Part shown: positions 1-64,000 of the stretch, piece by piece | How the letters are laid out: every line of letters starts with the position of its first letter | Position numbering within the stretch: the stretch's first letter is position 1 | IMG/VR virus record: IMGVR_UViG_3300021399_000098 | Strand: one strand, 5' to 3' | Length of the DNA: 64,000 nucleotides | From: a virus | Lineage: Duplodnaviria; Caudoviricetes | The notes under the pieces: model-generated | Told to the model about the DNA's origin: nothing | Seen by the model: the letters and a program-made list of their open reading frames with translations, nothing else | Databases searched by the model: none | Made by a program: the position numbers and the translations under genes

Positions 1-3000
1 TTTGCAAACATAGGCATCACACCAATTCCTTCAGGATTTAAATCCCATTGAGGTGTTTCATATTGTATGCTCATGCTGTTAATTATAATCTTTGTATAGA
101 AGAAGTCACCCAATCTTAACACACATACTGGAGGTCTTCCAAATGCTAGGTTATAGGCTGTTCCAGTTGAACGTTCATCACTTCCAACAGTAGAACCTTG
201 TCTAGTACATTGATGCAAGAAAGTAAGTCTCGCATTAAATCCTTCAGGAGATACTGAATGGAAAGCTGGGTCAAAATACTTAATCTTATCAGTTATCAAC
301 TGATGCATAAATGGGTCGTTCTTTTCAAGTAACTCAAAAAACTCACCTTCATTGTCATACCTTTCAACAACTTTAGGTTCACTTACAGTTATTCCTAATT
401 TCAAAAAAGAATCATCATAATCATCCCATGCATACCTATCAATGTAATTCTTTCCAGTGAACTTTGAAATATCTTGGAAAGTAGCTGTCCAAGGGTCAAT
501 TTCCCTTTCATATTTTATTTGCCCATTTGGAAGAATAACTTGTTTAAACTGCCCATGCTCTTCCATCACTTTCTGCCCTTCTTCAGAATGTTCCAACCAA
601 TCCTTAACCGTTAAATAAGGCTTTTCAGAAGATTTTTTCTCTGGGAATGTTATTGCTGGAACTGTTGTGGCATCAATTGCTTTTTGAACAACCGTTTGTC
701 CTTCAGGTGTATTTGTCAACCAATTATTTATTACCCCATGAAGTCCTCCAGTACCATTTGTGCTGACTTTATCAACATTTTCACGAACTGGCTCTGCCGT
801 TGCAGCATCTTCAATCTTGGTAAAATCATATTCTATGACCAAAGCAGCACAACGCCATTCCTTAGATGTCAATTCATTATCACCACCAACGTCAACTCTG
901 TCTTTAGAATCATAAACGTCTGATGTTGCAGAAATTGTTACTCCTGGTAAGAAATTCTTTGATGCTAGCCAATTCTTAAACGTTGCTGCTCTGTTTTTTG
1001 CCAATCTTTCATTGGAACACAATCTTCCTTGTTTAGATGCCAAACCGACTATCTTAGCACTTACAATGCTTACTTCTTCGGTATTTGCCAAGTCTTTTAT
1101 AATGGTTGCCACATTTTCATCATAAGAACCTTCAGGCAAGACTGCCTTTCCCTTATCTCCTTCCAATGCCATGAACAATTCAGCAAAGCTACACATCCAT
1201 TGTTCTGTGTCTTCAGGGTCAAAGCCTATTTTTTCACATAACTTAGCATTTTCAAGAACTTGGTAATATCCTGAACCATTAAGTTTATAAGATTTGGTAT
1301 CTATATAGCTGTCAAAATGATTGAATACTTGCGTTTCAAAATCTTTATCAACTCTGTAATAGTATCTTCTATGAAGCCATGACTTAGTGTAAGCCCTTTG
1401 TTTTCCAGCAGCACTTTGGCATCCTCCTCTACATTTTTTCTCTTGGGCAGATACGTTTTGACAATTACCTATTATCTTAACCAAATCATAAGAATTAGAA
1501 CCATAAGTAGCAGTGTATTTAGAACCACTTGCATCTGTCAAATACTGTGAGTTATCTGTACTTCCTTCTACAAACGTACTGTTAATTGCGTTAGTATTTA
1601 ACACCTCTGTTGTAATTGATACACCGTGTTCTCCCAATTCATATCCATTATAGGTAGTTCCGTTTACTGTTGCATTACCCATTATATCCAAAGTGTTAAT
1701 GTCAGTTGTTTTCTTTGTTGTAGGGTCATAATACTTTTGAGTACCGACACCAGTCATTAGATAGTAAATTGCATTAACATTGGCACTATTTGAATCCTTT
1801 ATAGGGGCATCATCTGCTCCACTATAGTTGTTAGGATAATAAAGCACACAGCAGAACTTTTTCCTGATTGGGCCTTGCTTGTGCACCTCTGTTGGAGGTG
1901 GGTTGTTAATCACAGGAGTCACTGGAACAGGAGGGTCTTTCGTATCTTTTGGTGGCTCGTTAGTCCTCAACTTAAATTCTTGAGGCTTTGCTGAAAGAAT
2001 GTCACAACCTGCGAAGAAACGCAATAACGTATTCTCTTGGTTGTATATTTCATCAACACCTCCACCATTTCCTGGAAGCAACGTCTTACCCTTGTTCTTC
2101 ATTCCATTTCGTTTATGACCTGTCCAATAATCGAGTATTGATGGATGGTCTATAAGAAGCGTAAATGATAAATTACCACTTCTTTCTGTATTTGTATATG
2201 TGTAAACACTTTCTCCTCTACCAATGAATTGGTTTTGATTCCAGTTAACTCTTACATCTTCACTAAATGACAAATCATATGGTGGAAACCACATAATACG
2301 TCCACCAAGAGGGCCTTTTTGCTCTGGTGACAAGCCCATTTGGTCGTATTGGTCTTGAATTATATTGTTTTCCTTCCAAGCCAAGTTCTCCAAAGAGAAC
2401 ATACATTTTTTAATCGTTACTTGTTCGCTTTCCTTGTGTTCGAAATAATCCTTAATCTTGGCCGTTGGAGCAATGTTTACCAATCCATTCCTATAGTTCA
2501 ATACACCATATGTATCTAGTCTTTCACTACCACCCTTAAAACCATACTCCTTATTTTCTTTTGTCTTGAATCCAACAGTATCATATTTAACTTGACCTCT
2601 TAACTCTTCTTTCTCAAGGTCTAACTGTGACTCGACTTCAAAAGGTCTTATAGCCCTAGCCATTTGGTTGTACTGATGATGATATGTCCAAACCCTACAA
2701 TATGGGTTTTCATATCCGTTTTCGACTGTCTCTTTGGTCTTTAACAAATTTCTACCATGAGACATACCGTATTTTTCAGTCAACGCGGTCTGGGTGATGT
2801 TATCCCTAGCCTTTGAATCCATAGAATCTGTATGGAATCTAGCAACAAGGGTCTTGTATTTTCCGTTGTGGAAATTCATGTTCGTCTTCCTCAACATATC
2901 TGAGGTTGACATAGTATTGGCAAAACTGCTTATACCACCGAAATTAATTCCAGGATTTGCATCATCAATGTCATAGGAAGTAGGTATTTCAATGCTACTT

Positions 3001-3443
3001 GCAACGCCATCTTTAGGTGATTCTGCATATGATTTGAGTATGTTTCTGCTTGAAGTGCTCTCCAATTCAAACTCAGGTTCCCAATGACCTAAGAAATTCC
3101 TATTATCTTCCTCTGGATTTGCAAACTTTACAGTAGGTCTCTCCTTGTAGAACGTGAACTTAGGTATATCATAGTTATGATTTATGACGTTTGTACCTTG
3201 GTTATAGTTCCTTCTTACATGGTCAAAAATGAAAAGATAATCTTTACCTAAAAGGCTTATCGGTTCACGACCCAATGACTGGACAATAAACATAATATCC
3301 TCATACGAGTTATTCATGCCAATAGTTCTTGATATAAAGTCACTACTAGCAAGTAAGTCTGATGTTGCATTAACCAATGAATCTGGCATCGACTTACCAT
3401 AACTTGATATTGATTGTCCTAATTTTTTTATAGCGTTTGCCAT
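1..3443 (-). CDS. Large baseplate/tail-tube-initiator-like structural protein with a possible OmpA-like insert; runs off the window, so it is absent from the ORF track
   Basis: ATG at 3443 (MANAIKKLGQSISS...). The frame at the window edge matches (...WDLNPEGIGVMPMFA). Motifs read by hand: GGRIMWFPPYDLSFSEDVRVNWNQNQFIGRGESVYTY, FGRPPVCVLRLGDFFYTKIII and an OmpA-like segment VGLASKQG...NERLAKNRA. Lies directly downstream of the tape measure gene. Confidence 0.65.
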   Translation of the reverse strand, partial: MANAIKKLGQSISSYGKSMPDSLVNATSDLLASSDFISRTIGMNNSYEDIMFIVQSLGREPISLLGKDYLFIFDHVRRNYNQGTNVINHNYDIPKFTFYKERPTVKFANPEEDNRNFLGHWEPEFELESTSSRNILKSYAESPKDGVASSIEIPTSYDIDDANPGINFGGISSFANTMSTSDMLRKTNMNFHNGKYKTLVARFHTDSMDSKARDNITQTALTEKYGMSHGRNLLKTKETVENGYENPYCRVWTYHHQYNQMARAIRPFEVESQLDLEKEELRGQVKYDTVGFKTKENKEYGFKGGSERLDTYGVLNYRNGLVNIAPTAKIKDYFEHKESEQVTIKKCMFSLENLAWKENNIIQDQYDQMGLSPEQKGPLGGRIMWFPPYDLSFSEDVRVNWNQNQFIGRGESVYTYTNTERSGNLSFTLLIDHPSILDYWTGHKRNGMKNKGKTLLPGNGGGVDEIYNQENTLLRFFAGCDILSAKPQEFKLRTNEPPKDTKDPPVPVTPVINNPPPTEVHKQGPIRKKFCCVLYYPNNYSGADDAPIKDSNSANVNAIYYLMTGVGTQKYYDPTTKKTTDINTLDIMGNATVNGTTYNGYELGEHGVSITTEVLNTNAINSTFVEGSTDNSQYLTDASGSKYTATYGSNSYDLVKIIGNCQNVSAQEKKCRGGCQSAAGKQRAYTKSWLHRRYYYRVDKDFETQVFNHFDSYIDTKSYKLNGSGYYQVLENAKLCEKIGFDPEDTEQWMCSFAELFMALEGDKGKAVLPEGSYDENVATIIKDLANTEEVSIVSAKIVGLASKQGRLCSNERLAKNRAATFKNWLASKNFLPGVTISATSDVYDSKDRVDVGGDNELTSKEWRCAALVIEYDFTKIEDAATAEPVRENVDKVSTNGTGGLHGVINNWLTNTPEGQTVVQKAIDATTVPAITFPEKKSSEKPYLTVKDWLEHSEEGQKVMEEHGQFKQVILPNGQIKYEREIDPWTATFQDISKFTGKNYIDRYAWDDYDDSFLKLGITVSEPKVVERYDNEGEFFELLEKNDPFMHQLITDKIKYFDPAFHSVSPEGFNARLTFLHQCTRQGSTVGSDERSTGTAYNLAFGRPPVCVLRLGDFFYTKIIINSMSIQYETPQWDLNPEGIGVMPMFA

Positions 3444-3488
3444 ATATTAAAATATAATTTTTATAACCTTTTATTAAATAGTAAATGT

Positions 3489-6400
3489 TTATCTTCTACC
3501 CCACAAAGCAGTCTGTGATGGCAAGCCACGCATCTGTGCAGTATCATTCATGAATCTACCTCCGTTCACGTCATTGTTCATAGATGTCTTGATTATTTCC
3601 TTCAATGAAGAAATGAACTGTGAATCGTTCAATAGTTTTGAAATCTCTAACTCACGGCTAGAATTACCTGCATCTAACTTAATTGTACCATTTATCTTAA
3701 CGTTAATATCGTTTACTGTTATTTGGTTGCCGTTAACATTAGATACTTCAGTACCCCTAGGCTCATATATATACTCTCTTTCGCCAACTGGTTTAGCAAT
3801 AACATCATTAGTGTTGGTCAATATACTTGAAGCAACACTACTAACTAGGTCAGCACTATTTTGTATAGACTTAGCAACATCTGATGAACCACCTCCGAAT
3901 AGTCCAGTAATACCATTCCAAACTCCACTGACTGCACTTGAGAATGTGCTTATTATATCATTACCGAACAAACTGTTAATCAATGAACTTGGTAAACCCT
4001 CAATTAAGCCGAACAGCTTGGATTGTTGGTCAGGATTCAAGACCATTTCGCCACTGTTAACCCTGATTAAGACGTTATCACCTTCAGTTTGGTTTCCTCC
4101 AACAACACCGCCTTTGCTGAACAATCCGAATCCACTAGATATAAAATCCCATGCGCCACTAGCAGCATCGCTAACAGTTCCAGTTGTCCAATCCCAAGCA
4201 TCACCAATTGCATCGCCAATACCACCAAAGAAATCTCCAATACCACTGAATACGCTTGTTGCTATATCACCAATACCATCCCACATATTTGTTGCAACAT
4301 CAGTAATAGTGCCCAAAACGCCACCTGCGACATCCCTAATACCATCCCAAACACCAGTAGCAACAGAACTAATACCATTCCAAACACCAGTAGCAACAGA
4401 ACTAATACCATTCAAAACACCACTTGCGACATCACCAATACCATCCCAAACACCTTCAGCGACAGCTCCGATACCGTTAAACAGTCCTTTACCCATTGTT
4501 AGCAAACCACCGCCAATGTCACCCTTAAGCATTTGTCCAAATCCATCAACAACACCAGTACCAACTTTTCCGATACCATCCCAAACGCCCTTGGCAATAT
4601 CACCAACAGCAGAGGCAGCACCTCCAAGTACATCGCCAACGCCATTTGCAATGCCACCTACGACATCACCTACACCGTCAACGATACCTGCGCCAGCTTG
4701 TCCAAATACGCCTTCAGCAAAATCTCTTACTGGACCGTTCCAAGTATCTTTAATGAAATCAGTAGTTTCTTGCCAATGTTTACCGACAAATCCACCTACT
4801 TCACTGCCAAGCCAAACGCCTGCGGCTGTGCCAATAGGACCTAAAAGGCTACCCAAAGCGCCACCTGCAATAGCACCTACAGATTCACCAATAGCCTCGT
4901 TCTTGTTATTGGTAGCCTCCTTCATTGTGTCGTTATACTCTTGCTGAGTGATTTGTCCACCAGCCAACTGTGCATCAAGGTCTTTCTTAGTGTCTTTAAA
5001 ATCATTCATTCCAAGACCAGCACCTAATACAGACATTACTATACCAAGAGCACCTGCACTCTTTGCTGCCTTGGTGAATTTAAGCATATTTGTAGCTTGT
5101 AAGCTCTTTGCTCCATTGCCACCGACATTACCCATTATCTTGCCAGTAGCAGTGTTCATGATTTTTTGAGTACCATTAGCACCCTTAATCACTTTAGGAG
5201 CTTTCGTTGCACGTCTTAATGATGCTAATCTACCATTACCACTAGCTCTAAGTTCTCTATAGTTACCTTTGACATACCTTCCATATGAAACTACGCCACT
5301 ATTAGTAACTCTTCCTTTAGCTTTTGCTAATAGAGACCTACCACCTGAATTTTTAGCACCTTTAAACAAAGACCTACCACCTTTAACAGCAGCACGTCCA
5401 ACTCTAGCGCCACCTCCGAATAGTCCTCTTATTAAGCCAAAACCACCTCTAAATAATCCAATAATGTTGCCTAGCATACCAAGTATCTTTGTACCTGCGT
5501 AGATAAGCAAGAACCATTTGAAATTATCCAATATGAAGCTTAAGAAATTACTAATTCCCTCTATTAATTTTGTAATAAATCCTGTGTTACTTTTGATGAA
5601 AGTTATAACATCATTAACAGCCGCAGCAGCTTTTTGGCCTAAATTTTCAGCTTGTTCAATGATGGTAGGAGCAAATGTTTCAATTAACTCCATAATCTTA
5701 GGCAACTCTGCGTTCATGCTCTTTGCCAACGATGCAATTGATGATGTCTCTAGACCTTCTAACTTTTCGTTTATAGAGGTCAACTGCATTGCTTGGTCTC
5801 GCATGATTTGCTCATCGGACTTATTCTCCATTGACATCATCTGGTCTAACTGTCCGTTTTGAACAAGTGTGTCAACGTCTTGCTCCTTACCGTTCATGTC
5901 AGTCATCTTGAGCCTACCATCTTCACCTATATACGATGAATTGATGATGTAGTCTTCTTGCTGTTTGCTGTATCCTCTGCTCCTGATTTCTGCACCAAAC
6001 TGAGACTCCTTGTAATTTACCTCTGCTGTTTTTTTAGCAATCGACATTGCCTCGTCCATACTGATGCCCATCGCTTCGGCAATGCTCTTAACAAAGTCAC
6101 GGTTCATTCCGTTGACGTTTGCCATACCAGTTTTAGCATCAAATGTCGCGTAGCCGCCAAGTGTCTTGGTCATTCTTTCTGTAAATGCCTCTGGGTCATA
6201 ATTTGCCTCATATGACATTAGAAGAGGGTTAGAACCGTATGCGCCAGCAGCACCACCAAGCATCTGCAACTGTGCGGAATGCTCAATAGCCTTATCAAGC
6301 TCCATGAAGTTGCTAGCAGCTTGTTCTACTGATTGTAGGTTAAATCCAAGTTTCTCTGACAAAGCCGTCATCCTAATGATTCCATTGACACCATCACGGA

Positions 6401-6935
6401 ATGATAGTTTGTTTGCCAATGAAAGGTTTTTGGCAACCTTATCGCTGAACTGAGCAGCATTAAGGCCACTTTTAGCGGCAGTTGCGTATGCCTTTGAAAC
6501 AGCACCTTCAACAGTCCTTAATTGGCCACCCAAAGATGTCATTATGGTGCTAGTGAACTGTTTTGCTACACTAGAACCTACGAGCTTGTTAATCTGAACA
6601 AATTTCTCAGCATCAACATCATTGAGCATTACAGCCTTTCCACTTGCTTCTGCTAGGTTGGCTTGAAGTTCTTTAACTGCTTCTACTGATAGACCATAAG
6701 TAATGGCTAGTCTCTGTGCCCTTTCGGTAAGGACATTGGTATATGCTTGGGCTTGCTGTAAGGACATACCCATCCCTCTAGCAAACTCAATACCAGCCTT
6801 GTGGTATTCCATCATACCACCCATAGCTTGTTTTATAAGACTTGAAGCAGCACCGAAGCCTCCACTTAATACGTTAAAAAGCACATTTCCTATACCAGCT
6901 AAAGTACCGCCCAAAAAACTTAAAATACTGCCCAT
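3489..6935 (-). CDS. Tail tape measure protein
   Basis: 1148 aa, Ala/Gly-rich and helical, with 11-aa periodic repeats (VATGVWNGISS) and hydrophobic segments; located in the tail module. Confidence 0.85.
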   Translation of the reverse strand: MGSILSFLGGTLAGIGNVLFNVLSGGFGAASSLIKQAMGGMMEYHKAGIEFARGMGMSLQQAQAYTNVLTERAQRLAITYGLSVEAVKELQANLAEASGKAVMLNDVDAEKFVQINKLVGSSVAKQFTSTIMTSLGGQLRTVEGAVSKAYATAAKSGLNAAQFSDKVAKNLSLANKLSFRDGVNGIIRMTALSEKLGFNLQSVEQAASNFMELDKAIEHSAQLQMLGGAAGAYGSNPLLMSYEANYDPEAFTERMTKTLGGYATFDAKTGMANVNGMNRDFVKSIAEAMGISMDEAMSIAKKTAEVNYKESQFGAEIRSRGYSKQQEDYIINSSYIGEDGRLKMTDMNGKEQDVDTLVQNGQLDQMMSMENKSDEQIMRDQAMQLTSINEKLEGLETSSIASLAKSMNAELPKIMELIETFAPTIIEQAENLGQKAAAAVNDVITFIKSNTGFITKLIEGISNFLSFILDNFKWFLLIYAGTKILGMLGNIIGLFRGGFGLIRGLFGGGARVGRAAVKGGRSLFKGAKNSGGRSLLAKAKGRVTNSGVVSYGRYVKGNYRELRASGNGRLASLRRATKAPKVIKGANGTQKIMNTATGKIMGNVGGNGAKSLQATNMLKFTKAAKSAGALGIVMSVLGAGLGMNDFKDTKKDLDAQLAGGQITQQEYNDTMKEATNNKNEAIGESVGAIAGGALGSLLGPIGTAAGVWLGSEVGGFVGKHWQETTDFIKDTWNGPVRDFAEGVFGQAGAGIVDGVGDVVGGIANGVGDVLGGAASAVGDIAKGVWDGIGKVGTGVVDGFGQMLKGDIGGGLLTMGKGLFNGIGAVAEGVWDGIGDVASGVLNGISSVATGVWNGISSVATGVWDGIRDVAGGVLGTITDVATNMWDGIGDIATSVFSGIGDFFGGIGDAIGDAWDWTTGTVSDAASGAWDFISSGFGLFSKGGVVGGNQTEGDNVLIRVNSGEMVLNPDQQSKLFGLIEGLPSSLINSLFGNDIISTFSSAVSGVWNGITGLFGGGSSDVAKSIQNSADLVSSVASSILTNTNDVIAKPVGEREYIYEPRGTEVSNVNGNQITVNDINVKINGTIKLDAGNSSRELEISKLLNDSQFISSLKEIIKTSMNNDVNGGRFMNDTAQMRGLPSQTALWGRR
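4347..4412. repeat. Perfect 33-nt tandem duplication inside the tape measure gene (one 11-aa unit)
   Basis: ccaaacaccagtagcaacagaactaataccatt at 4347-4379 and 4380-4412. Confidence 0.95.
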
Positions 6936-6956
6936 TATATCTCAGTCAAATTTTTA

Positions 6957-6964
6957 TATAAATA
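6957..6964 (-). promoter_or_regulatory. Candidate phage late promoter TATTTATA (sense strand) upstream of the tape measure gene
   Basis: The same motif, in sense orientation, recurs upstream of many structural genes. Confidence 0.55.
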
Positions 6965-7017
6965 GCTAAATTATGTTTTTTTAACATTTAATGTTTCGTC
7001 AAAATAAAAAAAAATCG

Positions 7018-7027
7018 TATATTTGCA
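7018..7027 (+). promoter_or_regulatory. Bacteroidota-type -7 promoter element TAnnTTTG(CA)
   Basis: TATATTTGCA. Also present at 12844, 17599, 19248, 40447, 44713 (+) and 15149, 20945 (-). Confidence 0.7.
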
Positions 7028-7052
7028 ATGTAAACAATTAAAATGCAAAAAA

Positions 7053-7205
7053 ATGAAAGAGTCAAGAAGAGTATTTTATGAGATTTTTCCTAAGTTCATC
7101 TACGAATTTAGCTCAGTCAAAAGTTTCGTTTGGTTCATAATCGGACAAATCTTTGGGGGAATCTTAACATTGGGCTTAATTATTTGGTTTTTTTGGCCTG
7201 ACTGA
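7053..7205 (+). CDS. Small membrane protein
   Basis: Hydrophobic C-terminus (FVWFIIGQIFGGILTLGLIIWFFW); start refined to the ATG at 7053, downstream of the promoter. Confidence 0.5.
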   Translation: MKESRRVFYEIFPKFIYEFSSVKSFVWFIIGQIFGGILTLGLIIWFFWPD

Positions 7206-7225
7206 TATTTATTTAAAAAATAAAT

Positions 7226-7684
7226 ATGGAATTAACTGAAGAGTACCTTCATAAAGTGATTATGGAGTCTATTGGCGTTGTGCCAAACATATATAACGTT
7301 ATGTGGCTTTTCAACGAATATAACAATGCTTATTTCGATGGAGAGCTGCCCCTTCCTAGGTTTGTACTAGACCACGATAGAAGGTCACTAGGGGAATTCA
7401 GATGCTACTTTGATGAGTATGGTGAGGTTGATGACCCAGAAATTATGATAAGTGACTGTTATGAGTACACCGAAGAAAAGCTAAGAGACGTTTTAGTTCA
7501 TGAAATGATTCACTACTATTTAGCCTATACACAAGAAGACATTCGTATAAGTCACGGAAGTGCATTTCAAAGGATGGCCAATGACTTTAATTCAAGATAT
7601 GGAATGAACATAACAAAAACCGTAGATGTAACTGGTATGGGAACAGTAAAATACGGCAATTGGTTTACTAGAATGTTTCAGTAA
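7226..7684 (+). CDS. SprT-like zinc metalloprotease with a degenerate N-terminal LTE...IMES tag
   Basis: YNNAYFDGELP, VLVHEMIHY (HExxH), HGSAFQRMA. Confidence 0.85.
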   Translation: MELTEEYLHKVIMESIGVVPNIYNVMWLFNEYNNAYFDGELPLPRFVLDHDRRSLGEFRCYFDEYGEVDDPEIMISDCYEYTEEKLRDVLVHEMIHYYLAYTQEDIRISHGSAFQRMANDFNSRYGMNITKTVDVTGMGTVKYGNWFTRMFQ

Positions 7685-7697
7685 TAACAATTTAACA

Positions 7698-8363
7698 ATG
7701 GAAAAACAAATGGTAAATATAGACAAAATCATAACGGAAGTAATTAACAACAACGTAAACAACAACATATTTACGACTTTACAAGCGCACATCAATCCAA
7801 GTGGAAATAATAACTTATTAACTTGGATGAATTACTTGAAAAACGCCTTTATGAGTAACTCAAATTCTCAAGAAATAAATACGTTCTTGATGGAGCTTTA
7901 CAATTTCACAAATATGTTGGTTCAAGCGATACAAAGATGTGTCGCTAGGCAAAGTCTTAATGAAGCATTTTATGGGTCTTATGGCGGCTTTGACTTGGGT
8001 CAGTATGGAATGAAAACCCCATCCATCATAGGTCAAACCGCTAATGCATTTATGAATGGCTTCAACGGCCCTAGTTTAGCAGACAGAATACAAAGGCTTA
8101 GAGACAAATTCAGTGACAGACAGTCAAACACGCCACAGCAGCAAGGAAGGGGGCAAGGTAGGAGTTTTGTTCCACCAAAAAATACAAAACTACAAGTAAT
8201 ACTAACACAATATTTCCCACTTGTGCAAAGGAAATACAATGAATTGAATAGGAAATACAACAATGCGGTGGCACTTTTAAATCCTAGCTCACCACAATAC
8301 ATAATCGGAGAAGTGAATCAAATTATATCAGAATTAGGAAACGCTCAAAGGAATACCCCTTGA
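7698..8363 (+). CDS. Hypothetical protein
   Basis: 221-aa ORF followed by a hairpin terminator. Confidence 0.7.
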   Translation: MEKQMVNIDKIITEVINNNVNNNIFTTLQAHINPSGNNNLLTWMNYLKNAFMSNSNSQEINTFLMELYNFTNMLVQAIQRCVARQSLNEAFYGSYGGFDLGQYGMKTPSIIGQTANAFMNGFNGPSLADRIQRLRDKFSDRQSNTPQQQGRGQGRSFVPPKNTKLQVILTQYFPLVQRKYNELNRKYNNAVALLNPSSPQYIIGEVNQIISELGNAQRNTP

Positions 8364-8370
8364 GCGTTTC
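8338..8370. terminator. Hairpin terminator between convergent genes
   Basis: gaaacgctcaa...ttgagcgtttc, 11-bp stem. Confidence 0.6.
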
Positions 8371-8375
8371 TTTAA

Positions 8376-8621
8376 TTATAGCAGTTCATCTAATGCATCA
8401 TCACCAGTTAAACCTTGGCTTAAATTAGTGAATGAAGAAATATTCGTTGTAGATTTGGATGAAGTGTTGTTCAATGCGTTATTTTTTGCTTCCATGTATT
8501 CATTATACTTGTGGATATAATACTTTCTATCCCTTATTGGCATTTTATTCAAAACATCGAATGGTATTTTGATAAAATTATGACAAGCGAACAACTCATC
8601 CTTAAGGTTTTGCTCATACAT
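8376..8621 (-). CDS. Baseplate hub assembly / tail chaperone protein (T4 gp51-like)
   Basis: MYEQNLKDELFACHNFIKIPFDVLNKMPIRDRKYYI; ATG overlaps the stop of the upstream gene. Confidence 0.55.
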   Translation of the reverse strand: MYEQNLKDELFACHNFIKIPFDVLNKMPIRDRKYYIHKYNEYMEAKNNALNNTSSKSTTNISSFTNLSQGLTGDDALDELL

Positions 8622-9930
8622 CGGAGATATTGAGGAAAACAGAATCGTCCCAGTTAAGAAAGGTGCTGAATGAGCCACCTCCTAGACTCTCAGGTCTTTC
8701 AACCTCTATGTTGAAATCAATTCCAGGTTTGTTATCATTTATGTACTTTCTTAACATCATTGAATCCCTAGCTGGCATCGTGTTAATGTACTTTCTAATG
8801 TAATCCCTATCATAGTTTCCATTAACTGCCACTATTTGAAGCTGCATGCTGTTTGTCATAAGTCTTGCAAACTCAGATGTATTTACGTCCTTAAGTTTCT
8901 TAATCCAGTTTTGCATTGCCTTTGTTGCCATTCTAATCGTCTTTTTGTCGTTCTCAGACAAATACTTGTCATTTGCAATAGCACCTAGCAATGTTTCCCT
9001 TTCCCTTTCCAACATGTGAGCCTTAACTCCATATCCTTCCATTTCAGTGACCTTCTTAAGCTGCCTCTCTTGTTTCCTTGTTAGATAGCGGAACTTAATC
9101 TTGTCCTTCTTGATTGGAGTTGTGTATTCAAAATGGCCATTTTCATCAGCAACTAGAGTGAAGTTCTTTGGCTTCAAAGTTGTAAGGTCAACAGTTGTTT
9201 CAATCTGCTCTCCAGTCTCAGGGTCTTTAACCACAATTGGGAAATCTGGACCGTAGCTAGTAGCCCTCAAATACAAAGTTACAGCATCAGCATCGCCACT
9301 AACCAAATCTTCGGCTTTAATATCACCACCAATTATCTTATTCTTAAGCAAATAATCAATGACGATTCCATCTTTATATAGGTTAGGTGACGTAATGATG
9401 TTTTCGTCATATGCGGTTAGATAAGCAACTGAAACCCTATCTACTTTGTTCTTATAAGGTTCACCGTTACTTGGCAATTGGATTACGTCATATGCCAAGT
9501 CAGTGCTTGTGTTAAACACGGTGTCACTTACCACAACATTGTCTCTAGGAGAATCATCCTCATCCTCATCATCTAGTTCTGCAACAGTATTATTCTGCTT
9601 TTCAACTACCGCTAGTTCGCTCTCCTTTTCGTCAAAATTCTTGTGCTCCTCCAATATGTCAAATATTGACATATCCGTATCAAACAAATTGACTTGTTCA
9701 ATAGTCTTTTTGTTATTAGATACCAAAGATGTCTTTCTTCCACCCAATACAGTAGAATCAATGCTGTTGATGTGGTCGATAACCTCTTGCTGTGCCCTTT
9801 CAATCTGCTTCACAGAAACCTTGTTTCCTTTCTGTTCAGCTTCTTTCTTAGTTTTTTCTAGCATTTCATTATTTGCCAAGAGAGTCTTTATTTCATTCTC
9901 TTGCTCCTCAGTAAGTTTTTTCTTTGCCAT
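8614..9930 (-). CDS. Baseplate hub subunit / tail assembly chaperone (T4 gp26-like)
   Basis: YDVIQLPSNG, YLTAYDENIITSPNL, GDADAVTLYLRATSYG, MPARDSMMLRKYI; upstream of the tape measure gene. Confidence 0.65.
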   Translation of the reverse strand: MAKKKLTEEQENEIKTLLANNEMLEKTKKEAEQKGNKVSVKQIERAQQEVIDHINSIDSTVLGGRKTSLVSNNKKTIEQVNLFDTDMSIFDILEEHKNFDEKESELAVVEKQNNTVAELDDEDEDDSPRDNVVVSDTVFNTSTDLAYDVIQLPSNGEPYKNKVDRVSVAYLTAYDENIITSPNLYKDGIVIDYLLKNKIIGGDIKAEDLVSGDADAVTLYLRATSYGPDFPIVVKDPETGEQIETTVDLTTLKPKNFTLVADENGHFEYTTPIKKDKIKFRYLTRKQERQLKKVTEMEGYGVKAHMLERERETLLGAIANDKYLSENDKKTIRMATKAMQNWIKKLKDVNTSEFARLMTNSMQLQIVAVNGNYDRDYIRKYINTMPARDSMMLRKYINDNKPGIDFNIEVERPESLGGGSFSTFLNWDDSVFLNISDV

Positions 9931-9933
9931 AAC

Positions 9934-10551
9934 TTAAATATTATCTATTAATCTTATTTTCTCAATGAAAACTATTAGTGTGCCGTCCTCAAGAATGTCC
10001 ATTATTTTGCAGTTCTCTAAAATGGCGTATATATCTTCATTAGCATTGTTCTTAAAATGCATCTTTAAGTTTCTCTTAGGTTCGTTAACCCAAGTCCATT
10101 CCTCACCCTTAAAGTCTTTGTATTGGTTTATCCCATTATGTTCTTTCATCCAGAGCGAAACTTCAGTTTCAAATTCCTCTTCGCTAGAATCCATGTCGAA
10201 TTCAATCATTTCCAAAAATGGTTTTTGCTTCGCAAAATGGGTTATTATACCATCTACAGTTTCATCGTTTCCCTTATCATCATACAACGTTCCGTTACAA
10301 CTCGAATAAGCCACTTTATCTTCGCTCTGTTGGCTTTGTGCGCCAAACTTGTATGTTTGCCCATCAGTGCCCATTAAAAGGCTTCCTGAGCCGTTTTTTG
10401 CATCCATAACTGAGTTGAAGACAACGTCCTTGTTTTTGTTGTATTCATTCGACACTGCTTTGATGTACTCTTCCTCATCGTAGTAGTTGTTATCAACGTC
10501 AAAAGCGCCATCGTTATAGTCATAATAAGGTAAATATAGCGTAACTTCCAT
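9934..10551 (-). CDS. Hypothetical acidic protein
   Basis: 205-aa ORF, co-oriented and tightly packed in the operon. Confidence 0.7.
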   Translation of the reverse strand: MEVTLYLPYYDYNDGAFDVDNNYYDEEEYIKAVSNEYNKNKDVVFNSVMDAKNGSGSLLMGTDGQTYKFGAQSQQSEDKVAYSSCNGTLYDDKGNDETVDGIITHFAKQKPFLEMIEFDMDSSEEEFETEVSLWMKEHNGINQYKDFKGEEWTWVNEPKRNLKMHFKNNANEDIYAILENCKIMDILEDGTLIVFIEKIRLIDNI

Positions 10552-10563
10552 GATAAATACTGT

Positions 10564-11088
10564 CTATTTTATTTTATTTATATGCCTTTTGTTCTTTTTT
10601 TCTGCTATTTCTATCTTATCCTTTTCAAAATGTAGTCTTTCCTTAAGTTCTTTCATCACTTTGCTAGGTGTGTCTCTGATGTCCTTTTCCCAAATCCTCA
10701 TGACTGGTATTCCATGCATTAACGCCCACCTATCCTTATATTCATCCACCCTCTTGTTGTGCTTTTGCATCGGATTCATTTCGCTTTCCTTCACAAGTCT
10801 AGGGTCTGAATGGTAGTAAGAACCATCTATTTCAATTATAAGGTTGTGCTTCGGAAGATAAAAGTCATAAAAACGTCCAATGTCCTTTGCTTCAAACTGC
10901 CAGATATATTCAACCTTTAGCTTATCTAAGAAATCATTTGCAAAGTCTTGTTCCAATTTTGATGTTCCGAACTTAGGGTGTTTGCGCACAGCCCTTTTGG
11001 CTACCTTTGGGGCTGTACGCTTTTTTGTGGCCTGTTTATTTTGTTTGCTCACTGAGGTGTTGCCCCTTTTTTTAGTTATTTGCTTCAT
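10564..11088 (-). CDS. Vsr/DUF559-like PD-(D/E)xK endonuclease
   Basis: TSKLEQDF...YDFYLP...IIEIDGSYYH...DEYKD...VMRIWE. Confidence 0.8.
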   Translation of the reverse strand: MKQITKKRGNTSVSKQNKQATKKRTAPKVAKRAVRKHPKFGTSKLEQDFANDFLDKLKVEYIWQFEAKDIGRFYDFYLPKHNLIIEIDGSYYHSDPRLVKESEMNPMQKHNKRVDEYKDRWALMHGIPVMRIWEKDIRDTPSKVMKELKERLHFEKDKIEIAEKKNKRHINKIK

Positions 11089-11950
11089 ATGTTACAGCTT
11101 GATATTCAACTAAAATCTGGATTGTTGAAAACTCTGATATGGAGTAATCTATTGGGTCTCTATATATTTCAGTAATGTGACACCCAAAATACTTTTCCGT
11201 ATAAATTGGATTGCCATTAGCCTCAAGATGCTGTATAGTGAACTTAAATAGGCTTGGCACTCCATTCAACAATTCCAACACTGGCATTTTCATTCCATTA
11301 ATATCCTTTACGAAATCATAAATGTTAATAGAAAGTTGCTTACTACTTGGGTCAAATGAAACTGACTTAACCATAACCTCTGGAATTCCAACGTCATCCA
11401 AATGCACTAAAAACCTATTTCCTAATATCCTAGAATCAATCGTCTTGTTGATTTCATCTAAATACTTGTTAGATGTTGAAGCAGAAACCTTTTTAACTTC
11501 TTTGCATATTCTAGATAATTCCTTCCTTTCTTCTTCCTCTACTCTTGCAAAGCAGTCTGAATCATTTTTCCTTTCCTTTTTAGGTAAAACTATTCCACTA
11601 TATAAATCGCCATAGTTCAAAGGATTTTTCTTCTCTTCACCCAAGTCCAATTCAACAGCCTTGGTTTGCTTTACAATGGAATCATAAAATCCGTGTTTGT
11701 CAGGCTTTTTTGGTTCATAATGCGTATAAACCACTTTTTCCTCTTTTGAATTTTTTAGGTCATTTTTAATTGCTTCGATTTCATTCAACGTTTCATTAAT
11801 TTCATTTTTCATGTTTTTAACCAACTCTTCGTTGCCATCCCTTCTAATCATTTCCGTTAAGGTATTGTTAAGCATCTTATATTGGTTTATCCTAGTCCAT
11901 AAAAGACTGTTAAGATACTCACTATTTCTTTCAAATGTACATGTGCTCAT
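11072..11950 (-). CDS. Protein with an N-terminal coiled coil and a C-terminal tail-tube-like domain
   Basis: C-terminal half aligns by eye with the tube protein 15265..15753 (NRFLVHL..VGIPE vs NRWLLRF..LGIQE; IDYS..FSTIQI vs LDYS..LATISL). Confidence 0.55.
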   Translation of the reverse strand: MSTCTFERNSEYLNSLLWTRINQYKMLNNTLTEMIRRDGNEELVKNMKNEINETLNEIEAIKNDLKNSKEEKVVYTHYEPKKPDKHGFYDSIVKQTKAVELDLGEEKKNPLNYGDLYSGIVLPKKERKNDSDCFARVEEEERKELSRICKEVKKVSASTSNKYLDEINKTIDSRILGNRFLVHLDDVGIPEVMVKSVSFDPSSKQLSINIYDFVKDINGMKMPVLELLNGVPSLFKFTIQHLEANGNPIYTEKYFGCHITEIYRDPIDYSISEFSTIQILVEYQAVTYEANN

Positions 11951-11999
11951 AACTTTGTTACATTTTATTGTATTATTTTATTATTGAAATAAATATGCA

Positions 12000-12773
12000 T
12001 TAAAAACTTTTTAACTTTCTGATTTTTCCCAACAAATATCTGTTGTTGGTCGCTTCCGTGAACTCATTGTACTCCCTAAAGTTACAACCATGCATATACT
12101 TCTCAAAATACTTTGAGTTATAATATAACTGCCTATAGAAGAAACATGTCTTTAACTCATCGTCATAAAAAGAAAACACAGATGTTATATAAGGTTGGTC
12201 ATTATTATCTTCAAAATTGCACCACTTTTCTAGAGTATCATATATCTCATCGATTAACTGAAGCACAAACTCATCGTTTTTATAAATTTTAACCGTACAT
12301 TCAATCATACCGCTTCTTTGTTCTAGGTCAATGTCATTAACTCTAGCATATTCTTTAAACTTTTCTGCATATTTAGGATTCAATCCGCGAATTTGTTCCC
12401 ATATTCCATACTCTTCCATAAACCTTGTGGTTGTTGCATGGATGGAAAAGCCAACATCATAATGGTTTTTGTCCAAATAATCAATTACCTCAGAGACGTT
12501 TCCAATACATCTTATTGATGCATCAATACATATCCACCAATCATATTGCTTTGGTAGGTACTTATAGAATGAATTCTTGATGATATTAGTTTTTTGTACT
12601 CCAGTCAAAGTGTTTGTGTCTAACTTTGGAATGTATATACATTCCCAAACATTGCTTTTTAAATTTTTGTCATCTGTCAAACAATAATAATCCAAATTTT
12701 CATCAACAACAGTAGGCTCTCTTAACAAATCGTAGTTGTCGAACATAAAAGTCACTATGGCATATCTTTTCAT
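12000..12773 (-). CDS. Glycosyltransferase-like protein (DUF616/GT-A type)
   Basis: YDLLREP, YYCLTDD, WICIDAS, NDQPY; start refined to MKRYAIV. Confidence 0.6.
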   Translation of the reverse strand: MKRYAIVTFMFDNYDLLREPTVVDENLDYYCLTDDKNLKSNVWECIYIPKLDTNTLTGVQKTNIIKNSFYKYLPKQYDWWICIDASIRCIGNVSEVIDYLDKNHYDVGFSIHATTTRFMEEYGIWEQIRGLNPKYAEKFKEYARVNDIDLEQRSGMIECTVKIYKNDEFVLQLIDEIYDTLEKWCNFEDNNDQPYITSVFSFYDDELKTCFFYRQLYYNSKYFEKYMHGCNFREYNEFTEATNNRYLLGKIRKLKSF

Positions 12774-12876
12774 AAAAGTTTTTATAAAAAATAAAAAAAA
12801 GTTAAAAAAAGAAAACATTTTTGCCCAAATAATTTTTTTTTCATATATTTGCAAAAACTGTAAAATAAAAAGTAAT

Positions 12877-14013
12877 ATGTTCACAAACTACGACAACCTT
12901 TACGCTAGGTTTTGCGAATATTTAAGAACCGAATGCGCACAGCTTAACACATCTGACATGGAAGGTGGTTTCTCATCAGTTGAAACGTTGATTGCGCACC
13001 TATATGGAAGTAACATGCCATGTGTGTATTCGGCTAAATATTCAGAAACGAAAAATCGAATTATTCTTTACGATTCATCCTTGGAAGAGCAAGAAAGCCT
13101 CAAGGACATGAAACTAAAGACTATTTCAGAGTACACAGCAAAAGAATTTTCATTCGTTGATAGCTGTAGAAAAATGCAACACTGCGTGTTCTTTGATATG
13201 AACGCATACGTACTAACAGACTACGGTATCATAAGCATGTTCAGTGGAACTAGAAGCGGTTTCGTTAAAAAAATATCAAGTTTCAAACTTTGGATTAACA
13301 ATGAAGCGCATAAGCAAGAAATAGAAGACTTTCTTAATGACAACTTGGTTGAAATTCCTGCAACAAACAAGCAAAGAAACGTAACCGTTTGTACACAAGG
13401 CAGTTATGGGATTAGAAAGACTGAAATTGAAGTTAAACCTTTTGATTGCGACATCAAGAGCAATTACAACGATGACCTCCCATATGAAAAATTGAACGAG
13501 TTGATTAATTCTGAGGAGCAAGAGCTGATACTGCTGCACGGTGAACCAGGAACAGGAAAGACTTCAATCATCAAAAAACTGATTAATGACAATATAGGTG
13601 TTGAATTCATTTATTTTGACTTCAACATGCTAACGTCATTCAGTGACTCCAAGATATTCGACTTCTTGATGGAGCATAAAAATCATGTGTTCATCATTGA
13701 AGACTGTGAAAAACTATTTACGGACAGAAATAATGGCAACAAGTACCTTAACACAATGCTGAACCTTACTGACGGCATTATAGGTGAAGCATTTGCCATC
13801 AAATTCGTCTGCACATTCAACTGCCCACCAAGTAAGATAGACAAAGCTGTAATGCGTGAGGGAAGACTTTCGCTTATCTACGAGTTCAAAAAACTGTCAT
13901 TGGAAAAAACACAAGCACTTATGCCAACGGCAACTGAACCGATGACACTAGCACAGATATACCATACTGAGGACAATGGCAATAAGAAAAAAGACAAAAA
14001 AATAGGATTCTAA
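12877..14013 (+). CDS. AAA+ ATPase
   Basis: Walker A HGEPGTGKT, Walker B FIIEDCE, LNLTDG, IDKAVMREGRL; start refined, downstream of TATATTTG at 12844. Confidence 0.9.
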   Translation: MFTNYDNLYARFCEYLRTECAQLNTSDMEGGFSSVETLIAHLYGSNMPCVYSAKYSETKNRIILYDSSLEEQESLKDMKLKTISEYTAKEFSFVDSCRKMQHCVFFDMNAYVLTDYGIISMFSGTRSGFVKKISSFKLWINNEAHKQEIEDFLNDNLVEIPATNKQRNVTVCTQGSYGIRKTEIEVKPFDCDIKSNYNDDLPYEKLNELINSEEQELILLHGEPGTGKTSIIKKLINDNIGVEFIYFDFNMLTSFSDSKIFDFLMEHKNHVFIIEDCEKLFTDRNNGNKYLNTMLNLTDGIIGEAFAIKFVCTFNCPPSKIDKAVMREGRLSLIYEFKKLSLEKTQALMPTATEPMTLAQIYHTEDNGNKKKDKKIGF

Positions 14014-14023
14014 AAACGGAATC

Positions 14024-15118
14024 CTATTTTTTATTTATTTGCTCCTCCAATAACGTTTTAGCGCCATTAGAATCTTTATCATAATCTGACTCCCATATCT
14101 CTATAAGATTAATTCCATTTTCACTGCAATATTCCCTCAACTCATTGTCCTTAGTAACTTTTTTCTTTTGGAATTCACTAAGTTCGTCATTAGAATATTT
14201 ATTAGGGTTTCCATGCCAATAGTCACCTTGAAACTCAATAATCATATTTTTACTAGGAATATATACATCACAATAATGGTGAATGTCTTTCAAATAATAC
14301 TGGGTATCGTAATCTATTCCTAATGGTTTAATACAATATTCTATAAATTCTTTTTCTTTTTTAGATGATAAAGAAAACTCAGTTTCAGTTAACATTTTAC
14401 GCATTTTCTCCCTATTTCTTAAAATAGAATTTTCGCTTCTGCCATTTTGTCTACATTTTTCAGCATGTTCTTTAGATTTTGGTACACCTTTAAGTTTAGC
14501 TGCTATTTTACTATTTCTACTTTCATCAGAATAATTTTTCATTAACTCTTTTATCTTGTTTTCTGTAAATGTTTCTTTCCAAGATTTTCCTTTATTCCAT
14601 TGTATTCTTTCTCCATTTTTATATTGCCCCCTTCTAGTTTCGGCAGAATGTAGTTTTGCTTGTTCATTATGACCCCAATTATTATGAACCCTAGAATGAT
14701 GACCACGCATATAATCTGCAAAATGGACACCACCATCATATCTTATTTCAGTATATTCACCGCACCCACATTTACATTTTGGTCTAATGCCGCCATATTT
14801 GTAATCAGTTAGCAATTGTTCTTGAGTAATATAATCACCATGCTCTTTGTGCCTAAATATGTGTTTGCATAACCCATTATAGGTTTCAAACCTTTTATCA
14901 CAATATGGGCATTTATATTCCCCATCATTTTTCTGTTGATTGGTGAATTCACCAGAATATTTAAATGTAAAACCATTAACTTGTTTTATCTTACCTAGAC
15001 AACATTTAGATATATTACTTTTAGTAGATTCCACTGCATTTGCTGCTTCAGTTGCAGAATTATATACTGCAACCTCTTTTCCATCTTTAAATTGTATAAT
15101 TTGTTTTTTTAACCCCAT
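14024..15118 (-). CDS. Putative free-standing homing endonuclease (NUMOD1-like N-terminus, zinc finger, C-terminal Vsr-like nuclease)
   Basis: YNSATEAA..NISKCC, CPYC..H..H, CKCGCG, DVYIP..IIEFQGDYWHG..IWESD; immediately downstream of the tube gene. Confidence 0.7.
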   Translation of the reverse strand: MGLKKQIIQFKDGKEVAVYNSATEAANAVESTKSNISKCCLGKIKQVNGFTFKYSGEFTNQQKNDGEYKCPYCDKRFETYNGLCKHIFRHKEHGDYITQEQLLTDYKYGGIRPKCKCGCGEYTEIRYDGGVHFADYMRGHHSRVHNNWGHNEQAKLHSAETRRGQYKNGERIQWNKGKSWKETFTENKIKELMKNYSDESRNSKIAAKLKGVPKSKEHAEKCRQNGRSENSILRNREKMRKMLTETEFSLSSKKEKEFIEYCIKPLGIDYDTQYYLKDIHHYCDVYIPSKNMIIEFQGDYWHGNPNKYSNDELSEFQKKKVTKDNELREYCSENGINLIEIWESDYDKDSNGAKTLLEEQINKK

Positions 15119-15264
15119 AAAAAAGATATTTACTTACATATTATTTTGCAAATATATAAATAAATATCTTAATTCGCAAGAAATTGCCACAATTTCTTTG
15201 ACTTTTTTATTTGATAGCCCCCACAAATCACTTCAATAAAATATTGTAACTCGCTGATAATCAA

Positions 15265-15753
15265 TTAGTAACACAAAATTGCGTAGTCAAATCTCAAGGT
15301 AAGTGATATAGTGGCCAAATCATCTTGGCTGTAATCCAAATCACCAAAATCTGCTGCGGTACACATGGTGTTCTTTAAAATCCATTTAGAAACAACAACA
15401 CCAGTTGGGTCTAGCATTTCAAGCTCAACATCACGCTTATAACCTGCTGCATAACCTTGTCTACCACTGACTGACTCAGAGTGAAGACGTACCCACTCCA
15501 TAACAGCTTGTGAAGCAGATGGGCCGATTGGGTCTCTCAAGGTAACTTGAATCTCATCCCAAGTGTAACGACCTACAACGTATGTCTCTGTATTTAGGAA
15601 CGGAATAGCCTTACCTTCTTGCTTGATTGATGGACGCTTTGCGCTCTGACACCACCACTCTTGGATACCTAGGTCAGCTGGAAATCTCAACAACCATCTG
15701 TTTTTCCTGAGCGGCTCATAATTGAGCGGCATTTTCAAAAGTAAATCACTCAT
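15265..15753 (-). CDS. Tail tube protein (T4 gp19-like)
   Basis: 162 aa; EPLRKNRW, WDEIQVTLRDPIGPSASQAVMEW, EMLDPTGVVVSKW, FGDLDYS. Confidence 0.9.
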   Translation of the reverse strand: MSDLLLKMPLNYEPLRKNRWLLRFPADLGIQEWWCQSAKRPSIKQEGKAIPFLNTETYVVGRYTWDEIQVTLRDPIGPSASQAVMEWVRLHSESVSGRQGYAAGYKRDVELEMLDPTGVVVSKWILKNTMCTAADFGDLDYSQDDLATISLTLRFDYAILCY

Positions 15754-15905
15754 AATTCTTATTCTTTTTTTAATCTAGATTATTATTATTCTCTTTTTAT
15801 TTTAATATAAATATACAAATATTAATTTTTTACTGCTAAAATTTTGAATTTTAATATATTTTTTATATTTTTGCAAAGTATTTATAATAGCAAAAGAAAC
15901 ATAAT

Positions 15906-17564
15906 ATGGTAGATAAAAAAGCAAAATTCATTGAAAAGTCTAAAAATAGGCATGGTGATAAATACGACTATTCTAAAGTGGAATATATTGATAGTTTAAC
16001 AAAAGTATGTATCATATGCCCCATTCATGGCGAATTTTGGCAAACTCCACAAGGTCATGTAAGGGGTCAAGGTTGCCCAAAATGTGCAAACATCAAAAGA
16101 GGTGATACATTTAGGTCTGATGGTGATACATTCATTAAACGTGCAACTGTTTTGCATGATGGTAAATATATATACGATAAAGACTCTTACATTAATGCAA
16201 TGACAAAAGTTCCAATACTTTGCTTAAAGCACGGAACATTCTGGATGACTCCAATGAATCATCTACTAGGTCAAGGTTGTCCTAAATGCAGTGGTAGGGG
16301 GTTAAACACTGAAGAGGTTATAGAACTGTTTAAGGAGAAACATGGCGATAGCTATGATTATTCCAAAGTTGTATTTACTAAAATGCATGAAAAGGTTTGT
16401 ATAATATGCAAAGAACATGGTGAATTCTGGCAAACCCCTAGCAAGCATCTTTTAGGTCAAGGATGCCCAAAATGCAGTGGTATTAAAAAAGCAAAAGAAA
16501 GGACATTAACAACAAATGATTTTATTGAAAAATCTTCGAAAATTCACAACAATAAATACGTTTATGACAAAACAAAATATAAAGGTACATATGAATCGCT
16601 TACAATAACTTGCCCCATTCACGGAGATTTTACGCAAAGGGCGAATGACCACCTCAATGGTCACGGATGCCCAATATGCGGCAACAATATGTCGCTTGCT
16701 GAGAAAGAAATTGAAGATTATGTTAAATCTTTTGGTGTTAAAACTGAAACTAAAATTAGAGGCATACTAAGCAATAATAAAGAAATTGATATATTAATAC
16801 CAGAATTAAACATAGGAATTGAATATAATGGCTTAAAATGGCACTCTGATGAATTTAAAGATAAAAATTATCATCTAAATAAAACAGAAGAATGTAAAAA
16901 ATTAGGAATACGACTTGTTCATATCTTTGAAGATGAATGGATGAATAAAAAAGAAATTGTTAAAAGCATTATACGCAATATAATCGGTAAAACTGAAAAT
17001 AAAATATATGCTAGAAAATGTATCATTCAAAATGTTAATGACAATGAGAAAAAAGAATTTTTAGAAAAAAATCATATACAAGGAAATATTAATTCACAAA
17101 TAAATTTAGGACTATATCACGATGGTGAACTAGTATCACTAATGTGCATCGGTAAACCTAGAATCAATTTAGGCAGAAAAACATCATTAGAAAATGAATA
17201 TGAACTCTTACGTTTTTGTAATAAACTTAATACAAATATTGTTGGCGGTGCAAGTAAACTATTTAAATATTTTATAACAAACTATAGTCCAACGCTAATA
17301 ACATCCTACTGCGATTATAGATGGAGCATTGGTAATATGTATGAAGCATTGGGATTTACTTTATCCCATCTTTCACAGCCAAACTACTATTACATAATTG
17401 GCAATAATAGAAAAAATAGATTTAAATATAGAAAATCAGAATTAATTAAAGAAGGTTTTGACCCAGAAAAATCAGAAAAAGAAATAATGGAAGAAAGAGG
17501 AATACACCGAATATACGATTGTGGGTCATTGGTATATATATGGAAAAATGAGGATAGAAACTAA
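15906..17564 (+). CDS. Putative homing endonuclease (four Cys/His zinc repeats plus a Hef-like PD-(D/E)xK nuclease)
   Basis: 4x YDYSK..C..HG.F....H..G.GCP.C; EIDILIP..IGIEYNGLKWHS; HIFEDEW; YELLRFC; RIYDCG. Confidence 0.8.
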   Translation: MVDKKAKFIEKSKNRHGDKYDYSKVEYIDSLTKVCIICPIHGEFWQTPQGHVRGQGCPKCANIKRGDTFRSDGDTFIKRATVLHDGKYIYDKDSYINAMTKVPILCLKHGTFWMTPMNHLLGQGCPKCSGRGLNTEEVIELFKEKHGDSYDYSKVVFTKMHEKVCIICKEHGEFWQTPSKHLLGQGCPKCSGIKKAKERTLTTNDFIEKSSKIHNNKYVYDKTKYKGTYESLTITCPIHGDFTQRANDHLNGHGCPICGNNMSLAEKEIEDYVKSFGVKTETKIRGILSNNKEIDILIPELNIGIEYNGLKWHSDEFKDKNYHLNKTEECKKLGIRLVHIFEDEWMNKKEIVKSIIRNIIGKTENKIYARKCIIQNVNDNEKKEFLEKNHIQGNINSQINLGLYHDGELVSLMCIGKPRINLGRKTSLENEYELLRFCNKLNTNIVGGASKLFKYFITNYSPTLITSYCDYRWSIGNMYEALGFTLSHLSQPNYYYIIGNNRKNRFKYRKSELIKEGFDPEKSEKEIMEERGIHRIYDCGSLVYIWKNEDRN

Positions 17565-17610
17565 TCTATTCTCATTTATTATTTCAAATTATTTTTTATA
17601 TATTTGCAAT

Positions 17611-17985
17611 ATGGAACTAAAAATACTTTTTTTAATGATATTACTGCATATCATAGATGATTTCCACTTACAAGGAATATTGGGTAATATGAAGCAGAAA
17701 AATTGGTGGCTAAAGCAAAAAGGATATAAAGATATGTACAAGTATGACTACATGACTGCATTGACGATTCATTCTCTGTCTTGGTCAATAATTATCTCTA
17801 TTCCGCTTTGGTTTTTTAACATTACCCCAAGCATACTAGGTATAATAATATGCTGCAATATGTTTATTCATATGTATGTTGATGACTTGAAATGTAATCA
17901 ACTAAAAATAAGTCTTACAACTGACCAAACAATACATATAATCCAAATTTGGATAACATGGTATATTGTGTATTTTTTAATATAA
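17611..17985 (+). CDS. DUF3307-like membrane protein
   Basis: LLHIIDDFHLQG, H..VDDLK, DQTIH; hydrophobic; start refined. Confidence 0.65.
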   Translation: MELKILFLMILLHIIDDFHLQGILGNMKQKNWWLKQKGYKDMYKYDYMTALTIHSLSWSIIISIPLWFFNITPSILGIIICCNMFIHMYVDDLKCNQLKISLTTDQTIHIIQIWITWYIVYFLI

Positions 17986-17986
17986 A

Positions 17987-18012
17987 AAGGTACTGATTAA
18001 CGTCAGTACCTT
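17987..18012. terminator. Bidirectional intrinsic terminator
   Basis: aaggtactga-ttaacg-tcagtacctt flanked by A/T runs. Confidence 0.7.
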
Positions 18013-18070
18013 ATTTTTTATTTCCTGTGTCAGTTAATACCTTATCACTTTCCAAAAATACTTTCTTGAA
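18011..18070 (-). pseudogene. Stranded, synonymously diverged copy of the last 19 codons plus stop of gene 18772..19164
   Basis: Translates to FKKVFLESDKVLTDTGNKK*, identical to that gene's C-terminus; no in-frame ATG before an upstream stop. Confidence 0.9.
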
Positions 18071-18222
18071 AAGAAATGCACGAATCTGCAAGACTAATAG
18101 AAATCTTGCATATTTTTTGTATCTTTTTTTTACTATACAATTCCATAACAGAGTATATTACGTCTTGGTATACACATCATAATACAGCATAAAAAAAGAG
18201 CAACCACTGCTGATTACCCTTT

Positions 18223-18654
18223 TTATGCACGATATACATGTATGTTTTGAAGGTGGAATTTTGAAAGTCTTGGGTAATTTTCTTTTGACCATATTACCAC
18301 AACAAAATCATTATTTCTAAACGAATGTGAATCGTCTTTTTCGTCAAATCCCAAATAATTCATTCCATATTTTTGTTCTAGTAATTCTTTAATAAAATTA
18401 AAGTCAAGAACAGCTCCTTTGTCATATATATTATAAAACCCATATTTATCTTTTAAATCTTTTACAATACTAGATTCCAAATCATCTTCATCTTCTGCCA
18501 TACATGCAGCATTTAACTCATCGTCATCTAAAATTCCTGTAATGTTTCTAATTTGCTTATTTGTTAAATCTATTTCGCTCAATATTCTATTTACCGACTC
18601 TTTTACAATTCTATGAAGGTCTCCTTCTGTTAATCTTATGAGTTTCTTATTCAT
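18223..18654 (-). CDS. Hypothetical protein with N-terminal IRLTEGDLHRIVKESV tag
   Basis: Start refined to MNKKLIRLTEGDL; motif shared with the genes at 27088, 57222 and 63144. Confidence 0.75.
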   Translation of the reverse strand: MNKKLIRLTEGDLHRIVKESVNRILSEIDLTNKQIRNITGILDDDELNAACMAEDEDDLESSIVKDLKDKYGFYNIYDKGAVLDFNFIKELLEQKYGMNYLGFDEKDDSHSFRNNDFVVVIWSKENYPRLSKFHLQNIHVYRA

Positions 18655-18771
18655 ATTATATATACATATTTGATTCATTATTTTTAAATAATATATAAGC
18701 AAATGCAGAAAAATGCAGTAATTTATGACTGCATTTGCATAGTGTTTACTACCAATAAGTATATAAGTTCA

Positions 18772-19164
18772 CTATTTTTTATTTCCTGTATCAGTAAGAA
18801 CTTTGTCTGATTCTAGAAACACTTTTTTGAAAAATTCGTACAAGCTTGATGTAGGGTGGTCTGCATATTTCTTTAAACCTTCAATTGCTGTTTCCCTGAT
18901 TTTACCGATAATTGGCTCATGTTGGATGACCTCTTGAGCGTGCATTGCAATCTCTTCCTCAGAGTCACCTTGACCCATCATTTGCTGTTGCTGTGGCTGA
19001 ACCATACTTGGGTCTGGTTGCTGCTCTTCTCCCATTTCTGGAGACATTTCCATACCCATTCCATCATCCATTGCGCCCTCGTCACCATTGAATATATAAT
19101 CCTCTGAGAGTTGTTTCTTCAAAGTTTTCAACTCTTCTAAAACATTCTTAAAATTCTTTTTCAT
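18772..19164 (-). CDS. Hypothetical protein (Met/Gln/acid-rich) between sheath and tube
   Basis: 130-aa ORF; TATTTATA motif at 19187-19194. Confidence 0.8.
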   Translation of the reverse strand: MKKNFKNVLEELKTLKKQLSEDYIFNGDEGAMDDGMGMEMSPEMGEEQQPDPSMVQPQQQQMMGQGDSEEEIAMHAQEVIQHEPIIGKIRETAIEGLKKYADHPTSSLYEFFKKVFLESDKVLTDTGNKK

Positions 19165-19264
19165 AATTAATAAACGTTTATTTCTATATAAATATTAATT
19201 AACGTTAAAAATATTGCTATATATTTGGCCAATTCAATTTTTTTTAATATCTTTGCAAAAAAAT

Positions 19265-19810
19265 ATGGATAAAAAGGAACTATTAATATCAAAAGGTAAA
19301 CACCTTGCTTTCCTTTTAAGACATGATAAGGAAGCATTAGATAATGGTATAATTGACCATAATGGTTGGAGAAATGTTTCAGAACTAATCAAAAATCAAG
19401 GATATACAAATGAAATTCTTGAAGAAATAGTCGAAACAAATAACAAGAAACGTTATGAGTTCAATGAAGCCCATACCAAGATACGTGCAAGACAAGGGCA
19501 TTCAATTAATGTAGATGTTGGATTAACTGAAACAATACCGCCTAATATATTATATCACGGAACGTCAACAAAGGCATTAGAATCGATTTACAAGCGAGGA
19601 ATCCTAAAAGGTGAAAGATTATACGTTCACTTGTCAAAAGACGAAGAAACAGCCTTAAAAGTGGGTTCTAGACACGGTACGCCATATGTACTACTAATTG
19701 ATTCTGAACAGATGTATGAGGATGGCATAAAATTCTACTTATCCAACAATGGGGTTTGGCTAACTGATTACGTTGATGCTAAATACATAAAAAAAGAGGA
19801 AGATTATTAG
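19265..19810 (+). CDS. kptA: RNA 2'-phosphotransferase (Tpt1/KptA family)
   Basis: LLRH, NNKKRY, IRARQGHS, LYHGT, VHLS, NGVWLT; TATCTTTG promoter at 19248. Confidence 0.92.
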   Translation: MDKKELLISKGKHLAFLLRHDKEALDNGIIDHNGWRNVSELIKNQGYTNEILEEIVETNNKKRYEFNEAHTKIRARQGHSINVDVGLTETIPPNILYHGTSTKALESIYKRGILKGERLYVHLSKDEETALKVGSRHGTPYVLLIDSEQMYEDGIKFYLSNNGVWLTDYVDAKYIKKEEDY

Positions 19811-19840
19811 TCTCCCTCTTTTTTATTTAGTATATTTCAA

Positions 19841-20887
19841 TTAAATATCATCGAATGAAACACCCTCTATTTTCTTTTTTAATTGTTCCATATTATTACA
19901 AACATTATCATTTGTGTAAAGTCCATCAAACTTTTTGCTAGACTTATAATAAGGTACTGTATTCTTTTTTGGGATATAATATAACAATTTTATCCCTTTT
20001 TCTTTACATAACTTATTTTTATACAAGTCTCTATGCAAATTTTTCTCAAATTCTTCCTCAGCCCATTTTTCTCCTCTCCCAGCAAAATCTACTGATTTAA
20101 AATGCTGTCTCCCTTGACATTCTATTGCAACATTTTCTTTAACAAGATAAAAATCAAGTGAATTTTTATTATTAGTCTTATCGTATCTATATTGACTAAT
20201 AAAATCAATTTTATTTTCTAATAGCCAGTTAAAGACCTCTTTTTCTAACTTACTTTGAGCACAATGAGGACACCCCCTACCTCTTAAATGGTTATTTGGA
20301 GTAACATAAAATATCCCATGTTTTTTACATATCACTGGTATTTTTGTTCTATTATTGGAATATTTAGTAAACAATGAATAATCATATAAATCTCCATAAA
20401 CATTTTTAAATTGTTCTTTAACATTATCCACTGTTAATCTCCCTCTACTATCCCATATTCTTTTACATTTACATTTAGGACAACCTTGACCACGAATGTG
20501 GTCTACTGGTCTTTGCCAGAATTCACCGTGTTCTACACCATTTTCGTCTTTTTCATGGCAAATTATGCATACATTATTATGTGTCCCATTTACTTCAGAC
20601 TTTGAATAATCATACCTCCCATCATGAACTTTTTTTGCTTCATTGATAAATGATTCAGTTGTTCTCTTGGCATTTCCACTACAATATGGACATCCATGTT
20701 TTCTATTTATGTGATGGTCAAAATCTTGATAAAAAACACCATGTTCAATACCATTTTTATCTTTTTCGTGACACACAATTGGATATTTTACTCTGTTATT
20801 TTTGTACTCATGGATTAACGAATAATCATATTTGTGATTATGAATTTCATTTGCTTTGTCTATTACTTTTTCTAAATTACATTTCAT
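19841..20887 (-). CDS. Putative homing endonuclease (three Cys/His repeats plus a PD-(D/E)xK domain) ending in a copy of the sheath C-terminus
   Basis: 3x HG.F....H...GCP.C; SKLEKEV, LDFYL..VAIECQGRQHF; C-terminus EGVSFDDI*. Confidence 0.8.
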   Translation of the reverse strand: MKCNLEKVIDKANEIHNHKYDYSLIHEYKNNRVKYPIVCHEKDKNGIEHGVFYQDFDHHINRKHGCPYCSGNAKRTTESFINEAKKVHDGRYDYSKSEVNGTHNNVCIICHEKDENGVEHGEFWQRPVDHIRGQGCPKCKCKRIWDSRGRLTVDNVKEQFKNVYGDLYDYSLFTKYSNNRTKIPVICKKHGIFYVTPNNHLRGRGCPHCAQSKLEKEVFNWLLENKIDFISQYRYDKTNNKNSLDFYLVKENVAIECQGRQHFKSVDFAGRGEKWAEEEFEKNLHRDLYKNKLCKEKGIKLLYYIPKKNTVPYYKSSKKFDGLYTNDNVCNNMEQLKKKIEGVSFDDI

Positions 20888-20987
20888 ACTTCCTTCTATT
20901 TTAATATAAATAGTTACTAAACTCAAAAACCACTCCTTCTGGTGCAAAGATATGTAATATTTTTTTAATAAACAAATTTTTAGCCAA

Positions 20988-21023
20988 AAAAAAAACTAGA
21001 AAGACTATCTTTCTAGTTTTTTT
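20988..21023 (-). terminator. Terminator after the sheath gene
   Basis: A-run, ctagaaaga-cta-tctttctag, T-run. Confidence 0.65.
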
Positions 21024-21049
21024 ATTGGTTTATTTGATTCTATCAAATA

Positions 21050-24000
21050 TTAAATATCGTCAAAAGAGACCCCCTCTGGGGATAAAATAAAATCGATTGT
21101 TATGTACTCAAGAGCATTGTAAGGCTTGAAGTAAATCTTACATGGAAGCTCTCTTCTCTCTCTTGACTCGATTGAGTCGTTAACCTCGATTCTGTAGTCT
21201 GAGATACCTCTGTTGCCTCTGATGCTATCCAAAATTGGAGTTACAGTTGAAATGAATGACTGCTTAACTGTTGCATCATTTGGTTCAAAGATTAAACCGA
21301 TACATGAAATTGCAATAAGCTTTCTCAACCTTAGAAGCAATCTACGAACTGCGATTCTATTAAGTTGTGACTCATTAATCTGCAAGTTCTTTTGACCCCA
21401 AATCTTTGGACCGTCTTGCGCAAAGGTCTTAACTGGGTTAATTCTACCATCGTACAATACATCCTCGTCAGCCAACTTAGTGATGAAGTGTGCTCTTACG
21501 CAATCAACATTACCACGCTCAATACCTGCTGGTGCGAACCAAGGCCATGCTGTGTTATCAGTCTGTGCGAAGTTTCTAACTGCATCCTTTGTAGGTGGTA
21601 AGTAAATGTATTGATTGTTATCAACATCCAAATACTTAACCCAAGGATAATATGTACATGAATAGTTAGAATCAATTTCAGTGTCCTCTAGGTTATAAAC
21701 TGCATCCTCTGGTGTATACATTTCATCAACGAAATCATCTGCACCACTTGGCTTATCAGGAGTTGTTATAACATAGATACTGTCAGCTCTTTCCTCTTCA
21801 ATCATTTCGATTGCCTCTTCTACAAGAAGCTTCTGATTTACATAGTCAATACCTGGAGTTGCAAATACGTTAATATCTGTTGCCTCTGGTGTTGCGAACT
21901 GTCTAATACCGCTCAAGTAAGCATACCAGTCAGATGTGATACCATTCTGATTCAACTGTAGAAGCTCAGGATTCATAATCTTACTGAATGCATAACCCTC
22001 ACCACTGTTTTGGTTGATATAACCTCTGTACTGTGACATCTTGAACTTGTCAGTGTTGGTTCTCTGGTCTCTGTAAACATCCCATCCATCGAATCCTCCA
22101 TAGAAGAATACAGTGAATTTACGAAGATTTACATACTCATAGATTGAACCATACATGTTCTCTTCCTTGTCAATGATAGGTGCTCTGTCAAGAACTTGTG
22201 TTCTAGCATTAGTTGAAACGCTATCGAATACATATCCATACTCTCCATCAACAGTGACAGAACCACTTGATACACCACCATTGGCATAATCCAAACGGCT
22301 ATCTAGATGGAAGCCATGAGAAAGGAATTCAGGTTCATTAATATAAGTCATATTACCCTTGAATGTGAAGTTATCAATGTCAACTCCTACCCATGAAGAA
22401 AGTCCAAAGTATTGCTTTCTATTCTTAATATCTTCATCGAAGTCTCTATTGTACTTGATTGTTGGGAATGAAACTCCTTCCAATGCATCACCTGCGATTG
22501 GAGTACCACTGTACATTGGAATTGGATAACCCAAGAAGCCTGCTGGTACTGAATTCTTAGCAGCCAATGTATCATTTACCTCAACAGTGATGAACTTTGA
22601 CTTAGACTCATATACACCATCAAATGAACCAATCTTGAATGCTATGTAATTTGAATCACCTGGAACCATTGAGCATCTTCCAAACTTCTCAAGTGGGATG
22701 ATTGATTCATCAAGGTCATCAATTCTACGTACTACAACGTCAAATACGCCCTCATCAGGTCTAATGTTCTCAATAGATACCTTAACCTCGTAGTTAGCAT
22801 TGTCACCGTCAGAAATGGTGTGGAATCTGAACAACTTGTTAACCTCAACTTTCTCCAAGTCACCCTTCAAGTTAGAAACAATCCAAGGAGTAGAAGCATA
22901 TCTGTAAGCTGACTTATAATCATTCATATCAAACTTAACATAAGTAACATTAGATTCATCGTCATCCATTCTATAATATAAGCCGTCTGCCTTGTTGTAA
23001 ACCAATGTTGAAGTGTTACTAGTGTTGCCTTTAGTGCCACCATACTTCAAGTTACCGTAGTAGTTAACCTTATCTGATTCACTAGTAGCACTAGAAGTTC
23101 CGCTAGTAACGCTATCTGCGGTATAATAAGTATATAAATACTGTCTCTTACTGTCTTGTGTGGTATATTGCTTTACAGTATAAATCTGTCCAACCTTAAT
23201 TGCTTCTTGAACAACATCATTAGCTACATCTGTCCAAGCTGAAGAAGAAGAAACTAACTCGTATCCTGTTGGGATTGTTGGACTATCGATTTCCTTCTTT
23301 GGTCTATTACTCCAAGTTAAATATTCGGTTGTGGCTGTTGTCAATCCACTTGTTTCTGAAGTATTTCCTTTCCATTGATAGTTCCATTTTATCATCTTTT
23401 CTTCATCAGCACATTGTACTCCTGTAGTAGCAGTTTGGTCTAGAACATATGCATCCTTAAGTATTTGTGGATTGTTGCTGCTAAAGATATAAGGTGTACA
23501 TAAGATACCCTTGTCGCTTGCATTATTATCTGCCAAGTATCTCATACCAACGTACTTTCTAGTAAGTGCCGTATGAGGAATTGTCATTAATGCACTAATT
23601 GGCTGATGCCAACAATAGTCAGCGATTGCATATGCTTGAACACCAACTAATGTGCTATCAATCTGATTAAGACTAAGTGCTGCAATACCTTGCTCAAGTG
23701 CAACGTCATAAAGAGACTCGACATAGATTGGTGAATCACCATTATCTGCCTTTGTACCCAAAACCTTTAAGATATATTCCTTATCCTCTGGGTTTAAACT
23801 CACTGCATATTCAAAATAACCACTATCACCACTTGAAGGTGTGGTATTGTCCGCATGAGGGCCTTTTATACCTTTAATCTTGAATCTTCCTCTGTTGGTC
23901 TGTGAAATTGACCATGAGCCAGCACCGCCAGACATGCTATGACCATCGCACTCATTACCACTGTCAGTCATTGGAATGTATTCTGAAATCGTCAATGCAC

Positions 24001-24529
24001 TTAAATTGTATGTGTTCTTAACGCAATCAGAAGCAGAATTACCACTTACCTCTCCGACTTCATATTGTAGAACATCATACTTGCTAGGTTCACAAGTACA
24101 AGCTGTGGTTGAGCCTGTCTTATATAAATCGTATCCACCTCTTGAACGTAGGACAACAACTGCTTGTCTGTCACTATTACCTCCATTTGATGCCGTTACA
24201 ATCCATGCAGGACCTGCGTTGTAACCACTTAGACCAAGTACACGCACAACTTTAAGTTGCTCACTTTCAGTCAAATATGACTTAGCAATGTAAGGCAACT
24301 CGTATTTAGGATATTTACTTCCCTTGAATTTCTCTGTACTTGTTCCACCAAACATTTCTTGGAACTCACGCCAGTTAGCAATGTCCATTGGCTGAAAAGC
24401 TGGACCTTTTAGGGTCTCACCAACAACACCAAGTGTTGTGATACCAAGACTACGGACAGCGTAAGTCATGTCTATCTCACGAGTATAAATACCTGGTGAA
24501 ACATGTATTCCTCTTGCATTATCTGCCAT
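21050..24529 (-). CDS. Tail sheath protein (contractile tail)
   Basis: VSPGIYTREID, GETLKGPAF, PWFAPAGIERG, RINPV, IWGQKNLQ, LNRIAVRRLL, FEPND. Confidence 0.95.
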   Translation of the reverse strand: MADNARGIHVSPGIYTREIDMTYAVRSLGITTLGVVGETLKGPAFQPMDIANWREFQEMFGGTSTEKFKGSKYPKYELPYIAKSYLTESEQLKVVRVLGLSGYNAGPAWIVTASNGGNSDRQAVVVLRSRGGYDLYKTGSTTACTCEPSKYDVLQYEVGEVSGNSASDCVKNTYNLSALTISEYIPMTDSGNECDGHSMSGGAGSWSISQTNRGRFKIKGIKGPHADNTTPSSGDSGYFEYAVSLNPEDKEYILKVLGTKADNGDSPIYVESLYDVALEQGIAALSLNQIDSTLVGVQAYAIADYCWHQPISALMTIPHTALTRKYVGMRYLADNNASDKGILCTPYIFSSNNPQILKDAYVLDQTATTGVQCADEEKMIKWNYQWKGNTSETSGLTTATTEYLTWSNRPKKEIDSPTIPTGYELVSSSSAWTDVANDVVQEAIKVGQIYTVKQYTTQDSKRQYLYTYYTADSVTSGTSSATSESDKVNYYGNLKYGGTKGNTSNTSTLVYNKADGLYYRMDDDESNVTYVKFDMNDYKSAYRYASTPWIVSNLKGDLEKVEVNKLFRFHTISDGDNANYEVKVSIENIRPDEGVFDVVVRRIDDLDESIIPLEKFGRCSMVPGDSNYIAFKIGSFDGVYESKSKFITVEVNDTLAAKNSVPAGFLGYPIPMYSGTPIAGDALEGVSFPTIKYNRDFDEDIKNRKQYFGLSSWVGVDIDNFTFKGNMTYINEPEFLSHGFHLDSRLDYANGGVSSGSVTVDGEYGYVFDSVSTNARTQVLDRAPIIDKEENMYGSIYEYVNLRKFTVFFYGGFDGWDVYRDQRTNTDKFKMSQYRGYINQNSGEGYAFSKIMNPELLQLNQNGITSDWYAYLSGIRQFATPEATDINVFATPGIDYVNQKLLVEEAIEMIEEERADSIYVITTPDKPSGADDFVDEMYTPEDAVYNLEDTEIDSNYSCTYYPWVKYLDVDNNQYIYLPPTKDAVRNFAQTDNTAWPWFAPAGIERGNVDCVRAHFITKLADEDVLYDGRINPVKTFAQDGPKIWGQKNLQINESQLNRIAVRRLLLRLRKLIAISCIGLIFEPNDATVKQSFISTVTPILDSIRGNRGISDYRIEVNDSIESRERRELPCKIYFKPYNALEYITIDFILSPEGVSFDDI

Positions 24530-24597
24530 AATTCTTATAATATTTTAATTTTATTAGTTATTTTTCCTATATATAAATATTTAGTTTATCTCAAAGA

Positions 24598-24930
24598 TTA
24601 CTCCCAAAATTTATTTTTTAAGATAATATTTTCAAATTCCTCGTCTTTAAACTTAGAAGCTACGTATTCGATGAACTCTATTGTTTCATTTTGGTCATAT
24701 GGTACTTCCGAATCCATTACCATGTTATGATACTCCTTGAGCTTTTCAGAATCATCAAATTTCTTTGCATATTCATCTTGAATATAGAAAGCATAATTGG
24801 TTATCCTTCCTATGGATTTCAACAGCTCATAAAGCTTAAAAGCATCACCAAAATTCATTTTAAACTTGAACCTAACGTCTATTTCAAGTAAAAGTCTTTC
24901 CAAAACCATAAGTTCTTTAACTTTAATCAT
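24598..24930 (-). CDS. Hypothetical protein
   Basis: 110-aa ORF co-oriented with the tail genes. Confidence 0.65.
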   Translation of the reverse strand: MIKVKELMVLERLLLEIDVRFKFKMNFGDAFKLYELLKSIGRITNYAFYIQDEYAKKFDDSEKLKEYHNMVMDSEVPYDQNETIEFIEYVASKFKDEEFENIILKNKFWE

Positions 24931-25007
24931 AACAATAATATTTTATTATTAATAAATATTGTATGAAAACAGAAAGTACAAAAAAATAAGAGCGGCTTGC
25001 GTCACTC

Positions 25008-26321
25008 TTATTCTTCTTTGGGGTTAACCAAAATATGTTCTTCATCAATCGGCTCATCCAATGATGTTTCATTAAGTGCTTGGGAATCAAATGCCACTTC
25101 TGGGTCATATCCCACCAACACAACCTCTGACGCGGATTCCAAGTCATCCCTACTAATCTTTACGGTTATTTTATCGCCATTTAAGAATTTAATCTCATTT
25201 TCAAGATTCATGACTTCATCGTTGACTAATAGTTTGAAATCATATACATTTGACGTTTCAACAGAGGTGAGAACCATATCTTTGTCTATCTGGAATTCCA
25301 ACTCCAATATACAGTCGAAATTCATTATGACCTTCATCACCTTATTGTAATACCTTGATGGTTCTGATGCGCAACAATCATCTGCATCATCTGTTTCTTC
25401 ATGTAATTCAGTAGGCATATCATGCGGCTTCATTGTAGGAACTACACATCTTTCATCGTTAAGCATTGCTTCAAGGTTAAACTCTTGGTCTTCGTCCTTG
25501 CTGAAATTGATGAATTTGACCTTTTCGTCCTCCCTGCGGTTCTTACCCCTACGATGGACTATTCCGCTAGCGTCAGAGTCCTTCCAAGGCAATATGAACA
25601 AAGAAGGAATCCTTTCTACCTTATAGTCCTCTTTCCTTATGATATATCCCCTTACTTTAACCTTATATGTCTGGGAATAATACCTTCTGTCGTTTATTTC
25701 ATACTCAGAGTTGTCGGACACATCTTCCAAAGTCATTGACATTGGGTGGCCGTTAGGCGATATGTAACAGTCTATAGCACTAAACTCGTAGTGCATCAAC
25801 TCATTCATTTCATTCACAAGCTCCATCTTATTGGTGACGATTGAAATGGAATACATGAAATTGACAGCGAAAGGCTGTTTCATCGTATACTTGTCAAATG
25901 CTTCAGTACCATTCTCTTGCAACACTGGCACATAGAACATTGCGAAATCCTTATGTCCTGGAATGTTAAAATAGTTTCCTTGGTTTTCACCTTTCTGTGG
26001 GTTATTTTCGCGTGTAATCGTCTTGAAATTGATGATTGGGTTGCCAGTATCATCTTGTTTATCCCATTCTTGAAGGTATTCACTTAACCTCTGTGTACTA
26101 TACAATTTATACGTAGGAAGCCTTTTACCATCGTATTCCATTCGGATTTTCTCATCCACCCAACGGAACATAGCTTCATCTATATCCGAATACTCTATTG
26201 GTTTTGGAAAATATGATTGGTTCTCCAATATGAGTTTAGACATATTTCTACGTCTCTCTACTCCCTTTGCATGGTTTCTGAGGCGTAGCTTATCCATATA
26301 TGGTTTTGGCTGTACTAACAT
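25008..26321 (-). CDS. Putative tail completion/terminator protein (gp15-like)
   Basis: DIDEAMFRWV, QPFAVNFMYSISI, RRYYSQTYKVKVRGYII; directly upstream of the sheath gene. Confidence 0.5.
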   Translation of the reverse strand: MLVQPKPYMDKLRLRNHAKGVERRRNMSKLILENQSYFPKPIEYSDIDEAMFRWVDEKIRMEYDGKRLPTYKLYSTQRLSEYLQEWDKQDDTGNPIINFKTITRENNPQKGENQGNYFNIPGHKDFAMFYVPVLQENGTEAFDKYTMKQPFAVNFMYSISIVTNKMELVNEMNELMHYEFSAIDCYISPNGHPMSMTLEDVSDNSEYEINDRRYYSQTYKVKVRGYIIRKEDYKVERIPSLFILPWKDSDASGIVHRRGKNRREDEKVKFINFSKDEDQEFNLEAMLNDERCVVPTMKPHDMPTELHEETDDADDCCASEPSRYYNKVMKVIMNFDCILELEFQIDKDMVLTSVETSNVYDFKLLVNDEVMNLENEIKFLNGDKITVKISRDDLESASEVVLVGYDPEVAFDSQALNETSLDEPIDEEHILVNPKEE

Positions 26322-26353
26322 TTCTAACTATATTATTTACAATAAATACTTGT

Positions 26354-26536
26354 TTAATCCGTCTTTTTCTTCTTTAACTCTTCAATTAATTTGTCAGCGT
26401 AATTCACGGCAATATCTGCAATTTGTTTCCTAAACACAAATTGAAATATAAATACCATAATTGAACTGCTTAATATCGCATTCATAATGTTTATAGAAGC
26501 ATCTACCCTTACTTGTTCCCAATTAATGTTATCCAT
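26354..26536 (-). CDS. Small hypothetical protein
   Basis: INWEQVRVDASINIMNAIL...AVNYADKLIEELKK. Confidence 0.6.
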   Translation of the reverse strand: MDNINWEQVRVDASINIMNAILSSSIMVFIFQFVFRKQIADIAVNYADKLIEELKKKKTD

Positions 26537-26557
26537 TATTAATAACTAACATATTTT

Positions 26558-27028
26558 TCATGAATTAAATTTTTCCTTTAATATTTTTTTCTTTTCTTCA
26601 AATGGTTTTGATACAATGTACATAAAATCATCTTTATGCTTTTCTATATACTCGTCAAGAGTACATATAGGTTTGCAAGGCACTCCTGCCGCAACCGTAT
26701 TTGATGGAATATCACGATTTACAACACTTCCAGCCCCAATAATACAATTATCCCCAATTTTAACATTGGGAAGAATAACACTTCTACATCCTATAAAACA
26801 GTTTTTTCCAACTGTTATTGGGCCGTAAATCACAGTTTCCTTGTTTCCATTTGGTAAATTCCTTATCACCCTAGTTGCAGCATCGTGCGTAACAAAAGCG
26901 CAATCAAATGATACTGTTGTGTCATCACCAATCGTTATAAGATATGGCTCAGAACCAAAATTAGCCCCACCTATCACTTTAACATTCTTTCCAAGGTTGG
27001 GTTCTCCATAATTTTTTACTGTATACAT
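26558..27028 (-). CDS. Hexapeptide-repeat (left-handed beta-helix) O-acyltransferase
   Basis: EPYLITIGD, FVTHD, VGKNCFIG, IGDNCIIGAGSVV, AAGVPCK. Confidence 0.9.
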   Translation of the reverse strand: MYTVKNYGEPNLGKNVKVIGGANFGSEPYLITIGDDTTVSFDCAFVTHDAATRVIRNLPNGNKETVIYGPITVGKNCFIGCRSVILPNVKIGDNCIIGAGSVVNRDIPSNTVAAGVPCKPICTLDEYIEKHKDDFMYIVSKPFEEKKKILKEKFNS

Positions 27029-27055
27029 AAGTTTACAACTAACATTTTACACCTA

Positions 27056-27067
27056 ATAAATATTTAT
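27056..27067. promoter_or_regulatory. Palindromic ATAAATATTTAT between divergent genes (candidate bidirectional late promoter)
   Basis: An identical palindrome lies at 59731-59742, also between divergent genes. Confidence 0.5.
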
Positions 27068-27087
27068 AGAAAATAAAAAGCAAAACC

Positions 27088-27522
27088 ATGAAAAAAATTA
27101 TTAGACTTACTGAAAGTGATTTACATAACATTGTCAAAAAATCTGTAAACAAAATACTTAGAGAAAGCTTTGATAGATGGACTGAAAAAGGTTCATGCTA
27201 TATATCAGACAAATTCTTAGAGGCTGTTGCGCAAGTTGTAGATGAAGATGTTTACGATTCACTAAACGCATACGTATCAAATAACCCAAAAGCATTTTAC
27301 CTCATAGGCGTATTCGATGTGGGTTATGATGACGAAACTGGTTATGGAGACAAAAACTCTCTAGTATATGAACTAAGAGATGTTAAAGGAAAAGACAAGG
27401 CAATGCAATACCTTATGAACTTCCAAACTGACACACAGACATTGAAAACTATTATACAAATATTTAACAATGTGGTCATAAACCTTGATGAGACTGATTT
27501 TGGTTTAGGCGAAGAATATTAA
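27088..27522 (+). CDS. Hypothetical protein with N-terminal IRLTESDLHNIVKKSV tag
   Basis: Shared motif; own promoter motif and terminator. Confidence 0.8.
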   Translation: MKKIIRLTESDLHNIVKKSVNKILRESFDRWTEKGSCYISDKFLEAVAQVVDEDVYDSLNAYVSNNPKAFYLIGVFDVGYDDETGYGDKNSLVYELRDVKGKDKAMQYLMNFQTDTQTLKTIIQIFNNVVINLDETDFGLGEEY

Positions 27523-27528
27523 CGAATT

Positions 27529-27562
27529 AAAAAAAGGAGTAGTATACGCTACTCCTTTTTTT
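27529..27562. terminator. Bidirectional terminator
   Basis: aaaaaaaggagtag-tatacg-ctactccttttttt. Confidence 0.8.
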
Positions 27563-27579
27563 ATTAGTATTATTAACAT

Positions 27580-29388
27580 TTATGCAAAATTCAATGTCAA
27601 ACCATTTACAACTGGGTCTGTGATTGTGCCAGTTTTGCCGATGTTGTAAAGGTAGAATACTTGGTTCTTCTCACCGAAGTTATTCTCAGTCACCTTAACG
27701 CCATTGTACTTACAATTCTTGAAGTTGAATGTCCAAGTCTTGACATTTGACAAGTCACCGCCTAATGCAATGTCAGTAGTTGCTGGTTGGTAGATAATCA
27801 ATCCTGCCCATCCCCAATCTGCTGCTTCCTTATTTGGAGTGTTCTCATACGTCCAAGAAACGTTCTCGAAGTTAACGGTAACACCAGTAGCGTTCTTGTA
27901 GTTTGCAAGTCTCAATGCATTTGAGTTGTTAACATTCAAGTTAAGATTAACGTCTGAAATGTTGATTACAGCATTGTTATTTGGTCTGTAGATGTTAAAT
28001 ACATTGTGCTTCAAAGCAACGTCATCGACCTTCACGTTAGATGCGCTGAATGAATCAGTACCTGCACCAACTTCCTCGAATACGTTATAAGCCTTAGAAC
28101 CGTCTGCAACTGTGATGTTTGAAACATCAACCTTTGGAGCGTCTACCAAGAAATATCCGTTTGAAGAACCCTTGTCGCCAGTTACCTCAACGCCATCAAG
28201 TGCTATTGACTCAACTGCTGCAATGTTAACTTGCTGTGCTGCCTCAACGTTTGCAATTTCAAGGTTCTTGAATGTCTTCTTTGCTGCAAGTGCATTCAAT
28301 GCCTCTTCGCCACCGATGAATACATCAGCATCTTGTGGGTTTGTAATTGCTGTTATATCTTCAGCAGTGTTAGCAACCACAGTGTCATCATCGAAGAAAC
28401 CGCAGTCAAGCATTGATGCAAACTTGATTCCATCCTTATCAACTGATATAGGGTTCTTAATAGCAGGAGCAGAATAACCAGCTGCAACAGCCTTAACCTT
28501 GTTTGAAGCGATTGAAATACCATCACTTGCCTCAAGTCTCTCTTCGTCAGCCTTCTTGTCGATTGCTGCTTGTATGCCCTCAACCCTAATACCATCCTCG
28601 TCTACAACAAGGAATTCCTCACTGTGAGCATTATGCTTGATTGAAATAGTGTTGCTGTCATTGTCAATATCAATACCGTCACCAGCAGTATAGTAATCAA
28701 CCAAATCCTTAGTGTTGATATAAACAGCCTCCTCTTGATTTGCAATCACAAGCTTAATTGCAGTGTCAGTACCTTCTTCGTCCTCAGTGAAAGTGTCACC
28801 ACTCCAATAACCGTGAACCAATGAACCACTAGTTACAACAAGGTCTTTAGGAATGTCAATTTTACCAATCTTTTTATCGCCTTGAGACAAAACATAAGTC
28901 TTAAGATAACCGCTTGTTGCCTCGCCAGCTACAGTTAAACTGATTGTAAGAGCATCTGCAAGCTCTTCTGCAAGCTCTTCCAATGCATCAGCTATGGTGT
29001 AGTCTTCCGTAAAACCACTGCCAATTCTGTCATTGATGTCATTGATTGCGTCAGTAAGAGTAGTTCCGTCAATTCCATCGCCAATTGTTTCATTGATTTT
29101 AGCAATGTCTTTCTTTATCTGTTCAACATCTGCTGCGCTTCCATCAATGTCAAGAATTGTGTAAGATGATTGACCGCCACCTGCGTCTTCCATTTCATTA
29201 GCGTTAGCATAGAAACCTACCAATGTTCTAATGATTGAGCCTCCACCTACCACTGGGTCAAGATAACGTGCCAATTTTGCAACACCATCATTAGTTGCTG
29301 ATTGTGTTAATCCTTGGATTGCTAAATCCTTGTTAGCATAGACCTTACCATTACGTAAAAGTCCTAATGAATAAAGATTTTTAATCAT
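27580..29388 (-). CDS. Virion structural / fibre-associated protein with a beta-helix-like C-terminus
   Basis: 602 aa; N-terminus (LLRNGKVY) shared with the 36151 protein; YTAGDGIDI repeats; LDCGFF motif. Confidence 0.6.
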   Translation of the reverse strand: MIKNLYSLGLLRNGKVYANKDLAIQGLTQSATNDGVAKLARYLDPVVGGGSIIRTLVGFYANANEMEDAGGGQSSYTILDIDGSAADVEQIKKDIAKINETIGDGIDGTTLTDAINDINDRIGSGFTEDYTIADALEELAEELADALTISLTVAGEATSGYLKTYVLSQGDKKIGKIDIPKDLVVTSGSLVHGYWSGDTFTEDEEGTDTAIKLVIANQEEAVYINTKDLVDYYTAGDGIDIDNDSNTISIKHNAHSEEFLVVDEDGIRVEGIQAAIDKKADEERLEASDGISIASNKVKAVAAGYSAPAIKNPISVDKDGIKFASMLDCGFFDDDTVVANTAEDITAITNPQDADVFIGGEEALNALAAKKTFKNLEIANVEAAQQVNIAAVESIALDGVEVTGDKGSSNGYFLVDAPKVDVSNITVADGSKAYNVFEEVGAGTDSFSASNVKVDDVALKHNVFNIYRPNNNAVINISDVNLNLNVNNSNALRLANYKNATGVTVNFENVSWTYENTPNKEAADWGWAGLIIYQPATTDIALGGDLSNVKTWTFNFKNCKYNGVKVTENNFGEKNQVFYLYNIGKTGTITDPVVNGLTLNFA

Positions 29389-29593
29389 AATTTATTAAAA
29401 TATTTTATTAGTTTATTATCTATTTTTGATAATTGTTACATTTAATAATAAATATTTCAAATTCAAATATAAAAATATTATGCCAATGAATAATATTTTT
29501 CACAGAATTGAAATCTATCATCCAAATCATATGGTTGGATAATGAATTACCATACAGCGATAACTGTGTTGAAACAAACGTCAGTTCGGTTCG

Positions 29594-30256
29594 TTAACCA
29601 ACCACAGGGCGAACCGAGTAGCCGCTCTCACGGACGCCATAGTACACGCCCTTGTTACCATCGTAAAAGTTCAAGTAGTAAGCGCGCTTACTACCACCAG
29701 GAGAAGAACCCCAACAGTAACCGTAACTGCCTACATTGCTCTGGCTACCATTGCTCCAGTTGCCAGCAGCAGGAATGAATAAAACAGCCCCATTGGTAGC
29801 TGTGAATGTGCCGCCATTTATTCCACTACCTTTGTAGTTTGTTACCCACTGATAAGTAGTATTAGCTGTCAATTCTTGCATTTGTGTTCTCGTTGGCATA
29901 TGCCAAGAGCCACCCCATACTTGGGATGCCGTATCGACAGAAGAATCTAGTGGGTCTTCTGTTCCACTATAAATGCTATCGCCACTTGTTGCTGCATACT
30001 GAGCAGCACCCTTACCGTATTGATAGTAATTACCATAATCAGTTTCTGATGAAGCGCCAACGTTCATCGTTGCCCACAATGTTCCACTTGGCAAGCCAAG
30101 GTTAACATAAGCATGACCATTATAAGGGTCGTAATCAAAGTAATGAACCTTACTGTTATCTTTTGTTAGAGACACATGTGGCCTGCCAAAATCAGTTGTT
30201 GCTGAAAAAGTAGCCAATTCAGCAGTTGTATCGAAATTACTTATAAATTTACCCAT
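29594..30256 (-). CDS. C-type-lectin-fold (Fib_succ_major/DUF1566-like) protein resembling a DGR target
   Basis: YVNLGLPSGTLWATMNVGA, WGGSWHMPT, LFIPAAG, C-terminal GYSVRPV. Confidence 0.8.
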   Translation of the reverse strand: MGKFISNFDTTAELATFSATTDFGRPHVSLTKDNSKVHYFDYDPYNGHAYVNLGLPSGTLWATMNVGASSETDYGNYYQYGKGAAQYAATSGDSIYSGTEDPLDSSVDTASQVWGGSWHMPTRTQMQELTANTTYQWVTNYKGSGINGGTFTATNGAVLFIPAAGNWSNGSQSNVGSYGYCWGSSPGGSKRAYYLNFYDGNKGVYYGVRESGYSVRPVVG

Positions 30257-30383
30257 AATTTCCTAATACTATATTTTTTTAAGTTATTTTATATATAAAT
30301 GTTATTACTAAACTAAACATACCAAAGCTGTATCTGATAGCATCACCATTTCAGACAAGATATATACATTTATTGTGTCTTAA

Positions 30384-31022
30384 TTAAAACATTTCATCGA
30401 AATTGATTTTCTGAGGGTATTCTACGGTGTAATCATATGCCTCAACATCATCAATATTATCAAGTGCATTAACGCTCTCCCTATGCTGTTCTGTCACATT
30501 ACTGCAAGCACTAGCATAGTTTTCCACCACATTAATCATAGAACGCCACTGAGATATTGTAAAGGTGTATTCCTTACCAGCAAAGGTCTTTGTCATTTCA
30601 TCGCCTCCAGCAGCCTCTATTGCCTCAAGAGAAGCCTTTAGACGTGAACGCTGGTCAAAGTTCAACCACATTGGTTCACCACCGATGATGAATGAGTTAA
30701 CGTTAGCTGAATTATCATACTCCGTAATATCGTTCTGTTTTCTACTTTTTGAAATTGCAAGAAGTTCTTCTTCAGTTGGTTCGATACCATCGAGTTTGTT
30801 AAGTTCAATGTTTATCTCTTGGATTTTATCCCTTGCGGCTTGACGTTGTAGAACAAGTGTGTCAAAGTCATAAGGGTCTTCAGCGCCTCTCATACGTGCC
30901 TCATATATTTTCATAATCTTCCAGTCACCGATTGATGATGTGTTTGCTGCAAGATTACTCATAAGTTGTGCCTTCTCAGCATTGAGGGCATTTCTTTTGT
31001 CGAAATTAATATCTTCGTTCAT
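30384..31022 (-). CDS. Tail fibre assembly-like protein (DUF4376-like C-terminus)
   Basis: IGDWKIMKIYE..PYD...RQAARDKI; ITEYDNS..VNSF...MWL...R; VEAYDYTVEYP. Confidence 0.6.
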   Translation of the reverse strand: MNEDINFDKRNALNAEKAQLMSNLAANTSSIGDWKIMKIYEARMRGAEDPYDFDTLVLQRQAARDKIQEINIELNKLDGIEPTEEELLAISKSRKQNDITEYDNSANVNSFIIGGEPMWLNFDQRSRLKASLEAIEAAGGDEMTKTFAGKEYTFTISQWRSMINVVENYASACSNVTEQHRESVNALDNIDDVEAYDYTVEYPQKINFDEMF

Positions 31023-31037
31023 AATTAATATATATTT

Positions 31038-32185
31038 TTAGATAAATATTTTATTTAAATCATTTGTATTGGCAGCTTTAAATGTTTCCTTATAAATTTC
31101 TTTTCTACCAACCTTTTTTAGTTCTTTGTGGGTTGGAAACAAACTTTTATACAATCTATCCATTGCATATATTGAATGATAACACACATTATGTTCCTTT
31201 ATAATAGTTCCTCTCCAAGATTGATAGCAGTTCCATATGTCGTTTTCTGTCATCCTACCACTGTCATACATTCTCTTAAATGCCTTTAGTCTCCTTCTCT
31301 CCCTAACTATTTTTTTCCTAGTTAATCTTTTCAATATTTTTCCATTTGGAAGTATGTTATATTTTATCTGTAGAAATGTAAATCCGTGAGATAGTTTGAC
31401 TACATGTGTTTTCTTTTTATTAATCTCAAGCTTGAGATATGTTAAAGTATTTTCTATCTCCGAAAGTAATGAATATAATTCCTTTTTGGATTTCCCTATT
31501 ATAAATATATCATCCATATACCTTCCGTAATATTTAACACCCTTTACCACCTTTGCAAACACATCTACAGGAGTAAGGTAGTACAATGCCAATATCTGTG
31601 GTGCTTCACTCCCAAGATTCAATCCCTTGTCACTTTTTGAACTGTTGTCTATCACATAGTTTATAAGAGATATTATGTGAGGATTTTTATCCTTTATTTT
31701 CGGATATATAAGTTGTTTCAACGTCTCATGGTCAATACTTTCAAAGTATTTCTTTATGTCAATAAGTAATATATATCCATCAGTGCCATTTTTATGTATG
31801 TATTTTCTTAACAGTATCTCAAACCTTTTTCTAGCAAAAGAAGTACCCCTATTCTTTATTGACGCATAGTTGTCATAAATAACGAAAGGTATCAACGAAG
31901 GAGTAAGGACATCAACAGTTAACACTTTTTGTACTATCTTATCCCTTACTATAGGGGCTTCTATATGCCTTATGTGACCACGTTCATTTAGGTAAAATTC
32001 AACCATCTTGCTTATGTTGTATTTTAAACCTAGGACTTCTTTCTGTAGCTCTAGATTATTGATGAGCAAGTTAGATATGTAACGTTGACTTGTTTCTTTC
32101 CATTTGCTTTGCTTTGCTTGATACTATCATATGCATATTTATTAAGCTTATTCAATTCAAAAAATTCTTCCAATGTATTATCCAT
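31038..32185 (-). pseudogene. DGR reverse transcriptase, frameshifted near the 5' end by an extra 5-bp repeat unit (380 aa if repaired)
   Basis: RDKIVQK, YDNYASIKNRGT, DIKKYFESIDH, LGSEAPQ, YGRYMDD, GFTFLQ. The ATG at 32185 is out of frame; deleting one GCAAA gives ...KQSKWKETSQRYISNLLINNLEL. Confidence 0.85.
32103..32117. repeat. (TTTGC)x3 microsatellite in the RT 5' region
   Basis: catttgctttgctttgcttg at 32101-32120. Confidence 0.95.
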
Positions 32186-32209
32186 TGTTTAAAATAAATT
32201 ATAAAAAAA

Positions 32210-32267
32210 GCAAGGTGCTTATAGTTCCATTTGACGTATCAAGGAACGTCACCTTGCATATTTACCA
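32210..32267 (-). ncRNA. Structured spacer of the DGR template RNA, 3' of TR
   Basis: gcaaggtg...caccttgc closing stem between TR and the RT start. Confidence 0.45.
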
Positions 32268-32340
32268 CATCTTCAGTGGAAGGTTCGATTCTCCTTATCA
32301 AACTGAACCATCGTAATATCTGTATATTACCAGGTCAGAT

Positions 32341-32433
32341 GTTAATCGCAGCAACGTAATTGGTATTGTTAGCATTGTTATTGTTAGCATTACCATTGTT
32401 GTTCACATTGCAGGCATTAGAAGACGAAGCAAC
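32341..32433 (-). repeat. DGR template repeat (TR), 93 nt
   Basis: gttgcttcgtcttctaatgcctgcaatgtgaacaacaatggtaatgctaacaataacaatgctaacaataccaattacgttgctgcgattaac; 14 AAY codons in the target frame. Confidence 0.95.
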
Positions 32434-32464
32434 CTTACAGAACCAAACCTATATCATATAATTA

Positions 32465-32905
32465 TTATTTATTTTCGAGTGCTGTTTTAAATTTGTTACC
32501 GCTTTTTCTCCAAGCTTTAAGACTGTTTATCATCTTTGCAATAGTCTCTATGTATTCCACGTATTTATTATCATTAACCTTAAGCCTCATCATTATTCTA
32601 TGCAAATGAGTTAATATTGCATAGCAAGTGCCTATCGATTTTCCTATATTAGTTCTTCTCTCTTCATATTCAGTCACACAAGTAGGATATATAGAATTAG
32701 CTATCTTTATGTAAAATAATAACTTGTCTGTTAAATCTTCAAGACTCTTGCACCTAATGTCAAGGAATATATAGTTCCTTTCAATTAATTCCTTACTAGC
32801 ATAAAACTTGTGTTCAACAAGATTATCAATATTATCAGCCAATTTAAAATAAAGGCTCTCAAATTCAATACTACTTTTATTTCTCTTATTCTTTACAACA
32901 CTCAT
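32465..32905 (-). CDS. avd: DGR accessory variability determinant (Avd-like four-helix bundle)
   Basis: MSVVKNKR, IANSIYP..EERR, C-terminal LKAWRKS; basic, 146 aa, between target and TR. Confidence 0.8.
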   Translation of the reverse strand: MSVVKNKRNKSSIEFESLYFKLADNIDNLVEHKFYASKELIERNYIFLDIRCKSLEDLTDKLLFYIKIANSIYPTCVTEYEERRTNIGKSIGTCYAILTHLHRIMMRLKVNDNKYVEYIETIAKMINSLKAWRKSGNKFKTALENK

Positions 32906-32938
32906 AACAGTCTATATTAAAAACATTTTTTATTTATC

Positions 32939-32965
32939 ATTGCTACCCCACAAGAGGGTAGCAAT
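32939..32965 (-). other. DGR target-recognition hairpin downstream of VR
   Basis: attgctaccc-7 nt-gggtagcaat, perfect 10-bp stem about 20 nt after the target stop; a second stem (atccttttt/aaaaaggat, 32976-33001) spans the stop codon. Confidence 0.75.
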
Positions 32966-32986
32966 TCTGAGTAAAATCCTTTTTCC

Positions 32987-35929
32987 TTACGCAAAAAGGA
33001 TAAGCGCAGCAACGTAATGGGCACGGTCAACACCGCGATAGTCAGCAGCACCAGTGTCGTGCACACGGCAGGCACTAGAAGACGAAGCAACATCTCTAAG
33101 CCAAGGGTATCTGCCCTCGAATATCTCGTTCATATTGTACACTCTGAAAACATCAAGCTGACGGCAAGCTTCGCCAGTATCATATCCACTTGAACTCCAT
33201 ACAATGCTTCCATATACTTGTACCTCTGATAATGCGCATATCTTTTGGTCAGCATACCAAGCCCAAGAAGAAGAACAACCTCCAGCATTACCAAATCTGT
33301 TATAGCCGCTTGTGTTAACTGCTGTTGAATATAACTTATAATGACTCTTTATATTATTACTACCAAGGTCTCCTTCAACATATGGTAGAACTGTGGTTTC
33401 TAAATAATATTGCAAGTCACAGCTAGCATAACCAGCAGCAGCCGTACCAGTTGTCCAAGTTCCGTCTGTTGAATGAGTGTTCTGACTTGTTGATGTACTA
33501 TTACTACTGTTCCAAACGTAAGTATCATTTGTGTCAACAATGATACCAATGTGGTTATAGTCCAAACGATTAGGTGTTGAAGTACCTTTCATTGTATTAA
33601 GTCCTGCTATAACATAGTTATATGTTTTTCCATTATTGGTTGTAGTACAATAGTCACCAACTCTCATTCCATATTTTTCAAGGTCTTGGTCAGCTACTGC
33701 CTTTTTCAAAGTAGATATAAATGTGGCTTTATCCCACAACTTTCTTGTTCTACGTCTGATTGTATCAAGTTTCAATTTTTCTTCACTTGTTAAGTGAATA
33801 TCACTATCTGCTACATGTTCTTCAGTAGGTGTTAATCTTTTATCTAAGTTTGTTAGTGCAGCAGCTACTGTTTCACTTTGCCCACTTAGGTCATCTACAG
33901 CAGTTTTATCAGCTTTATTTGACAATGCTGTATTCACTTGTGTTGCACTTGAATAACTACTTGTGTTTTGGAATGCCATTGTGCCAACAGCACCAGTCAA
34001 ACTGTTAATAGCAGTGCTTGAAGCTGTGATTGCATCAAGAGTAGACTTGTTACTATGATTGTGAGCACTAGTTGCAGCAGTATCCCAAGAAGATGTCTTA
34101 GCTGTTGTAATACCATCTAATACTGTCTTATTATCATGACTATGTTTAGCAGTATATGCTTCATCCCATTGTCCTTGCTTTAATGTTGTTGGAATAGAAT
34201 ATCCATCACTGAATTTAACATCGAACTTACCACTTTCTGTAATTGCTGTAGTTGCAGCAGAAAGACCTGTAGGAAGTCCAATCTGTACGCTAGTCACAGT
34301 ACCTACATTACTTGTCTTACTATTCCAATTGGTAATATCAGTAGAAGATATACCATCCAATACAGACTTATTACTATGTGTATGGCTATCAGTAGCAGCT
34401 CCATCCCAGTTACTTACCTTTGTAGATGTAATACCACTTATAGCAGCAATATTGGTGGCAAGAGAATCAAGGTTAGTCTTCTCAGTAGTTGACATATGTA
34501 CTGTGCTTGCTGTATGCGCAGTAAATGTAGAAGTATTAACCTTACCACTTGTAGCAGCCTCAATAGCAGTGTCTGTTTGTGCTGTGGTATAGTAATTATC
34601 AGCTTCAAAAATGTCACCGATATTGAGTTCAGTATCTGTCTTACCAGCTGCTGTATTCCAAGTAATTACAAGATATGTTGTACCACTCTTTGTTTCAAGG
34701 GTTACACTATCAACCATACCATCTACCAAGAATGTAGATGCATTAAATGATGACAATACACTACCAGCAGTATTCTTAAGCTGAATATAATGACTCTCAC
34801 TATCATAAGCTACAGTAACACCAACACCACTATAGATGTGTTTTGCTTCTATAAGGTTATCACTATTAGTTATACCAGTAGATACACCCTTTGCAGCAGC
34901 AGTACCAAGTGTAGGCTTATTCTGAATGTATGAATCAGCAGTTGTAGCTGTTTCTGTCCAGTCAGCTTGTACGTTTACTTCAGCACCACTAGCGATATTA
35001 TCAAGCTTTGTCTTTAATGCGTCTGTAAAGTCATTTGATGACAAGTCTTTACCACTTACTTTATCAACCTTATTACCTATAGCTGTATCTACAGCGCCAC
35101 TGTAAGTATTGAAATCAGAGGTATTAAGCTTGTTATCTACGCTATTCCACTTGCTCTTATCATCTGCTGTTACGTGTATAACTGAATCTGCTGTGTGAGC
35201 AGTAACAGTGCCACTAAGTGTATTAGTAGTAGCAGTAGTAGTATAAGCTGTCATTCCAGTTACATCTTGTTTACCACTAATGTCAGCACTTGTTAAATAG
35301 TTTTGTTCACCAACCCAAGTCTTAGTAGCCATATCATTCGTTACTGTTTGAACATAGGCACTTGTTGCAAATCCATTATCATTTACTAAGTCAGATGTCT
35401 TTGAAGGTATTGTTGGCTTGTCTGTAAGGTCATTGTAACTGCCGCTGAAATCAGACTTATTATTCCAGTTAGTCTTATCGGCAGCAGTAACGTGAATATC
35501 AGTGTTTGTAATATGGGTATTCACAGTACCGCTAACTGCATCTAAGTCAGCATCATTTGCCTTCAAAACAAAGGCTGTAGATAATTCAGTAGCACCACTT
35601 GTCTCACTTTTCTTGTAGTAATCGCTTAAATCTGTTGGGGTATATGCTGACGCATCTAATTTTCTACCATTAAGGTCATCAATTGCTTCAGTAACAGTTG
35701 CATCGTTGTTTGTGAACCCACTACCAAGTTTTTTCTCAGTATAATAATTGTCTGATGAGAATGTTGTTATAGCACTATTCTCATTTCTAATTGATATTGT
35801 TTCCACACCTTCAGCATAGTTAATGGCAATCTCACCATCCACCAATTTATCTGGAGATGGCAATTGTGGCAAACCATTAATCTTTAGCTTACTTTTAATG
35901 TGAGAAACGTGTTCAACGTTTTTTGCCAT
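32987..35929 (-). CDS. Tail fibre / receptor-binding protein, DGR target
   Basis: 980 aa, Thr/Ser-rich; GEIAIN N-terminus; H.H.NK..LD.I repeats; C-terminal lectin-like domain ending in VR. Confidence 0.85.
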   Translation of the reverse strand: MAKNVEHVSHIKSKLKINGLPQLPSPDKLVDGEIAINYAEGVETISIRNENSAITTFSSDNYYTEKKLGSGFTNNDATVTEAIDDLNGRKLDASAYTPTDLSDYYKKSETSGATELSTAFVLKANDADLDAVSGTVNTHITNTDIHVTAADKTNWNNKSDFSGSYNDLTDKPTIPSKTSDLVNDNGFATSAYVQTVTNDMATKTWVGEQNYLTSADISGKQDVTGMTAYTTTATTNTLSGTVTAHTADSVIHVTADDKSKWNSVDNKLNTSDFNTYSGAVDTAIGNKVDKVSGKDLSSNDFTDALKTKLDNIASGAEVNVQADWTETATTADSYIQNKPTLGTAAAKGVSTGITNSDNLIEAKHIYSGVGVTVAYDSESHYIQLKNTAGSVLSSFNASTFLVDGMVDSVTLETKSGTTYLVITWNTAAGKTDTELNIGDIFEADNYYTTAQTDTAIEAATSGKVNTSTFTAHTASTVHMSTTEKTNLDSLATNIAAISGITSTKVSNWDGAATDSHTHSNKSVLDGISSTDITNWNSKTSNVGTVTSVQIGLPTGLSAATTAITESGKFDVKFSDGYSIPTTLKQGQWDEAYTAKHSHDNKTVLDGITTAKTSSWDTAATSAHNHSNKSTLDAITASSTAINSLTGAVGTMAFQNTSSYSSATQVNTALSNKADKTAVDDLSGQSETVAAALTNLDKRLTPTEEHVADSDIHLTSEEKLKLDTIRRRTRKLWDKATFISTLKKAVADQDLEKYGMRVGDYCTTTNNGKTYNYVIAGLNTMKGTSTPNRLDYNHIGIIVDTNDTYVWNSSNSTSTSQNTHSTDGTWTTGTAAAGYASCDLQYYLETTVLPYVEGDLGSNNIKSHYKLYSTAVNTSGYNRFGNAGGCSSSWAWYADQKICALSEVQVYGSIVWSSSGYDTGEACRQLDVFRVYNMNEIFEGRYPWLRDVASSSSACRVHDTGAADYRGVDRAHYVAALILFA
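32999..33091 (-). repeat. DGR variable repeat (VR)
   Basis: Colinear with TR: 22 mismatches in 93 nt, 21 of them at TR adenines; encodes VASSSSACRVHDTGAADYRGVDRAHYVAALI. Confidence 0.95.
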
Positions 35930-36150
35930 AAATGTATAAATTATTTTTTATCTTATTTGTTATTATTAATTCCAATATAATTGTTTTTCAAGGTTATAGA
36001 ACCCAACAATTGACAAGAATGTCAGCATTATATTACACAACATATCTCACAATAAGATATTTGTTAATAATAAATAGTATTGAAAAATAAAAAAAGAGAC
36101 TAGAAAATCTATGTTTCTAACCCCTTTTTGAAAAATTATTTAAAGTTTTT

Positions 36151-38601
36151 TTAATTAGCATCGTATACGCCTGCGTCAATATAGCCAAGATGTAAACCAG
36201 CTGAATCATTTACAATACCGCCATCACCATTAACTTTAGCAGATATAGTCTGAGACTTATTATTCTTAGCTTCTACCTCAATACCATTTCCAGCTGTAAC
36301 TCCAGTAAGCATTGCATTATCTACAGTGTTTAATGCAGTATCCAAAGCTTGGTCAGCACCATATAAAGTAGTAGCGGTATTAATATAGTGAGCATTAGTA
36401 TCAGTAGTATATGCATTACCATTTACACCATCAACAGCCTTACGTGCTGCAATTTCATTAGCAAGACCTTGTGCAGATGCCACATCACTAAGATTAACAG
36501 TGTATATCTTATGACCATCAGCATCAGCAGTTTCATCAATACTCATGTTATTACCAGCATCAGTACCTTCAGCAACTACAGTTGTAGCAGCAGCCTTTGC
36601 AGCCTTTACTTGATTCTCCAACTTACCGATTGCTTGATTAACTGTATCAGTTGCAACAACCGCAGCACTAGAAGAACCACTTGCATAACCGTCAAGTTTA
36701 ATGTCAGCACCATCAATGGTTACAGATGCGATTTTATCGCTGAAAGTGCCATTTACACCATTAACTGTGATATTTTCAACCTTAGTTGCCTCAAGGTCAT
36801 TCAATGCAGCACTAACAACTCTTTCATTGTCAGTGATTACCTTATCAACCTCTTTAAATGCCTCTGTAACAGAACTTGTTGAATTGATTCCGCTAAGAAC
36901 ATCAGTGCTAGTGAAACCAGTCATCTTAATCTTAGAAGCATCAGTGATTACATCATACTTAACAGTGCCATCACTAACAGTTGTTGTAGCAGTAGCAACA
37001 GCGATGCTTGAATTAGAAGAACCAATTTCAGTTACAGTCTTTGCACTAAGTGCTGCAAGGTCATCAGCATCAGCAATGTTATCCTCTGTTACTGTAACAG
37101 CAGTGATTTTACCATCAGCCTCAATCACCTCAACGGCAACGTGTTTGTCTGTAGCAATGGTTTGCGTTCCACCAGTTGCATCAAGTGATTCAATAGCGGC
37201 ATTAATAGCGTCAGTTACACCGTCAAGTTTCAAGCCATTAGCACCTACAGTAAGGAACTTGTTATCTCCAGTATCATCACCTGTGGTATCAAGTTTAATA
37301 GAAAGTTTTCCATTAACAGACTGTATACCATTTTCTACCTCAGTTTCAAGGATAAGGTGTGCCATGTCAACTTCAGTTGTCTGCTCAACACCACTTGCAT
37401 CAAGATATTTGTAGATTAACTTTTGAGTTGTTTCATCATAAGTAATACTTACAATATGGCTATCCTTTGCGATGTTAATTGATTCGCCAATCTTGTTTCC
37501 ATCTGAGTCACGGAACTCATAACTTTCCTTAACTGTTTCACCAAGTCCAGTTGTAATCTTAACAAGGTTAAGGTTTGTATAAATACCATCTTCACCAAGT
37601 TTAATTACCTTCTCACCACTCTTGATGTTAACCTTGATGTCAGTTGTGGTTGCTGTTCCAGTAGGTTCAGTTACTACGATAGATTTGTCAGCATTAGTGA
37701 TTTTGTTTGCGCCAACCTTGTTCTCCAACTTAGAAAGAGCGGCATTGATTGTATCAGTAGATGCAATGTCACCAATAGCACTAGCATCTTTTGCGTATCC
37801 GCCAAGCTGCAAGTCCTTGACGTTAGCCTTTGTCTCAGATACGACACCATCAGCCTCAGATACAGTTGTTACAACTTGTCCATCAACAGCAGAAGCACTC
37901 TTATCCATTGCATTAATTTCGTCAGCAATTTCAGCAAGAGCTGCCTTTACATTTGTTGCAGTAATTGCACTATATGAAACGTCTACATATTGTGAATCAA
38001 TATTACCAGCTGAAGCAGAGATAGTACCCTTAGACTGTGAAACAGATATGATAGCCTTACCAGTTTCACTAATAGCAGCAACTGTCGGCATATCTGCTGT
38101 TGTTGCAGAAACCTTACCATCAGCTTGAGATACACTCTTAATGAATGCACCATCACCAGCAGAAATAGCAGTTACATCAAGATTAGCTATTGCAGCATCA
38201 GTATAATCCTTTGCATAAGCTTTTGCGCCTTCTACAGATGTTGCCCCACTATTATCAGATGAAGAGCCACTCAAAGTTTCAAGTTGGCTTGTAACTGTAT
38301 TAGAAGATGAAACACCAGTTCCAACAAGACTATCTACATATGCTTTAGCGTCAGTTCCAGCATCATCAACGTCAATTGTTGTAACAAAAGTTCCATTTGC
38401 TCCACTGTAAACAAAACCTATAAGGGTTTTAACAATGAAATCTGATTCTCCAACAGTTCCACCACTATAACGAGCAAGTATTGCACTACCATCAGCGCCA
38501 AGTCCTTTATTGGTTTCTAATGCAGCTCTAGCTTCTGTACGTGAAGTAAACAAACTACCATTACGCAAGAACTTAATGTTCTGTACATTATTATTTGCCA
38601 T
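36151..38601 (-). CDS. Virion structural / fibre protein
   Basis: 816 aa, Ala/Thr/Ser-rich; VSQADGKVS repeats; DTINAALSKLE/DTVNQAIGKLE; C-terminal IDAGVY. Confidence 0.65.
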   Translation of the reverse strand: MANNNVQNIKFLRNGSLFTSRTEARAALETNKGLGADGSAILARYSGGTVGESDFIVKTLIGFVYSGANGTFVTTIDVDDAGTDAKAYVDSLVGTGVSSSNTVTSQLETLSGSSSDNSGATSVEGAKAYAKDYTDAAIANLDVTAISAGDGAFIKSVSQADGKVSATTADMPTVAAISETGKAIISVSQSKGTISASAGNIDSQYVDVSYSAITATNVKAALAEIADEINAMDKSASAVDGQVVTTVSEADGVVSETKANVKDLQLGGYAKDASAIGDIASTDTINAALSKLENKVGANKITNADKSIVVTEPTGTATTTDIKVNIKSGEKVIKLGEDGIYTNLNLVKITTGLGETVKESYEFRDSDGNKIGESINIAKDSHIVSITYDETTQKLIYKYLDASGVEQTTEVDMAHLILETEVENGIQSVNGKLSIKLDTTGDDTGDNKFLTVGANGLKLDGVTDAINAAIESLDATGGTQTIATDKHVAVEVIEADGKITAVTVTEDNIADADDLAALSAKTVTEIGSSNSSIAVATATTTVSDGTVKYDVITDASKIKMTGFTSTDVLSGINSTSSVTEAFKEVDKVITDNERVVSAALNDLEATKVENITVNGVNGTFSDKIASVTIDGADIKLDGYASGSSSAAVVATDTVNQAIGKLENQVKAAKAAATTVVAEGTDAGNNMSIDETADADGHKIYTVNLSDVASAQGLANEIAARKAVDGVNGNAYTTDTNAHYINTATTLYGADQALDTALNTVDNAMLTGVTAGNGIEVEAKNNKSQTISAKVNGDGGIVNDSAGLHLGYIDAGVYDAN

Positions 38602-38687
38602 AATTTTTAAAAATAGTTTAATTAAGTTATTATTTTATTTTTAATACTAAATTGTTAATAATAAATATCTATTACTCATAATTAAAA

Positions 38688-39284
38688 TTAATATTGGCCA
38701 CAATCGATACCATTTTTTAAATCATCTACCTTACCATTAACGGTATTAACCTTATTATCAACTTCTGTTTTTGTATAATAATTAGATGGGTCAAATATAT
38801 CAGTGATAGATATTTGTATTGGTTGTTTTCCACTATCAGTATTGAAAGTAACTATGAGATATGACTTACCATCAATTACCTTAATTTCAACATTGTCAAC
38901 CATACCATCCTTTACAAAATCAGATGTATCAATCCAAGCAAGAACTCTATCAGAGTTTGAAGCACTATAGAAATTTATCCTTTTACTCCTAGACACATAT
39001 CTAACATCACCGAATTTTTCAGTATTAAGAGTTGAAGCTGATACTTGTAAAGTACCAATGTTAGCAGTGTTTGTATCAATAGCGCCAGATAAAGATTGTG
39101 TTTTTGCATCAACTTGAGCTTCTGTAAGAAATCTAGCAATTTCATCATTAGTGTTTTTAATGAATAGTTTTTCTTTTCCAGCGTATAAATTGATTGCAAT
39201 TTCTCCTTCTTTAAGTTCTGTTACTGATGGTTCTATGTCTGGAACAACACATCTATAATGTTGGTATCTAAATTGTTCTTCCAT
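38688..39284 (-). CDS. Short fibre-module protein
   Basis: GEIAIN and DGMVDNV modules shared with the DGR target; C-terminal IDCGQY. Confidence 0.65.
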   Translation of the reverse strand: MEEQFRYQHYRCVVPDIEPSVTELKEGEIAINLYAGKEKLFIKNTNDEIARFLTEAQVDAKTQSLSGAIDTNTANIGTLQVSASTLNTEKFGDVRYVSRSKRINFYSASNSDRVLAWIDTSDFVKDGMVDNVEIKVIDGKSYLIVTFNTDSGKQPIQISITDIFDPSNYYTKTEVDNKVNTVNGKVDDLKNGIDCGQY

Positions 39285-39302
39285 AATTTATATTTTAAAT
39301 AG

Positions 39303-39488
39303 TTACATATAATAATATCCTCCGTCCAAATCATAAGCACCTTCTCTAGGATTACCGTCATCTAGATGTTGGTAATAATAGCTATCAAAATGAAGGTGTA
39401 TTCCCTCTATGCAATGTGATATGAATGGTTTTGTGCTAGACCTAGCATATTCCTTATGGTTTCTATATAGTTTAAGATATTTTGCCAT
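39303..39488 (-). CDS. Small structural adaptor-like protein
   Basis: MAKYLKLY..PFISHC resembles the N-terminus of the 29594 protein; C-terminal LDGGYY. Confidence 0.55.
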   Translation of the reverse strand: MAKYLKLYRNHKEYARSSTKPFISHCIEGIHLHFDSYYYQHLDDGNPREGAYDLDGGYYYM

Positions 39489-39513
39489 GCATATTTAACT
39501 TAGGTATTATTAT

Positions 39514-40338
39514 TTAGTCATATAGTTCGTGTGCAATTTGTCCAAGGAGCTTATTAATGCTCATATATTCCCCTTCTATCCATAAATAGACTTCTCCATC
39601 TTTTCTAACTTCTATAGCGTTTTTCCTATCATTATCGCTTGTTCCTATTCCCACGGAAAATACGGTTTTACCAGATGGTTCAGTGGTTTCATTATTTAGG
39701 TTATATTCTCCAAATGCAACATCATGTTCATTATTGGTTTCTAGGGTATCATTATTGTCATAGCCTAATTTTTCTATAAGTTCGTCAAGTTTTTCAGATG
39801 TACTTCCGCTTGCAATTTCATCTATTCTTTCATTAAGTGCTTCCTCTGCTTCAATGGCTCTAGCAGTCTCGTCATCAATTTTTTCATCTAGTCTGTCAAT
39901 TTCAGATTGGATGCCATCTATTTTAACGCCATTTTCAGAGACAGTAATCCATTTTTCAGAACTTGGGTCTATTGCCAATGAAACAACTCCATCAGATTCT
40001 TGCAAGCCATCTTTAAATTCATAATCTGGTATAAGTCCACCAATATCTATTGTCACCAAATCTCCATTGGTGAATTTTATATATAGTTTACCATCTTCAT
40101 ACCAAACCTTTTCGATAATCTGCCCTTGTTGAACGAAATCATCAACATTAAGTGTTGCCACATCTTTTCCATCTTTATTTGCAAAATGGATTTTGTTATC
40201 ATCTTTTACATATGACGCACTAGCAAAAAAATCATCCAATTCATTTTCGTAGATGGAATCAGAACTTTGATAATTGTTCTCATCCCTATAGCCCCAAGGC
40301 TCATACATTCTAGTTTTTCTTTTTCTTTGTAATGCCAT
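39514..40338 (-). CDS. Structural protein with a fibre-like C-terminus
   Basis: DETARAIEAEEAL coiled coil; VFSVGIGTSDNDRKNAIEVRKDG. Confidence 0.6.
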   Translation of the reverse strand: MALQRKRKTRMYEPWGYRDENNYQSSDSIYENELDDFFASASYVKDDNKIHFANKDGKDVATLNVDDFVQQGQIIEKVWYEDGKLYIKFTNGDLVTIDIGGLIPDYEFKDGLQESDGVVSLAIDPSSEKWITVSENGVKIDGIQSEIDRLDEKIDDETARAIEAEEALNERIDEIASGSTSEKLDELIEKLGYDNNDTLETNNEHDVAFGEYNLNNETTEPSGKTVFSVGIGTSDNDRKNAIEVRKDGEVYLWIEGEYMSINKLLGQIAHELYD

Positions 40339-40545
40339 TGTTGTATATTACTTTATTATTGGTTATTTTAATATAAATATTTTACTTTCCACATAAATAT
40401 TTAATTTTTTTAAGAATTATAGTTTGGTGTATTGAAATAAAAGTCGTATATTTGCAGCAGAAATGAAAAAATAACCATAAAATTTTTGTTTTTTACTTTT
40501 TTTTATATATTTTTGCAAAAATAAAAGTATTAAAACTGTAAAACA

Positions 40546-41055
40546 ATGACAAATATTTACATGGCAGCGTACAAAGACTACGCAGATTACGACTTACTGA
40601 AAACGGTGTGTGACAGAATCACAAGTGACATGGATAAAAATGATGTTACGTTTTTCGTTACCACTGGGGAGTCTGGAGACAACACTTGCACCAAATATGC
40701 AGCAGATAATGGGTTTAGAATTGTTGATTGGTTTCCTGATGAGCAATTCATGCCACTGAAAGAAGAAACTAGGCAGAACGGCCATTGGAAAGAGTTTTAT
40801 AACGCATTGAAAACGCAGAAAAGTGAATTCATTTCCAAAGCTGACCACGTTATCCTAGTAAGTGACTATGACGCTAAGAACAATGGAATCGGATATGCCA
40901 TAAGATTGGCTTCCAAACACGGAAAAACAATATCTGTTCTGTTTCCAGATAGAGGTGAACTATACGTCAATAGGTTTTCAACACCTAATAAAACCTACGT
41001 CTATAGTGTTAGTAATGGCACGATGAACTTTAAAAAAATTATAGAACATGACTAA
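40546..41055 (+). CDS. Degenerate SLOG-family (YspA/DUF2493-like) protein
   Basis: DYDLLKTVCD..I, SGDNTCTKYA, ADHVILVSD, GIGYAIRLASKHGK; host-type promoter at 40447. Confidence 0.5.
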   Translation: MTNIYMAAYKDYADYDLLKTVCDRITSDMDKNDVTFFVTTGESGDNTCTKYAADNGFRIVDWFPDEQFMPLKEETRQNGHWKEFYNALKTQKSEFISKADHVILVSDYDAKNNGIGYAIRLASKHGKTISVLFPDRGELYVNRFSTPNKTYVYSVSNGTMNFKKIIEHD

Positions 41056-41329
41056 AGAAAACTACATTTCGCCCTATGAGGCCGAAGACTTAGACACCAT
41101 CATTAACCAACTCATCGAAGATGGCATCATTGACGGTGACTATGACGAAGATGAGTATGATGAGCTAGATGCAATCGTCTCAGAGGCAATCGACAAGTTC
41201 AACACAGAACTGATGGAAGATGAATCCATAGAGGCTGATGAGGAACTTGACTACCAAGACCTAAGAGACGATATGTACGCGGCAATTAGGGAAGCTGTTG
41301 AGGAAAACTACAGTAACGTAATAAAATAA
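41048..41329 (+). CDS. Very acidic small protein
   Basis: 93 aa, strongly D/E-rich. Confidence 0.7.
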   Translation: MTKENYISPYEAEDLDTIINQLIEDGIIDGDYDEDEYDELDAIVSEAIDKFNTELMEDESIEADEELDYQDLRDDMYAAIREAVEENYSNVIK

Positions 41330-41336
41330 AGGGAAC

Positions 41337-43730
41337 TTATACAGTTCCCTTATTTTTTTGTTCAATATATGTAATTATATCCTTTGGTGACTTAACACCA
41401 TTTGTTATCTTATCGGCATCTATGCCGTCACCCCAAGAGCAGCCTATGAATGGTATGTTTGCATTTCTTGACTCAGCACCATCAGAAGCTCTATCACCAA
41501 TGCTTAAGCATTCTTCTGGGGCAATTCCCATTATATTAAGCACCTCTCTCATACGAGCAGCTTTAGGCCATCCACTTCTGTCACCCTTAACTGCTACTGG
41601 GTGCAGCCCATAATACTTAATCGTCTCTTGGGCGAATAACTGATTACACTTTGTCACAACAGCCCATTGTATTCCGTTGTTTTCCAAATACTTTATCAAG
41701 TCTTTTATGCCACTATAGATTATGTTCTTTCCAACATACTTCGAAGCCTCTATCCAAGCTTTTTTCTTGTCTGTGGCAGTTCCCTTAACCGTCCTTGTCT
41801 GTCTTCTGATTTCCAACGTTCCGTCAGTGTTGAAAAGTGTATAGTCAAAATCGAATATAACGCCCTTTACACCACCACCTTCTTCAAATTCCTCTTTGAT
41901 AAGGTTTTTACGTTGGTTTGCATTTTCAGACAATGAATAAGCATTGGTTAAACAAAGGATATGCGTATCATCAACACCATTATTATGTAGAGCATTTATA
42001 AGAAGCTTAAGAGTTGAACCTGTACTGATGTCCTCATCAAACAACAAATAATACCTTGACCTAAACATTTCAAAATAATTAGGGTCATTTACAGCCTCAT
42101 TATTAGCAACTATGTACATGTCCTTCACATACTTACGATACTTACCGCCAAAGTCAACTATTTTTCCTCTTTGAAGGCTGAAATCGATTTTAACACCAGT
42201 TGTCAATAGCTTTTCTTTGTAGAAATTATAAACTTTGTGCATTTCATTTGATGCTTCGAAGAACTTTTGAAGCATTGCCTTATTTGCATATAGGGCATCG
42301 TGAATGGCTTTTTCGTAAGTCTTATAATCATTTGAAAGTTTGATGTGAGAATTGTTAGCGAACAAGTTGTTTTTGAAATACTCAAGCAAATTATCCTTCT
42401 CCTCCAAATTTGAAGAACAAATCATAAATGATAACTCCTTTAGTATCAACTGTATTCTATCCAAAGAAATCTTATCCCCTAGTATTTCAGTTAGATAATC
42501 ACCATACTCATTGAAATAGTTTTCTATTGGTTGTCCGATGAAATATACAATTTCAGAAATACCCTTCTGCTTTGCGGTTTCCCTAAAACTTGCTATCTGT
42601 TTTTCATCTACACCGTCATTTCTCATCATTTCCTCATCCATCTTCACGTTAACCATGTCTCTCTGGAAGAAATTCCTTTCATATGGAACTCCAAGCTTAC
42701 TAGACAGTCTTGTACAATAATACAAGTTGAACTTTGAAGACGATGGAGCATCAACTATTACAGATGGCTTGAAAGATTCACATTTCAACGCATAAGCAGC
42801 AGCCATTATAGACTTGTCTATAAATTTGGCAATTGATGTGTAATTATTGTCACCATAGCCATATTGTTTCCTAGTCAAATCGTCTGGACCATTCAAAGAG
42901 AAATTACCGCCAATATTAGGCTTTACTCCATTATCATAAGTCAATTCAAATGGCTTGTATGCACGGCTTTTACCTTGTATTTTCTCCCTTTTTGAAGCAT
43001 CTATTCCAAAGTTCTCTGCATTTTTGTCATTGCCCCTAATGTATCCATGTTTAATAATGTCACTAAAGTTAAAGTCAACCATTCTAAACAATGAAATAAC
43101 ATTCACATTTGTGTAAGGAACTTTCATTAACCTATATCTAGGAACTCTACCTTGTGAAAACCTTTCATCCTCCGCATTTTGTAAAGGTCTGTCGTATTGT
43201 GCAGCAGCCCTTTCAGCATTATTCAAGTTCACCATCAACTTACTAAGAACGGTGCTCATTTGTTCTCCTTGAGACAATGCCTTAATTGCCTTATTAGCAG
43301 CAGTTTTTGGACCTTTTTCAATCATTTGGTATGAATCCAAATTTATTGTCTTGAGAAACACCTTATATATGTTTTTAATATTTGACTGGTCAAAACCCTT
43401 TATAAAATTAATAACATCACGATACATCCTAGCAGTCTCTTTCAAACTCGCTCCTACCTTCTGCTGCTGGAACACATGCCACTTACGGCCAGGTTTACCC
43501 ATCCTAGACTGTTCAATAGAACCATCACCATTCACGATGTCGTTCCTACTGCCGAACAATCTAGTGTCTACACCTTGGTTGTCAACGTCTAACCTACTAG
43601 TGTTAATTGATGTGTTGAAAGTATTCGTATTTGGGTTATAGTTCACATTCAAACCTTCCTTTAACAATATGACGCTGTTTTCCCTAATATGTACTTTCTT
43701 TCGTTTTTTATCTGTTGAATACAAAATCAT
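41337..43730 (-). CDS. Phosphoribosyltransferase-like plus HAD hydrolase fusion protein
   Basis: VIVDAPSSS; PRPP-loop-like LLFDEDISTGST; HAD motif I VIFDFDYTL; AVVT; IGDRASD. Confidence 0.7.
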   Translation of the reverse strand: MILYSTDKKRKKVHIRENSVILLKEGLNVNYNPNTNTFNTSINTSRLDVDNQGVDTRLFGSRNDIVNGDGSIEQSRMGKPGRKWHVFQQQKVGASLKETARMYRDVINFIKGFDQSNIKNIYKVFLKTINLDSYQMIEKGPKTAANKAIKALSQGEQMSTVLSKLMVNLNNAERAAAQYDRPLQNAEDERFSQGRVPRYRLMKVPYTNVNVISLFRMVDFNFSDIIKHGYIRGNDKNAENFGIDASKREKIQGKSRAYKPFELTYDNGVKPNIGGNFSLNGPDDLTRKQYGYGDNNYTSIAKFIDKSIMAAAYALKCESFKPSVIVDAPSSSKFNLYYCTRLSSKLGVPYERNFFQRDMVNVKMDEEMMRNDGVDEKQIASFRETAKQKGISEIVYFIGQPIENYFNEYGDYLTEILGDKISLDRIQLILKELSFMICSSNLEEKDNLLEYFKNNLFANNSHIKLSNDYKTYEKAIHDALYANKAMLQKFFEASNEMHKVYNFYKEKLLTTGVKIDFSLQRGKIVDFGGKYRKYVKDMYIVANNEAVNDPNYFEMFRSRYYLLFDEDISTGSTLKLLINALHNNGVDDTHILCLTNAYSLSENANQRKNLIKEEFEEGGGVKGVIFDFDYTLFNTDGTLEIRRQTRTVKGTATDKKKAWIEASKYVGKNIIYSGIKDLIKYLENNGIQWAVVTKCNQLFAQETIKYYGLHPVAVKGDRSGWPKAARMREVLNIMGIAPEECLSIGDRASDGAESRNANIPFIGCSWGDGIDADKITNGVKSPKDIITYIEQKNKGTV

Positions 43731-44629
43731 ACAACTTTTTCTTTCTTTAATATCTTTATGTCTTTAGGGTTGAATATGACATAGTTTGTGTTTTTAGTTC
43801 CATCTGCCGTAACATCAACCCATTTAATACCCTTATATCCTTCTCTGTACAAAAATTCAGAAGTTTCCTTGTCATCGCCAACAAGTGATGCTATCGTTCC
43901 ATAAACATCACCGCCAGTTTGACAATCGCACAAATACTTACATTCCTCATTCCAAAATTCATTTTCATAGCCCTTATATATCTCCCTACCATACTCATTT
44001 TCAGTTGTATAGTATTTGAAGAAATCTCTAGCTATTTTGGTTGCAGCCGCCCTAGAAATGCTTTTATATGTTAAATAACGCCCACTTGGAACTTTTGCAG
44101 TGTACACAAAGCCACCTCTTGCATACTCCTTTGCGCCCTCTGGATTATCAATCAAATATACACCATATCCATACGCTTGCTGACCCCAACCACTTGATAT
44201 GAAAGCTAAATCAAATTCTTGGAAATCAGCTTGAAAGCCATGAAACAAATCCAATTCAGTTATGGACTCCATTATGGCACGTCTTATTCTGTTTTCATTT
44301 TTCTCCCATTCATAATCGGCATTATCTTTTTCACCATTATAGGTAAAATAGTTTCCATCATTCCAACTTATCTGCTTTGGTTGCTTTGGCTGTTTTGGAG
44401 GCTTCTGAGACGCTTTTGCCACTCTTGCCTTATCGTAGTCCACCAACTCTTTAAAATGCTGCGTAAGGGCTGTATAAACACTTTTATGATAGCCTCTCTT
44501 GCCACCAATCTGCTTCTCCCTATAGCCAATTCCTTGTGCCACATGATGAATTGCAGGCAAAGAAACATCTTTCCCACAAGCATTTCTGAACCTTTTCCTT
44601 ATTTCTTTAGCTGATAATAAATCGTACAT
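43727..44629 (-). CDS. Protein with a C-terminal ADP-ribosyltransferase-like (ART-PolyVal type) domain
   Basis: LFHG...FD...SGWGQQAYGYGVYL..AKEYA; GYKGI...NYVIFNPKDIKI; start refined to MYDLLS. Confidence 0.6.
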   Translation of the reverse strand: MYDLLSAKEIRKRFRNACGKDVSLPAIHHVAQGIGYREKQIGGKRGYHKSVYTALTQHFKELVDYDKARVAKASQKPPKQPKQPKQISWNDGNYFTYNGEKDNADYEWEKNENRIRRAIMESITELDLFHGFQADFQEFDLAFISSGWGQQAYGYGVYLIDNPEGAKEYARGGFVYTAKVPSGRYLTYKSISRAAATKIARDFFKYYTTENEYGREIYKGYENEFWNEECKYLCDCQTGGDVYGTIASLVGDDKETSEFLYREGYKGIKWVDVTADGTKNTNYVIFNPKDIKILKKEKVV

Positions 44630-44793
44630 TGTAACTCTATTTATTCTATAAATAGAATTTTGGTCATAATAATTTTTATTTTGAAATATTTGTTTTTTTA
44701 AGAATTTTAACATATCTTTGCAAAAAAATAAAAGTGATGACATCAAAGTGTGTCTTTAGCTTTAATAACTAAAAAACTAACAATTTTTATAGT

Positions 44794-47700
44794 ATGAGAG
44801 AAATTACAACCGAAGTTGTTAACACCTTTCTCAACGGACATGACCCAATGGAACACATCATTTCAATAGAATGTGGATTTGACGAAGATAGGGTTAGCAT
44901 TATTTATGTAAACGAAAAAGGTGAAAAAAGGGTCAAATTAGATGACTTCAAGCCATTTGTTTGGGTTAAGCACAGTGCTGCGATAAGGTTGTTTGGTGGA
45001 AACAAAACAACACTCAGGCGTGAGCTTAAACGTTTTGGCATTACAATTAAAAAGCTTACAACATCAAACGATGACGGAGAGGAACATGAACGCCTAGAAA
45101 GTGGCTATAAGTACCTTTTCTATGCTACAAGGAGAATGAGCAATCAGAATTTCCAAAACTTTTTTAAAATTGGTGGCGTTCCAATCCATGAAAGGAAAAA
45201 GAAAGATGACCCAGCCCAAAACGGAAACAGAGAGTTTATGGCAGTGACCCCTGTTGAGCAATATATGATTGCCACTGGACGTAGACTCTTTAAAGGTTAC
45301 GACACTTACAACCAACTCACACGATTCATATTTGACTTGGAAACGCAAGGTCTTAATCCTAAGATACATAGGATTGAGCAAATAGGTATTCACACCAATA
45401 AAGGATATGATAAGGTGATTTCAGTTGAAGGTAAAACCAAAGAAGAGTTAGACAGAAACGAAATTGCCGCAATTAAAGAATTCTTGGACATATTGTCAAG
45501 TCTGAAGCCAGATACAGTCGTTGGGCATAACTCTGAAAACTTTGACTGGAATTTTATGATTGTTCGTTGTGAACAACTTGGTGTTGATTTTTCAGAGCTT
45601 TCTTTAAACTATTTCAAACACGCCATTTACAAAAAGTCAAAGGAATCTGTTCTCAAGCTTGGTGGCGAAGTGGAATATTATTATCCAACAATCATGTGGG
45701 GTCACAACGTACTTGATTCATTGCACGCTGCAAGAAGAGCGCAAGCAATTGATTCAAACATGAAATCTTCAAACTTGAAATATGTAACAAAATACCTAAA
45801 CTTGAAGAAACAAAACCGTGTTTATGTTCCAGGTGATAAAATCACATCAACTTGGGCGATTCAAGATAAAGTATTTGGATTTTGTGAAGATGATGGTGAT
45901 TGGTACAAAGTCACAGATAAAAGGCCACTACTTAAAGGCTATAACCTTGTAAGTGGTAGATACATCGTTGAAAGATACCTCTTGGATGACTTATGGGAAA
46001 CTGATAAAGTTGAAGATAGGTTGAATGAGTCTAACTTCTTGGTAGGTAAGATGCTACCGACTAGCTTTACAAGAGCGTGTACAATGGGTACGGCAGGAAT
46101 TTGGAAACTTATAATGCTTTCATGGTGTTATGAAAATGACTTGGCAATCCCAGCAGCAGCACCAAATAAACGTTTCACAGGTGGTCTTTCACGTCTTCTT
46201 AAAACAGGATTCGTTGACCGTATCGTGAAGCTTGACTACAACTCACTTTATCCGTCAGTTATTCTAACATGGCACGTTTCAACTCCAATTGACGTTATGA
46301 ACGTTATGCTTTCATTCCTTGAATATATTCTAACACAACGTGAGAAATATAAAGGATTAAAAGCTGAAGCAGGAGAAAAGGCCGACAGTCTTAAGGAAAA
46401 ACTTAAAGAGTGTGACGGTGAGGAAAAAAAAGAAATCGAAGAAAAAATCAAGTTTTGGAAAGCTGAAAAAAGTGGTAATGATAAGAAACAATTACCTCTT
46501 AAGATTTTAGCAAACTCATTCTTCGGTGGTTATGGCTCACCTAACGTATTCCCATTCGGTGATATACTTGCAGCAGAAAAAACAACTTGTATCAGCAGAA
46601 TGTCACTAAGACTTATGATTAGCCATTTCAAGTCAATAGGCTATGAGCCAATTGTGGGTGATAGTGTTACATACGACACACCTATAATCGTTAGAGGTGA
46701 AGATAAGAGAATTGATATTATACCGATATGTGATATATTCAATAATGACGAAGCCGTTGAATTCGATAATGAACAATACAGAGACTTCTCAAGAAAGAAT
46801 TATGATGTTCTTACAAGGGATGGGTGGAAGCCTATTGAATATATATACAAGCATAAAACAAACAAGCAATTAAAGAGAGTAGAAACAAAGAATGGCCTAG
46901 TTGATTGTACGGAAGACCACTCGTTGTTTGATAATAATGGTAATGAGGTAAAACCTTCTACACTTACTCGTGGAAATAAAATCGAAATATATACCAAAGA
47001 CATTGACTATTTCGCAAGCTCAACAGTAACAGACAGAGAAGCTTGGCTATTTGGTTTCTTTATGGCTGATGGCAGTTCTGTATACTGTGATAGAACTCAA
47101 AAATACTATTCTAAACGAAAAGGCGAATGGGTAATACATAATGGCAAAAGAGCCAATTGGAAAATATCTAATAAATCTCTTGATAGATTAAATAAAGCAA
47201 AGGAGATATTAGAAGATAGTTTCTTCTTGAAAGCTTCCATTAAAGACCATAGAGCATCATCTAATGTTTACAACTTAGTTGTTGAAAATACAGATAATGC
47301 GAAATTTTTCTCTAATAATTTCTACACGTCATACAGATACAAGAAAGTCCCAGAGTTTATATTAAATGCTAGGAAAGAAGTTAAGAAAGCATTCTTAGAT
47401 GGATTCTGTTGTGGCGATGGACAAAACGATACAATTGATGAATGCATAGAATTTGGTCAGAAATCAAAAGTTGCTATGGCTGGACTTTATTTCTTGATGA
47501 AAGAACTTGGATACAATTTCCGTTGTCACAATAGAAATGACAAGCAAGAATTCATTAGTTTTAGACTTAGAAATCATCGTGGAAGCCTATTGAACGAAAA
47601 CTATTCAGAGAAAAAAGAAGATGAAGTATGGAATTGCGAAGACATTACTAGCAAATCAGAATACGTATATGATATTTCTGCTGATGGAACATTTGTTAAT

Positions 47701-49170
47701 GCCCTTGGCATGATTGTATGCCATAATACAGATGGTTTTAACTTCCAAATGCCTACTGAGGACAAATTCAGATATACAAAGGAACATCCATATATCTCAA
47801 ATGGTCTTGGGCGTAACTCTATTAAAGGTAAGGAATATACACGTGTTGATGCTGACGTGGCAGAATTCGAGGACATCTATCTGTCACAAGCATATAACGG
47901 TGGTATAAACAAAATGGGATTAGGAATAGACGAATACTGTGATGCTTGTATACAGTTCGCAAGAAAGAACTATGCTGACTTAATGCCAGACGGTAAAACA
48001 AAGAAAGTTGGTAATACCATCAAATCAAGAAAGATGAGCGGCTATCTTGAGAAATTCATTGATGAGGGTGTTGACCTATTGCTTCGTGGTAACGGATATA
48101 AGTTCTTGTCCAACTATTACGATTACATAGACAAGATTTACAATTATCAAATTCCGATTAAAGACATTGCTTCAAAGGGCAATATCAAAAAGTCAATTAA
48201 AGATTATATTGCTGATTGTAACACGCTCACCAAAGCTGGTTCAAAGAAATCTCGTCAAGCTTGGTATGAATTGGTTATAAAAGAAAATGTTGAAGTAAAT
48301 GTCAGTGACACAATATATTACATCAACACTGGCACAAAGAAAGGACATACAGACGTTAAACGTGTAACACATTTCTATTATACCCTAAATGGAGAAAAAA
48401 CAGAAATAACAAAGGAAGTTGAAAAGTTATACAAAAATCAAGACAAAGCAGCACCTAATTATGTAAAGAAAACTAGATTGGAACTTGCGAAAGAAACTTA
48501 TGGAAATAGTGCGTTTGACGAAGATGAAATTATACTTAACTGTAAATTAGTTCCAAACGAAATACTTGAAAAGGAAGAGGATGTGCTTTGCAGTGATTAT
48601 GAAGGAATGGAATATAATGTTGAAAAATACATTGACCAATTCAATAAACGAATAACTCCTTTGTTGGTTTGTTTCCATCCAGACATAAGAAATAAGATAT
48701 TGGTTACGAATCCAAAAGACAGACTATTCTTCACAGAAGAACAGTCAAAACTTGTAAGCGGTTATCCAAACAAGGAAGAAGACCAAGACACATTTGAGGC
48801 GTTGATGACACCTGAAAGGAAAGAAATAGAGTTTTGGCTTAAGGTAAATGAAGTTCCACCATTTGTAAAGGAATGTGGTATTGATTGGAATGCTTTGGTA
48901 GAAAAACATAAGAAAGATATTGAATCAGAACAAAATGAACTTTACAACGAGGAAAATCAGAAATATTTGGATGCGTTGGATGCAATGACGAATGATGAAG
49001 TTGTGGAATTTGAAGAGGAAGGTAAATTACCAACAGCAATTGCGTCATTGGTAACTCTTGGTGCTGACATGAGACTATATTTCAAAAAAATACCTGACAA
49101 GACACCATCAACTGGAGGTTATGTCTTCGATGACATCACTTACAACTATGCCGAAACAATTGCAGAATAA
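44794..49170 (+). CDS. polB: Family B DNA polymerase containing an intein
   Basis: Exo motifs FDLETQG and GHNSENFD; motif A DYNSLYPS; motif B KILANSFFG; motif C GD/TDG split by the intein. Confidence 0.95.
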   Translation: MREITTEVVNTFLNGHDPMEHIISIECGFDEDRVSIIYVNEKGEKRVKLDDFKPFVWVKHSAAIRLFGGNKTTLRRELKRFGITIKKLTTSNDDGEEHERLESGYKYLFYATRRMSNQNFQNFFKIGGVPIHERKKKDDPAQNGNREFMAVTPVEQYMIATGRRLFKGYDTYNQLTRFIFDLETQGLNPKIHRIEQIGIHTNKGYDKVISVEGKTKEELDRNEIAAIKEFLDILSSLKPDTVVGHNSENFDWNFMIVRCEQLGVDFSELSLNYFKHAIYKKSKESVLKLGGEVEYYYPTIMWGHNVLDSLHAARRAQAIDSNMKSSNLKYVTKYLNLKKQNRVYVPGDKITSTWAIQDKVFGFCEDDGDWYKVTDKRPLLKGYNLVSGRYIVERYLLDDLWETDKVEDRLNESNFLVGKMLPTSFTRACTMGTAGIWKLIMLSWCYENDLAIPAAAPNKRFTGGLSRLLKTGFVDRIVKLDYNSLYPSVILTWHVSTPIDVMNVMLSFLEYILTQREKYKGLKAEAGEKADSLKEKLKECDGEEKKEIEEKIKFWKAEKSGNDKKQLPLKILANSFFGGYGSPNVFPFGDILAAEKTTCISRMSLRLMISHFKSIGYEPIVGDSVTYDTPIIVRGEDKRIDIIPICDIFNNDEAVEFDNEQYRDFSRKNYDVLTRDGWKPIEYIYKHKTNKQLKRVETKNGLVDCTEDHSLFDNNGNEVKPSTLTRGNKIEIYTKDIDYFASSTVTDREAWLFGFFMADGSSVYCDRTQKYYSKRKGEWVIHNGKRANWKISNKSLDRLNKAKEILEDSFFLKASIKDHRASSNVYNLVVENTDNAKFFSNNFYTSYRYKKVPEFILNARKEVKKAFLDGFCCGDGQNDTIDECIEFGQKSKVAMAGLYFLMKELGYNFRCHNRNDKQEFISFRLRNHRGSLLNENYSEKKEDEVWNCEDITSKSEYVYDISADGTFVNALGMIVCHNTDGFNFQMPTEDKFRYTKEHPYISNGLGRNSIKGKEYTRVDADVAEFEDIYLSQAYNGGINKMGLGIDEYCDACIQFARKNYADLMPDGKTKKVGNTIKSRKMSGYLEKFIDEGVDLLLRGNGYKFLSNYYDYIDKIYNYQIPIKDIASKGNIKKSIKDYIADCNTLTKAGSKKSRQAWYELVIKENVEVNVSDTIYYINTGTKKGHTDVKRVTHFYYTLNGEKTEITKEVEKLYKNQDKAAPNYVKKTRLELAKETYGNSAFDEDEIILNCKLVPNEILEKEEDVLCSDYEGMEYNVEKYIDQFNKRITPLLVCFHPDIRNKILVTNPKDRLFFTEEQSKLVSGYPNKEEDQDTFEALMTPERKEIEFWLKVNEVPPFVKECGIDWNALVEKHKKDIESEQNELYNEENQKYLDALDAMTNDEVVEFEEEGKLPTAIASLVTLGADMRLYFKKIPDKTPSTGGYVFDDITYNYAETIAE
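46663..47727 (+). mobile_element. Intein (355 aa) with a LAGLIDADG homing endonuclease in PolB motif C
   Basis: GD|SVTYDTPII...YVYDIS...CHN|TDG; LFGFFMADG and FLDGFCCGDG blocks. Confidence 0.93.
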
Positions 49171-49212
49171 AAAAAGGCTAGGGTTTTTTCCCTAACCTTT
49201 TTTTATTATTTT

Positions 49213-52200
49213 TTAGGCTCTTACGCCATTTCTATATCTCTGATTGAAGAGGTTCTGAGCTGATGCAGTTTCATCAGTCTGATACTTGTTTCCTGGCGTT
49301 CCTACTCCGTTTTCAGTATATTCTCCACAATCCCAAACATTGCTTACGTATAGACCATTATACTGCGTCTCTGGAACATAGTCATCAAATGCAACTAATC
49401 TAAGTACGTTTGTATCAGTGAACTCTTCTTGTGTAACACCAGTGATGGTAAGTTCCTCATCGGTCATTGCCTTGGTATTACCATGAGATAGTCTTACATC
49501 AACTTCGAAATGTTGGTTATTACCGTATTGTACAACGCGCATTGATGCAGATGGGGTATTTGTATCTACCATCATCTTTAGAAGTTCACAAACTGATTTC
49601 TCAAGTATTGCGTCAGCATTTGCATAAGTTGTTGCAGAATTCAACAAACATCCCTCAGTCTTAGGATATAAAATAACCTCTGAACAGTTACCAACAACAC
49701 CAAGTGCTCTTTCTATTGACTTAGTTTCAGCACTCATACATTCGATGTCTGAATCGATGTCATCAATGTCAGAATTGATATTACAAATTGCACTGTCTAA
49801 TAATGCATCAGCATTATCCATACTTGTTGCTGCACTGATTACACAACCGTTTGCATGTGCTTGGTATTTGTAAATCGTCTGGTCGGCATTCAGACCGCAC
49901 TCAGGTACAGTTATACCCATTACATTCTGTTGTGTCACTTGCAATGCTTTCTTCAAGCAGTCAACTTCCTCGTCTGTGTCCTCAGTCTTAGAACTCAAAG
50001 CACAAACTGCTGTATCAAGTATCTCATCAGCATTGAACATTGAGGTTGCTGCACTGATAACGCAAGCTGCTGCCTTTGGAGTGTATGTAAATCCACTACC
50101 ACACTCTTGGTCAACTGAATGACCGAAGGTTGCAATTTCAACTTGCTTAAGCTCATGTGTTACACACTCTGCTGCTTCCTTTGCCTCAGTGATTGCAGAA
50201 CCACTTGCATAAAGTCCGTTGTTTACGATTCTAATAATGTTATCACCGTATTCAACTTCGCCACCATCGATTTCAACAGCCTTGGTCAAAAGAACACGTC
50301 CGTATAGGTAGTCAACTGCGCCAGTCTCACTAGTGTTAGGAACTTTGGTCAACTCAAGTGCACTACCCTCTGAAGGATTCTTAACCTCCCACTCGTTGAA
50401 CAACTCAGCAACACCGAATTGTAATTCTTGTGCCTCACCGTCAGCGTTGTGGTAGTTGATTATCAAGTTCTTCTCAGTTGGGTCGTAATGGATGCTGTCA
50501 AGCAATGAACCAGCTCCAAGCTTCTGCTGTGACAAAAGAACGTCATTAGTTCCGTATAACTTAATTGTATTTGTTGCAGCATCGTAAACAAGGTTTGCCG
50601 TTGCATAAATACCAGCATTTGTTTCATCACCAATGATTATATTCTTGTCTGAGCTAGATATTGCAACGTGTGCCTTCCAAATATCTGGGTTTGTCTTATC
50701 AACACTAATTGTAGTTGTGCTGTCAAGCGTATGTGTTGCAGCATCGATTGCATCTTGCAATGCGTCATCAGCAGCTTCTCTTGCAGCAGCTTCAGCAGTG
50801 ATAGCAGCCTCAAGTTCTGCATCCTTATCAGTTGAACGCTGGATTTCAGTAGCCAAGTTAGTTGCTATTGTGTTCTCAGCATTTGTGGCTCTGATAACTT
50901 CACTGTTGATAGCATTTCTCAATTCAGTGTCAGCAGAAATACGTTCATTCTTCTCGGTTTCAATCTTATTTTCAAGTTCAGCGTCTTTATTGGTTGAACG
51001 TGTAATCTCTGCCTCCAAATTGGTTCTGAGGATTTCCTCTTCTCTCATTGCACGAGTTGTCTCTGCATCAATATTGCTCTGGAGAGTTGTATCAGCATTT
51101 TCTCTTGCCGTAGCCTCTGCATCAATGTTTGACTGTAGAACACTCTCAGCATTTGTAGCTCTAGTTACTTCATTGTTGATTGCAGTCTGTAAAGCGTTTT
51201 CTGCTGTTGTTGCACGGTCTTGCTCTGCATGGATAGCTTGTGACAAAGCGTTTTCAGCATCTGTAGCCCTAGTAATCTCATTTGCAATGTTAGTTGCATT
51301 TGTGGTAATTCTAGTCTCATGGTCTTCATCAATAGCTTTTGAACGAGCAATTTCAGCATTCAATGCTGTCTGGATTGCTGTATCAACACTTTCCCTAGCG
51401 GTAGCTTCAGCAGTGATAGCACTGTCAATGTAATTCCTTAATTCAGTGTCAGCTTGCTCTCTAGCAGTAGCTTCAGCAGTGATAGCAGAATCAATCTTGG
51501 TGTTCAATGCTGTGTCAGCAGAAATGCGCTCAGTTCTTTCAGTGTTAATAGTTGTAGTTAATTCAGTTCTTAAGTCGCTAATGTCGCTCTCTCTCAACTC
51601 TGCCTCATGATTAATCATGTCCTCTAACAAGTGGTCAGCAGTTTCTCTTGCAGTAGCTTCAGCAGTGATGGCACTATTAATGTAGTTTCTTAACTCTGTG
51701 TCAGCATTTGCACGATACATTGCTTCGTTGTTAATTGCAGTCTGGAGTGCAACGTCAGCAGCTTCTCTTGCAGTTCTCTCAGCCTCAAGTGCTGCGTTGA
51801 AATCACTTCTGATTTCAGCATCGGCAGCAATACGGTCAGATTTCTCTTCTTCAATCTCAGCCTCAAGGTCTTCTCTTAATATGTCAATTGGAGCACTTGA
51901 CACATACAAAGCACCATTGTCATTGACAAGCATATTATCGTCATGGTCTGAAATGACTGTTTCTGCATATAGTACATCTTGCGTTGCACCACTTTCTCTT
52001 ATTTTAGAAAGCTTGATTGCACCGTCTGTGCTTTCAGAAACACGCCATTCGTTAATCAATGCGCCAACTGGAATAACCACATCAGGCATTCTATGGCCGT
52101 TAACCGTGTACTCGATTATGATTGCTTCCCTAATTGGGTCGTAGTAAATCTTATCTACAACTGAATTGGTCTTTAGGTCATAAACCTTAGTTCCATTCGT

Positions 52201-54396
52201 GGTCTTGAAGATAAGTTGGTTAGAACCAGTCTCTTCATTGAACTCATAGATAAGGTCAACGCCTGCATATATACCATCGGCATTAAGCTTGATGATGTTT
52301 GGTTTGTTATCCTCAACCTCACTGCTTATGTTAACGCTAACGTTAGGTCTAATTGGGTCAGTTCTGTCAACATTGATTGAATTGTCAGTATTGATAACGT
52401 CAACCAACTTACCTTCACTGCTTGCGCTTAAGGTGTCAATTGCACCGCTCAAGAAATTATCAGCGGCTTCTCTTTCAGCCTTTTCTCTGTCGAACTCATC
52501 CCTTACGGTATTACGGATGTCAAATCCTTCACCAAGGGCATCGTCAAATTTCTTTTCAATTCTCTGTTCCTCTGCGGTTGCTCTAGCAATCTCAGCTTCG
52601 GTCTGTGCAGAAAGGATTGAAAGGTTTGCTGAAATTGTTTCAGTCTTAGCTGAAATGGTATCAGTCTTTGCAGAAAGCTCATTGAACTTATAGGTTACTG
52701 TTTCGTGACCATCGGTTGTGAAACCAGTACCAATGGTGGTTTCAATGGTGTTGATTTCCCTATCATGCTCAGTGTCCTTTTCAGTTGAACGTGTAATCTC
52801 TTCATCCAACTTATTCTCAATTCTTTCATCCTCAGATGTTGAACGAGCAATCTCTGCATCAAGGTCAGCTCTTACGCTGTCAACTTTACCACTAGTTTCG
52901 TTAAGTCTAGCATTGATGTCTGCGTCACTTGCAATCAACTTGTCAAGTTCAGCCTCAACAGTGCTTTCCCTACCATATCTGATGTTATCAGCAGTACCCT
53001 TTACAAACAACTCATGGTTCTTGTCAACCAATATGTTGTCTGGGTCATTATAGATTGCTGCGTCAGCAGAAACCTTATCATTTCCTCCAATTACTCTTTC
53101 CTTGTGAAGCTTAACATTGTGGCCATCATTCACAATATCCCACTCCCAGTTCATGAGCAATTCACCGATAGGAATGTCAACGAACTTTGTTTCTCCGTGA
53201 CTGTCTTTATATGTAATTACAAGAACTTCTCTAGTTGCATCGTAATATATATTCTCCAAAATTTCAACGCTGTTAAGCGCAATTCTTTCGGTGTTTGTGC
53301 CACCTGTTACGTTTGAAGCCGTAAAGATAAGTGTGTTTTCACTAGGAACATACTTCAACGTTGCTGAAGCAAAGATACCATCTGGCTTTTCGTAAATTAT
53401 GTTACTGCCGTCACTAGATACCTTTTTCTTAGCGCACTCATTCAAAGCGTCTGCAACAGTAATCTCAACGCCATCCTTAAAGTAGGCGATGTTGTCTGCC
53501 ATACCTCTAACATACAAGTATCTTCCATCACTGGTCTTCTTCAAGATGTTGTGAGCCATGTCAGCAAGTCTAACGTCTGCTCTCAAGATGTCTTGCCAAG
53601 GTTCTACGTGGTTGTGTGCTGCATCGTCACCGTAGCCTATTTCCTCTTTGGTCAACACGATAGGGGTCTTTGATGCTTCACCTTCGACATCCCATTCATC
53701 AACCAAACGCTCAAGGTCAATTACGATTTCGCCACTCTCTTTCATGAAAAGATGTAATGACTCATCTTCTACGGAGTATTCACCACCTACCAAATAATTG
53801 TTAGGCAATTTAACGCTAGTCTTCTCAAGTTCACTAGTCTGAGCATTGTTTACTACGAATGTAAAGGTTTCCCTTTCCTCGTCATAAGTCAAGTTAACAT
53901 ATGTATACAAACCATCCTCTGTTGTCATTATACGATTTGGAAGACGAACATTGTCAAAAATATGCGCCTCTGCAACTTGAACGTCACCACTCAAAATAGT
54001 GCCATCATCAGTCTTCTCAGCGTAAAGCTTCAAAGTGTCTGTGTCTTTGGTTACAAGAGTCAAACTCCTTACAACCTTTTCAAGCTCTTCCCAAAGGTCT
54101 TGTATTTCAGACTCAGTTTTATCTATATCTATGATACAGAACTGGTTGTCTGCATATTGTACACCTTCATTGGTAGCAGAACCGATGACAAGGATGATAT
54201 GTGGGTCTTCCTCGTTCTCCTCGTTCTTATACCTGAGAATAGTTGGCTCGGCAAGCAAAGAAAAGCCATAAGAATCGTCTTCAGCAGCCATGCTTGGCTC
54301 TGTTGCACGTCTTATACCTGTGTAAATATACTCAATTGCTTGCTCCCTAGTCTCAAATATTTCACTATGGTGTCTAAATTGTAATCTATTCTTCAT
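49213..54396 (-). CDS. Very large fibre/structural protein with long coiled-coil repeats
   Basis: 1727 aa; many EATARE.AD..L / EITRAT.AE repeats; repeated I.YD...L.I.Y...EW modules; Cys-rich C-terminus; WDCGEY. Confidence 0.7.
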   Translation of the reverse strand: MKNRLQFRHHSEIFETREQAIEYIYTGIRRATEPSMAAEDDSYGFSLLAEPTILRYKNEENEEDPHIILVIGSATNEGVQYADNQFCIIDIDKTESEIQDLWEELEKVVRSLTLVTKDTDTLKLYAEKTDDGTILSGDVQVAEAHIFDNVRLPNRIMTTEDGLYTYVNLTYDEERETFTFVVNNAQTSELEKTSVKLPNNYLVGGEYSVEDESLHLFMKESGEIVIDLERLVDEWDVEGEASKTPIVLTKEEIGYGDDAAHNHVEPWQDILRADVRLADMAHNILKKTSDGRYLYVRGMADNIAYFKDGVEITVADALNECAKKKVSSDGSNIIYEKPDGIFASATLKYVPSENTLIFTASNVTGGTNTERIALNSVEILENIYYDATREVLVITYKDSHGETKFVDIPIGELLMNWEWDIVNDGHNVKLHKERVIGGNDKVSADAAIYNDPDNILVDKNHELFVKGTADNIRYGRESTVEAELDKLIASDADINARLNETSGKVDSVRADLDAEIARSTSEDERIENKLDEEITRSTEKDTEHDREINTIETTIGTGFTTDGHETVTYKFNELSAKTDTISAKTETISANLSILSAQTEAEIARATAEEQRIEKKFDDALGEGFDIRNTVRDEFDREKAEREAADNFLSGAIDTLSASSEGKLVDVINTDNSINVDRTDPIRPNVSVNISSEVEDNKPNIIKLNADGIYAGVDLIYEFNEETGSNQLIFKTTNGTKVYDLKTNSVVDKIYYDPIREAIIIEYTVNGHRMPDVVIPVGALINEWRVSESTDGAIKLSKIRESGATQDVLYAETVISDHDDNMLVNDNGALYVSSAPIDILREDLEAEIEEEKSDRIAADAEIRSDFNAALEAERTAREAADVALQTAINNEAMYRANADTELRNYINSAITAEATARETADHLLEDMINHEAELRESDISDLRTELTTTINTERTERISADTALNTKIDSAITAEATAREQADTELRNYIDSAITAEATARESVDTAIQTALNAEIARSKAIDEDHETRITTNATNIANEITRATDAENALSQAIHAEQDRATTAENALQTAINNEVTRATNAESVLQSNIDAEATARENADTTLQSNIDAETTRAMREEEILRTNLEAEITRSTNKDAELENKIETEKNERISADTELRNAINSEVIRATNAENTIATNLATEIQRSTDKDAELEAAITAEAAAREAADDALQDAIDAATHTLDSTTTISVDKTNPDIWKAHVAISSSDKNIIIGDETNAGIYATANLVYDAATNTIKLYGTNDVLLSQQKLGAGSLLDSIHYDPTEKNLIINYHNADGEAQELQFGVAELFNEWEVKNPSEGSALELTKVPNTSETGAVDYLYGRVLLTKAVEIDGGEVEYGDNIIRIVNNGLYASGSAITEAKEAAECVTHELKQVEIATFGHSVDQECGSGFTYTPKAAACVISAATSMFNADEILDTAVCALSSKTEDTDEEVDCLKKALQVTQQNVMGITVPECGLNADQTIYKYQAHANGCVISAATSMDNADALLDSAICNINSDIDDIDSDIECMSAETKSIERALGVVGNCSEVILYPKTEGCLLNSATTYANADAILEKSVCELLKMMVDTNTPSASMRVVQYGNNQHFEVDVRLSHGNTKAMTDEELTITGVTQEEFTDTNVLRLVAFDDYVPETQYNGLYVSNVWDCGEYTENGVGTPGNKYQTDETASAQNLFNQRYRNGVRA

Positions 54397-54420
54397 TTTA
54401 TTATATTGTTTTCAAACTTA

Positions 54421-56748
54421 TTAGATTTCACCAAAATTACCGTCAAACACAATCTTAATGAAGTGTTCTTCATTTCCGTCTTTTGATTTAAGAACCATGT
54501 TAGGGTCATGAGTTGATGATGGATTCTCTTGGTCAGTTGAATACTGTGGTGCAACTACCATTTCATAAGGATTGTTTGCTGGGTCAATCAACTGTCCGTC
54601 AATCTCATCCTCTCTTGCCTTTGCACGCTCAATTTCCTCAAGAAGCTCTTCCTCTATTTCATCTTCCCTTTCGGTTGCTCTTTCGATTTCATCGTTAATC
54701 TTCTGGTCGAGTCTTGCTTCCTCTTCCATTGCTCTAGCAGTCTCAGCATCAATCTTTTCATCAAGAACTTGCTCTGCTGCTGTTGCTCTTTCGATTTCAG
54801 CATCAATCTTAGTGTTCAACTCAGTCTCGGCACTGATTGCACGAGAAATTTCATTGTTAAGGGCTTCCCAAAGTTCCTCATCTGCTGCAATACGGTCAGA
54901 AATCTCTTGGTCTATCTTATCATCAAGATAAGTGTCACCACTGATTCTAGCCTCTATTTCAGCATTTAATGCATCCCAAAGCTCTTCATCAGCAGCTTCT
55001 CTCTCAGACTTCTCCTCATCAAGTGCTTCTTGTAAAGCGGTGTCAGCAGAGATGCGTTCTTCTCTCTCCTGCTCCAATGCCTCCCAAAGCTCTGTGTCAG
55101 CAGAAATGCGCTCTTCCTTCTCTTTGATGATTACTGGAAGTATTAGCTTCAATACTCTCTCAACAACAAGGTCATCCGTGTTTACAAGGTCTTGGTTACA
55201 ACCATCAGTTGTGTAAACCCTATATTCAACGTTTCTCTGTGGTTCGTGAGCAATTGTAATGGTGTCACATTCCTCTTCGTCAAGGTTGTTTATTCTCCAA
55301 CAGTATTCAACTGTGCTTTCAACGCTAGTGTCAAAGCAAGTGTTTTCAATAACCACTGTATCGCCCTCATTCATGAGTTTCTTTTCCCAGTAATTACCAT
55401 TCCACTCGTTCAAGAAAAGAACCTTTCTCTTCTCTAGAATTTCACCATTGTTTACATCTGCTACTTCAGCATTCTTCTTGTCTTCGTCAAATGTGACGAA
55501 ACCTCCCTTCTTGGCATAGTTGGAAGCTAACCAAATTTGGCCACTCTTAGGGAACAAAATGGTCTTGTAAAGAACACCATCAATATATTCTGAATCGAAA
55601 TAGTTAGAACCATCATAATCCTTTACCAATCTAATGCTATAGAATGGGTTTGGGCATTCAGCAGCTTGAAGAACTCCACCTTTGTTCCATGCAAAATTCT
55701 TTACATAAACATCTTGGTCATCATCACCATGAACGTGAGTAGTTGTCCAGAAATAAGCTTGCTCTTTAAACTCATTTGCTTGAGGTCTATCATAAGCATC
55801 CTTAACGACAACACCGCTTGGTAAAATGGTCATTCCATACTTATCAACACCAACTGGTGAAATGTCCTTCTGTCTTGGAGAATTTGTTCCATCAAATTCT
55901 GAATCGTCAATATCATCAGAATAAATTTCTTCAGCAGAACAACCTGTCATTGGCTTTGTAACTGTACATTCACACTCTGGCTGACCCAACCATCCACATT
56001 CTGACTTGAGGTATTTACCAGCAAGCATGCCAAGTTCAACATGACATCTAGCAGAATTATGGTTCTGGTATTCACATGGTTCAATTGAATTCAAAAGTGC
56101 ATCCCAATCTGCCTTAGTTGGAACTCTCCAACCCTTTCCTTCTGCATTCAAATTGTTGACAATCTTGTCAAGGCCAGCTCCGTTATATAGATAACCGTAA
56201 TCGTTGACATACTCAACTGTGACGTATCTAGTACCTAGCTTTGCAACCTCTGGCAAACTACCACCGTTAGTTAAATCAATTTTCCCTTTAACTGGTGCAT
56301 ACATACCAGTTTTCTCAACACCGTTAAGTCCAAGAGGAGAATCAATTGTACCGTCTCCCTTCAATGTACCATCTGTAATTACTTTTGTAAGAATGTCATG
56401 ACCAATGATTTCCATTAAATTGTCAATGGTAATCAATTTATCAATTACGACTGTCTTAGGGCCGTCAACACAATCATAAGAAATAGTGATTGACTTTCCA
56501 CTTTCAGTACAGTCAGTTTCGACATTCAAATTGTAAGTAACGTCAGTAAGAGGAACGATGAGCTTTTCACCGTTATTCCTTGTAAGTACAAGAGTTTTAG
56601 ACTCCCTAATGAACTCGGCACTCTTAATGTCCTCATCCTTTAATGCCAAGAAATTGCTGTCAATTTCATTAATGGTTAAACGGCAGTTCTTGGTCACATC
56701 CTCTGGATAAGGACTCTGTAATTTGTAATAATATAAGCCTTTTGCCAT
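54421..56748 (-). CDS. Structural protein with an internal Fib_succ_major (C-type-lectin-like) domain and coiled-coil repeats
   Basis: YGYLYN, GWRVPTKADW, AGKYLKS, AYFWTTT, YSIRLVKD; ERISADTELW repeats. Confidence 0.75.
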   Translation of the reverse strand: MAKGLYYYKLQSPYPEDVTKNCRLTINEIDSNFLALKDEDIKSAEFIRESKTLVLTRNNGEKLIVPLTDVTYNLNVETDCTESGKSITISYDCVDGPKTVVIDKLITIDNLMEIIGHDILTKVITDGTLKGDGTIDSPLGLNGVEKTGMYAPVKGKIDLTNGGSLPEVAKLGTRYVTVEYVNDYGYLYNGAGLDKIVNNLNAEGKGWRVPTKADWDALLNSIEPCEYQNHNSARCHVELGMLAGKYLKSECGWLGQPECECTVTKPMTGCSAEEIYSDDIDDSEFDGTNSPRQKDISPVGVDKYGMTILPSGVVVKDAYDRPQANEFKEQAYFWTTTHVHGDDDQDVYVKNFAWNKGGVLQAAECPNPFYSIRLVKDYDGSNYFDSEYIDGVLYKTILFPKSGQIWLASNYAKKGGFVTFDEDKKNAEVADVNNGEILEKRKVLFLNEWNGNYWEKKLMNEGDTVVIENTCFDTSVESTVEYCWRINNLDEEECDTITIAHEPQRNVEYRVYTTDGCNQDLVNTDDLVVERVLKLILPVIIKEKEERISADTELWEALEQEREERISADTALQEALDEEKSEREAADEELWDALNAEIEARISGDTYLDDKIDQEISDRIAADEELWEALNNEISRAISAETELNTKIDAEIERATAAEQVLDEKIDAETARAMEEEARLDQKINDEIERATEREDEIEEELLEEIERAKAREDEIDGQLIDPANNPYEMVVAPQYSTDQENPSSTHDPNMVLKSKDGNEEHFIKIVFDGNFGEI

Positions 56749-56862
56749 TGTTACTTGTTATTTTTGAATTTATTTTTTAATAATAAATATTGAAAGTTTT
56801 TAACTTGTTTCCGTTTTCATACATATTTATAATGTAAAATATATATAAACCCTACAATTTTT

Positions 56863-57186
56863 ATGAAACACCCAAAAGGCTACTGGAAAAACAGGGATAA
56901 CATGATGAAAGAAGCTAGAAAATATTCCACTAAGGAGGCGTTCAAAAAAGGAAACTTGAGTGCCTTTCTAGCGGCATATCGTTATGCTTATATAGACGAA
57001 ATGTACTGGTTAGTTAAACAAAAACAACATAAAAAGGGATATTGGAACTATAAACACATTGAGGAAGAAGCATTAAAATACAAAACAAAAACTGATTTTT
57101 TTAAAGGAAATCAAACAGCATATAGGGCAGCACTGAAATTGGGAATAATCGATGACTTCTTTAGCTTCAATAATTATGTGGAATAA
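56863..57186 (+). CDS. Small basic protein with two endonuclease-associated-type DNA-binding repeats and no nuclease domain
   Basis: 2x KGYW.....EA.KY.TK..F.KGN..A..AA. Confidence 0.6.
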   Translation: MKHPKGYWKNRDNMMKEARKYSTKEAFKKGNLSAFLAAYRYAYIDEMYWLVKQKQHKKGYWNYKHIEEEALKYKTKTDFFKGNQTAYRAALKLGIIDDFFSFNNYVE

Positions 57187-57221
57187 AAAAAAGAGCAACC
57201 GATTAAGTTGCTCTCTGTTTT

Positions 57222-57722
57222 TTATTTTTGATATTTTTCAACTCCCTTTTGAAAACCATAATTATATCCAGCCTCATTATTATGACTTCTAAGAGGGTTT
57301 GGCGTATTTAAACTATCCTTATAACCTTTCCAAGCTTCATCATCAGCTCTTCCAATAATTTTGGAATTTTCAGCCCTATCTTTAATACCCATATTAGTTC
57401 TATACCCCTTTGCTGCTCTCCTACCTTTAACTGCATTAAGGGCAAAATTACCACGAGGCGTATCACCAATTTCACTCAGTATTCTGTTTACAGACTCTTT
57501 AACAATTCTATGTAAGTCTGACTCTGTTAATCTTATAATGGTTTGTTCCTCAACTTTTTCTGGAAGTCCTTTATGCTTTGTTTCAGCAAAATCTTTAACA
57601 TCATTCATTGACATTCCATTTGCAGCTTTCTTTATCTTGCTGCTTGGATTCTTCATTTCACCTTTCTTATAGGCATCAACCATACCGAAGAATCTCTGTT
57701 GTGCTTTACTCTTACTTGGCAT
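57222..57722 (-). CDS. DUF3008-like N-terminus plus internal IRLTESDLHRIVKESV tag
   Basis: MPSKSKAQQRFFG..DFAETKHKGLPEKV; tag at 57468-57539. Confidence 0.75.
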   Translation of the reverse strand: MPSKSKAQQRFFGMVDAYKKGEMKNPSSKIKKAANGMSMNDVKDFAETKHKGLPEKVEEQTIIRLTESDLHRIVKESVNRILSEIGDTPRGNFALNAVKGRRAAKGYRTNMGIKDRAENSKIIGRADDEAWKGYKDSLNTPNPLRSHNNEAGYNYGFQKGVEKYQK

Positions 57723-57723
57723 A

Positions 57724-59706
57724 TTAATTAGTATTTAATTTATTATTTTCGTATTTGTAGTTATTTTCTATAATTAATTGCTCCATGAAACAATTATAAA
57801 TCTTGAATGACTTAAGATAACCGATGAAAGTACCAGCAAAACTCTTCTCTAGAGGGTAAACCCTAGTTGGGTCTAGCATATAGTTATACTGTATCGTCTC
57901 AGCCAATCCTTGCGTACCTCCACCTATTGAAATGTTGTAAGGAACGCCCTCTTGCTTCTCATATAAGTCATTCAAAGCTTTTGGACTGATTCTAGGTAAT
58001 TCCTCTGTGATATATCTAAGCTTTCCGTTTACATAGAACATGAGCTTCATCTTGTCACCGCCCAAGAACGTTATTCTAACATTAACAGTAGTCCATTCAC
58101 AATCTGGTATCACGTTTTCAAATGAATAACCTTCCATTATCTTGGTCTTGTCATCGCCTTCCTTGTCACAGTCAATCGTAAGCAGTCTATAGCCTATTTC
58201 ACCATTATCTGTGATTCTAAACGCCAAAGCATTGTTATAGATGTCATAGTATGGATTATAGTAATTGATGTCCTTATCCCTAAGTTCGTCAATGTTGGCA
58301 ATGGTATATCCAGTCTTTGTACGGTTCATCAATATGAAAAGATTACCTTTGAAATGGTTTTTCCTACCCATGTACATAAATTCAGTACCTTCAACCCAAT
58401 TGGCAATCGTCTTGCCGTTTTTAGTTCTGTCAAACATCATAAACTTGTTGTCAGTGTAGAAATAGTACCAATTTGCCTCTTTCAAGTTGAAACCATTGTC
58501 AGTGTAATATTCAAAGTCTGATATGTCCAATTCTGGCTCAACATAGTCTTGACAGTCAACCGTGTCTTCTAGTCCATCCCATCCTCCAATATATCCGTCT
58601 CCAAAAGGGTCATTCCAGTCGATTTCAGACGTTTCTGACGTGGTTGTGGACTTGTATACCTTCTTGTACTTAATAGGGCATCCACAGCCCACAAAATAAG
58701 GCTGTAGGGTATAATCCTTTTCAACCTTGCCACAGCACCAACCCATTGTTATATGGTCTTCATCTTCATCTATCAATTTCGGCTGTTTCCTAACTTCAAT
58801 TTCAAGGTAATCTGACATGTCCTCCCAATCACAATAATCATCAGCATATAACTCATCGTCATAGTAGTTGAAATTGGTATAATCGTCAATGTCTAGGAAA
58901 TCACCGACATAGTTAAGGCTGACATCGCTGAAATTGCCTATGATATGAGTTTTCTTGTCTATACCGCCATCTTCAACGAAATCATCCATTCCCAACTGGT
59001 AACATTCCTCAAGCCCATATTGGTCATTTTCATCATATAGATAAACCCACTTGTTCTCAGCCCTAGTTCCGATATAGAAGAAAATGCCCTTATTTTCAGG
59101 ATATTTGTCATTCAACGTTTTTGTTGACTCAGCTTCTAAATCACACTTTTTCAAAGTGAACTCAAAATAATACACATCACCGTCATCAAACTTGGATGGC
59201 AAAACTTGGTACTTGTCACATTCTGTCTTGAAAAAGCCTTGGTAGAAACCACCATTTAACTTTACATAACCATCTTCAACATGCAACGGATATTCGTATA
59301 ACAAAGTATTGCCACTAACGGCATGTAGCTTGAGCCTATTATCATCAGCTTCAATCTTCAACGTGTTTGACTTGAACAAGTCAACAAAATCCTTATTGCT
59401 TATTCTGTCTTTCCTGTAGGTGAAAAGACCGTTGTCAACTCCAGTGTATGTTATATTATATAATGTATGTTCCAATGATATGGATTTATCCCATGTATAA
59501 TCGTTCTTTCCGTAAATCCAATTATCCTCACCAATACAGTCACTATCAGACAAATCTATGTACGATATAAGGCACTTATCATACAACTCATTTGGATTGC
59601 TTCCATAATACCCATAAGAGTCCTTATTAACAAAGAAATCCCAATACTCATCCTTGTTAAATCTAAATTTTAGCCTATGATAGTTATTTACCTTTAAATT
59701 TGCCAT
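57724..59706 (-). CDS. Large acidic structural protein, LamG/concanavalin-like
   Basis: LNGGFYQGFF, GIFFYIGTRAENK, LMFYVNGKL, ISIGGGTQGL. Confidence 0.55.
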   Translation of the reverse strand: MANLKVNNYHRLKFRFNKDEYWDFFVNKDSYGYYGSNPNELYDKCLISYIDLSDSDCIGEDNWIYGKNDYTWDKSISLEHTLYNITYTGVDNGLFTYRKDRISNKDFVDLFKSNTLKIEADDNRLKLHAVSGNTLLYEYPLHVEDGYVKLNGGFYQGFFKTECDKYQVLPSKFDDGDVYYFEFTLKKCDLEAESTKTLNDKYPENKGIFFYIGTRAENKWVYLYDENDQYGLEECYQLGMDDFVEDGGIDKKTHIIGNFSDVSLNYVGDFLDIDDYTNFNYYDDELYADDYCDWEDMSDYLEIEVRKQPKLIDEDEDHITMGWCCGKVEKDYTLQPYFVGCGCPIKYKKVYKSTTTSETSEIDWNDPFGDGYIGGWDGLEDTVDCQDYVEPELDISDFEYYTDNGFNLKEANWYYFYTDNKFMMFDRTKNGKTIANWVEGTEFMYMGRKNHFKGNLFILMNRTKTGYTIANIDELRDKDINYYNPYYDIYNNALAFRITDNGEIGYRLLTIDCDKEGDDKTKIMEGYSFENVIPDCEWTTVNVRITFLGGDKMKLMFYVNGKLRYITEELPRISPKALNDLYEKQEGVPYNISIGGGTQGLAETIQYNYMLDPTRVYPLEKSFAGTFIGYLKSFKIYNCFMEQLIIENNYKYENNKLNTN

Positions 59707-59764
59707 GTAATCTTCATTATTTTGTCATAAATAAATATTTATTTAATAATAAAACAAATAGATA

Positions 59765-60016
59765 ATGAAAATAATTAGTTTAAACGAATCACAGTTTGGA
59801 AGACTGTTCGAAGGAATTACTGATGGAGACTTCGGTGATAATCCTGTTCCAGACAGATTTGGGGCTGAAGTTACTGACCAAGCAAAACTCCACGAGCCAA
59901 ATGCTTCAACAGATGATACAGAAAATTCAGACCCAACACAAGTTCCTAAAACACCTAAAATGCACACTAGCCAACACTGGGGTGTTACTACTAGAAGTGC
60001 ATCAAATACAATTTAA
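59765..60016 (+). CDS. Small hypothetical protein (MKIISLNESQF tag-like N-terminus)
   Basis: First gene of a plus-strand cluster after the palindromic motif. Confidence 0.6.
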   Translation: MKIISLNESQFGRLFEGITDGDFGDNPVPDRFGAEVTDQAKLHEPNASTDDTENSDPTQVPKTPKMHTSQHWGVTTRSASNTI

Positions 60017-60021
60017 AAGCT

Positions 60022-60642
60022 ATGCCATTGATATTCGAAGACTCACAGAAAGTAACCAAAAAACAGATATACATTCCGCAGAAAGCCAAACAAAAGTTCA
60101 AAGCGATGGAAAAAATCTACGAACCTTTGTTGGATAAAAATCTTGCTGGTAGTAAAGTTCTTAAATCCCTTGCTGCTGATAAAAAATACAACAAAAAAGG
60201 CCCTAACGCAAACCAAAACGGTAATGAAATTACGCAAGACTCTGTTAGTGTAGAAGATGCAAAAGTGAGGCTTCATAGATTAAATAAACTACCTCAAAAC
60301 GATATTAGAAGAGAACTAAACGGTGGCGAGCTAGCGGCAAACATATACAAAAAAGGAATAGAAAATGCTAGGAGTCAAGAGAAGGTTTCAACGGTAGAAC
60401 CTCCAAAGCCTCCAAAGCCAACATCAGCAAATTCGGTAAAACCGCCATCAGTGAAGACTAAAACGATTTCAAAACCAAATGGTAAAATCACATTCACTGT
60501 AACATCTGAAAACAGAGTGATAAAGGAAAGTAAGGCATTATCTAAAATTGCTGAAGAAACTAGGAAAGATACGAAAAAAATTTACATAACTGAAAAACAA
60601 ATGCTTAGAAATGGCAAACACATTAGAAAATACACTAAATAA
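60022..60642 (+). CDS. Basic hypothetical protein
   Basis: 206 aa, Lys/Pro-rich. Confidence 0.7.
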   Translation: MPLIFEDSQKVTKKQIYIPQKAKQKFKAMEKIYEPLLDKNLAGSKVLKSLAADKKYNKKGPNANQNGNEITQDSVSVEDAKVRLHRLNKLPQNDIRRELNGGELAANIYKKGIENARSQEKVSTVEPPKPPKPTSANSVKPPSVKTKTISKPNGKITFTVTSENRVIKESKALSKIAEETRKDTKKIYITEKQMLRNGKHIRKYTK

Positions 60643-61168
60643 AGTAGGCAATGCCATAGAGACAATTCTAGGCAGCAACAGTCCAAAAGAGACTAGCCCT
60701 ACTGCTGTTACAACTGGTCAAACTTGTCTTGAACGTTATGGAATGGAAACTAGAAAAGAGCATTTGATGAGGAATGAATGGAAAAAGGACTTGCAATACA
60801 CAAAAGCCTTGGTCAATTCGGAATATGAAATACAAAGTGAATTCATAGTTTCCTCATACGAAGACAGACTTAGAGAAAAGGCACTTAACGCTGCTGCCAT
60901 AGAAGCAGACAAAACATTCAAAAAGCAAATGGCTGCTGAAGACAAAGCTGCTAAAAAGGCTAAAAAGAAGAGGGAAAAGGAAGAACGCCTAAAGAAAAAA
61001 CAAGAAGGAAATAAGGCAACAAATCCAGATGGAACTGTAGAACATTATAACAAACCACAAGAAACAATTACCAAAGTTGGTGGTATTACCGAAGAGAATG
61101 CTGCACAGTATCAAACATTTTTTGATAACTTCCGAACAATAGCTATGGGTGGAAACCCAAATATTTAA
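60611..61168 (+). CDS. Hypothetical protein sharing an N-terminal motif with 61222..61650
   Basis: MANT...GQTCLERYGMETR. Confidence 0.7.
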   Translation: MANTLENTLNKVGNAIETILGSNSPKETSPTAVTTGQTCLERYGMETRKEHLMRNEWKKDLQYTKALVNSEYEIQSEFIVSSYEDRLREKALNAAAIEADKTFKKQMAAEDKAAKKAKKKREKEERLKKKQEGNKATNPDGTVEHYNKPQETITKVGGITEENAAQYQTFFDNFRTIAMGGNPNI

Positions 61169-61221
61169 CCAAACTACTATTTATAATAAAAAATAAAATA
61201 TTTAAAAATTTATAGAGAAAT

Positions 61222-61650
61222 ATGGCAAATACAGTTCAAAACGGTCAGACATGCCTTGAGAAAAGAGGCATGGAAGAAAGACATCAAGAGATAACTCGTA
61301 GTGACTATAACATCGAAAACCAGTATGGCGCAACCCATAAGGATGCAACTAGTGACGGTGATGCGCAAGGTAAGGGAACTGGACATGGCGGACACACTCA
61401 CTTCCTTCCTGACTGCACAAAGCCAACAAACATGATTAACTACAGCAACTTTGATACCGAAAACGGTGGTGGCTGCTATGACATCAAGGGTAGAAACGGC
61501 ATCAGTGGTCGTGAAAGAGCACTCGCAATTTCAATGTACAACAAAGAACAGCCTTATGGTGCAGCTTTGGTTGACACTACCGCTAACATAAATGATGGTC
61601 AGTATTTCGTTGGACAGCAGATTGGTAGTCCTAGCTCAAACTGTGGATAA
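61222..61650 (+). CDS. Hypothetical protein (probable virion protein)
   Basis: MANTVQNGQTCLEKRGMEER; DATSDGDAQGKGTG; TATTTATA at 61178. Confidence 0.75.
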   Translation: MANTVQNGQTCLEKRGMEERHQEITRSDYNIENQYGATHKDATSDGDAQGKGTGHGGHTHFLPDCTKPTNMINYSNFDTENGGGCYDIKGRNGISGRERALAISMYNKEQPYGAALVDTTANINDGQYFVGQQIGSPSSNCG

Positions 61651-61670
61651 TTAAATCTGATTAAAATAGT

Positions 61671-62444
61671 ATGGGCTTAACATTATCAGACATCTTGGCC
61701 AATATCATTAAAGAAGATGCTTCAAACGGCATCAACTCATATGATACTGACATGAAAATAAAATATGCCATCGCAAACAGAAAATATATTTCACTGTATT
61801 ATGATGACAAAAAAGGAAAAATGATTGGTTCTAAAGGAAACCCAAAAGGTTTCAGAAGAATCATTCCGTATTGTTATGGCTCAAGGAAAGGAAGACCAGC
61901 ATTAAGATGTTTTCATGTCTTTAAGACAAACACGAAGAGAGGCCCACTTAAGTGGAAATTCTTCTATGTTGACAACATAAGCAACTTGAGGGTATATGAA
62001 AACTGGCCTTCATTCACACAAAAAGACATCCCACAGAACTTCAACCCAAACGGTGATAAGCATATGGATGAAATATATGCAATCGTTGACTTTGGGTATG
62101 AATCACCATTGAACAAAGCAAAAACTGAGTTTAAACAACAAAATCCAAAAGGAAGTGTCAAAAACGTTAACTCATTATCTAATCTAACACAATACAAAGA
62201 CCCTACTGCAAAATTCAAAAACAACAAGACAAACTACGGTGCAGTTAAAACAAACGTTGATAGACGTAATGCAGAAATGTCACCAAACAATAGGGAAGAA
62301 TATTGGAAAGATTATGACAGAGCTAAAGAGGAAATACAGCAAAACAACAACGGTCCTGTCAACAGTTACGATGAAAACGATTACGATGTAAATGACGTTG
62401 ATTTTGACGAAAATAATTTCAAAACAAATACAAACAGAAGATAA
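61671..62444 (+). CDS. WYL-domain protein
   Basis: AIANRKYISLYY..GFRRIIPYCYG..LRCF..WKFFYVDNI. Confidence 0.7.
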   Translation: MGLTLSDILANIIKEDASNGINSYDTDMKIKYAIANRKYISLYYDDKKGKMIGSKGNPKGFRRIIPYCYGSRKGRPALRCFHVFKTNTKRGPLKWKFFYVDNISNLRVYENWPSFTQKDIPQNFNPNGDKHMDEIYAIVDFGYESPLNKAKTEFKQQNPKGSVKNVNSLSNLTQYKDPTAKFKNNKTNYGAVKTNVDRRNAEMSPNNREEYWKDYDRAKEEIQQNNNGPVNSYDENDYDVNDVDFDENNFKTNTNRR

Positions 62445-62445
62445 A

Positions 62446-63117
62446 ATGGCAAAACAAGTAGACCCAAATAAAATAGCTAATTTACAGTCGGCAATGTCTA
62501 GGGCATCAAAGTTAATGAGATTGGAGTCCAATGGAACTCTAGATAAAATTGCAAAAGCACATAAGGGAGAGATTAATGAGTCATTAGGTGGTGATGGTTC
62601 AATGACAACAGAAAGCATGATGACTACGGCTAGAAACAGAAACACTCAAGCACCAATCGCAGGAGGGCAAATGCTAGGCGCAGGAGCAGGAAATGTTCCA
62701 TCAATCATCAGAGAATCATTTGCTAATAACCCAATTGATGAAAGAGCATTATACGCTGGTCTTGGCGATGGTAGAGACTTGTCATTCCTAAATGAGTCAA
62801 TGCCTACCCAACAAGTACAAGCACCTTCATCACAAGAGATAAGACAAATCATTAATGAAAGTGCTCCGCAAACAATGCAAGTTCCACAACAAATAGACTA
62901 CCCTATGATTAGGACAATAGTTGAAGAAATAGTTAGGAAATATGCAGTGTCACTTAAAAACAAAATACTGACAGAAGACAAGCAAAACATGAATGAGGTC
63001 AATACCGTAATGCTCGGAAAATCATTCAAGTTCCTTGCGAAAAACGGTGACATATACGAAGCAAAACTTACCAAAGTTGGTAACATAAATGACAAAAAAA
63101 AGAGCGTTAATGAATAA
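62446..63117 (+). CDS. Hypothetical protein with repeated (I/L)NE(S) motifs
   Basis: Start refined to MAKQVDP; followed by a terminator at about 63094-63128. Confidence 0.7.
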   Translation: MAKQVDPNKIANLQSAMSRASKLMRLESNGTLDKIAKAHKGEINESLGGDGSMTTESMMTTARNRNTQAPIAGGQMLGAGAGNVPSIIRESFANNPIDERALYAGLGDGRDLSFLNESMPTQQVQAPSSQEIRQIINESAPQTMQVPQQIDYPMIRTIVEEIVRKYAVSLKNKILTEDKQNMNEVNTVMLGKSFKFLAKNGDIYEAKLTKVGNINDKKKSVNE

Positions 63118-63143
63118 CGCTCTTTTTTATTTTTAGGTAATAA

Positions 63144-63572
63144 TTAGATTTGTACAATTAGAAGAATAGTATTTCTATCCATCTTAACTCTCTTATATTC
63201 TTTCCAATTTAGCAATTCTGCCAAAGCATATAATTGCGATAATTTTAGGTGATTCTTACCAAACTGTAAAGGCATTCTAAGATATTTAGAAGTCATTTCA
63301 TGTCCATTAAGCATCGGATTTGCACTAATTACCCCATCTTTATCTAGTGTGTCAAATGAGTCTCCCATTCTTGTTAATTTTGAATTAAGGGCATCTAAAT
63401 CCTCTTGTGTTAGACCTATTTTTATAGTTTGACTATAATGATGCCCCTCATCATCCCAATTGCTAGGATAACTAACAGAAGGCATACTTTCTTCCTTTAA
63501 TACTCTTTTTACTGATTCCTTCACGATTCTATGAAGGTCTGATTCTGTTAGTCTAATTAATTTCTTATCCAT
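63144..63572 (-). CDS. Hypothetical protein with N-terminal IRLTESDLHRIVKESV tag
   Basis: MDKKLIRLTESDLHRIVKESVKRVLKEE; TATTTATA motif at 63631-63638. Confidence 0.8.
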   Translation of the reverse strand: MDKKLIRLTESDLHRIVKESVKRVLKEESMPSVSYPSNWDDEGHHYSQTIKIGLTQEDLDALNSKLTRMGDSFDTLDKDGVISANPMLNGHEMTSKYLRMPLQFGKNHLKLSQLYALAELLNWKEYKRVKMDRNTILLIVQI

Positions 63573-63700
63573 AGTATATTATTTTTTGTATTTATTAGTC
63601 TTTTATTGCTGCATAGGTTAATTTATTTACTATAAATATTTGTTTATACGGATATGTTTTTATTTTTTCAAAAAAGAAATAATTTTTTAATATATTAAAA

Positions 63701-64000
63701 ATGGATAAAAAAATCAAAATGTTAGTAATACCATCTGACCGTACAGGTGTTGGTAAGTTCCGTTCAGTTGACCCTCACGTATACATTGGTGAGCATTATT
63801 CTGACGAATTCGATGTGGATGTTGTGTACAACATGCCAAACGGAAACTTGGAAGAGTTCTTGAAACAGTACGACTTGATTCACATTCACAAACAGCTTGA
63901 CAAAAACTGTCAATTAATCGACTTAATGAAATTCTTGGGAATTCCAGTTATCATAGACATTGATGACCATTTCAAACTAGGAAATGACCATCCAATGTCA
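63701..64000 (+). CDS. Probable glycosyltransferase, N-terminal part (truncated by the window end)
   Basis: MDKKIKMLVIPSDRTGVGKFRSVDPH...YDLIHIH...VIIDIDDHF. Confidence 0.6.
   Translation, partial: MDKKIKMLVIPSDRTGVGKFRSVDPHVYIGEHYSDEFDVDVVYNMPNGNLEEFLKQYDLIHIHKQLDKNCQLIDLMKFLGIPVIIDIDDHFKLGNDHPMS

Follow-up and report, generated by a model that had tools for sequence, protein, structure and literature searches.

A portable 26-residue peptide on unrelated proteins of a T4-like rumen jumbo phage, a candidate prohead-targeting leader

The window (the whole 64,000-nt stretch of DNA that we analysed) is part of a giant T4-like phage of rumen Prevotella, belonging to a jumbo clade of the T4 superfamily. 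Four of its open reading frames (ORFs), otherwise unrelated, carry a peptide of about 26 residues, hereafter the tag, with the consensus MNKKLIRLTESDLHRIVKESVxR[IV]LxE. The tagged proteins are 142-166 aa long and bear one cargo apiece. Precisely, P0001 lies at 18223-18654 on the minus strand, its start being placed at the Met of MNKKL (18654), and its tag (18574-18654, minus strand) is followed by an acidic cargo of 116 aa (pI 4.7) without known family. P0002 (27088-27522, plus strand; tag at 27088-27165, plus strand) is a single-gene unit on the strand opposite to its neighbours, with a cargo of 118 aa and a pI of 4.1. In P0003 (57222-57722, minus strand) a DUF3008 domain (residues 4-57) comes before the tag (57471-57542, minus strand) and a basic cargo of 82 aa after it; the gene is the final one of an operon whose first gene, co-oriented and abutting P0003, is a 660-aa gene at 57724-59706. 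P0004 occupies 63144-63572 (minus strand), with its tag at 63492-63572 (minus strand).

These four strong copies were the sole matches in the window in a fuzzy search of the six frames, and the tag HMM, run on 1595 six-frame segments, recovered them with E-values of 1e-16 to 1e-18. Between the four cargos no pairwise BLASTP E-value was better than 0.11, which confirms the preliminary description of near-identical peptides on mutually unrelated proteins. The same description held that the tag DNAs differ mainly at synonymous sites, and this is also the case: each pair of window tags shows 7-10 synonymous versus 1-6 non-synonymous codon differences, the tag serine codons alternate between TCA and AGT, hence between the two serine codon families, and in 125 distinct tag DNAs taken from related loci the entropy was 1.36 bits at codon position 3 versus 0.71 and 0.41 at positions 1 and 2, respectively. 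The peptide is thus maintained despite variation at third codon positions, and it is the peptide, not the DNA, that is under selection. Profile searches of the window tagged proteins gave no Pfam or PHROG match for the tag, the sole domain being DUF3008 on P0003, and nothing significant came from a PDB profile search. No paper was retrieved by a literature search with tag substrings. Neither the tag (tblastn, 50,697 GenBank phage records) nor a 5-kb gene of the window (megablast) had a match, and P0002 matched only unnamed clusters, below 0.8, in the ESM Atlas.

A ATATTTAT box stands upstream of P0002 (27060-27067, plus strand, 28 nt before the start), of the 660-aa gene of the P0003 operon (59731-59738, minus strand, 32 nt) and of P0004 (63632-63639, minus strand, 67 nt). 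The reference site was the box that precedes the gp18-like tail sheath gene by 51 nt (box at 24573-24580, minus strand; gene at 21050-24529). For P0001, the upstream block at 18684-18738 (minus strand) comprises, in this order, the hairpin that terminates the gene before it (about 18699-18738), a variant promoter box, TATATATTATTTA, and a leader homologous to the one conserved in the family. Strong intrinsic terminators close all the four tagged genes at their 3' side (P0001, 18190-18224, minus strand; P0002, 27528-27563, plus strand; P0003, 57184-57224, minus strand; P0004, 63093-63128, minus strand), in agreement with the earlier view of stand-alone cassettes provided with a candidate late motif. 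In the window there are 24 ATATTTAT boxes versus 8.8 expected, 19 of which sit 21-67 nt upstream of co-oriented gene starts, and the genes behind the boxes include the sheath, fibre-like genes, P0002 and P0004. In the related 412-kb contig G001 the box precedes the terminase, portal, scaffold-like, major capsid protein (MCP), sheath and fibre genes, and in other loci TATTTAT is found upstream of 68 of 115 tagged genes, mostly 25-40 nt before the start. The occurrence of the box at the sheath gene ties it to the expression of structural genes; this promoter box, common to tagged and structural genes, is the one feature that suggests a late timing for the former.

The preliminary description also listed five degenerate tags in front of enzyme domains. 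One of them, that of the SprT-like metalloprotease (7226-7684, plus strand; ATATTTAT box at 7205-7212), was retained as a diverged partial tag at the N-terminus: the first 16-20 residues (7232-7273) match positions 7-20 of the HMM, the xR[IV]LxE end is absent, and the E-value is 0.48 with the strict HMM and 0.002 with a broadened one. The other four did not rise above chance level. With the strict HMM on the six-frame segments of the window, the candidate at 59765 had an E-value of 33 and the WYL frame of 82; with the broadened HMM none of the ART-like, PRTase-HAD, WYL and 59765 candidates was among the best 14 matches, all with E-values up to 3.2. As for the enzyme labels, Pfam supported SprT-like and HAD, gave a weak match for PRTase (E 0.09) and did not match ART or WYL.

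The window sheath is 80% identical to that of G001 and the window is syntenic with this contig, the window tagged genes being located at synteny breaks. Genome-wide counts of the tag, a check named in the preliminary description, gave 7-17 matches per genome in related jumbo phages of 280-413 kb and, in public data, 5186 tag-matching protein clusters (defined at 50% identity) with E < = 1e-3 and 1261 with E < = 1e-10. A Met lies at most 8 residues upstream in 130 of 140 tags (89 loci).

The Gp23 capsid protein (PF07068) was found in seven of seven large tag-bearing contigs covering the head region and the Peptidase_S77 (gp21) protease in four of four contigs tested. The head module lies outside the window, and we linked the window to T4-type head genes because of the sheath identity and of the synteny with G001. 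The MCP homologues retain (I/L)xE followed by A immediately before the conserved mature region. In the G001 head module two tagged genes are located between the portal gene and the protease, scaffold-like and MCP genes, one of the two being directly 3' of the protease gene; the prohead-core genes 67 and 68 occupy the corresponding position in the T4 gene order. In six of seven genomes a tagged gene is within 7 kb of the MCP gene. Contig G005 was considered as a tag-bearing phage without T4 head genes and rejected, given that it stops just before the head and sheath region; 210 of 445 genes are shared in synteny between G005 and G001.

The 482 cargo segments that we collected fall into 226 families. 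Up to the tag, P0003 has 92% identity to its orthologue in G001, but straight after the last tag Glu the two are unrelated; the cargo is exchanged exactly at the tag end, behind a conserved adaptor. In the 226 dereplicated cargo families the [LI]xE triplet is depleted, with 156 occurrences observed versus 198 expected (ratio 0.79, z -3.6; 0 of 300 shuffles as low), [LI]xD and the corresponding triplets with N, K, R and Q are enriched by 1.2-1.3, and neither [LI]E nor [LI]xxE departs from expectation; in untagged proteins of the same phages [LI]xE is enriched (1.27-1.37). The avoidance is of moderate size, and it argues that the cargo is meant to survive a protease of this specificity.

Some cargos are folded or conflict-type domains (cREC_REC, LPD3, HicA and HNH, besides the SprT-like protein in the window), with LPD3 on 5 of 150 long tagged proteins outside the window. 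Pfam domains are absent from about 90% of the long tagged proteins, and many tagged proteins are acidic or basic low-complexity chains bearing 2-4 tags; about one third of the sampled ones have two or three tags, one has up to four, and some tags are at the extreme C-terminus. The cargos are therefore mostly not recognisable as enzymes, and these chains resemble prohead-core components more than effectors. A purely N-terminal leader is likewise an inadequate model for the multi-tag and C-terminal arrangements, which a multivalent core-assembly element fits.

In 26 of about 125 tag loci a full-length IS1595-family transposase gene lies convergent just past the tagged gene, and at least nine loci have both genes flanked by GGCAAT-type inverted repeats, spaced by 1.5-2.65 kb. 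The arrangement of a tagged gene and a DDE transposase between terminal inverted repeats was thus found elsewhere and not in the window: no transposase match was obtained in its 64 kb, and none adjoins the four tagged genes. For one locus (L109) we rejected the idea that the tag itself is an IS end, with an inverted repeat covering its first codons; the true GGCAAT repeat abuts a second, truncated tag gene, which points to an IS inserted into a tag. Judging from these sequences, the unit made of terminator, promoter, leader and tag is in some relatives also the passenger of an IS1595-family element.

In the tag logo, P3 is L in 82% and I in 13% (95% together), P2 is variable and P1 is E in 96%, and the conservation drops from 4.0 to 0.9 bits at the residue after the terminal Glu (P1'). 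The cleavage motif of gp21 is L/I-X-E (PMC9026906), and the tag logo fits a cleavage site because both its (L/I)-x-E end and its sharp conservation boundary match this motif. The tag contains two further Phi-x-E triplets internally, LTE and VKE. In the AF2 model of P0004, residues 1-9 are coil, the tag forms a helix (10-26) and a disordered linker (30-45) leads to a small alpha/beta domain; Foldseek gave no match for this model in PDB or BFVD. In the two-tag protein P0267, modelled in order to probe tag-tag packing, both tags are helical, with low confidence. A secretion signal was ruled out by inspection, the tag being without a hydrophobic stretch, and a RiPP leader was ruled out since the cargos are 60-300 aa long and no maturase is linked. 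A ribbon-helix-helix half-site (beta-strand, then helix) was discarded as well: there is no conserved second helix, and residues 1-9 are coil in the AF2 model.

We consider it probable, on the basis of these sequence comparisons, that the peptide is a portable prohead-targeting leader of late proteins, removed by a gp21-family protease so that the cargo is left in the capsid. The leader-cargo protein would be expressed late, from a structural-gene promoter; the amphipathic tag helix, on its flexible linker, would dock the cargo into the scaffolding core while the T4-type prohead assembles; the head protease would cut the tag off at the terminal (L/I)-x-E, and may cut at LTE and VKE too; finally, the cargo would stay in the capsid, where it would serve as an internal or core component or be ejected together with the DNA. 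A modular leader similar to the T4 capsid-targeting sequence (CTS) had already been suggested in the preliminary description. This part of it agrees with the head protease and MCP of the relatives, the shared box, the (L/I)xE boundary, the synteny with the protease gene and the motif avoidance in the cargo; most of the degenerate tags on enzymes and a mainly enzymatic cargo are the parts left without support. Several facts count against the leader reading, among them the dissimilarity to the T4 CTS in sequence and length, the multi-tag and C-terminal arrangements, the moderate size of the motif avoidance and the location of the head module outside the window. Moreover, the helix is conserved on both faces, which exceeds the needs of a simple propeptide, and single tag copies are present in Prevotella and Segatella chromosomes, where they cannot serve a resident T4-like phage.

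It is possible, and we hold it only tentatively, that several of these features combine: a Velcro-like helix assembling with itself or with the scaffold, an arsenal delivered by the capsid, a cassette captured by IS1595, and chromosomal copies induced by a phage and loaded into it. The arsenal would then comprise thousands of fast-evolving proteins across the rumen jumbo clade, swapped at the tag by recombination, and the Prevotella copies would be activated only by an infecting phage, as a hitch-hiking element or as a Trojan-horse defence of the host. Less probable is that the tag is a self-associating block of the prohead core or scaffold, whose tagged proteins form the core and are cleaved and expelled, with little delivered, as happens in T4 to gp22, gp67 and gp68, which are cleaved to peptides and expelled. 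The many proteins in which 2-4 tags, C-terminal ones included, are spaced by acidic low-complexity linkers would suit such a core, as would the bimodal pI of the cargos (228 of 615 segments below pI 5), the two tagged genes at the gp67/gp68-like site beside the protease gene and the conservation of both helix faces, fit for homotypic packing; moreover, the three Phi-x-E triplets would chop the tag into peptides of at most 10 residues. However, an expelled core accounts poorly for folded or conflict-type cargos and for a cargo that avoids [LI]xE as if to survive the protease, and 7-17 differing copies per genome with fast turnover are unlike an essential core.

Somewhat more unlikely still, the tag could be a helix by which the proteins dock to or oligomerise with a partner outside the capsid (a host target, a phage hub or a chaperone), acting in the cytoplasm of the cell that produces them. 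A stand-alone amphipathic helix with a flexible linker, very highly conserved on all faces, placed also internally and C-terminally and found in bacterial chromosomes, is what such a role predicts, but it leaves unexplained the (L/I)xE end with its abrupt boundary, why the cargo specifically avoids [LI]xE, why tagged genes cluster with those of the protease and MCP, and why the tag is confined to a clade whose heads are of the T4 type. We regard as very improbable a degron or regulatory handle, by which a cytoplasmic protease would time the destruction or activation of late proteins: the tag is short, terminal, portable, strongly conserved and ends in a protease-like motif, but it has no link to any candidate protease of the cytoplasm, and the prohead protease is favoured both by synteny in the head module and by the agreement with gp21 specificity. 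The least probable reading is that the block works mainly at the DNA level, as an adaptor in recombination or IS1595 transposition, or else serves to initiate translation, the peptide being a by-product. The conserved DNA-level unit does extend to the non-coding leader and the terminator hairpin, the cargo is swapped at the tag boundary, and convergent transposases and inverted repeats accompany part of the loci. Against this, the third codon positions are free while the peptide is kept, with both serine codon families in use; most tagged genes, and all four of the window, have no adjoining transposase; and internal tags lack the leader. Purely RNA- or DNA-based explanations were ruled out by the synonymous variation.

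If the prohead-targeting reading is correct, one 26-residue peptide addresses thousands of unrelated proteins, in what would be by far the largest natural capsid-targeting system known. The proteins that uncultured gut and rumen jumbo phages inject, which are likely to include unannotated anti-defence and host-takeover factors, could then be recognised directly by sequence. Protein delivery by Bacteroidota phages could be engineered with a defined signal for packaging and cleavage, and such signals would be seen to spread by means of a recombination adaptor and as IS passengers. If only the core-assembly variant is true, the tag would reveal how the prohead core is organised in a large, hitherto unstudied T4-like branch.

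The closest known system is the T4 CTS, carried by the internal proteins IPI, IPII and IPIII and by the Alt propeptides (Mullaney & Black 1996; reviewed in PMC9026906, PMC3012670); the T-even internal proteins are diverse and the CTS is their sole common element (PMC3012670). As with the tag, a short N-terminal peptide is all that unrelated proteins share, it ends in the gp21 motif L/I-x-E, and its cargo loci are polymorphic; T4, like the tag-bearing relatives, encodes a protease of the gp21 type, a capsid protein of the gp23 type and a scaffold. The tag is nevertheless 2.5 times longer (26 versus 10 residues), has no detectable sequence similarity to the CTS and is present in 7-17 copies per genome versus 3-4 in T4, with thousands of cargo clusters. 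Multi-tag and C-terminal arrangements are frequent here, some copies are IS1595 passengers or lie in host chromosomes, and packaging and cleavage are predicted. Encapsulin cargo-loading peptides and microcompartment encapsulation peptides are also short and portable and suffice to bring diverse cargo into a shell; the latter form an amphipathic helix, and encapsulin shells have the HK97 fold. Both kinds stay uncleaved, and those of encapsulins are usually C-terminal and Gly/Ser-rich; shell genes of either kind are absent here. phiKZ, 201phi2-1 and SPN3US are, like the phages of the window clade, jumbo phages with many head-internal proteins, and their diverged gp21 homologue (the gp175/gp245 protease) cuts after Glu, as proposed here (PMC9026906). 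The propeptides of the phiKZ-type inner-body and ejection proteins carry redundant cleavage sites; they are cut at S/A-x-E, in contrast to the L or I nearly always present at P3 of the tag, and they are not one conserved portable sequence, unlike the tag (PMC9026906). Polyvalent proteins resemble the tagged set in their many conflict-related domains delivered with the DNA, among them LPD3 and zincin-type peptidase domains, and in the predicted processing into units; they join 2-15 unrelated effector domains in one polypeptide, whereas the tagged proteins are mostly encoded by separate small genes, each with its own leader (Iyer et al. 2017, PMC5512222).

A fuzzy search of the six frames found copies of the ~26-residue tag in four ORFs of the window only: P0001 (18223-18654, minus strand), P0002 (27088-27522, plus strand), P0004 (63144-63572, minus strand) and P0003 (57222-57722, minus strand), in the last of which the tag is internal, C-terminal to a DUF3008 domain. 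With a tag HMM derived from 97 distinct public copies and run against the 1595 six-frame segments of the window, these four scored E values of 1e-16 to 1e-18, and their cargos (the protein parts beyond the tag) showed no mutual relatedness, which bears out the claim of the preliminary description that one peptide is carried by four otherwise unrelated ORFs. The same description had also proposed five degenerate tags, and here the outcome was mixed. The N-terminus of the SprT-like protein (7226) was the top non-copy match, with E 0.48 for the strict HMM and E 0.002 over tag positions 7-20 for an iteratively broadened HMM; the candidates on the 'ART-like', PRTase-HAD and 'WYL' proteins and at 59765 were at chance level in the six frames of the window (for example, E 33 for 59765 and E 82 for the WYL frame). 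As for the enzyme domains named there, SprT-like and HAD were retained, whereas the others were without Pfam support.

The tag consensus is MNKKLIRLTESDLHRIVKESVxR[IV]LxE, with twelve positions conserved at >90%, and the tag was N-terminal in 130 of 140 copies from the fetched loci. Among tagged proteins sampled with a bias towards multi-tag ones, about one third had two or three tags, and one up to four; in this biased sample some tags were at the very C-terminus, and many multi-tag copies were spaced by acidic low-complexity linkers. A word-seeded search returned 1006 tagged proteins in the 78-249 aa range and 220 in the 250-2000 aa range, and Pfam domains were nearly absent from them. The HMM count suggested in the preliminary description, applied to ten large contigs over their full length, gave 7-17 tag matches in nine and two in the tenth, which is 65% complete; when 1.84 billion cluster representatives were scanned with the profile, 5186 tag clusters were obtained at E<=1e-3, 1261 of them at E<=1e-10. 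In IMG/VR the confirmed matches numbered at least 211, and the contigs bearing them reach 413 kb; we analysed the best 80 of these matches, corresponding to 78 distinct loci. GenBank phages, PDB and the literature contained no match to the tag. The 47 tag loci in bacterial genomes were nearly all from rumen or gut Prevotellaceae or from other Bacteroidales, and the host range is therefore indicated as Prevotellaceae/Bacteroidales.

The window is a portion of a large myovirus genome. Its products include several fibre-like proteins, a gp18-like tail sheath of 1159 aa, a tape-measure protein and a DNA polymerase of family B. The sheath shows 80% identity to the one encoded by G001, a tag-bearing contig of 412 kb with which the window is largely syntenic. 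The DNA polymerase (44794-49170, plus strand) is 1458 aa long and matches the PolB profile in the first ~616 residues only; the remainder may represent an inserted segment, an intein or an additional domain. Beside fibre-like genes, the product of 31038-32006 (minus strand) was by eye a candidate reverse transcriptase, possibly of a diversity-generating retroelement.

With moderate confidence we lean towards the reading that the tag would act as a leader that targets proteins to the prohead and is cut off by a protease of the gp21 type. The T4 head protease gp21 cleaves behind the Glu of L/I-X-E (PMC9026906), and in T4 internal proteins a 10-residue capsid targeting sequence (CTS) directs these proteins into the prohead core and is itself cleaved off at a site of this kind (PMC9026906; PMC3012670). 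When Asp stands at the corresponding position of the T4 CTS, processing is prevented and targeting is not (PMC9026906). The last residues of the tag conform exactly to the gp21 pattern: P3 was L or I in 95% of the copies, P1 was E in 96%, P2 was among the least conserved positions, and conservation fell sharply at the residue after the P1 Glu. Two further Phi-x-E triplets, L7-T8-E9 and V16-K17-E18, lie within the tag. In the homologues of the gp23-type capsid protein (MCP), the conserved mature part is closely preceded by (I/L)xE and an A, and the motif is kept even where x varies.

A Gp23-family (PF07068) capsid protein was found in all seven large tag-bearing contigs that cover the head region, and a Peptidase_S77 head protease (T4 gp21) in all four contigs tested for it. 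One contig, G005, which has 210 of 445 genes in common with G001, was considered as a tag phage lacking both proteins and was rejected as such, the contig stopping short of the head region. The G001 head module has the order terminase, portal, a 764-aa protein, two tagged genes, protease, scaffold-like protein and MCP, one of the tagged genes being the direct downstream neighbour of the protease gene. In T4 this place is occupied by the prohead-core genes 67 and 68. In six of seven genomes a tagged gene was at most 7 kb from the MCP gene, a proximity that we considered as weak support, since the genomes are related.

If the cargo is exposed to a (L/I)xE prohead protease and needs to survive it, it should avoid this motif. 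Across 226 dereplicated families of cargo, with 22,214 residues in all, [LI]xE occurred 156 times, while per-sequence shuffles led us to expect 198 (ratio 0.79, z -3.6), and none of the 300 shuffles was as low. In the same cargos [LI]xD, xN, xK, xR and xQ were enriched by 1.19-1.33, and [LI]E and [LI]xxE were neutral. Among the untagged proteins that these phages encode, [LI]xE was instead the most enriched of the tested patterns (1.27-1.28), reaching 1.37 in a polarity-matched untagged subset. The avoidance is moderate in size, specific for residue and spacing, and independent of the other arguments.

The other readings that we considered are that the conserved block is purely a DNA-level adaptor, that the tag docks to a non-capsid partner, and that it is a degron; we regard each of them as less likely. 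Against the adaptor there is the fact that third codon positions vary and the peptide is kept, so that an account at the DNA or RNA level is insufficient. Between the four window copies, 10-22 of 66 positions in the tag DNA are different, with 7-10 synonymous and 1-6 non-synonymous codon changes per pair, and their Ser codons are TCA or AGT. At related loci, 125 distinct tag DNAs gave an entropy of 1.36 bits for the third codon position, 0.71 for the first and 0.41 for the second, with both serine codon families and several leucine codon families in use. Selection on the peptide, as proposed from the window copies, is therefore confirmed. Docking to a non-capsid partner would leave unexplained the L/I-X-E end with its sharp conservation boundary, the depletion of [LI]xE in the cargo, the clustering with protease and MCP genes and the restriction to a clade with T4-type heads. 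Against a degron speak the synteny with the head module and the agreement with gp21 specificity, and no candidate cytoplasmic protease is linked to the tag.

The octamer ATATTTAT is strongly over-represented in the window in an orientation-specific way, upstream of structural genes. It occurs 24 times against 8.8 +/- 3.0 expected, no shuffle being as high as 24, and 19 of the 24 sites precede the start of a co-oriented gene by 21-67 nt (minus-strand examples are 24573-24580, 38661-38668 and 56783-56790). The genes preceded by it include those for the sheath, four fibre-like proteins and the SprT-like protein, P0002, P0004 and the operon ending in P0003. In G001 the box is upstream of 55 of 554 genes, among them terminase, portal, a scaffold-like acidic protein, MCP, sheath, fibres and a tape-measure-like gene, and no replication gene is among the listed box genes of >=300 aa. 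Because of this gene content we infer that ATATTTAT is a structural ('late') promoter element. Followed by A it gives ATATTTATA, whose complement TATAAATAT includes the T4 late box TATAAATA; in this phage ATATTTAT is the reading on the coding strand. At the other loci TATTTAT was present in 68 of 115 tagged genes, mostly 25-40 nt 5' of the ATG, and often within a conserved 45-nt leader downstream of a conserved terminator hairpin. This hairpin, AATGCAGTCAnAAATnnCTGCATTTT, is directly 5' of the promoter box in many cassettes (18699-18738, minus strand, in the window), and the 7-mer TGCAGTC is 17-fold enriched upstream of tags. Strong intrinsic terminators close all four tagged genes of the window. 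Two homing-endonuclease-like genes with repeated KYDYS motifs (15906-17564, plus strand; 19841-20887, minus strand) have G001 counterparts with the ATATTTAT box.

The DUF3008-tag-cargo architecture of P0003 is kept in G001 (394875-395354), with the cargo exchanged exactly beyond the tag: the DUF3008 part is 92% identical and the tag similar, and the proteins are unrelated from the residue behind the last Glu of the tag. At the P0002 and P0004 slots the comparison with G001 shows synteny breaks or other genes. At 26 of ~125 tag loci, including 20 in bacterial genomes, the tagged gene is directly followed by a convergent, full-length transposase gene of the IS1595 family, an arrangement absent from the window. 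Where such loci were compared, tag and transposase were conserved and the cargo was different. GGCAAT-type terminal repeats, 1.5-2.65 kb apart, flank the tagged gene and the transposase, and usually the promoter box too. The element has GGCAATAACAT-type inverted repeats and a tagged late-promoter gene as passenger (L002:2884-4402; L090, L092, L105, L109, L112 and others, all outside the window), and its transposase has a TAnnTTTG box of the Bacteroidetes type. At L109 it sits inside another tag gene, directly behind codon 7. Single cassette copies with phage promoter box, leader and tag occur in the cultured hosts Prevotella sp. MA2016 (L090), Prevotella sp. tf2-5 (L109) and Segatella bryantii DSM 11371. 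In the last (L094:2940-3350), promoter, leader and tag are complete and followed by a transposase remnant, between genes for a glycoside hydrolase and a beta-propeller lipoprotein. These chromosomal copies are expected to stay silent until infection by a phage of this clade.

The AF2 model of P0004 (mean pLDDT 66) has a helix at 10-26, a disordered linker at 30-45 and a small alpha/beta domain, and gave no fold match. About 10% of 150 long tagged proteins had Pfam domains, namely cREC_REC (5), LPD3 (5), and HicA, HNH and CTD11 of ABC-3C (1 each), which are conflict-system domains; LPD3 is a domain of phage polyvalent proteins, predicted to be capsid-packaged (PMC5512222). The pI distribution of the cargo was bimodal. 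The public proteins P0267, P0271 and P0253 are acidic, with 2-4 tags, one of them at the extreme C-terminus, and resemble multiply cleaved prohead-core proteins. Tagged proteins may be mostly delivered cargo or mostly disposable core parts, and the acidic multi-tag proteins suggest that both exist. Compared with the T4 CTS of 10 residues, the tag would be a much larger and sequence-unrelated variant of the same principle.

Follow-up and report, generated by a model that had tools for sequence, protein, structure and literature searches.

The stretch of DNA analysed here (hereafter the window; 64,000 nucleotides) comes from an uncultivated myovirus whose related contigs reach 401-413 kb. The interval between its tail sheath gene (24529..21050, minus strand) and its tail tube gene (15753..15265, minus strand) includes a gene for a protein of 130 amino acids, which we call g130, and whose working full-length copy occupies 19164..18772 on the minus strand. 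When read from sheath to tube, the interval contains a homing-endonuclease gene (20947..19841, minus strand), an RNA 2'-phosphotransferase (Tpt1/KptA) gene on the strand opposite to that of its neighbours (19214-19810), g130, a tagged ORF of 143 amino acids (18654..18223, minus strand), a convergent gene for a small membrane protein (17611..17985, plus strand; phrog_2470), and a second endonuclease gene (15906..17564) located between the membrane-protein gene and the tube gene. In the simplest relative (L007), sheath, g130 and tube directly adjoin each other, and all other genes of the interval in the window are accessory.

The Tpt1/KptA gene is one of these accessory genes, being present in some relatives and missing from others. 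It also provided the sole match when the region was compared with deposited phage genomes by DNA search, in this instance to two Clostridioides phages. The closest relative, L001, carries two IS1595-family transposase genes (7102-8121 and 10308-11294; Pfam DDE_Tnp_IS1595 plus zinc ribbon) that share an orientation and flank a two-gene block within the sheath-tube hotspot, and the window represents the uninterrupted site of the first of these genes.

The duplicated end of g130

The last 19 codons of the working g130 gene and its TAG stop codon (copy A; 18772..18831, minus strand) have a counterpart located farther downstream (copy B; 18011..18070, minus strand), which consists of 19 orphaned codons and a TAA stop codon. 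Both minus-strand segments, 18831..18772 and 18070..18011, translate to FKKVFLESDKVLTDTGNKK followed by a stop. The two copies are identical at 46 of 60 bases, with nine sense codons and the stop codon differing, and the differences include Ser TCA/AGT, Leu CTA/TTG and Leu CTT/TTA. Copy B cannot be considered a chance resemblance, because a tblastn search with the last 30 residues of g130 recovers it with an E value of 1.6e-8. The use of TAG by copy A raised the idea of stop-codon reassignment, which is irrelevant here given that a TGA codon follows directly.

Copy B has no ATG or GTG start. Going upstream, its reading frame is closed after 48 codons and offers no start-like codon except a TTG, which would yield 26 amino acids. 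Its stop codon overlaps a bidirectional terminator hairpin (17987..18012), one of three terminator-like sites that were found when 0.2 were expected. The ORF at 18223..18654 is the only one between the copies, and it has no match in Pfam or PHROG. Thus, the description given in an earlier note on this DNA, namely a gene end repeated with an identical peptide and many altered codons, a stranded copy that lacks a start and abuts a terminator, and a sole tagged ORF in the middle with no nuclease, is accurate on each of these points. An identical arrangement is present at locus L054 (100% identity over 1901 nt), which is a separate assembly from run SRR873602 that may derive from the same sample as the window.

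Every ORF of the window and of the first 50 related loci was scanned for a C-terminus repeated downstream or an N-terminus repeated upstream. The g130 case stood alone, with the scan otherwise returning paralogous tags and internal repeats. The earlier note had proposed a genome-wide search of this kind, and within the window and these 50 loci there is no genome-wide recoding system.

Allelic origins of the two copies

We gathered g130 loci from viral contigs (49) and from metagenome contigs (80). The N-terminal half of the protein is acidic, rich in Q and variable, while the C-terminal 65 residues are invariant despite near-saturated synonymous change. Specifically, 17 of the 18 relatives compared have the same last 65 residues (window 18772-18966), with only 42-64% of the corresponding codons identically spelled. 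Searches of g130 against Pfam and PHROG yielded nothing above threshold, with DUF816 as a sub-threshold Pfam match, even though the gene keeps a constant position between sheath and tube. Of the first 49 loci, 18 encode the 19-residue peptide without change, using 13 distinct spellings that have 41-59 of 60 bases in common, and every codon of copy B, including the AGT Ser codon and the TTG and TTA Leu codons, is found in working alleles. Therefore, g130 is under strong constraint, and its 3' end circulates among these phages in many synonymous spellings.

Given this constraint and this variety of spellings, the 46/60 identity between copies A and B reflects natural divergence between alleles. 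The earlier note had regarded one copy as recoded, and this part of its argument fails: with 13 spellings in 18 loci, the differences are those expected of ordinary alleles. The apparent recoding is not designed, and the synonymous differences would have existed between alleles beforehand.

Copy B, for its part, is what remains of an ordinary mainstream allele, namely its orphaned end, and it still occupies its native context. In insert-free relatives (L008, L012-14, L031, L066 and L074), the working 3' end of g130 is collinear with window positions 18072..17577 at 88.8-91.1% identity, over a tract that covers the gene end, the terminator hairpin and the membrane-protein gene, which is the native downstream neighbour. 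In relatives this hairpin natively adjoins the g130 stop codon, and in L013 and L060 it lies right after the working stop codon. The working ends closest to copy B match it at 53-55 of 60 bases, and copy B carries the mainstream motif GAT AAG GTA TTA. An exact search of viral contigs with 47 nt of copy B gave no matches. Relatives that lack the insert and end in the sequence of 18011-18070 had been predicted from the window alone, and the collinear loci agree with this prediction. They also agree with the proposal that an old gene end was left behind, still joined to its terminator and downstream gene. We conclude that copy B is a recombination scar and not a working device.

Copy A has a different history. 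It is identical to the corresponding end in L001, matches L099 at 57 of 60 bases (including a perfect run of 52 nt) and L082/L083 at 53 of 60, and shares no more than 49 of 60 bases with any other locus. Block-wise identities reveal that g130 is chimeric both in the window and in L001. When compared with L004 and L057, the window gene is 77-93% identical over the first 300 alignment columns and about 75% identical thereafter. The comparison with L099 gives 57-74% identity at the 5' end, increasing to 91-94% toward the 3' end and standing at 94% over the last 90 nt. Informative sites switch allegiance at alignment columns 312/321, which correspond to window positions 18874-18865 (Fisher p=1e-7, with 69 cut points considered). 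The patch of different ancestry, which is near-identical to the allele located beside a homing-endonuclease gene in L099, extends over informative sites at 18796..18865 on the minus strand. Its left limit lies between 18874 and 18865 and its right limit between 18796 and 18784, for a length of about 70-95 nt. Identically spelled codons amount to roughly 45% over the last 20 codons of copy A and roughly 60% over the preceding 45, although 20 codons are a small sample.

These data reveal an imported C-terminal piece that is in frame with a resident g130 core of different ancestry, and so the proposal that the working end is a foreign replacement holds for this patch. The copy-A type of 3' tract occurs on at least three g130 backgrounds. 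For example, L099 and L083 differ from the window and from each other in the 5' part of g130 and agree in the 3' part. L083 carries the copy-A spelling and has no endonuclease gene, and the spelling of copy A may simply be the native allele of one lineage.

Cargo and endonuclease genes past the g130 stop codon

The DNA between copies A and B includes two repeated units. The first is a cargo cassette (18163..18757, minus strand) that comprises an upstream region with a 10-nt inverted repeat (18738..18699), the tagged ORF (18654..18223) and a conserved 3' flank. A copy with 91.7% identity over 611 nt is found at L050, which adjoins baseplate-like genes and shares a contig with L020, and further copies reside in other contexts at L051 (89%) and L052/L053 (85%). 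Homology among the cassette copies begins about 15 nt past the g130 stop codon, and the copies at L050, L051 and L052/L053 include no piece of g130. The cargo cassette is therefore a self-contained, independent unit. The second unit is a repeated intergenic element with an 8-bp palindrome (18071..18148, minus strand) that aligns with L001 (8248-8333), L046 and L050. At each of these loci the element runs on into different sequence; in the window it breaks off where copy B begins. At the right junction lies TTCAA (18066..18070, minus strand), five nucleotides with which the intergenic element ends and copy B starts. In AT-rich DNA a microhomology this short could arise by chance, and it is weak evidence when taken alone.

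The tag of the cargo ORF is an N-terminal sequence of about 27 residues (MNKKLIRLTE.DLHRIVKESV...) that is present on at least four otherwise unrelated small ORFs of the window (18574-18654, 63492-63572, 57468-57539 and 27091-27324), and also on many ORFs of related loci, often directly past g130. A database search with the tag returned 399 proteins, and among the 120 listed approximately 100 match the tag only. The tag belongs to no family in Pfam or PHROG, and a literature search located no paper on this motif. A short contig of 1534 nt, which encodes protein P0001, carries g130 and a cargo gene with 99% identity to that of the window, and the distance to the following gene is 96 nt shorter than it is in the window. 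This contig may represent a haplotype that lacks both copy B and the terminator.

In six lineages (L019/20/98, L065, L096/118, L040, L099 and L120), a free-standing homing endonuclease has its home site immediately past g130. Its gene (phrog_559/9084) is encoded on the opposite strand and situated 16-54 nt past the g130 stop codon. An additional 46 distinct alleles, each with enough downstream DNA to judge, have no endonuclease gene at this site. In L020 and L065, orphaned g130 ends lie beyond the endonuclease gene, sharing one common junction and representing different alleles. In L020 the remnant keeps 12 codons intact and departs from the L008 end at 2 of 39 bases. That of L065 equals the L004 end except for two 1-nt indels that break the frame. 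Of the 135 loci compared, a set with many redundant members, only 2 carry such long remnants. L060 represents a third independent event, and is a miniature of the same scar: the last bases of g130 form a 9-nt direct repeat, AAAAAATAA (3825-3833 and 4601-4609), on either side of two small inserted genes.

The endonuclease-linked alleles also differ in their spelling. All six distinct alleles with the gene read AAA followed by GTT or TTR, compared to 5 of the 46 without it (p=2e-5), a count made on related, non-independent sequences that is the one source for the putative recognition site. Most of the other alleles read AAG GTA at this position. Copy A falls into the endonuclease-linked class, and copy B is mainstream. 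Given that an endonuclease gene occupies this exact site in six lineages and that the alleles of these lineages depart from the mainstream spelling, we consider a link to the nuclease plausible. If so, the GAC AAA GTT CTT of copy A, in place of GAT AAG GTA TTA, would plausibly make it resistant to cleavage.

A parallel arrangement exists at the sheath gene of the window. Both the sheath gene (21050-21076) and the adjacent endonuclease gene (19841-19867) end in EGVSFDDI and a stop codon, and these ends are spelled differently. The layout is that of a stranded gene end with a nuclease gene (19841..20947) in the middle, and the sheath end of L004 is closer to the downstream copy (93.5%) than to the upstream one (82.7%).

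Origin of the scar and its likeness to known systems

On balance, we favour the view that the scar results from the repair of a double-strand break between co-infecting relatives, with an endonuclease as the probable initiator. During a mixed infection, the mainstream g130 3' end of one parent would have suffered a break, for which the endonuclease of a co-infecting relative is the most likely cause. The break would then have been repaired from a parent carrying the copy-A allele and the cassette, using homology on the gene side and the TTCAA microhomology on the far side, and this would have left the last 60 nt of the recipient gene stranded before its own terminator. The left exchange lies inside or upstream of g130, and the right junction is the microhomology. 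The copy-A patch itself was probably gained earlier at the same hotspot, since L001 has the patch without copy B. The L001 arrangement thus implies at least two events at this hotspot, whose order is deduced from this comparison. One limit on the involvement of an endonuclease is that the window genome carries no endonuclease gene between the two copies.

The absence of a nuclease gene at this spot favours an alternative origin of the same scar, without any endonuclease. Two co-infecting relatives would have undergone one unequal (illegitimate) crossover where they happened to share a microhomology, which joined the cassette-downstream DNA of one parent to the g130 3' end of the other. The sheath-tube interval is a general hotspot for gain and loss, as revealed by its tagged ORFs, IS1595 copies and membrane-protein gene. 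Moreover, a plain crossover would account for the rarity of long remnants, and the copy-A spelling exists in L083 without an endonuclease gene. However, the last ~95 nt of g130, where an endonuclease family also has its home, account for at least four independent events, represented by copy B, the copy-A patch, the L060 repeat and the remnant of L020/L065, and the alleles linked to that family depart systematically from the mainstream spelling, albeit among related sequences. We judge a plain crossover to be a credible but less likely origin than an endonuclease-started break.

Far less credible is the proposal that the tagged-ORF cassette is a mobile element bearing its own recoded replacement for the gene end. 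Copy A does directly precede the cassette, and the layout mimics that of the mobile endonuclease ORFs of fungal mitochondria (PMC3630166). Yet the other cassette copies carry no gene piece, L001 combines an identical copy A and the same N-terminal tag with a different ORF body, and both L099 and L083 have ends of the copy-A type without the cassette. This proposal, which the earlier note had advanced, is largely refuted by L050-L053. What survives of it is that a foreign end was imported and an old end stranded; what does not is the role of the cassette as carrier.

An assembly artefact, in which sequences of two strains from the same sample were wrongly joined in tandem, is highly improbable. 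The sample is rich in related strains, and the P0001 contig, with its almost identical cargo gene and its shorter distance to the next gene, could be taken as a hint in this direction. Against this, copies A and B have no exact run in common longer than about 17 nt, which is too short to cause a misjoin, both junctions consist of unique sequence, the arrangement is repeated in the separate L054 assembly, and analogous remnants exist on the unrelated contigs L020 and L065. We give next to no credence to a functional copy B, either as a small translated ORF or as a selected sequence such as an endonuclease decoy or landing site, for although it shows no amino-acid change in 19 codons and keeps the presumed sensitive spelling, it offers no start codon other than TTG, is missing from the closest relative, has a frameshifted equivalent in L065, and with 57 intact bases looks as a young scar is expected to look.

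Returning to endonuclease-started repair, a broader conjecture can be formulated, which we regard as improbable in its full form. In giant phages, the sites where endonucleases reside next to the ends of essential structural genes might serve as hotspots of cargo capture, with one-sided repair of the breaks importing non-nuclease accessory genes, and the stranded, still-cleavable gene end might persist as a harmless landing pad or decoy that spares the working gene when it is attacked again.

The scar provides a datable, sequence-level footprint of the exchange of short patches and accessory genes in very large uncultivated phages, although 57 bases are too few to time the event. One gene of 130 codons exhibits several independent traces, including an imported 3' patch and a stranded old end, and its relatives add the likely culprit, an endonuclease gene with stranded ends of its own, one intact and one decaying. 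Together, the g130 and sheath cases suggest that such 'gene-end fossils' could serve as markers when the home sites of endonucleases and the history of recombination are mapped in phage genomes from metagenomes. They also carry a warning for annotators, in that perfect peptide conservation accompanied by heavy synonymous change need not signify deliberate recoding.

Several known systems resemble this locus in part. Mobile endonuclease ORFs (mORFs) of fungal mitochondria create gene hybrids, as reported for atp6 of Allomyces macrogynus and for atp6, atp9, cox2 and nad3 of Glomus (PMC3630166). As in those hybrids, a foreign C-terminal piece is in frame with a resident core and is followed by an inserted gene, with the native piece stranded downstream. 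The native piece likewise groups with close relatives and the inserted piece elsewhere, and the differences are largely synonymous. Unlike in the mORF hybrids, the middle gene in the window does not encode an endonuclease, and at the g130 site an endonuclease is found only in relatives. This further feature of such hybrids, an endonuclease gene between the two gene ends, is seen in L020, in L065 and at the sheath end of the window. In addition, the host is a very large phage rather than an organelle, the replaced patch spans only about 70-95 nt, and the cargo cassette also moves alone.

Phages of the T4 type undergo intronless homing and marker exclusion by free-standing endonucleases, including the Seg and Mob proteins (PMC2988022, PMC2790892). 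Here too an endonuclease gene is variably present beside a conserved gene, the flank is co-converted with an identity gradient toward the site, and the endonuclease-bearing genomes may have variant spellings of the putative target, a comparison that in our case is made among related sequences. Textbook homing differs in that it uses homology on both sides and leaves no duplicate, and the word 'duplicat' was not found in the text of the review of T4 mobile elements (PMC2988022). One-sided homology with microhomology junctions has been demonstrated experimentally for T4 intron homing, as reviewed in PMC2988022, and the scar shares with it one homologous flank and a microhomology junction on the other side. 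That case is a laboratory construct involving a group I intron, whereas ours is a natural product in an uncultivated phage with non-nuclease cargo.

Finally, promoter/stem-loop cassettes (PeSLs) are reported to shuffle small genes in the hyperplastic regions of T4-type phages (PMC2839356, PMC4122927). The resemblance lies in a small orphan gene that carries its own conserved flanking hairpins at different loci of related phages. The cassette flanks in the window are at most candidate promoters, and PeSL shuffling leaves a stranded gene end unexplained. Considered together with the mitochondrial and T4 systems, the scar is a natural phage instance of processes that are already known.

Follow-up and report, generated by a model that had tools for sequence, protein, structure and literature searches.

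In the mobile-ORF (mORF) 'gene hybrids' of fungal mitochondria, described for atp6 of Allomyces macrogynus and for atp6, atp9, cox2 and nad3 of Glomus (PMC3630166), an essential gene is interrupted towards its 3' end by an endonuclease gene. The insert bears a substitute C-terminal segment whose differences are mostly synonymous, while the displaced native end lies downstream of it and is almost the same as in uninvaded relatives. Here, we analysed a 64,000-nt stretch of viral DNA (Caudoviricetes; IMG/VR record IMGVR_UViG_3300021399_000098; hereafter the window) in which a cassette at the 3' end of the tail sheath gene shares these features. The mORF-type criterion, that the stranded end is closer than the working end to uninvaded relatives, was met in the window. 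However, mORFs are usually in phase and co-transcribed with the upstream gene, a criterion not met by the phage cassette, in which a separate stop and terminator close the substitute end and the endonuclease has a promoter-like box of its own. The native end of a mORF hybrid is a dead remnant, whereas that of the phage cassette is fused to the endonuclease as its C-terminus. The enzymes also differ (LAGLIDADG or GIY-YIG in mORFs, Vsr-like in the cassette), as do the hosts, fungal mitochondria and a giant phage. The parallel with fungal mitochondria drawn in a preliminary description, which was made from the sequence alone, held in layout, with these differences.

Within phages, the T4-type MobA element (mobA with the gene 60 bypass; bioRxiv 10.1101/2022.08.31.505936; PMC2988022) resembles the cassette as a homing-endonuclease element whose insertion point lies within essential coding sequence. 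It brings along 'homR', a divergent version of the host segment that holds its own nick site, and several phage clades that also have empty-site relatives bear the element at the same place. But MobA splits a topoisomerase gene, deletes the native segment and needs a protective translational bypass, whereas the sheath gene is whole, with no deletion and no translational recoding, and its native segment has become the end of the endonuclease. The seg and mob endonucleases of T-even phages (PMC2988022) are likewise free-standing, lie beside essential genes, vary among relatives and are expected to co-convert their flanks, but they sit between genes or split them, unlike the sheath cassette; the string 'duplicat' is absent from the text of that T4 review. 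I-Bth0305I, of the EDxHD (Vsr-like) family (PMC3239194), provides with its catalytic domain one of the two best fold matches to the nuclease domain of the sheath enzyme, Vsr being the other, and both phage enzymes have a conserved gene as their target, by inference in the case of the sheath enzyme. However, I-Bth0305I is intron-encoded, and the DNA-binding part of the sheath enzyme is a string of DUF723/DUF4379 zinc ribbons. Engineered 'home-and-rescue' gene drives (PMC7968924) resemble the cassette in cutting an essential gene and carrying a cut-resistant, respelled rescue copy, but they are synthetic, Cas9-based and made for insects, and the resemblance is one of design only. In the literature searched, we found no published phage endonuclease with both a substitute gene end and a retained native end, homR of MobA being the nearest case.

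We interpret the locus as a free-standing homing-endonuclease cassette lodged in the 3' end of an essential tail-sheath gene (probability about 0.75), with cleavage, self-immunity and homing inferred. The features of the locus are listed in Table 1.

Table 1. Features of the sheath locus in the window, from the sheath gene to its right flank.
Feature	Position	Strand	Basis
Tail sheath gene, intact	21050..24529	-	1159-aa ORF; PHROG 23 tail sheath 1.7e-53
Inserted mobile cassette, 1209 nt	19868..21076	-	Empty-site blastn alignment to L023
Replacement sheath end (EGVSFDDI + stop), cassette-borne	21050..21076	-	5 synonymous differences from old end
Intrinsic-terminator-like hairpin, A and T runs on both sides	20989..21023	-	Cassette-carried, just 3' of replacement stop
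Promoter-like TAnnTTTG box, 5' of endonuclease gene	20945..20952	-	Read from sequence
Degenerate third sheath-end copy in endonuclease leader, across insertion junction	20913..20945	-	20/33 match to endonuclease-free target
Homing-endonuclease gene, 348 aa	19841..20887 (from ATG)	-	PHROG 559 1.6e-55; Pfam DUF4379, DUF723
Original sheath end, now last 8 codons + stop of endonuclease	19841..19867	-	27/27 nt identical to L035 sheath end
Original sheath terminator, shared with converging Tpt1 gene, now the endonuclease's	19790..19824	-	Hairpin
RNA 2'-phosphotransferase (Tpt1/KptA) gene, right flank	19214..19810	+	Pfam PTS_2-RNA 4.8e-42

The sheath and endonuclease ORFs end in the identical peptide EGVSFDDI followed by a stop. 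The two 27-nt ends differ at five positions, all of them synonymous and at third-codon positions. Among the 517 stop-to-stop ORFs of at least 40 aa in the window, only two pairs have a C-terminal 8-mer in common, namely the sheath and endonuclease and a pair at 18011. The Pfam profile Phage_sheath_1C matched sheath residues 1054-1147 with 26.2 bits, slightly below the 26.9 cut-off, and there were 80 related loci. The C-terminal motif is retained even among sheaths that are 50% identical.

The spelling of the two ends differs. In the sheath body, GGG encodes none of 86 glycines and TCC none of 94 serines, while GTC accounts for 6% of valines and ATA for 9% of isoleucines. When codon typicality was scored in sliding windows, the final 8 and the final 17 codons of the sheath ranked in the bottom 0.4%, and the atypical patch reaches upstream to about 21103. 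The endonuclease's copy has the sheath-preferred codon at each position (92nd percentile). Replacement ends use codons that are missing from the sheath body and common in the endonuclease gene.

To locate the insertion, the window was aligned by blastn with the endonuclease-free relative L023. The left flank aligned up to the sheath stop and the right flank resumed at the old end; nt 973-1001 of L023 aligned twice, one 27/28-nt stretch matching both copies. The sequence 3' of the endonuclease stop, with the terminator and the converging Tpt1 gene, is that found 3' of the sheath stop in L023. The terminator hairpin is homologous to hairpins 3' of the sheath stop in L023, L024, L075 and L027, and the Tpt1/KptA gene lies 28-38 nt beyond the sheath stop in L008, L012, L017, L019, L023 and L024. 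Filled and empty sites were paired for the window/L023, L009/L008, L016/L055 and L013-15/L011, the last three in other downstream contexts. Close relatives with otherwise collinear flanks thus either have or lack the cassette at a single exact position.

The cassette entered 8 codons 5' of the original sheath stop, and its boundaries can be slid within the 27-nt duplication (19841-21049 is equivalent). It consists, in order, of the replacement sheath end, the terminator, the promoter-like box and the 348-aa endonuclease ORF, which continues through the original sheath end. Between the sheath gene and the endonuclease gene lie a stop, a terminator-like hairpin and the promoter-like box. Comparison with the empty sites shows that the cassette provides a substitute sheath end, stop and terminator, and the sheath protein is therefore unchanged, with the same eight residues in the window and one or two replacements in other lineages. 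It also shows that the endonuclease gene came without a stop codon and continues in frame into the stranded sheath end, borrowing its stop and terminator. Equivalent hairpins follow the replacement end in other cassette lineages, and the TAnnTTTG motif and its position are kept in all of them. The box may be the promoter of the endonuclease, an inference from the known Bacteroidota -7 consensus. In the endonuclease leader, the degenerate third copy of the sheath end matches the endonuclease-free target best at its 5' end (12/13). It could not be upheld as a statistically secure feature on count alone, with six other 20/33 matches in the window; a related element occupies this position in other cassette lineages.

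Endonuclease-free relatives carry the old-type end. The sheath end of L035 matches the endonuclease tail at 27/27 nt and the window's new end at 22/27, and L003, L008 and L025 differ from the tail at one position. None of the 16 endonuclease-free alleles compared has the full new-type spelling of the window. L011/L034 and L055 lack the endonuclease and have patches of cassette-type spelling, which are possibly loss footprints or resistant alleles. The replacement-type spelling was rejected as ancestral, because none of the 16 alleles has it in full and the patched loci resemble cassette-bearing ones either in the atypical codon patch or in their context. A near-identity DNA search with 3.5 kb found no match among GenBank phages, and protein searches of GenBank phages found only distant relatives, below 40% identity.

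These comparisons bear on the preliminary description. Both sets of coordinates and both sequences it gave for the duplicated end held, as did its claim that the endonuclease copy uses preferred codons and the last ~17 sheath codons atypical ones. Its prediction that endonuclease-free relatives carry the old-type end also held, and the result that would have refuted it, relatives without the endonuclease bearing the window's sheath spelling, was not seen in full at any endonuclease-free locus, with patches of cassette-type spelling in L011/L034 and L055. The proposal that the sheath 3' end had been replaced with a recoded copy was supported with a qualification. The replacement end is better seen as a diverged sheath end that moves together with the cassette, and less well as recoding of the resident copy, because about 25 nt of natural sheath-downstream spacer and a terminator of its own accompany it. 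The claim that the old end serves as the endonuclease's C-terminus is true for reading frame, stop and terminator, while the peptide itself is disordered in the structure prediction. Finally, invasion of an essential gene without splicing is supported by comparison, but self-immunity and cleavage are only inferred.

The same layout was found in at least eight diverged endonuclease lineages that form one clade. Of 120 cluster representatives of the endonuclease family, 21 have a sheath-type tail, and these group with three tail-less members in one clade (support 96/80). Four further endonuclease variants each lie directly 3' of a sheath gene. Diverged lineages share the replacement end, natural-class spacer, terminator and promoter box as a unit. 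We consider a single origin and long persistence of the tail-bearing endonucleases likely. An assembly artefact was ruled out by the same layout in many independent metagenome contigs. In every lineage the ORFs examined at the loci are intact, although the tail is shifted in P0012, a representative of the family.

To compare divergence, working sheath ends were set against the endonuclease-free consensus. They differed at 5-9 of 24 nt in fused loci and at 0-5 in free alleles (Mann-Whitney p = 5e-4, shared ancestry uncorrected), whereas an upstream control stretch showed no difference between fused and free loci (p = 0.43). Changes in the replacement ends include D to S, S to N and D to E, within the motif kept in sheaths of 50% identity, and the appended end in each lineage keeps the common sheath spelling. 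The appended end of L016 is exactly the sheath end of the related endonuclease-free L012, and its downstream context is that of L055; the endonuclease of L013, 94% identical to that of L016, lies in a different downstream context. This comparison suggests that the appended end follows the recipient genome, which we regard as likely. In L085, the appended end is an L013-type replacement end and the sheath carries yet another version, which hints at repeated invasion.

The endonuclease comprises three treble-clef zinc-ribbon modules and a Vsr-like nuclease domain (AlphaFold2 model, pLDDT 88). In the fold search it matched Vsr (1cw0, 1vsr) and the catalytic domain of I-Bth0305I (3r3p) best, with probability 1.00 and TM by target of 0.53-0.67. 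D245, E256, Q258, H262, D287 and K290 are near-invariant, D245, E256, H262 and D287 being conserved at 90% or more. The motif reads E-x-Q-G-x-x-H, with separate conserved Asp residues; that of the EDxHD family is a composite E-D-x-H-D on a Vsr-like fold. The match to Pfam DUF559 is weak (E = 0.19), and a sequence search against solved structures returned nothing at E up to 1, including 3r3p; the relationship emerged only from the fold search. The tandem zinc-ribbon modules have been shuffled between endonuclease lineages. Sequence and fold predict a nuclease domain with conserved catalytic residues and a DNA-binding part; cleavage itself is inferred. The last six residues have pLDDT under 50, and the appended eight residues are probably a passenger with no role of their own in the enzyme.

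We considered three other explanations. In the first, the replacement end and spacer came from a phage lineage in which the endonuclease first sat between genes; they were co-converted, never recoded under selection, and immunity was a by-product. The ~25 nt after the replacement stop in L005, L009, L013 and L016 do resemble the natural spacer class of L003, L004, L020, L026 and L073, and the fungal mobile-ORF cases were interpreted in this way (PMC3630166). However, the sheath ends of natural alleles in that spacer class are unremarkable, replacement ends differ from lineage to lineage, they carry substitutions at residues conserved in 50%-identical sheaths, and they use codons missing from the sheath body and common in the endonuclease gene. 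Together, these four points indicate divergence after capture; we regard a foreign allele as unlikely.

The second explanation is a passive scar, in which a single illegitimate insertion with a short target duplication left an immobile element whose copies differ by neutral drift. The single clade of tail-bearing endonucleases fits one junction event, and the lineages are old. But drift is expected to erode the stranded copy and not the working end of an essential gene, and the reverse was observed. The related L013 and L016 endonucleases lie in different downstream contexts with the appended end matching the context, L085 shows a second invasion round, ORFs are intact apart from the P0012 tail, and nuclease residues are conserved. 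We regard a passive scar as very improbable. The third, a functional tail in which the appended peptide serves the endonuclease (for example in docking or regulation) and is kept by selection on the enzyme, would fit a frame kept in all lineages despite a 9-nt length difference just upstream, appended-end differences that are synonymous except in conversion patches, and the short acidic motifs with F-D/E that end many other family members, but we regard it as extremely improbable: the last six residues are predicted to be disordered, one cluster representative has a shifted tail, and the variants of the appended end have counterparts in natural sheath alleles (I for V, N or Q for D) and agree with the local genome context, as expected if each recipient supplied the tail.

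Under the homing-cassette reading, the enzyme would cut endonuclease-free sheath alleles during mixed infection, at or near the junction in the conserved last codons. The break would be repaired from the cassette-bearing genome, with left homology provided by the sheath body and right homology by the retained original end together with any sequence 3' of it. The carrier itself would not be cut, because of the respelling of its working sheath end and because the original end there no longer has the upstream half of the site. Divergence of the two 27-nt repeats would slow loss of the cassette by repeat recombination.

Several observations stand against this mechanism. The original end is intact in the carrier, and immunity therefore needs a recognition site that reaches upstream of the junction, which we assume. 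The window's replacement end has merely 5 synonymous changes; I-Bth0305I tolerated most single substitutions (PMC3239194), and flanking polymorphisms alone failed to block nicking by T4 MobA (bioRxiv 10.1101/2022.08.31.505936). For homologous repair, a right arm of 27 nt is short. The endonuclease lineages are 67-78% identical to each other in amino acids and their sheath genes about 89%; the enzymes being more diverged than their sheaths, much of the history may therefore be vertical descent with ordinary recombination.

A bolder reading, tentative and put forward only as a joint claim, treats these cassettes as naturally occurring 'home-and-rescue' drives, with the final eight codons of an essential structural gene contested in an arms race. 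The rescue end of a lineage would resist that lineage's own endonuclease, and lineages with reshuffled zinc ribbons may re-target older rescue ends, as L085 suggests. The native end may be retained as a portable right homology arm, giving entry into any phage with the conserved sheath end whatever its downstream sequence, and the third copy in the leader would be a self-repression operator.

On the homing-cassette reading, the locus represents a route for a homing endonuclease into an essential phage coding region without an intron, intein, gene splitting or ribosome bypass. Its target, the C-terminal motif kept in sheaths of 50% identity, is a sequence with little freedom to vary in the phage. 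In annotation, such insertions can be recognised by a stranded gene end and by an endonuclease with a 'borrowed' C-terminus. The natural series, with its empty sites, its eight or more cassette lineages, its possible loss footprints and its second round of invasion, could serve the study of specificity, immunity and life cycle on real alleles. The system is also a natural counterpart to engineered rescue-type gene drives.

We found that the tail-sheath gene and the endonuclease ORF 162 nt downstream of it both terminate in EGVSFDDI and a stop codon, and that the two 27-nt copies have five mismatches, all at third codon positions, as the preliminary description had reported. Among the 517 stop-to-stop ORFs of the window, a C-terminal 8-mer is shared only by this pair and by a second pair near 18011. 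Ranked by codon typicality against windows of the sheath, the final 8 and final 17 codons both score in the bottom 0.4%. This end contains GGG and TCC, both absent from the sheath body, together with the rare GTC and ATA, and in the endonuclease's copy every position has the preferred codon. The earlier claim of an atypical sheath end and a preferred-codon copy thus held by these counts. The codons that are atypical for the sheath are those commonly used in the AT-rich endonuclease gene (28.7% GC versus 38.9%). The respelling also produced a small G+C hairpin, CCCC-AGA-GGGG, which is common to the window and the lineage of locus L013 and is lacking in endonuclease-free alleles.

Coordinates of the features discussed (L numbers, related IMG/VR sheath loci)
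Feature	Sequence	Position	Strand	Remarks
Tail-sheath gene	Window	21050-24529	minus	1159 aa; PHROG 23 at 1.7e-53; Pfam Phage_sheath_1C just below cut-off
Endonuclease ORF	Window	19841-20887 from ATG	minus	348 aa; PHROG 559 at 1.6e-55; Pfam DUF4379 and DUF723 Zn-ribbon modules
Insertion	Window	19868-21076		1209 nt
Sheath-end hairpin	Window	21069-21083	minus	
Cassette terminator hairpin	Window	20989-21023	minus	
Conserved TAnnTTTG box	Window	20945-20952	minus	
Third sheath-end copy	Window	20913-20945	minus	Degenerate
Old sheath terminator	Window	19790-19824	minus	Now 3' of the endonuclease
Second endonuclease	Window	15906-17564	plus	552 aa; PHROG 559 at 1e-173
18011 case	Window	18011-18831	minus	
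Gene ending LTDTGNKK	Window	18772-19164		
Inserted gene	Window	18223-18702		
Repeated gene end	Window	18011-18070		
Post-sheath spacer insert	L007	5226-6860		
Post-sheath spacer insert	L073	5243-6703		
Post-sheath spacer insert	L021/L022	from ~5180		
Post-sheath spacer insert	L004	5084-6094		
Twice-invaded locus (likely)	L085	2290-3517		

IMG/VR was scanned with the C-terminal 360 aa of the sheath, yielding 80 loci, about 40 of them at 75-100% identity and many on ~410-kb contigs. The sheath end of the endonuclease-free L035 is identical to the endonuclease tail (27/27 nt), and those of L003, L008 and L025 have one mismatch each, so the predicted old-type spelling in endonuclease-free relatives held. 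The endonuclease stop is followed by a terminator hairpin and a converging Tpt1/KptA gene, and the same sequence lies directly 3' of the sheath stop in L023, with more distant versions of it at this place in L024 and L075. With blastn, the window aligned to L023 in two blocks. The first covers the sheath through its stop, the second begins one base ahead of the old end and continues into Tpt1, and L023 positions 973-1001 are used twice. Such a pattern marks an insertion of 1209 nt with a direct duplication of 27/28 nt on its two sides. Three further filled/empty pairs were found in other downstream contexts (L009/10 with L008; L016 with L055; L013-15/28 with L011/34). L011/L034 and L055 have cassette-type patches without an endonuclease, possibly footprints of loss via repeat recombination, or else resistant alleles.

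In the L005, L009, L013 and L016 cassettes, the ~25 nt after the replacement stop resemble a natural class of sheath-downstream spacer; the window's own spacer is more diverged from it. Past the spacer, all lineages have a terminator hairpin, a TAnnTTTG box, a conserved leader and the endonuclease gene, in that order. The endonuclease gene supplies no stop codon itself: its frame continues into the old sheath end, and the old terminator comes next. Equivalent boxes stand ahead of endonuclease genes in L005-L086. The box fits the Bacteroidota -7 promoter consensus, and this resemblance hints at a Bacteroidota host for these roughly 410-kb phages. Just past the box, the leader holds a third, degenerate version of the sheath end that straddles the insertion junction (20/33 positions matched, 12/13 at the 5' end). 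A related element occupies the same place in the other lineages, and differing Zn-ribbon sets accompany retention of different halves of this copy; it might be an operator or a relic.

The same layout and right junction were found in four lineages of the first locus set (window/L001; L005/6; L009/10; L013-16/28), whose endonucleases are 67-78% identical over aligned residues. A sheath-type tail ends 21 of the 120 cluster representatives of the endonuclease family. In a nuclease-domain tree computed without this tail, the 21 form one clade (support 96/80) together with three tail-less members, and four additional variants looked up all lie immediately 3' of a sheath gene (4/4). The fused junction therefore arose once.

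Many diverged family members have a short acidic C-terminus, (P/Q)-(E/L)-L-(P/S)-(F/L)-x-F-(D/E) (representatives P0036, P0038, P0043, P0052, P0054, P0055, P0057, P0079, P0086, P0090, P0095, P0101-P0103, P0105, P0114 and P0115), which could be native and serve for docking, or could derive from a different target gene whose end was borrowed. Just past the sheath stop, the spacer is a hotspot for other ORFs or unfused endonucleases of the same superfamily, the latter of 486-544 aa with a terminal motif unlike the sheath end. The L007 sheath end is respelled at 7/24 nt with no fusion present.

Over its final 24 nt, the working sheath end differs from the endonuclease-free consensus at 5-9 positions in fused loci and at 0-5 in endonuclease-free loci (Mann-Whitney p = 5e-4, uncorrected for ancestry), and a control stretch 48-96 nt upstream is similar in both (p = 0.43). 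Several replacement ends have amino-acid changes (D to S, S to N, D to E, D to N, P to A) within the C-terminal motif G-x-S-F-[DE]-[DN]-[IV], which is retained in sheaths of only 50% identity. Appended ends show only the kind of variation found among natural sheath alleles, and they track the local genome: that of L016 equals the L012 sheath end and its context is shared with L055, and the L013 endonuclease, 94% identical to that of L016, sits in a different context. The copies also exchange sequence, as the L013/14 appended end includes a patch with the sequence of the replacement end in the same cassette. L085 has an L013-lineage replacement end (EGVNFEDI) as its appended end and a further variant (ESVNFEDI) as its sheath end, which likely reflects a second invasion, of an allele that a previous cassette had left behind.

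The phage endonuclease family is very large (6476 database relatives at E <= 1e-10). No sequence match to any solved chain was found, and the DUF559 match is weak (E = 0.19). An AlphaFold2 model from 56 sequences has high confidence (pLDDT 88), but its final six residues fall below 50. In fold comparison it matched best to Vsr endonuclease (1cw0, 1vsr) and to the catalytic domain (3r3p) of I-Bth0305I, a phage homing endonuclease, with probability 1.00 and TM-scores by target of 0.53-0.67. D245, E256, Q258, H262, D287 and K290 are at least 90% conserved. Each lineage carries three Zn-ribbon modules whose identity varies, and comparable reshuffling has been reported in other phage endonucleases bearing DUF723-type modules (PMC10448857). 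The window's second endonuclease of this family has an additional C-terminal region with weak Mom-like and REase_MTES_1575 matches.

In the 18011 case, the last 19-20 codons of the gene ending LTDTGNKK are repeated behind an inserted gene, which begins with the multi-copy peptide KKLIRLTE(S/G)DLH and lacks an endonuclease signature. Here too, the stranded copy has the relatives' common spelling and the working copy is diverged. In L011/L034, the LTDTGNKK gene end is duplicated around a reverse-strand endonuclease.

Taken together, the insertion, the duplication, the co-travelling unit, the single origin of the junction and the asymmetry of the copies are shown. This supports the structural and evolutionary parts of the preliminary description, in which the endonuclease brought a replacement sheath end and took the old end as its own terminus. 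Its cleavage and self-immunity part remains inferred, with no activity data for any member. The enzyme would cut empty sheath alleles near the junction, and the cassette would be copied in during repair, with homology arms provided by the sheath body and by the native end that was kept, although 27 nt is a short arm. The carrier would owe its immunity to the respelling of its working end and to the absence of the upstream half-site from its native end; mismatches between the repeats may also shield the cassette from deletion. Two precedents advise caution about immunity: I-Bth0305I tolerates most single substitutions (PMC3239194), and polymorphisms alone did not block nicking by MobA (bioRxiv 10.1101/2022.08.31.505936).

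The closest match is the mobile ORFs of fungal mitochondria, which create gene hybrids: a C-terminal segment and an endonuclease ORF are inserted, and the native end, left stranded, matches that of uninvaded relatives (PMC3630166). However, the fungal endonuclease usually shares the phase of the gene upstream of it, whereas that of the phage cassette appears to be expressed on its own and is fused to the native end on its downstream side. T4-type MobA likewise bears a diverged replacement ("homR") of a host segment, but MobA elements split the gene, remove the native segment and depend on bypass. A review of T4 mobile elements covers intergenic, intronic and gene-splitting endonucleases without mentioning duplication (PMC2988022), and no published phage case of this layout was found in the literature searched. 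Engineered home-and-rescue drives follow an identical logic (PMC7968924), and the sheath cassette comes with unusually rich natural comparative material.

Follow-up and report, generated by a model that had tools for sequence, protein, structure and literature searches.

Known systems and the architecture of the cassette

The closest described relative of the element studied here is the DGR of Bordetella phage BPP-1, in which mtd with its variable repeat (VR) is followed by avd, the template repeat (TR) and the reverse transcriptase (RT) gene brt. TR-to-VR differences in this system are adenine-specific, and the VR lies at the C-terminal end of a tail-fibre-like target. A second point of comparison is provided by SSR contingency loci, such as the CTCTT tract of Neisseria opa and the tetranucleotide repeats of Haemophilus, where gain or loss of a single unit inside a gene causes a frameshift and a truncated product. 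Documented pentanucleotide contingency tracts, including that of opa, comprise about seven or more units, and the threshold for high-frequency slippage lies at roughly five or more. A third system is the DGR of Quimbyvirus, whose RT is frameshifted and split across overlapping frames, which the authors read as programmed frameshifting, and in which near-identical genomes nonetheless carry adenine-specific VR substitutions (Benler et al. 2021, PMC8008677).

We analysed a stretch of 64,000 nucleotides (the window) from the IMG/VR virus record IMGVR_UViG_3300021399_000098. Its DGR cassette exhibits the BPP-1 order of target with VR, hairpin, avd-like gene, TR and RT. The VR (33001-33104, minus strand) closes the 3′ end of a fibre-like target gene of 980 aa (32987-35929), and an inverted repeat with 21-nt arms and a 7-nt loop (32928-32976) is located just downstream of both. 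An intact avd-like accessory gene of 146 aa (32465-32905, minus strand) lies between VR and TR. It has no Pfam match and its match to PHROG 3206, 'Avd protein of DGR', is weak (E 0.001); its length and position are the same in all sister phages. The TR (32343-32446, minus strand) is 95-99% identical to the TRs of the sisters. Mismatches between TR and VR fall at TR adenines in 20 of 21 or 23 of 24 cases, depending on the alignment span. TR, avd-like gene and inverted repeat are thus all present, in agreement with the original prediction that these elements are intact. As in BPP-1, the cassette encodes an RT that is homologous to bRT and conserves its catalytic and fingertip residues. Unlike BPP-1, the window represents a rumen phage of roughly 400 kb, its Avd match is weak, its RT shares only about 24% identity with bRT, and a duplication of 5 nt interrupts the RT frame after codon 26.

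The one TR/VR mismatch of the window that does not involve a TR adenine pairs a C in the TR (32372) with a T in the VR (33030), where the TRs and VRs of the sisters have C. It may be an ordinary point mutation that was not overwritten, which would fit a VR that is no longer re-homed; as evidence it is weak, because the intact-RT sister L041 also has a non-adenine mismatch. The TRs themselves vary at adenines. L040 and L041 (TR 2737-2856) carry AACGCTCGC where the other sisters have AACAATAAC, and the window TR has AATACC in place of the AATAAC of the sisters. These differences suggest occasional adenine mutagenesis of the TR or VR-to-TR conversion.

A duplicated repeat unit breaks the RT reading frame

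An open reading frame of 44 codons (ORF1, 32051-32185; MDNTLEEFFELNKLNKYAYDSIKQSKANGKKQVNVTYLTCSSII) starts on the minus strand with the ATG at 32185 and ends at a TAG (32053-32051). Its first 26 codons are the true N-terminus of the RT (MDNTLEEFFELNKLNKYAYDSIKQSK), with which the N-termini of 19 relatives align, and the other 18 run out of frame to the TAG. The RT frame, shifted by -1/+2 against ORF1, begins at 32123, directly behind a TAG (32126-32124), and runs without interruption to its stop at 31038; the first codon in it at which translation could start is the TTG at 32069. The shift between the two frames is located at a perfect TTTGC tract of 3.4 units (32103-32119, 100% matches in Tandem Repeats Finder), i.e. 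(GCAAA)x3.4 on the coding strand (AAGCAAAGCAAAGCAAA), which is one unit longer than the intact alleles of the sisters. The coding strand across the tract reads AAG CAA AGC AAA GCA AAT GG.

Removal of one unit in silico fuses ...YDSIKQSK to WKETSQRYISNLL... and joins the 26 N-terminal codons to the remaining 354, giving a protein of 380 aa that is colinear with every relative. The original prediction had the frame from 32185 shifting at three GCAAA units and stopping after 44 codons, a two-unit version restoring an RT of 380 aa, and the extra 5-nt unit as the sole lesion. The frames are as it described them, unit removal and colinearity confirm the restored protein, and the RT part from TGG (WKETSQRY...) to the stop (31038-32102, minus strand) contains no further lesion within the window. 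This part matches Pfam RVT_1 (E 4.4e-18) and the PHROG reverse transcriptase family (E 1.8e-65), and the RT proxy P0002 matches the bRT structure chain 8ub7_A (PDB 8ub7; E 1.6e-9). ORF2, the RT frame of the window, retains F66, R74, I76, D138, G182, Q187 and YMDD, and it keeps all catalytic residues and all residues invariant with bRT. The enzyme is therefore of the DGR/group-II-like type, with the catalytic YxDD and the conserved finger and palm residues; its reading frame, unlike that of a functional element, is interrupted.

No pentanucleotide repeat in the window is longer than the RT tract. Two such tracts reach at least 15 nt, where Markov-1 shuffles predict 0.11. The number of 12-nt tracts, 7, is in line with the 5.8 predicted by chance. 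Among pentanucleotide tracts, only the duplicated 17-nt version is thus unusual, and its 12-nt precursor is not.

The tract in related phages

N-terminus and RT lie in a single frame in 19 of 19 relatives from IMG/VR and JGI metagenomes (47-77% amino acid identity), which have the motif M..LEEL..LN..Y(D/E)..(K/R)QS(K/R)WKE.TQRY in common. A large protein collection holds dozens of further RT relatives of 378-382 aa, among them 91%-identical proteins.

A two-unit tract, AAGCAAAGCAAATGG, is present in the nearest sisters (L007, L037 and L039-L044), which amount to eight loci in three lineages. In L038 and L050/L051, two of the five sister lineages, the sequence is AAGCAGAGCAAA, and a synonymous CAA>CAG change interrupts the repeat. 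More distant relatives have CGT CAG AGC CGA and no repeat; the tract is missing once amino acid identity falls below about 77%, and relatives at 71% or less all lack it. In the window it derives from the codons AAG CAA AGC AAA (K-Q-S-K). Since the tract varies among relatives between two units, a CAG-broken form and no repeat, it is an incidental outcome of the ancestral codons AAG/CAx/AGC combined with AT drift and not a conserved element. No alleles other than two or three units were seen among the sampled relatives. A megablast search of the cassette against GenBank phages gave no match, nor did exact pattern scans for the tract with one to five units in IMG/VR or GTDB genomes.

A recent, probable loss of RT function

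Our data make it quite probable that a recent slipped-strand duplication of GCAAA knocked out the DGR RT, as one case of a recurrent loss and not through a selected switch. The chance 12-nt tract AAG CAA AGC AAA would have gained one GCAAA unit by slipped-strand duplication, and this would have shifted the frame of the RT gene after codon 26 in a jumbo phage from sheep rumen. The complete RT would no longer be made, and translation could only reinitiate at TTG 32069 or ATG 32006, giving products that lack the N-terminal extension. cDNA synthesis, and hence diversification of the VR, would most likely be switched off, and the VR at the fibre tip would stay frozen in its latest state. Losing one unit could, in mechanistic terms, restore the frame, and nothing in the data points to such reversion being favoured or frequent. 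The lesion itself, one exact extra repeat unit, is of the slipped-strand type proposed in the original prediction, and the simple pseudogenisation that was listed there as an alternative is now favoured, as relatives lose the RT by unrelated lesions. One observation against a mere knockout is that the break coincides exactly with the one sizeable pentanucleotide repeat that the gene contains, as it would in a contingency locus.

The DGR of close sisters is active. L039-L043 share an identical intact RT, and the 317 nt upstream of their VR cores are 100% identical, whereas the cores themselves are only 70-81% identical to one another. All but one of the TR/VR mismatches in these phages fall at TR adenines. 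Because the flanks of the VR are identical while the cores differ in an adenine-specific manner, the pattern indicates that diversification is ongoing in the sisters that keep an intact RT.

The substitution pattern of the window RT cannot be told from that of its sisters. Substitutions specific to the window comprise 8 synonymous and 3 non-synonymous changes, and those of the sisters 46 and 22, respectively (Fisher p = 1). This sister-like pattern, together with the retention of all bRT-invariant residues, shows that the frameshift is recent relative to the divergence of the lineage. The recency of the lesion had been proposed earlier, in part from the heavily mutated VR; the substitution pattern upholds the date, and the argument from the VR does not follow.

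The products still expected from the broken gene would probably be inactive. The only in-frame starts past the break are TTG 32069 and ATG 32006, which align to bRT residues 42 and 63. In bRT, the N-terminal extension forms the interface with Avd and contacts and positions the template-primer duplex, including through the conserved Lys29 (bioRxiv 10.1101/2023.10.23.563531). Restart products would lack these contacts to Avd and template and are for this reason expected to be inactive, a prediction that is transferred from bRT, only about 24% identical to the window RT. A tblastn search of the window found no second RT that could act in trans. A split open reading frame alone is no proof of inactivity, because in Quimbyvirus a frameshifted DGR RT coexists with VR variation (PMC8008677). 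Loss of RT activity and a frozen VR would nevertheless be the most likely outcome.

As matters stand, the lesion is unremarkable, a loss-of-function indel in an accessory gene of a phage. The annotation of the window is corrected correspondingly: its DGR is a DGR by descent that should be scored as probably inactive.

Alternative explanations

The original prediction interpreted the tract as a contingency switch, in which reversible gain and loss of GCAAA would alternately silence the DGR, so that a successful receptor-binding variant is fixed, and reactivate it. The lesion is indeed exactly one unit and in principle reversible by slippage, a two-unit tract is found in three sister lineages, and the remainder of the cassette is intact. 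Like SSR contingency loci, the gene is truncated by a one-unit change within its coding region. Unlike them, it carries a very short tract of two to three units that arose from ordinary codons; the present 3.4 units (17 nt) and the ancestral 2.4 units fall below the lengths of documented contingency tracts and below the threshold for high-frequency slippage. Nor is the tract conserved beyond coding need, as it is broken by a synonymous change in L038 and L050/L051 and absent from more distant relatives. Length polymorphism among close genomes amounts to two units plus one clonal three-unit sequence, and no other off allele was found at the tract among the sampled relatives. The precursor occurs at chance frequency in a window that is not SSR-rich, and RT losses elsewhere in the clade are due to other lesions. 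The tract thus behaves like a one-off indel hotspot. We consider a selected switch very unlikely, and we give equally little credence to a weaker form of it, in which the short GCAAA tract would serve as a reversible slipped-strand switch of low frequency, with lineages alternating between diversifying and freezing their receptor-binding tip. The proposal of phase variation is therefore unsupported, and the lack of conservation of the repeat in related RTs is one part of the outcome that the original prediction had named as speaking against it. The literature searched for DGRs with phase variation or slipped-strand mispairing contains no precedent for an SSR-switched DGR; reads showing reversible switching between two and three units would make this the first SSR-controlled DGR.

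A sequencing or assembly error that conceals a true sequence of two units, the other alternative raised at the outset, is very unlikely. The three-unit allele is confined to the window, a 71-kb Logan contig of SRR873602 (L035) and a contig of JGI 3300002641 (L036); the two contigs match the window at 100% identity over 6969 and 1971 nt, respectively. The truncated RT is present as a 322-aa gene call (P0001) on a 401-kb record and on both contigs. Exact look-ups of the avd and 212-aa neighbour proteins, aimed at other copies of the strain, led back to JGI 3300002641 and Logan SRR873602 and to one short ENA contig that ends before reaching the tract. Three units are therefore seen in one clonal sequence only, and the reads of a single study may underlie the JGI, Logan and NCBI/ENA copies alike, which would favour an error. 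Against it stands the base-for-base agreement of three different assemblies. Substitutions predominate in the error profile of Illumina data, in which exact insertions of a 5-nt unit are not the main type, and the 17-nt tract is shorter than assembly k-mers. SRR873602 stems from an Illumina HiSeq run (2x150) on the unamplified library of a low-methane sheep-rumen metagenome (PMC4158751), so that a PCR-free Illumina origin is established at least for the Logan copy. Because insertion of an exact 5-nt unit is atypical of Illumina or de Bruijn assembly error, the three-unit allele is a genuine consensus, beside which a two-unit minority allele may exist in the sample, and not an assembler artefact.

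It is likewise highly improbable that a programmed or leaky -1 frameshift in the overlap of ORF1 and ORF2 (32123-32054), for example by tRNA-Lys slipping on A_AAG at GGA AAG, yields some full-length RT and leaves the DGR partly active. The Quimbyvirus RTs, which lie in overlapping frames while their VRs vary (PMC8008677), provide a model for such recoding, and an A_AAG motif is present inside the overlap. However, none of the 19 or more relatives has the frameshift, which means that no recoding site is conserved here, and the protein made by slippage would carry A-N-G at the position of a W that 18 of 19 relatives conserve. The overlap contains no X XXY YYZ slippery heptamer, and the RNA downstream of it folds no better than shuffled sequences (z = -0.23), leaving no sign of a stimulatory structure. 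Unlike in Quimbyvirus, the split is unique to one sequence whose relatives have a single open reading frame, and recoding signals were not found in the window. Readthrough of TAG as glutamine in the window was rejected, as ORF1 and the RT lie in different frames and the RT frame contains TGA and TAA upstream of 32126.

Probable recurrent decay of DGRs in the clade

Other members of the clade have lost their RT by different lesions. The gut-metagenome sister L050/L051 (L050:466-1435) carries an independent RT pseudogene, with a CAA>TAA change in WKETS*RY and a poly-A frameshift (A9 versus A7) in LTRKKI. In P0025 and P0127 the RT has internal or C-terminal frameshifts. The 220-aa gene of the window (29594-30256), a homologue of the target of a second DGR in L039, matches the VR and TR of that element (VR2 and TR2) at 67-70% in its 3′ end, and neither TR2 nor its RT (RT2) was found beside it. 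Its 3′ end would thus be an orphan VR left behind by loss or relocation of the cassette. The lesions of L050/L051, P0025 and P0127, together with the missing second cassette of the window, point to a recurrent decay of DGRs by unrelated lesions and not to a regulated switch. The window provides one more case for the view that DGR RTs are lost time and again among the rumen phages of this clade, while close sisters keep diversifying their fibre tips.

The second DGR of L039 comprises VR2 (L039:5410-5599), TR2 (L039:6396-6585) and RT2 (L039:6682-7140). TR2 is 190 nt long and 85% identical to VR2, with differences at TR adenines, and the target is an Lcl_C-like protein.

Several minor observations concern the RT genes of other phages. 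Cluster members of 77 and 98 aa (P0122, P0123, P0126 and P0134) suggest that C-terminal RT fragments have been called in several samples. In one sister (P0125, 598 aa, Logan), the RT stop is lost, and the reading frame continues into the downstream DUF4376-like protein of 212 aa to give a fusion. The window RT contains no in-frame TAG codon at such positions; in L001 (~930-1000), L003 and L015 (near the RT start), in-frame TAG codons occupy the positions of conserved glutamines (TR*SRWKE, VT*RY and KL*EDV), which indicates recoding of TAG to glutamine in those IMG/VR and metagenome phages.
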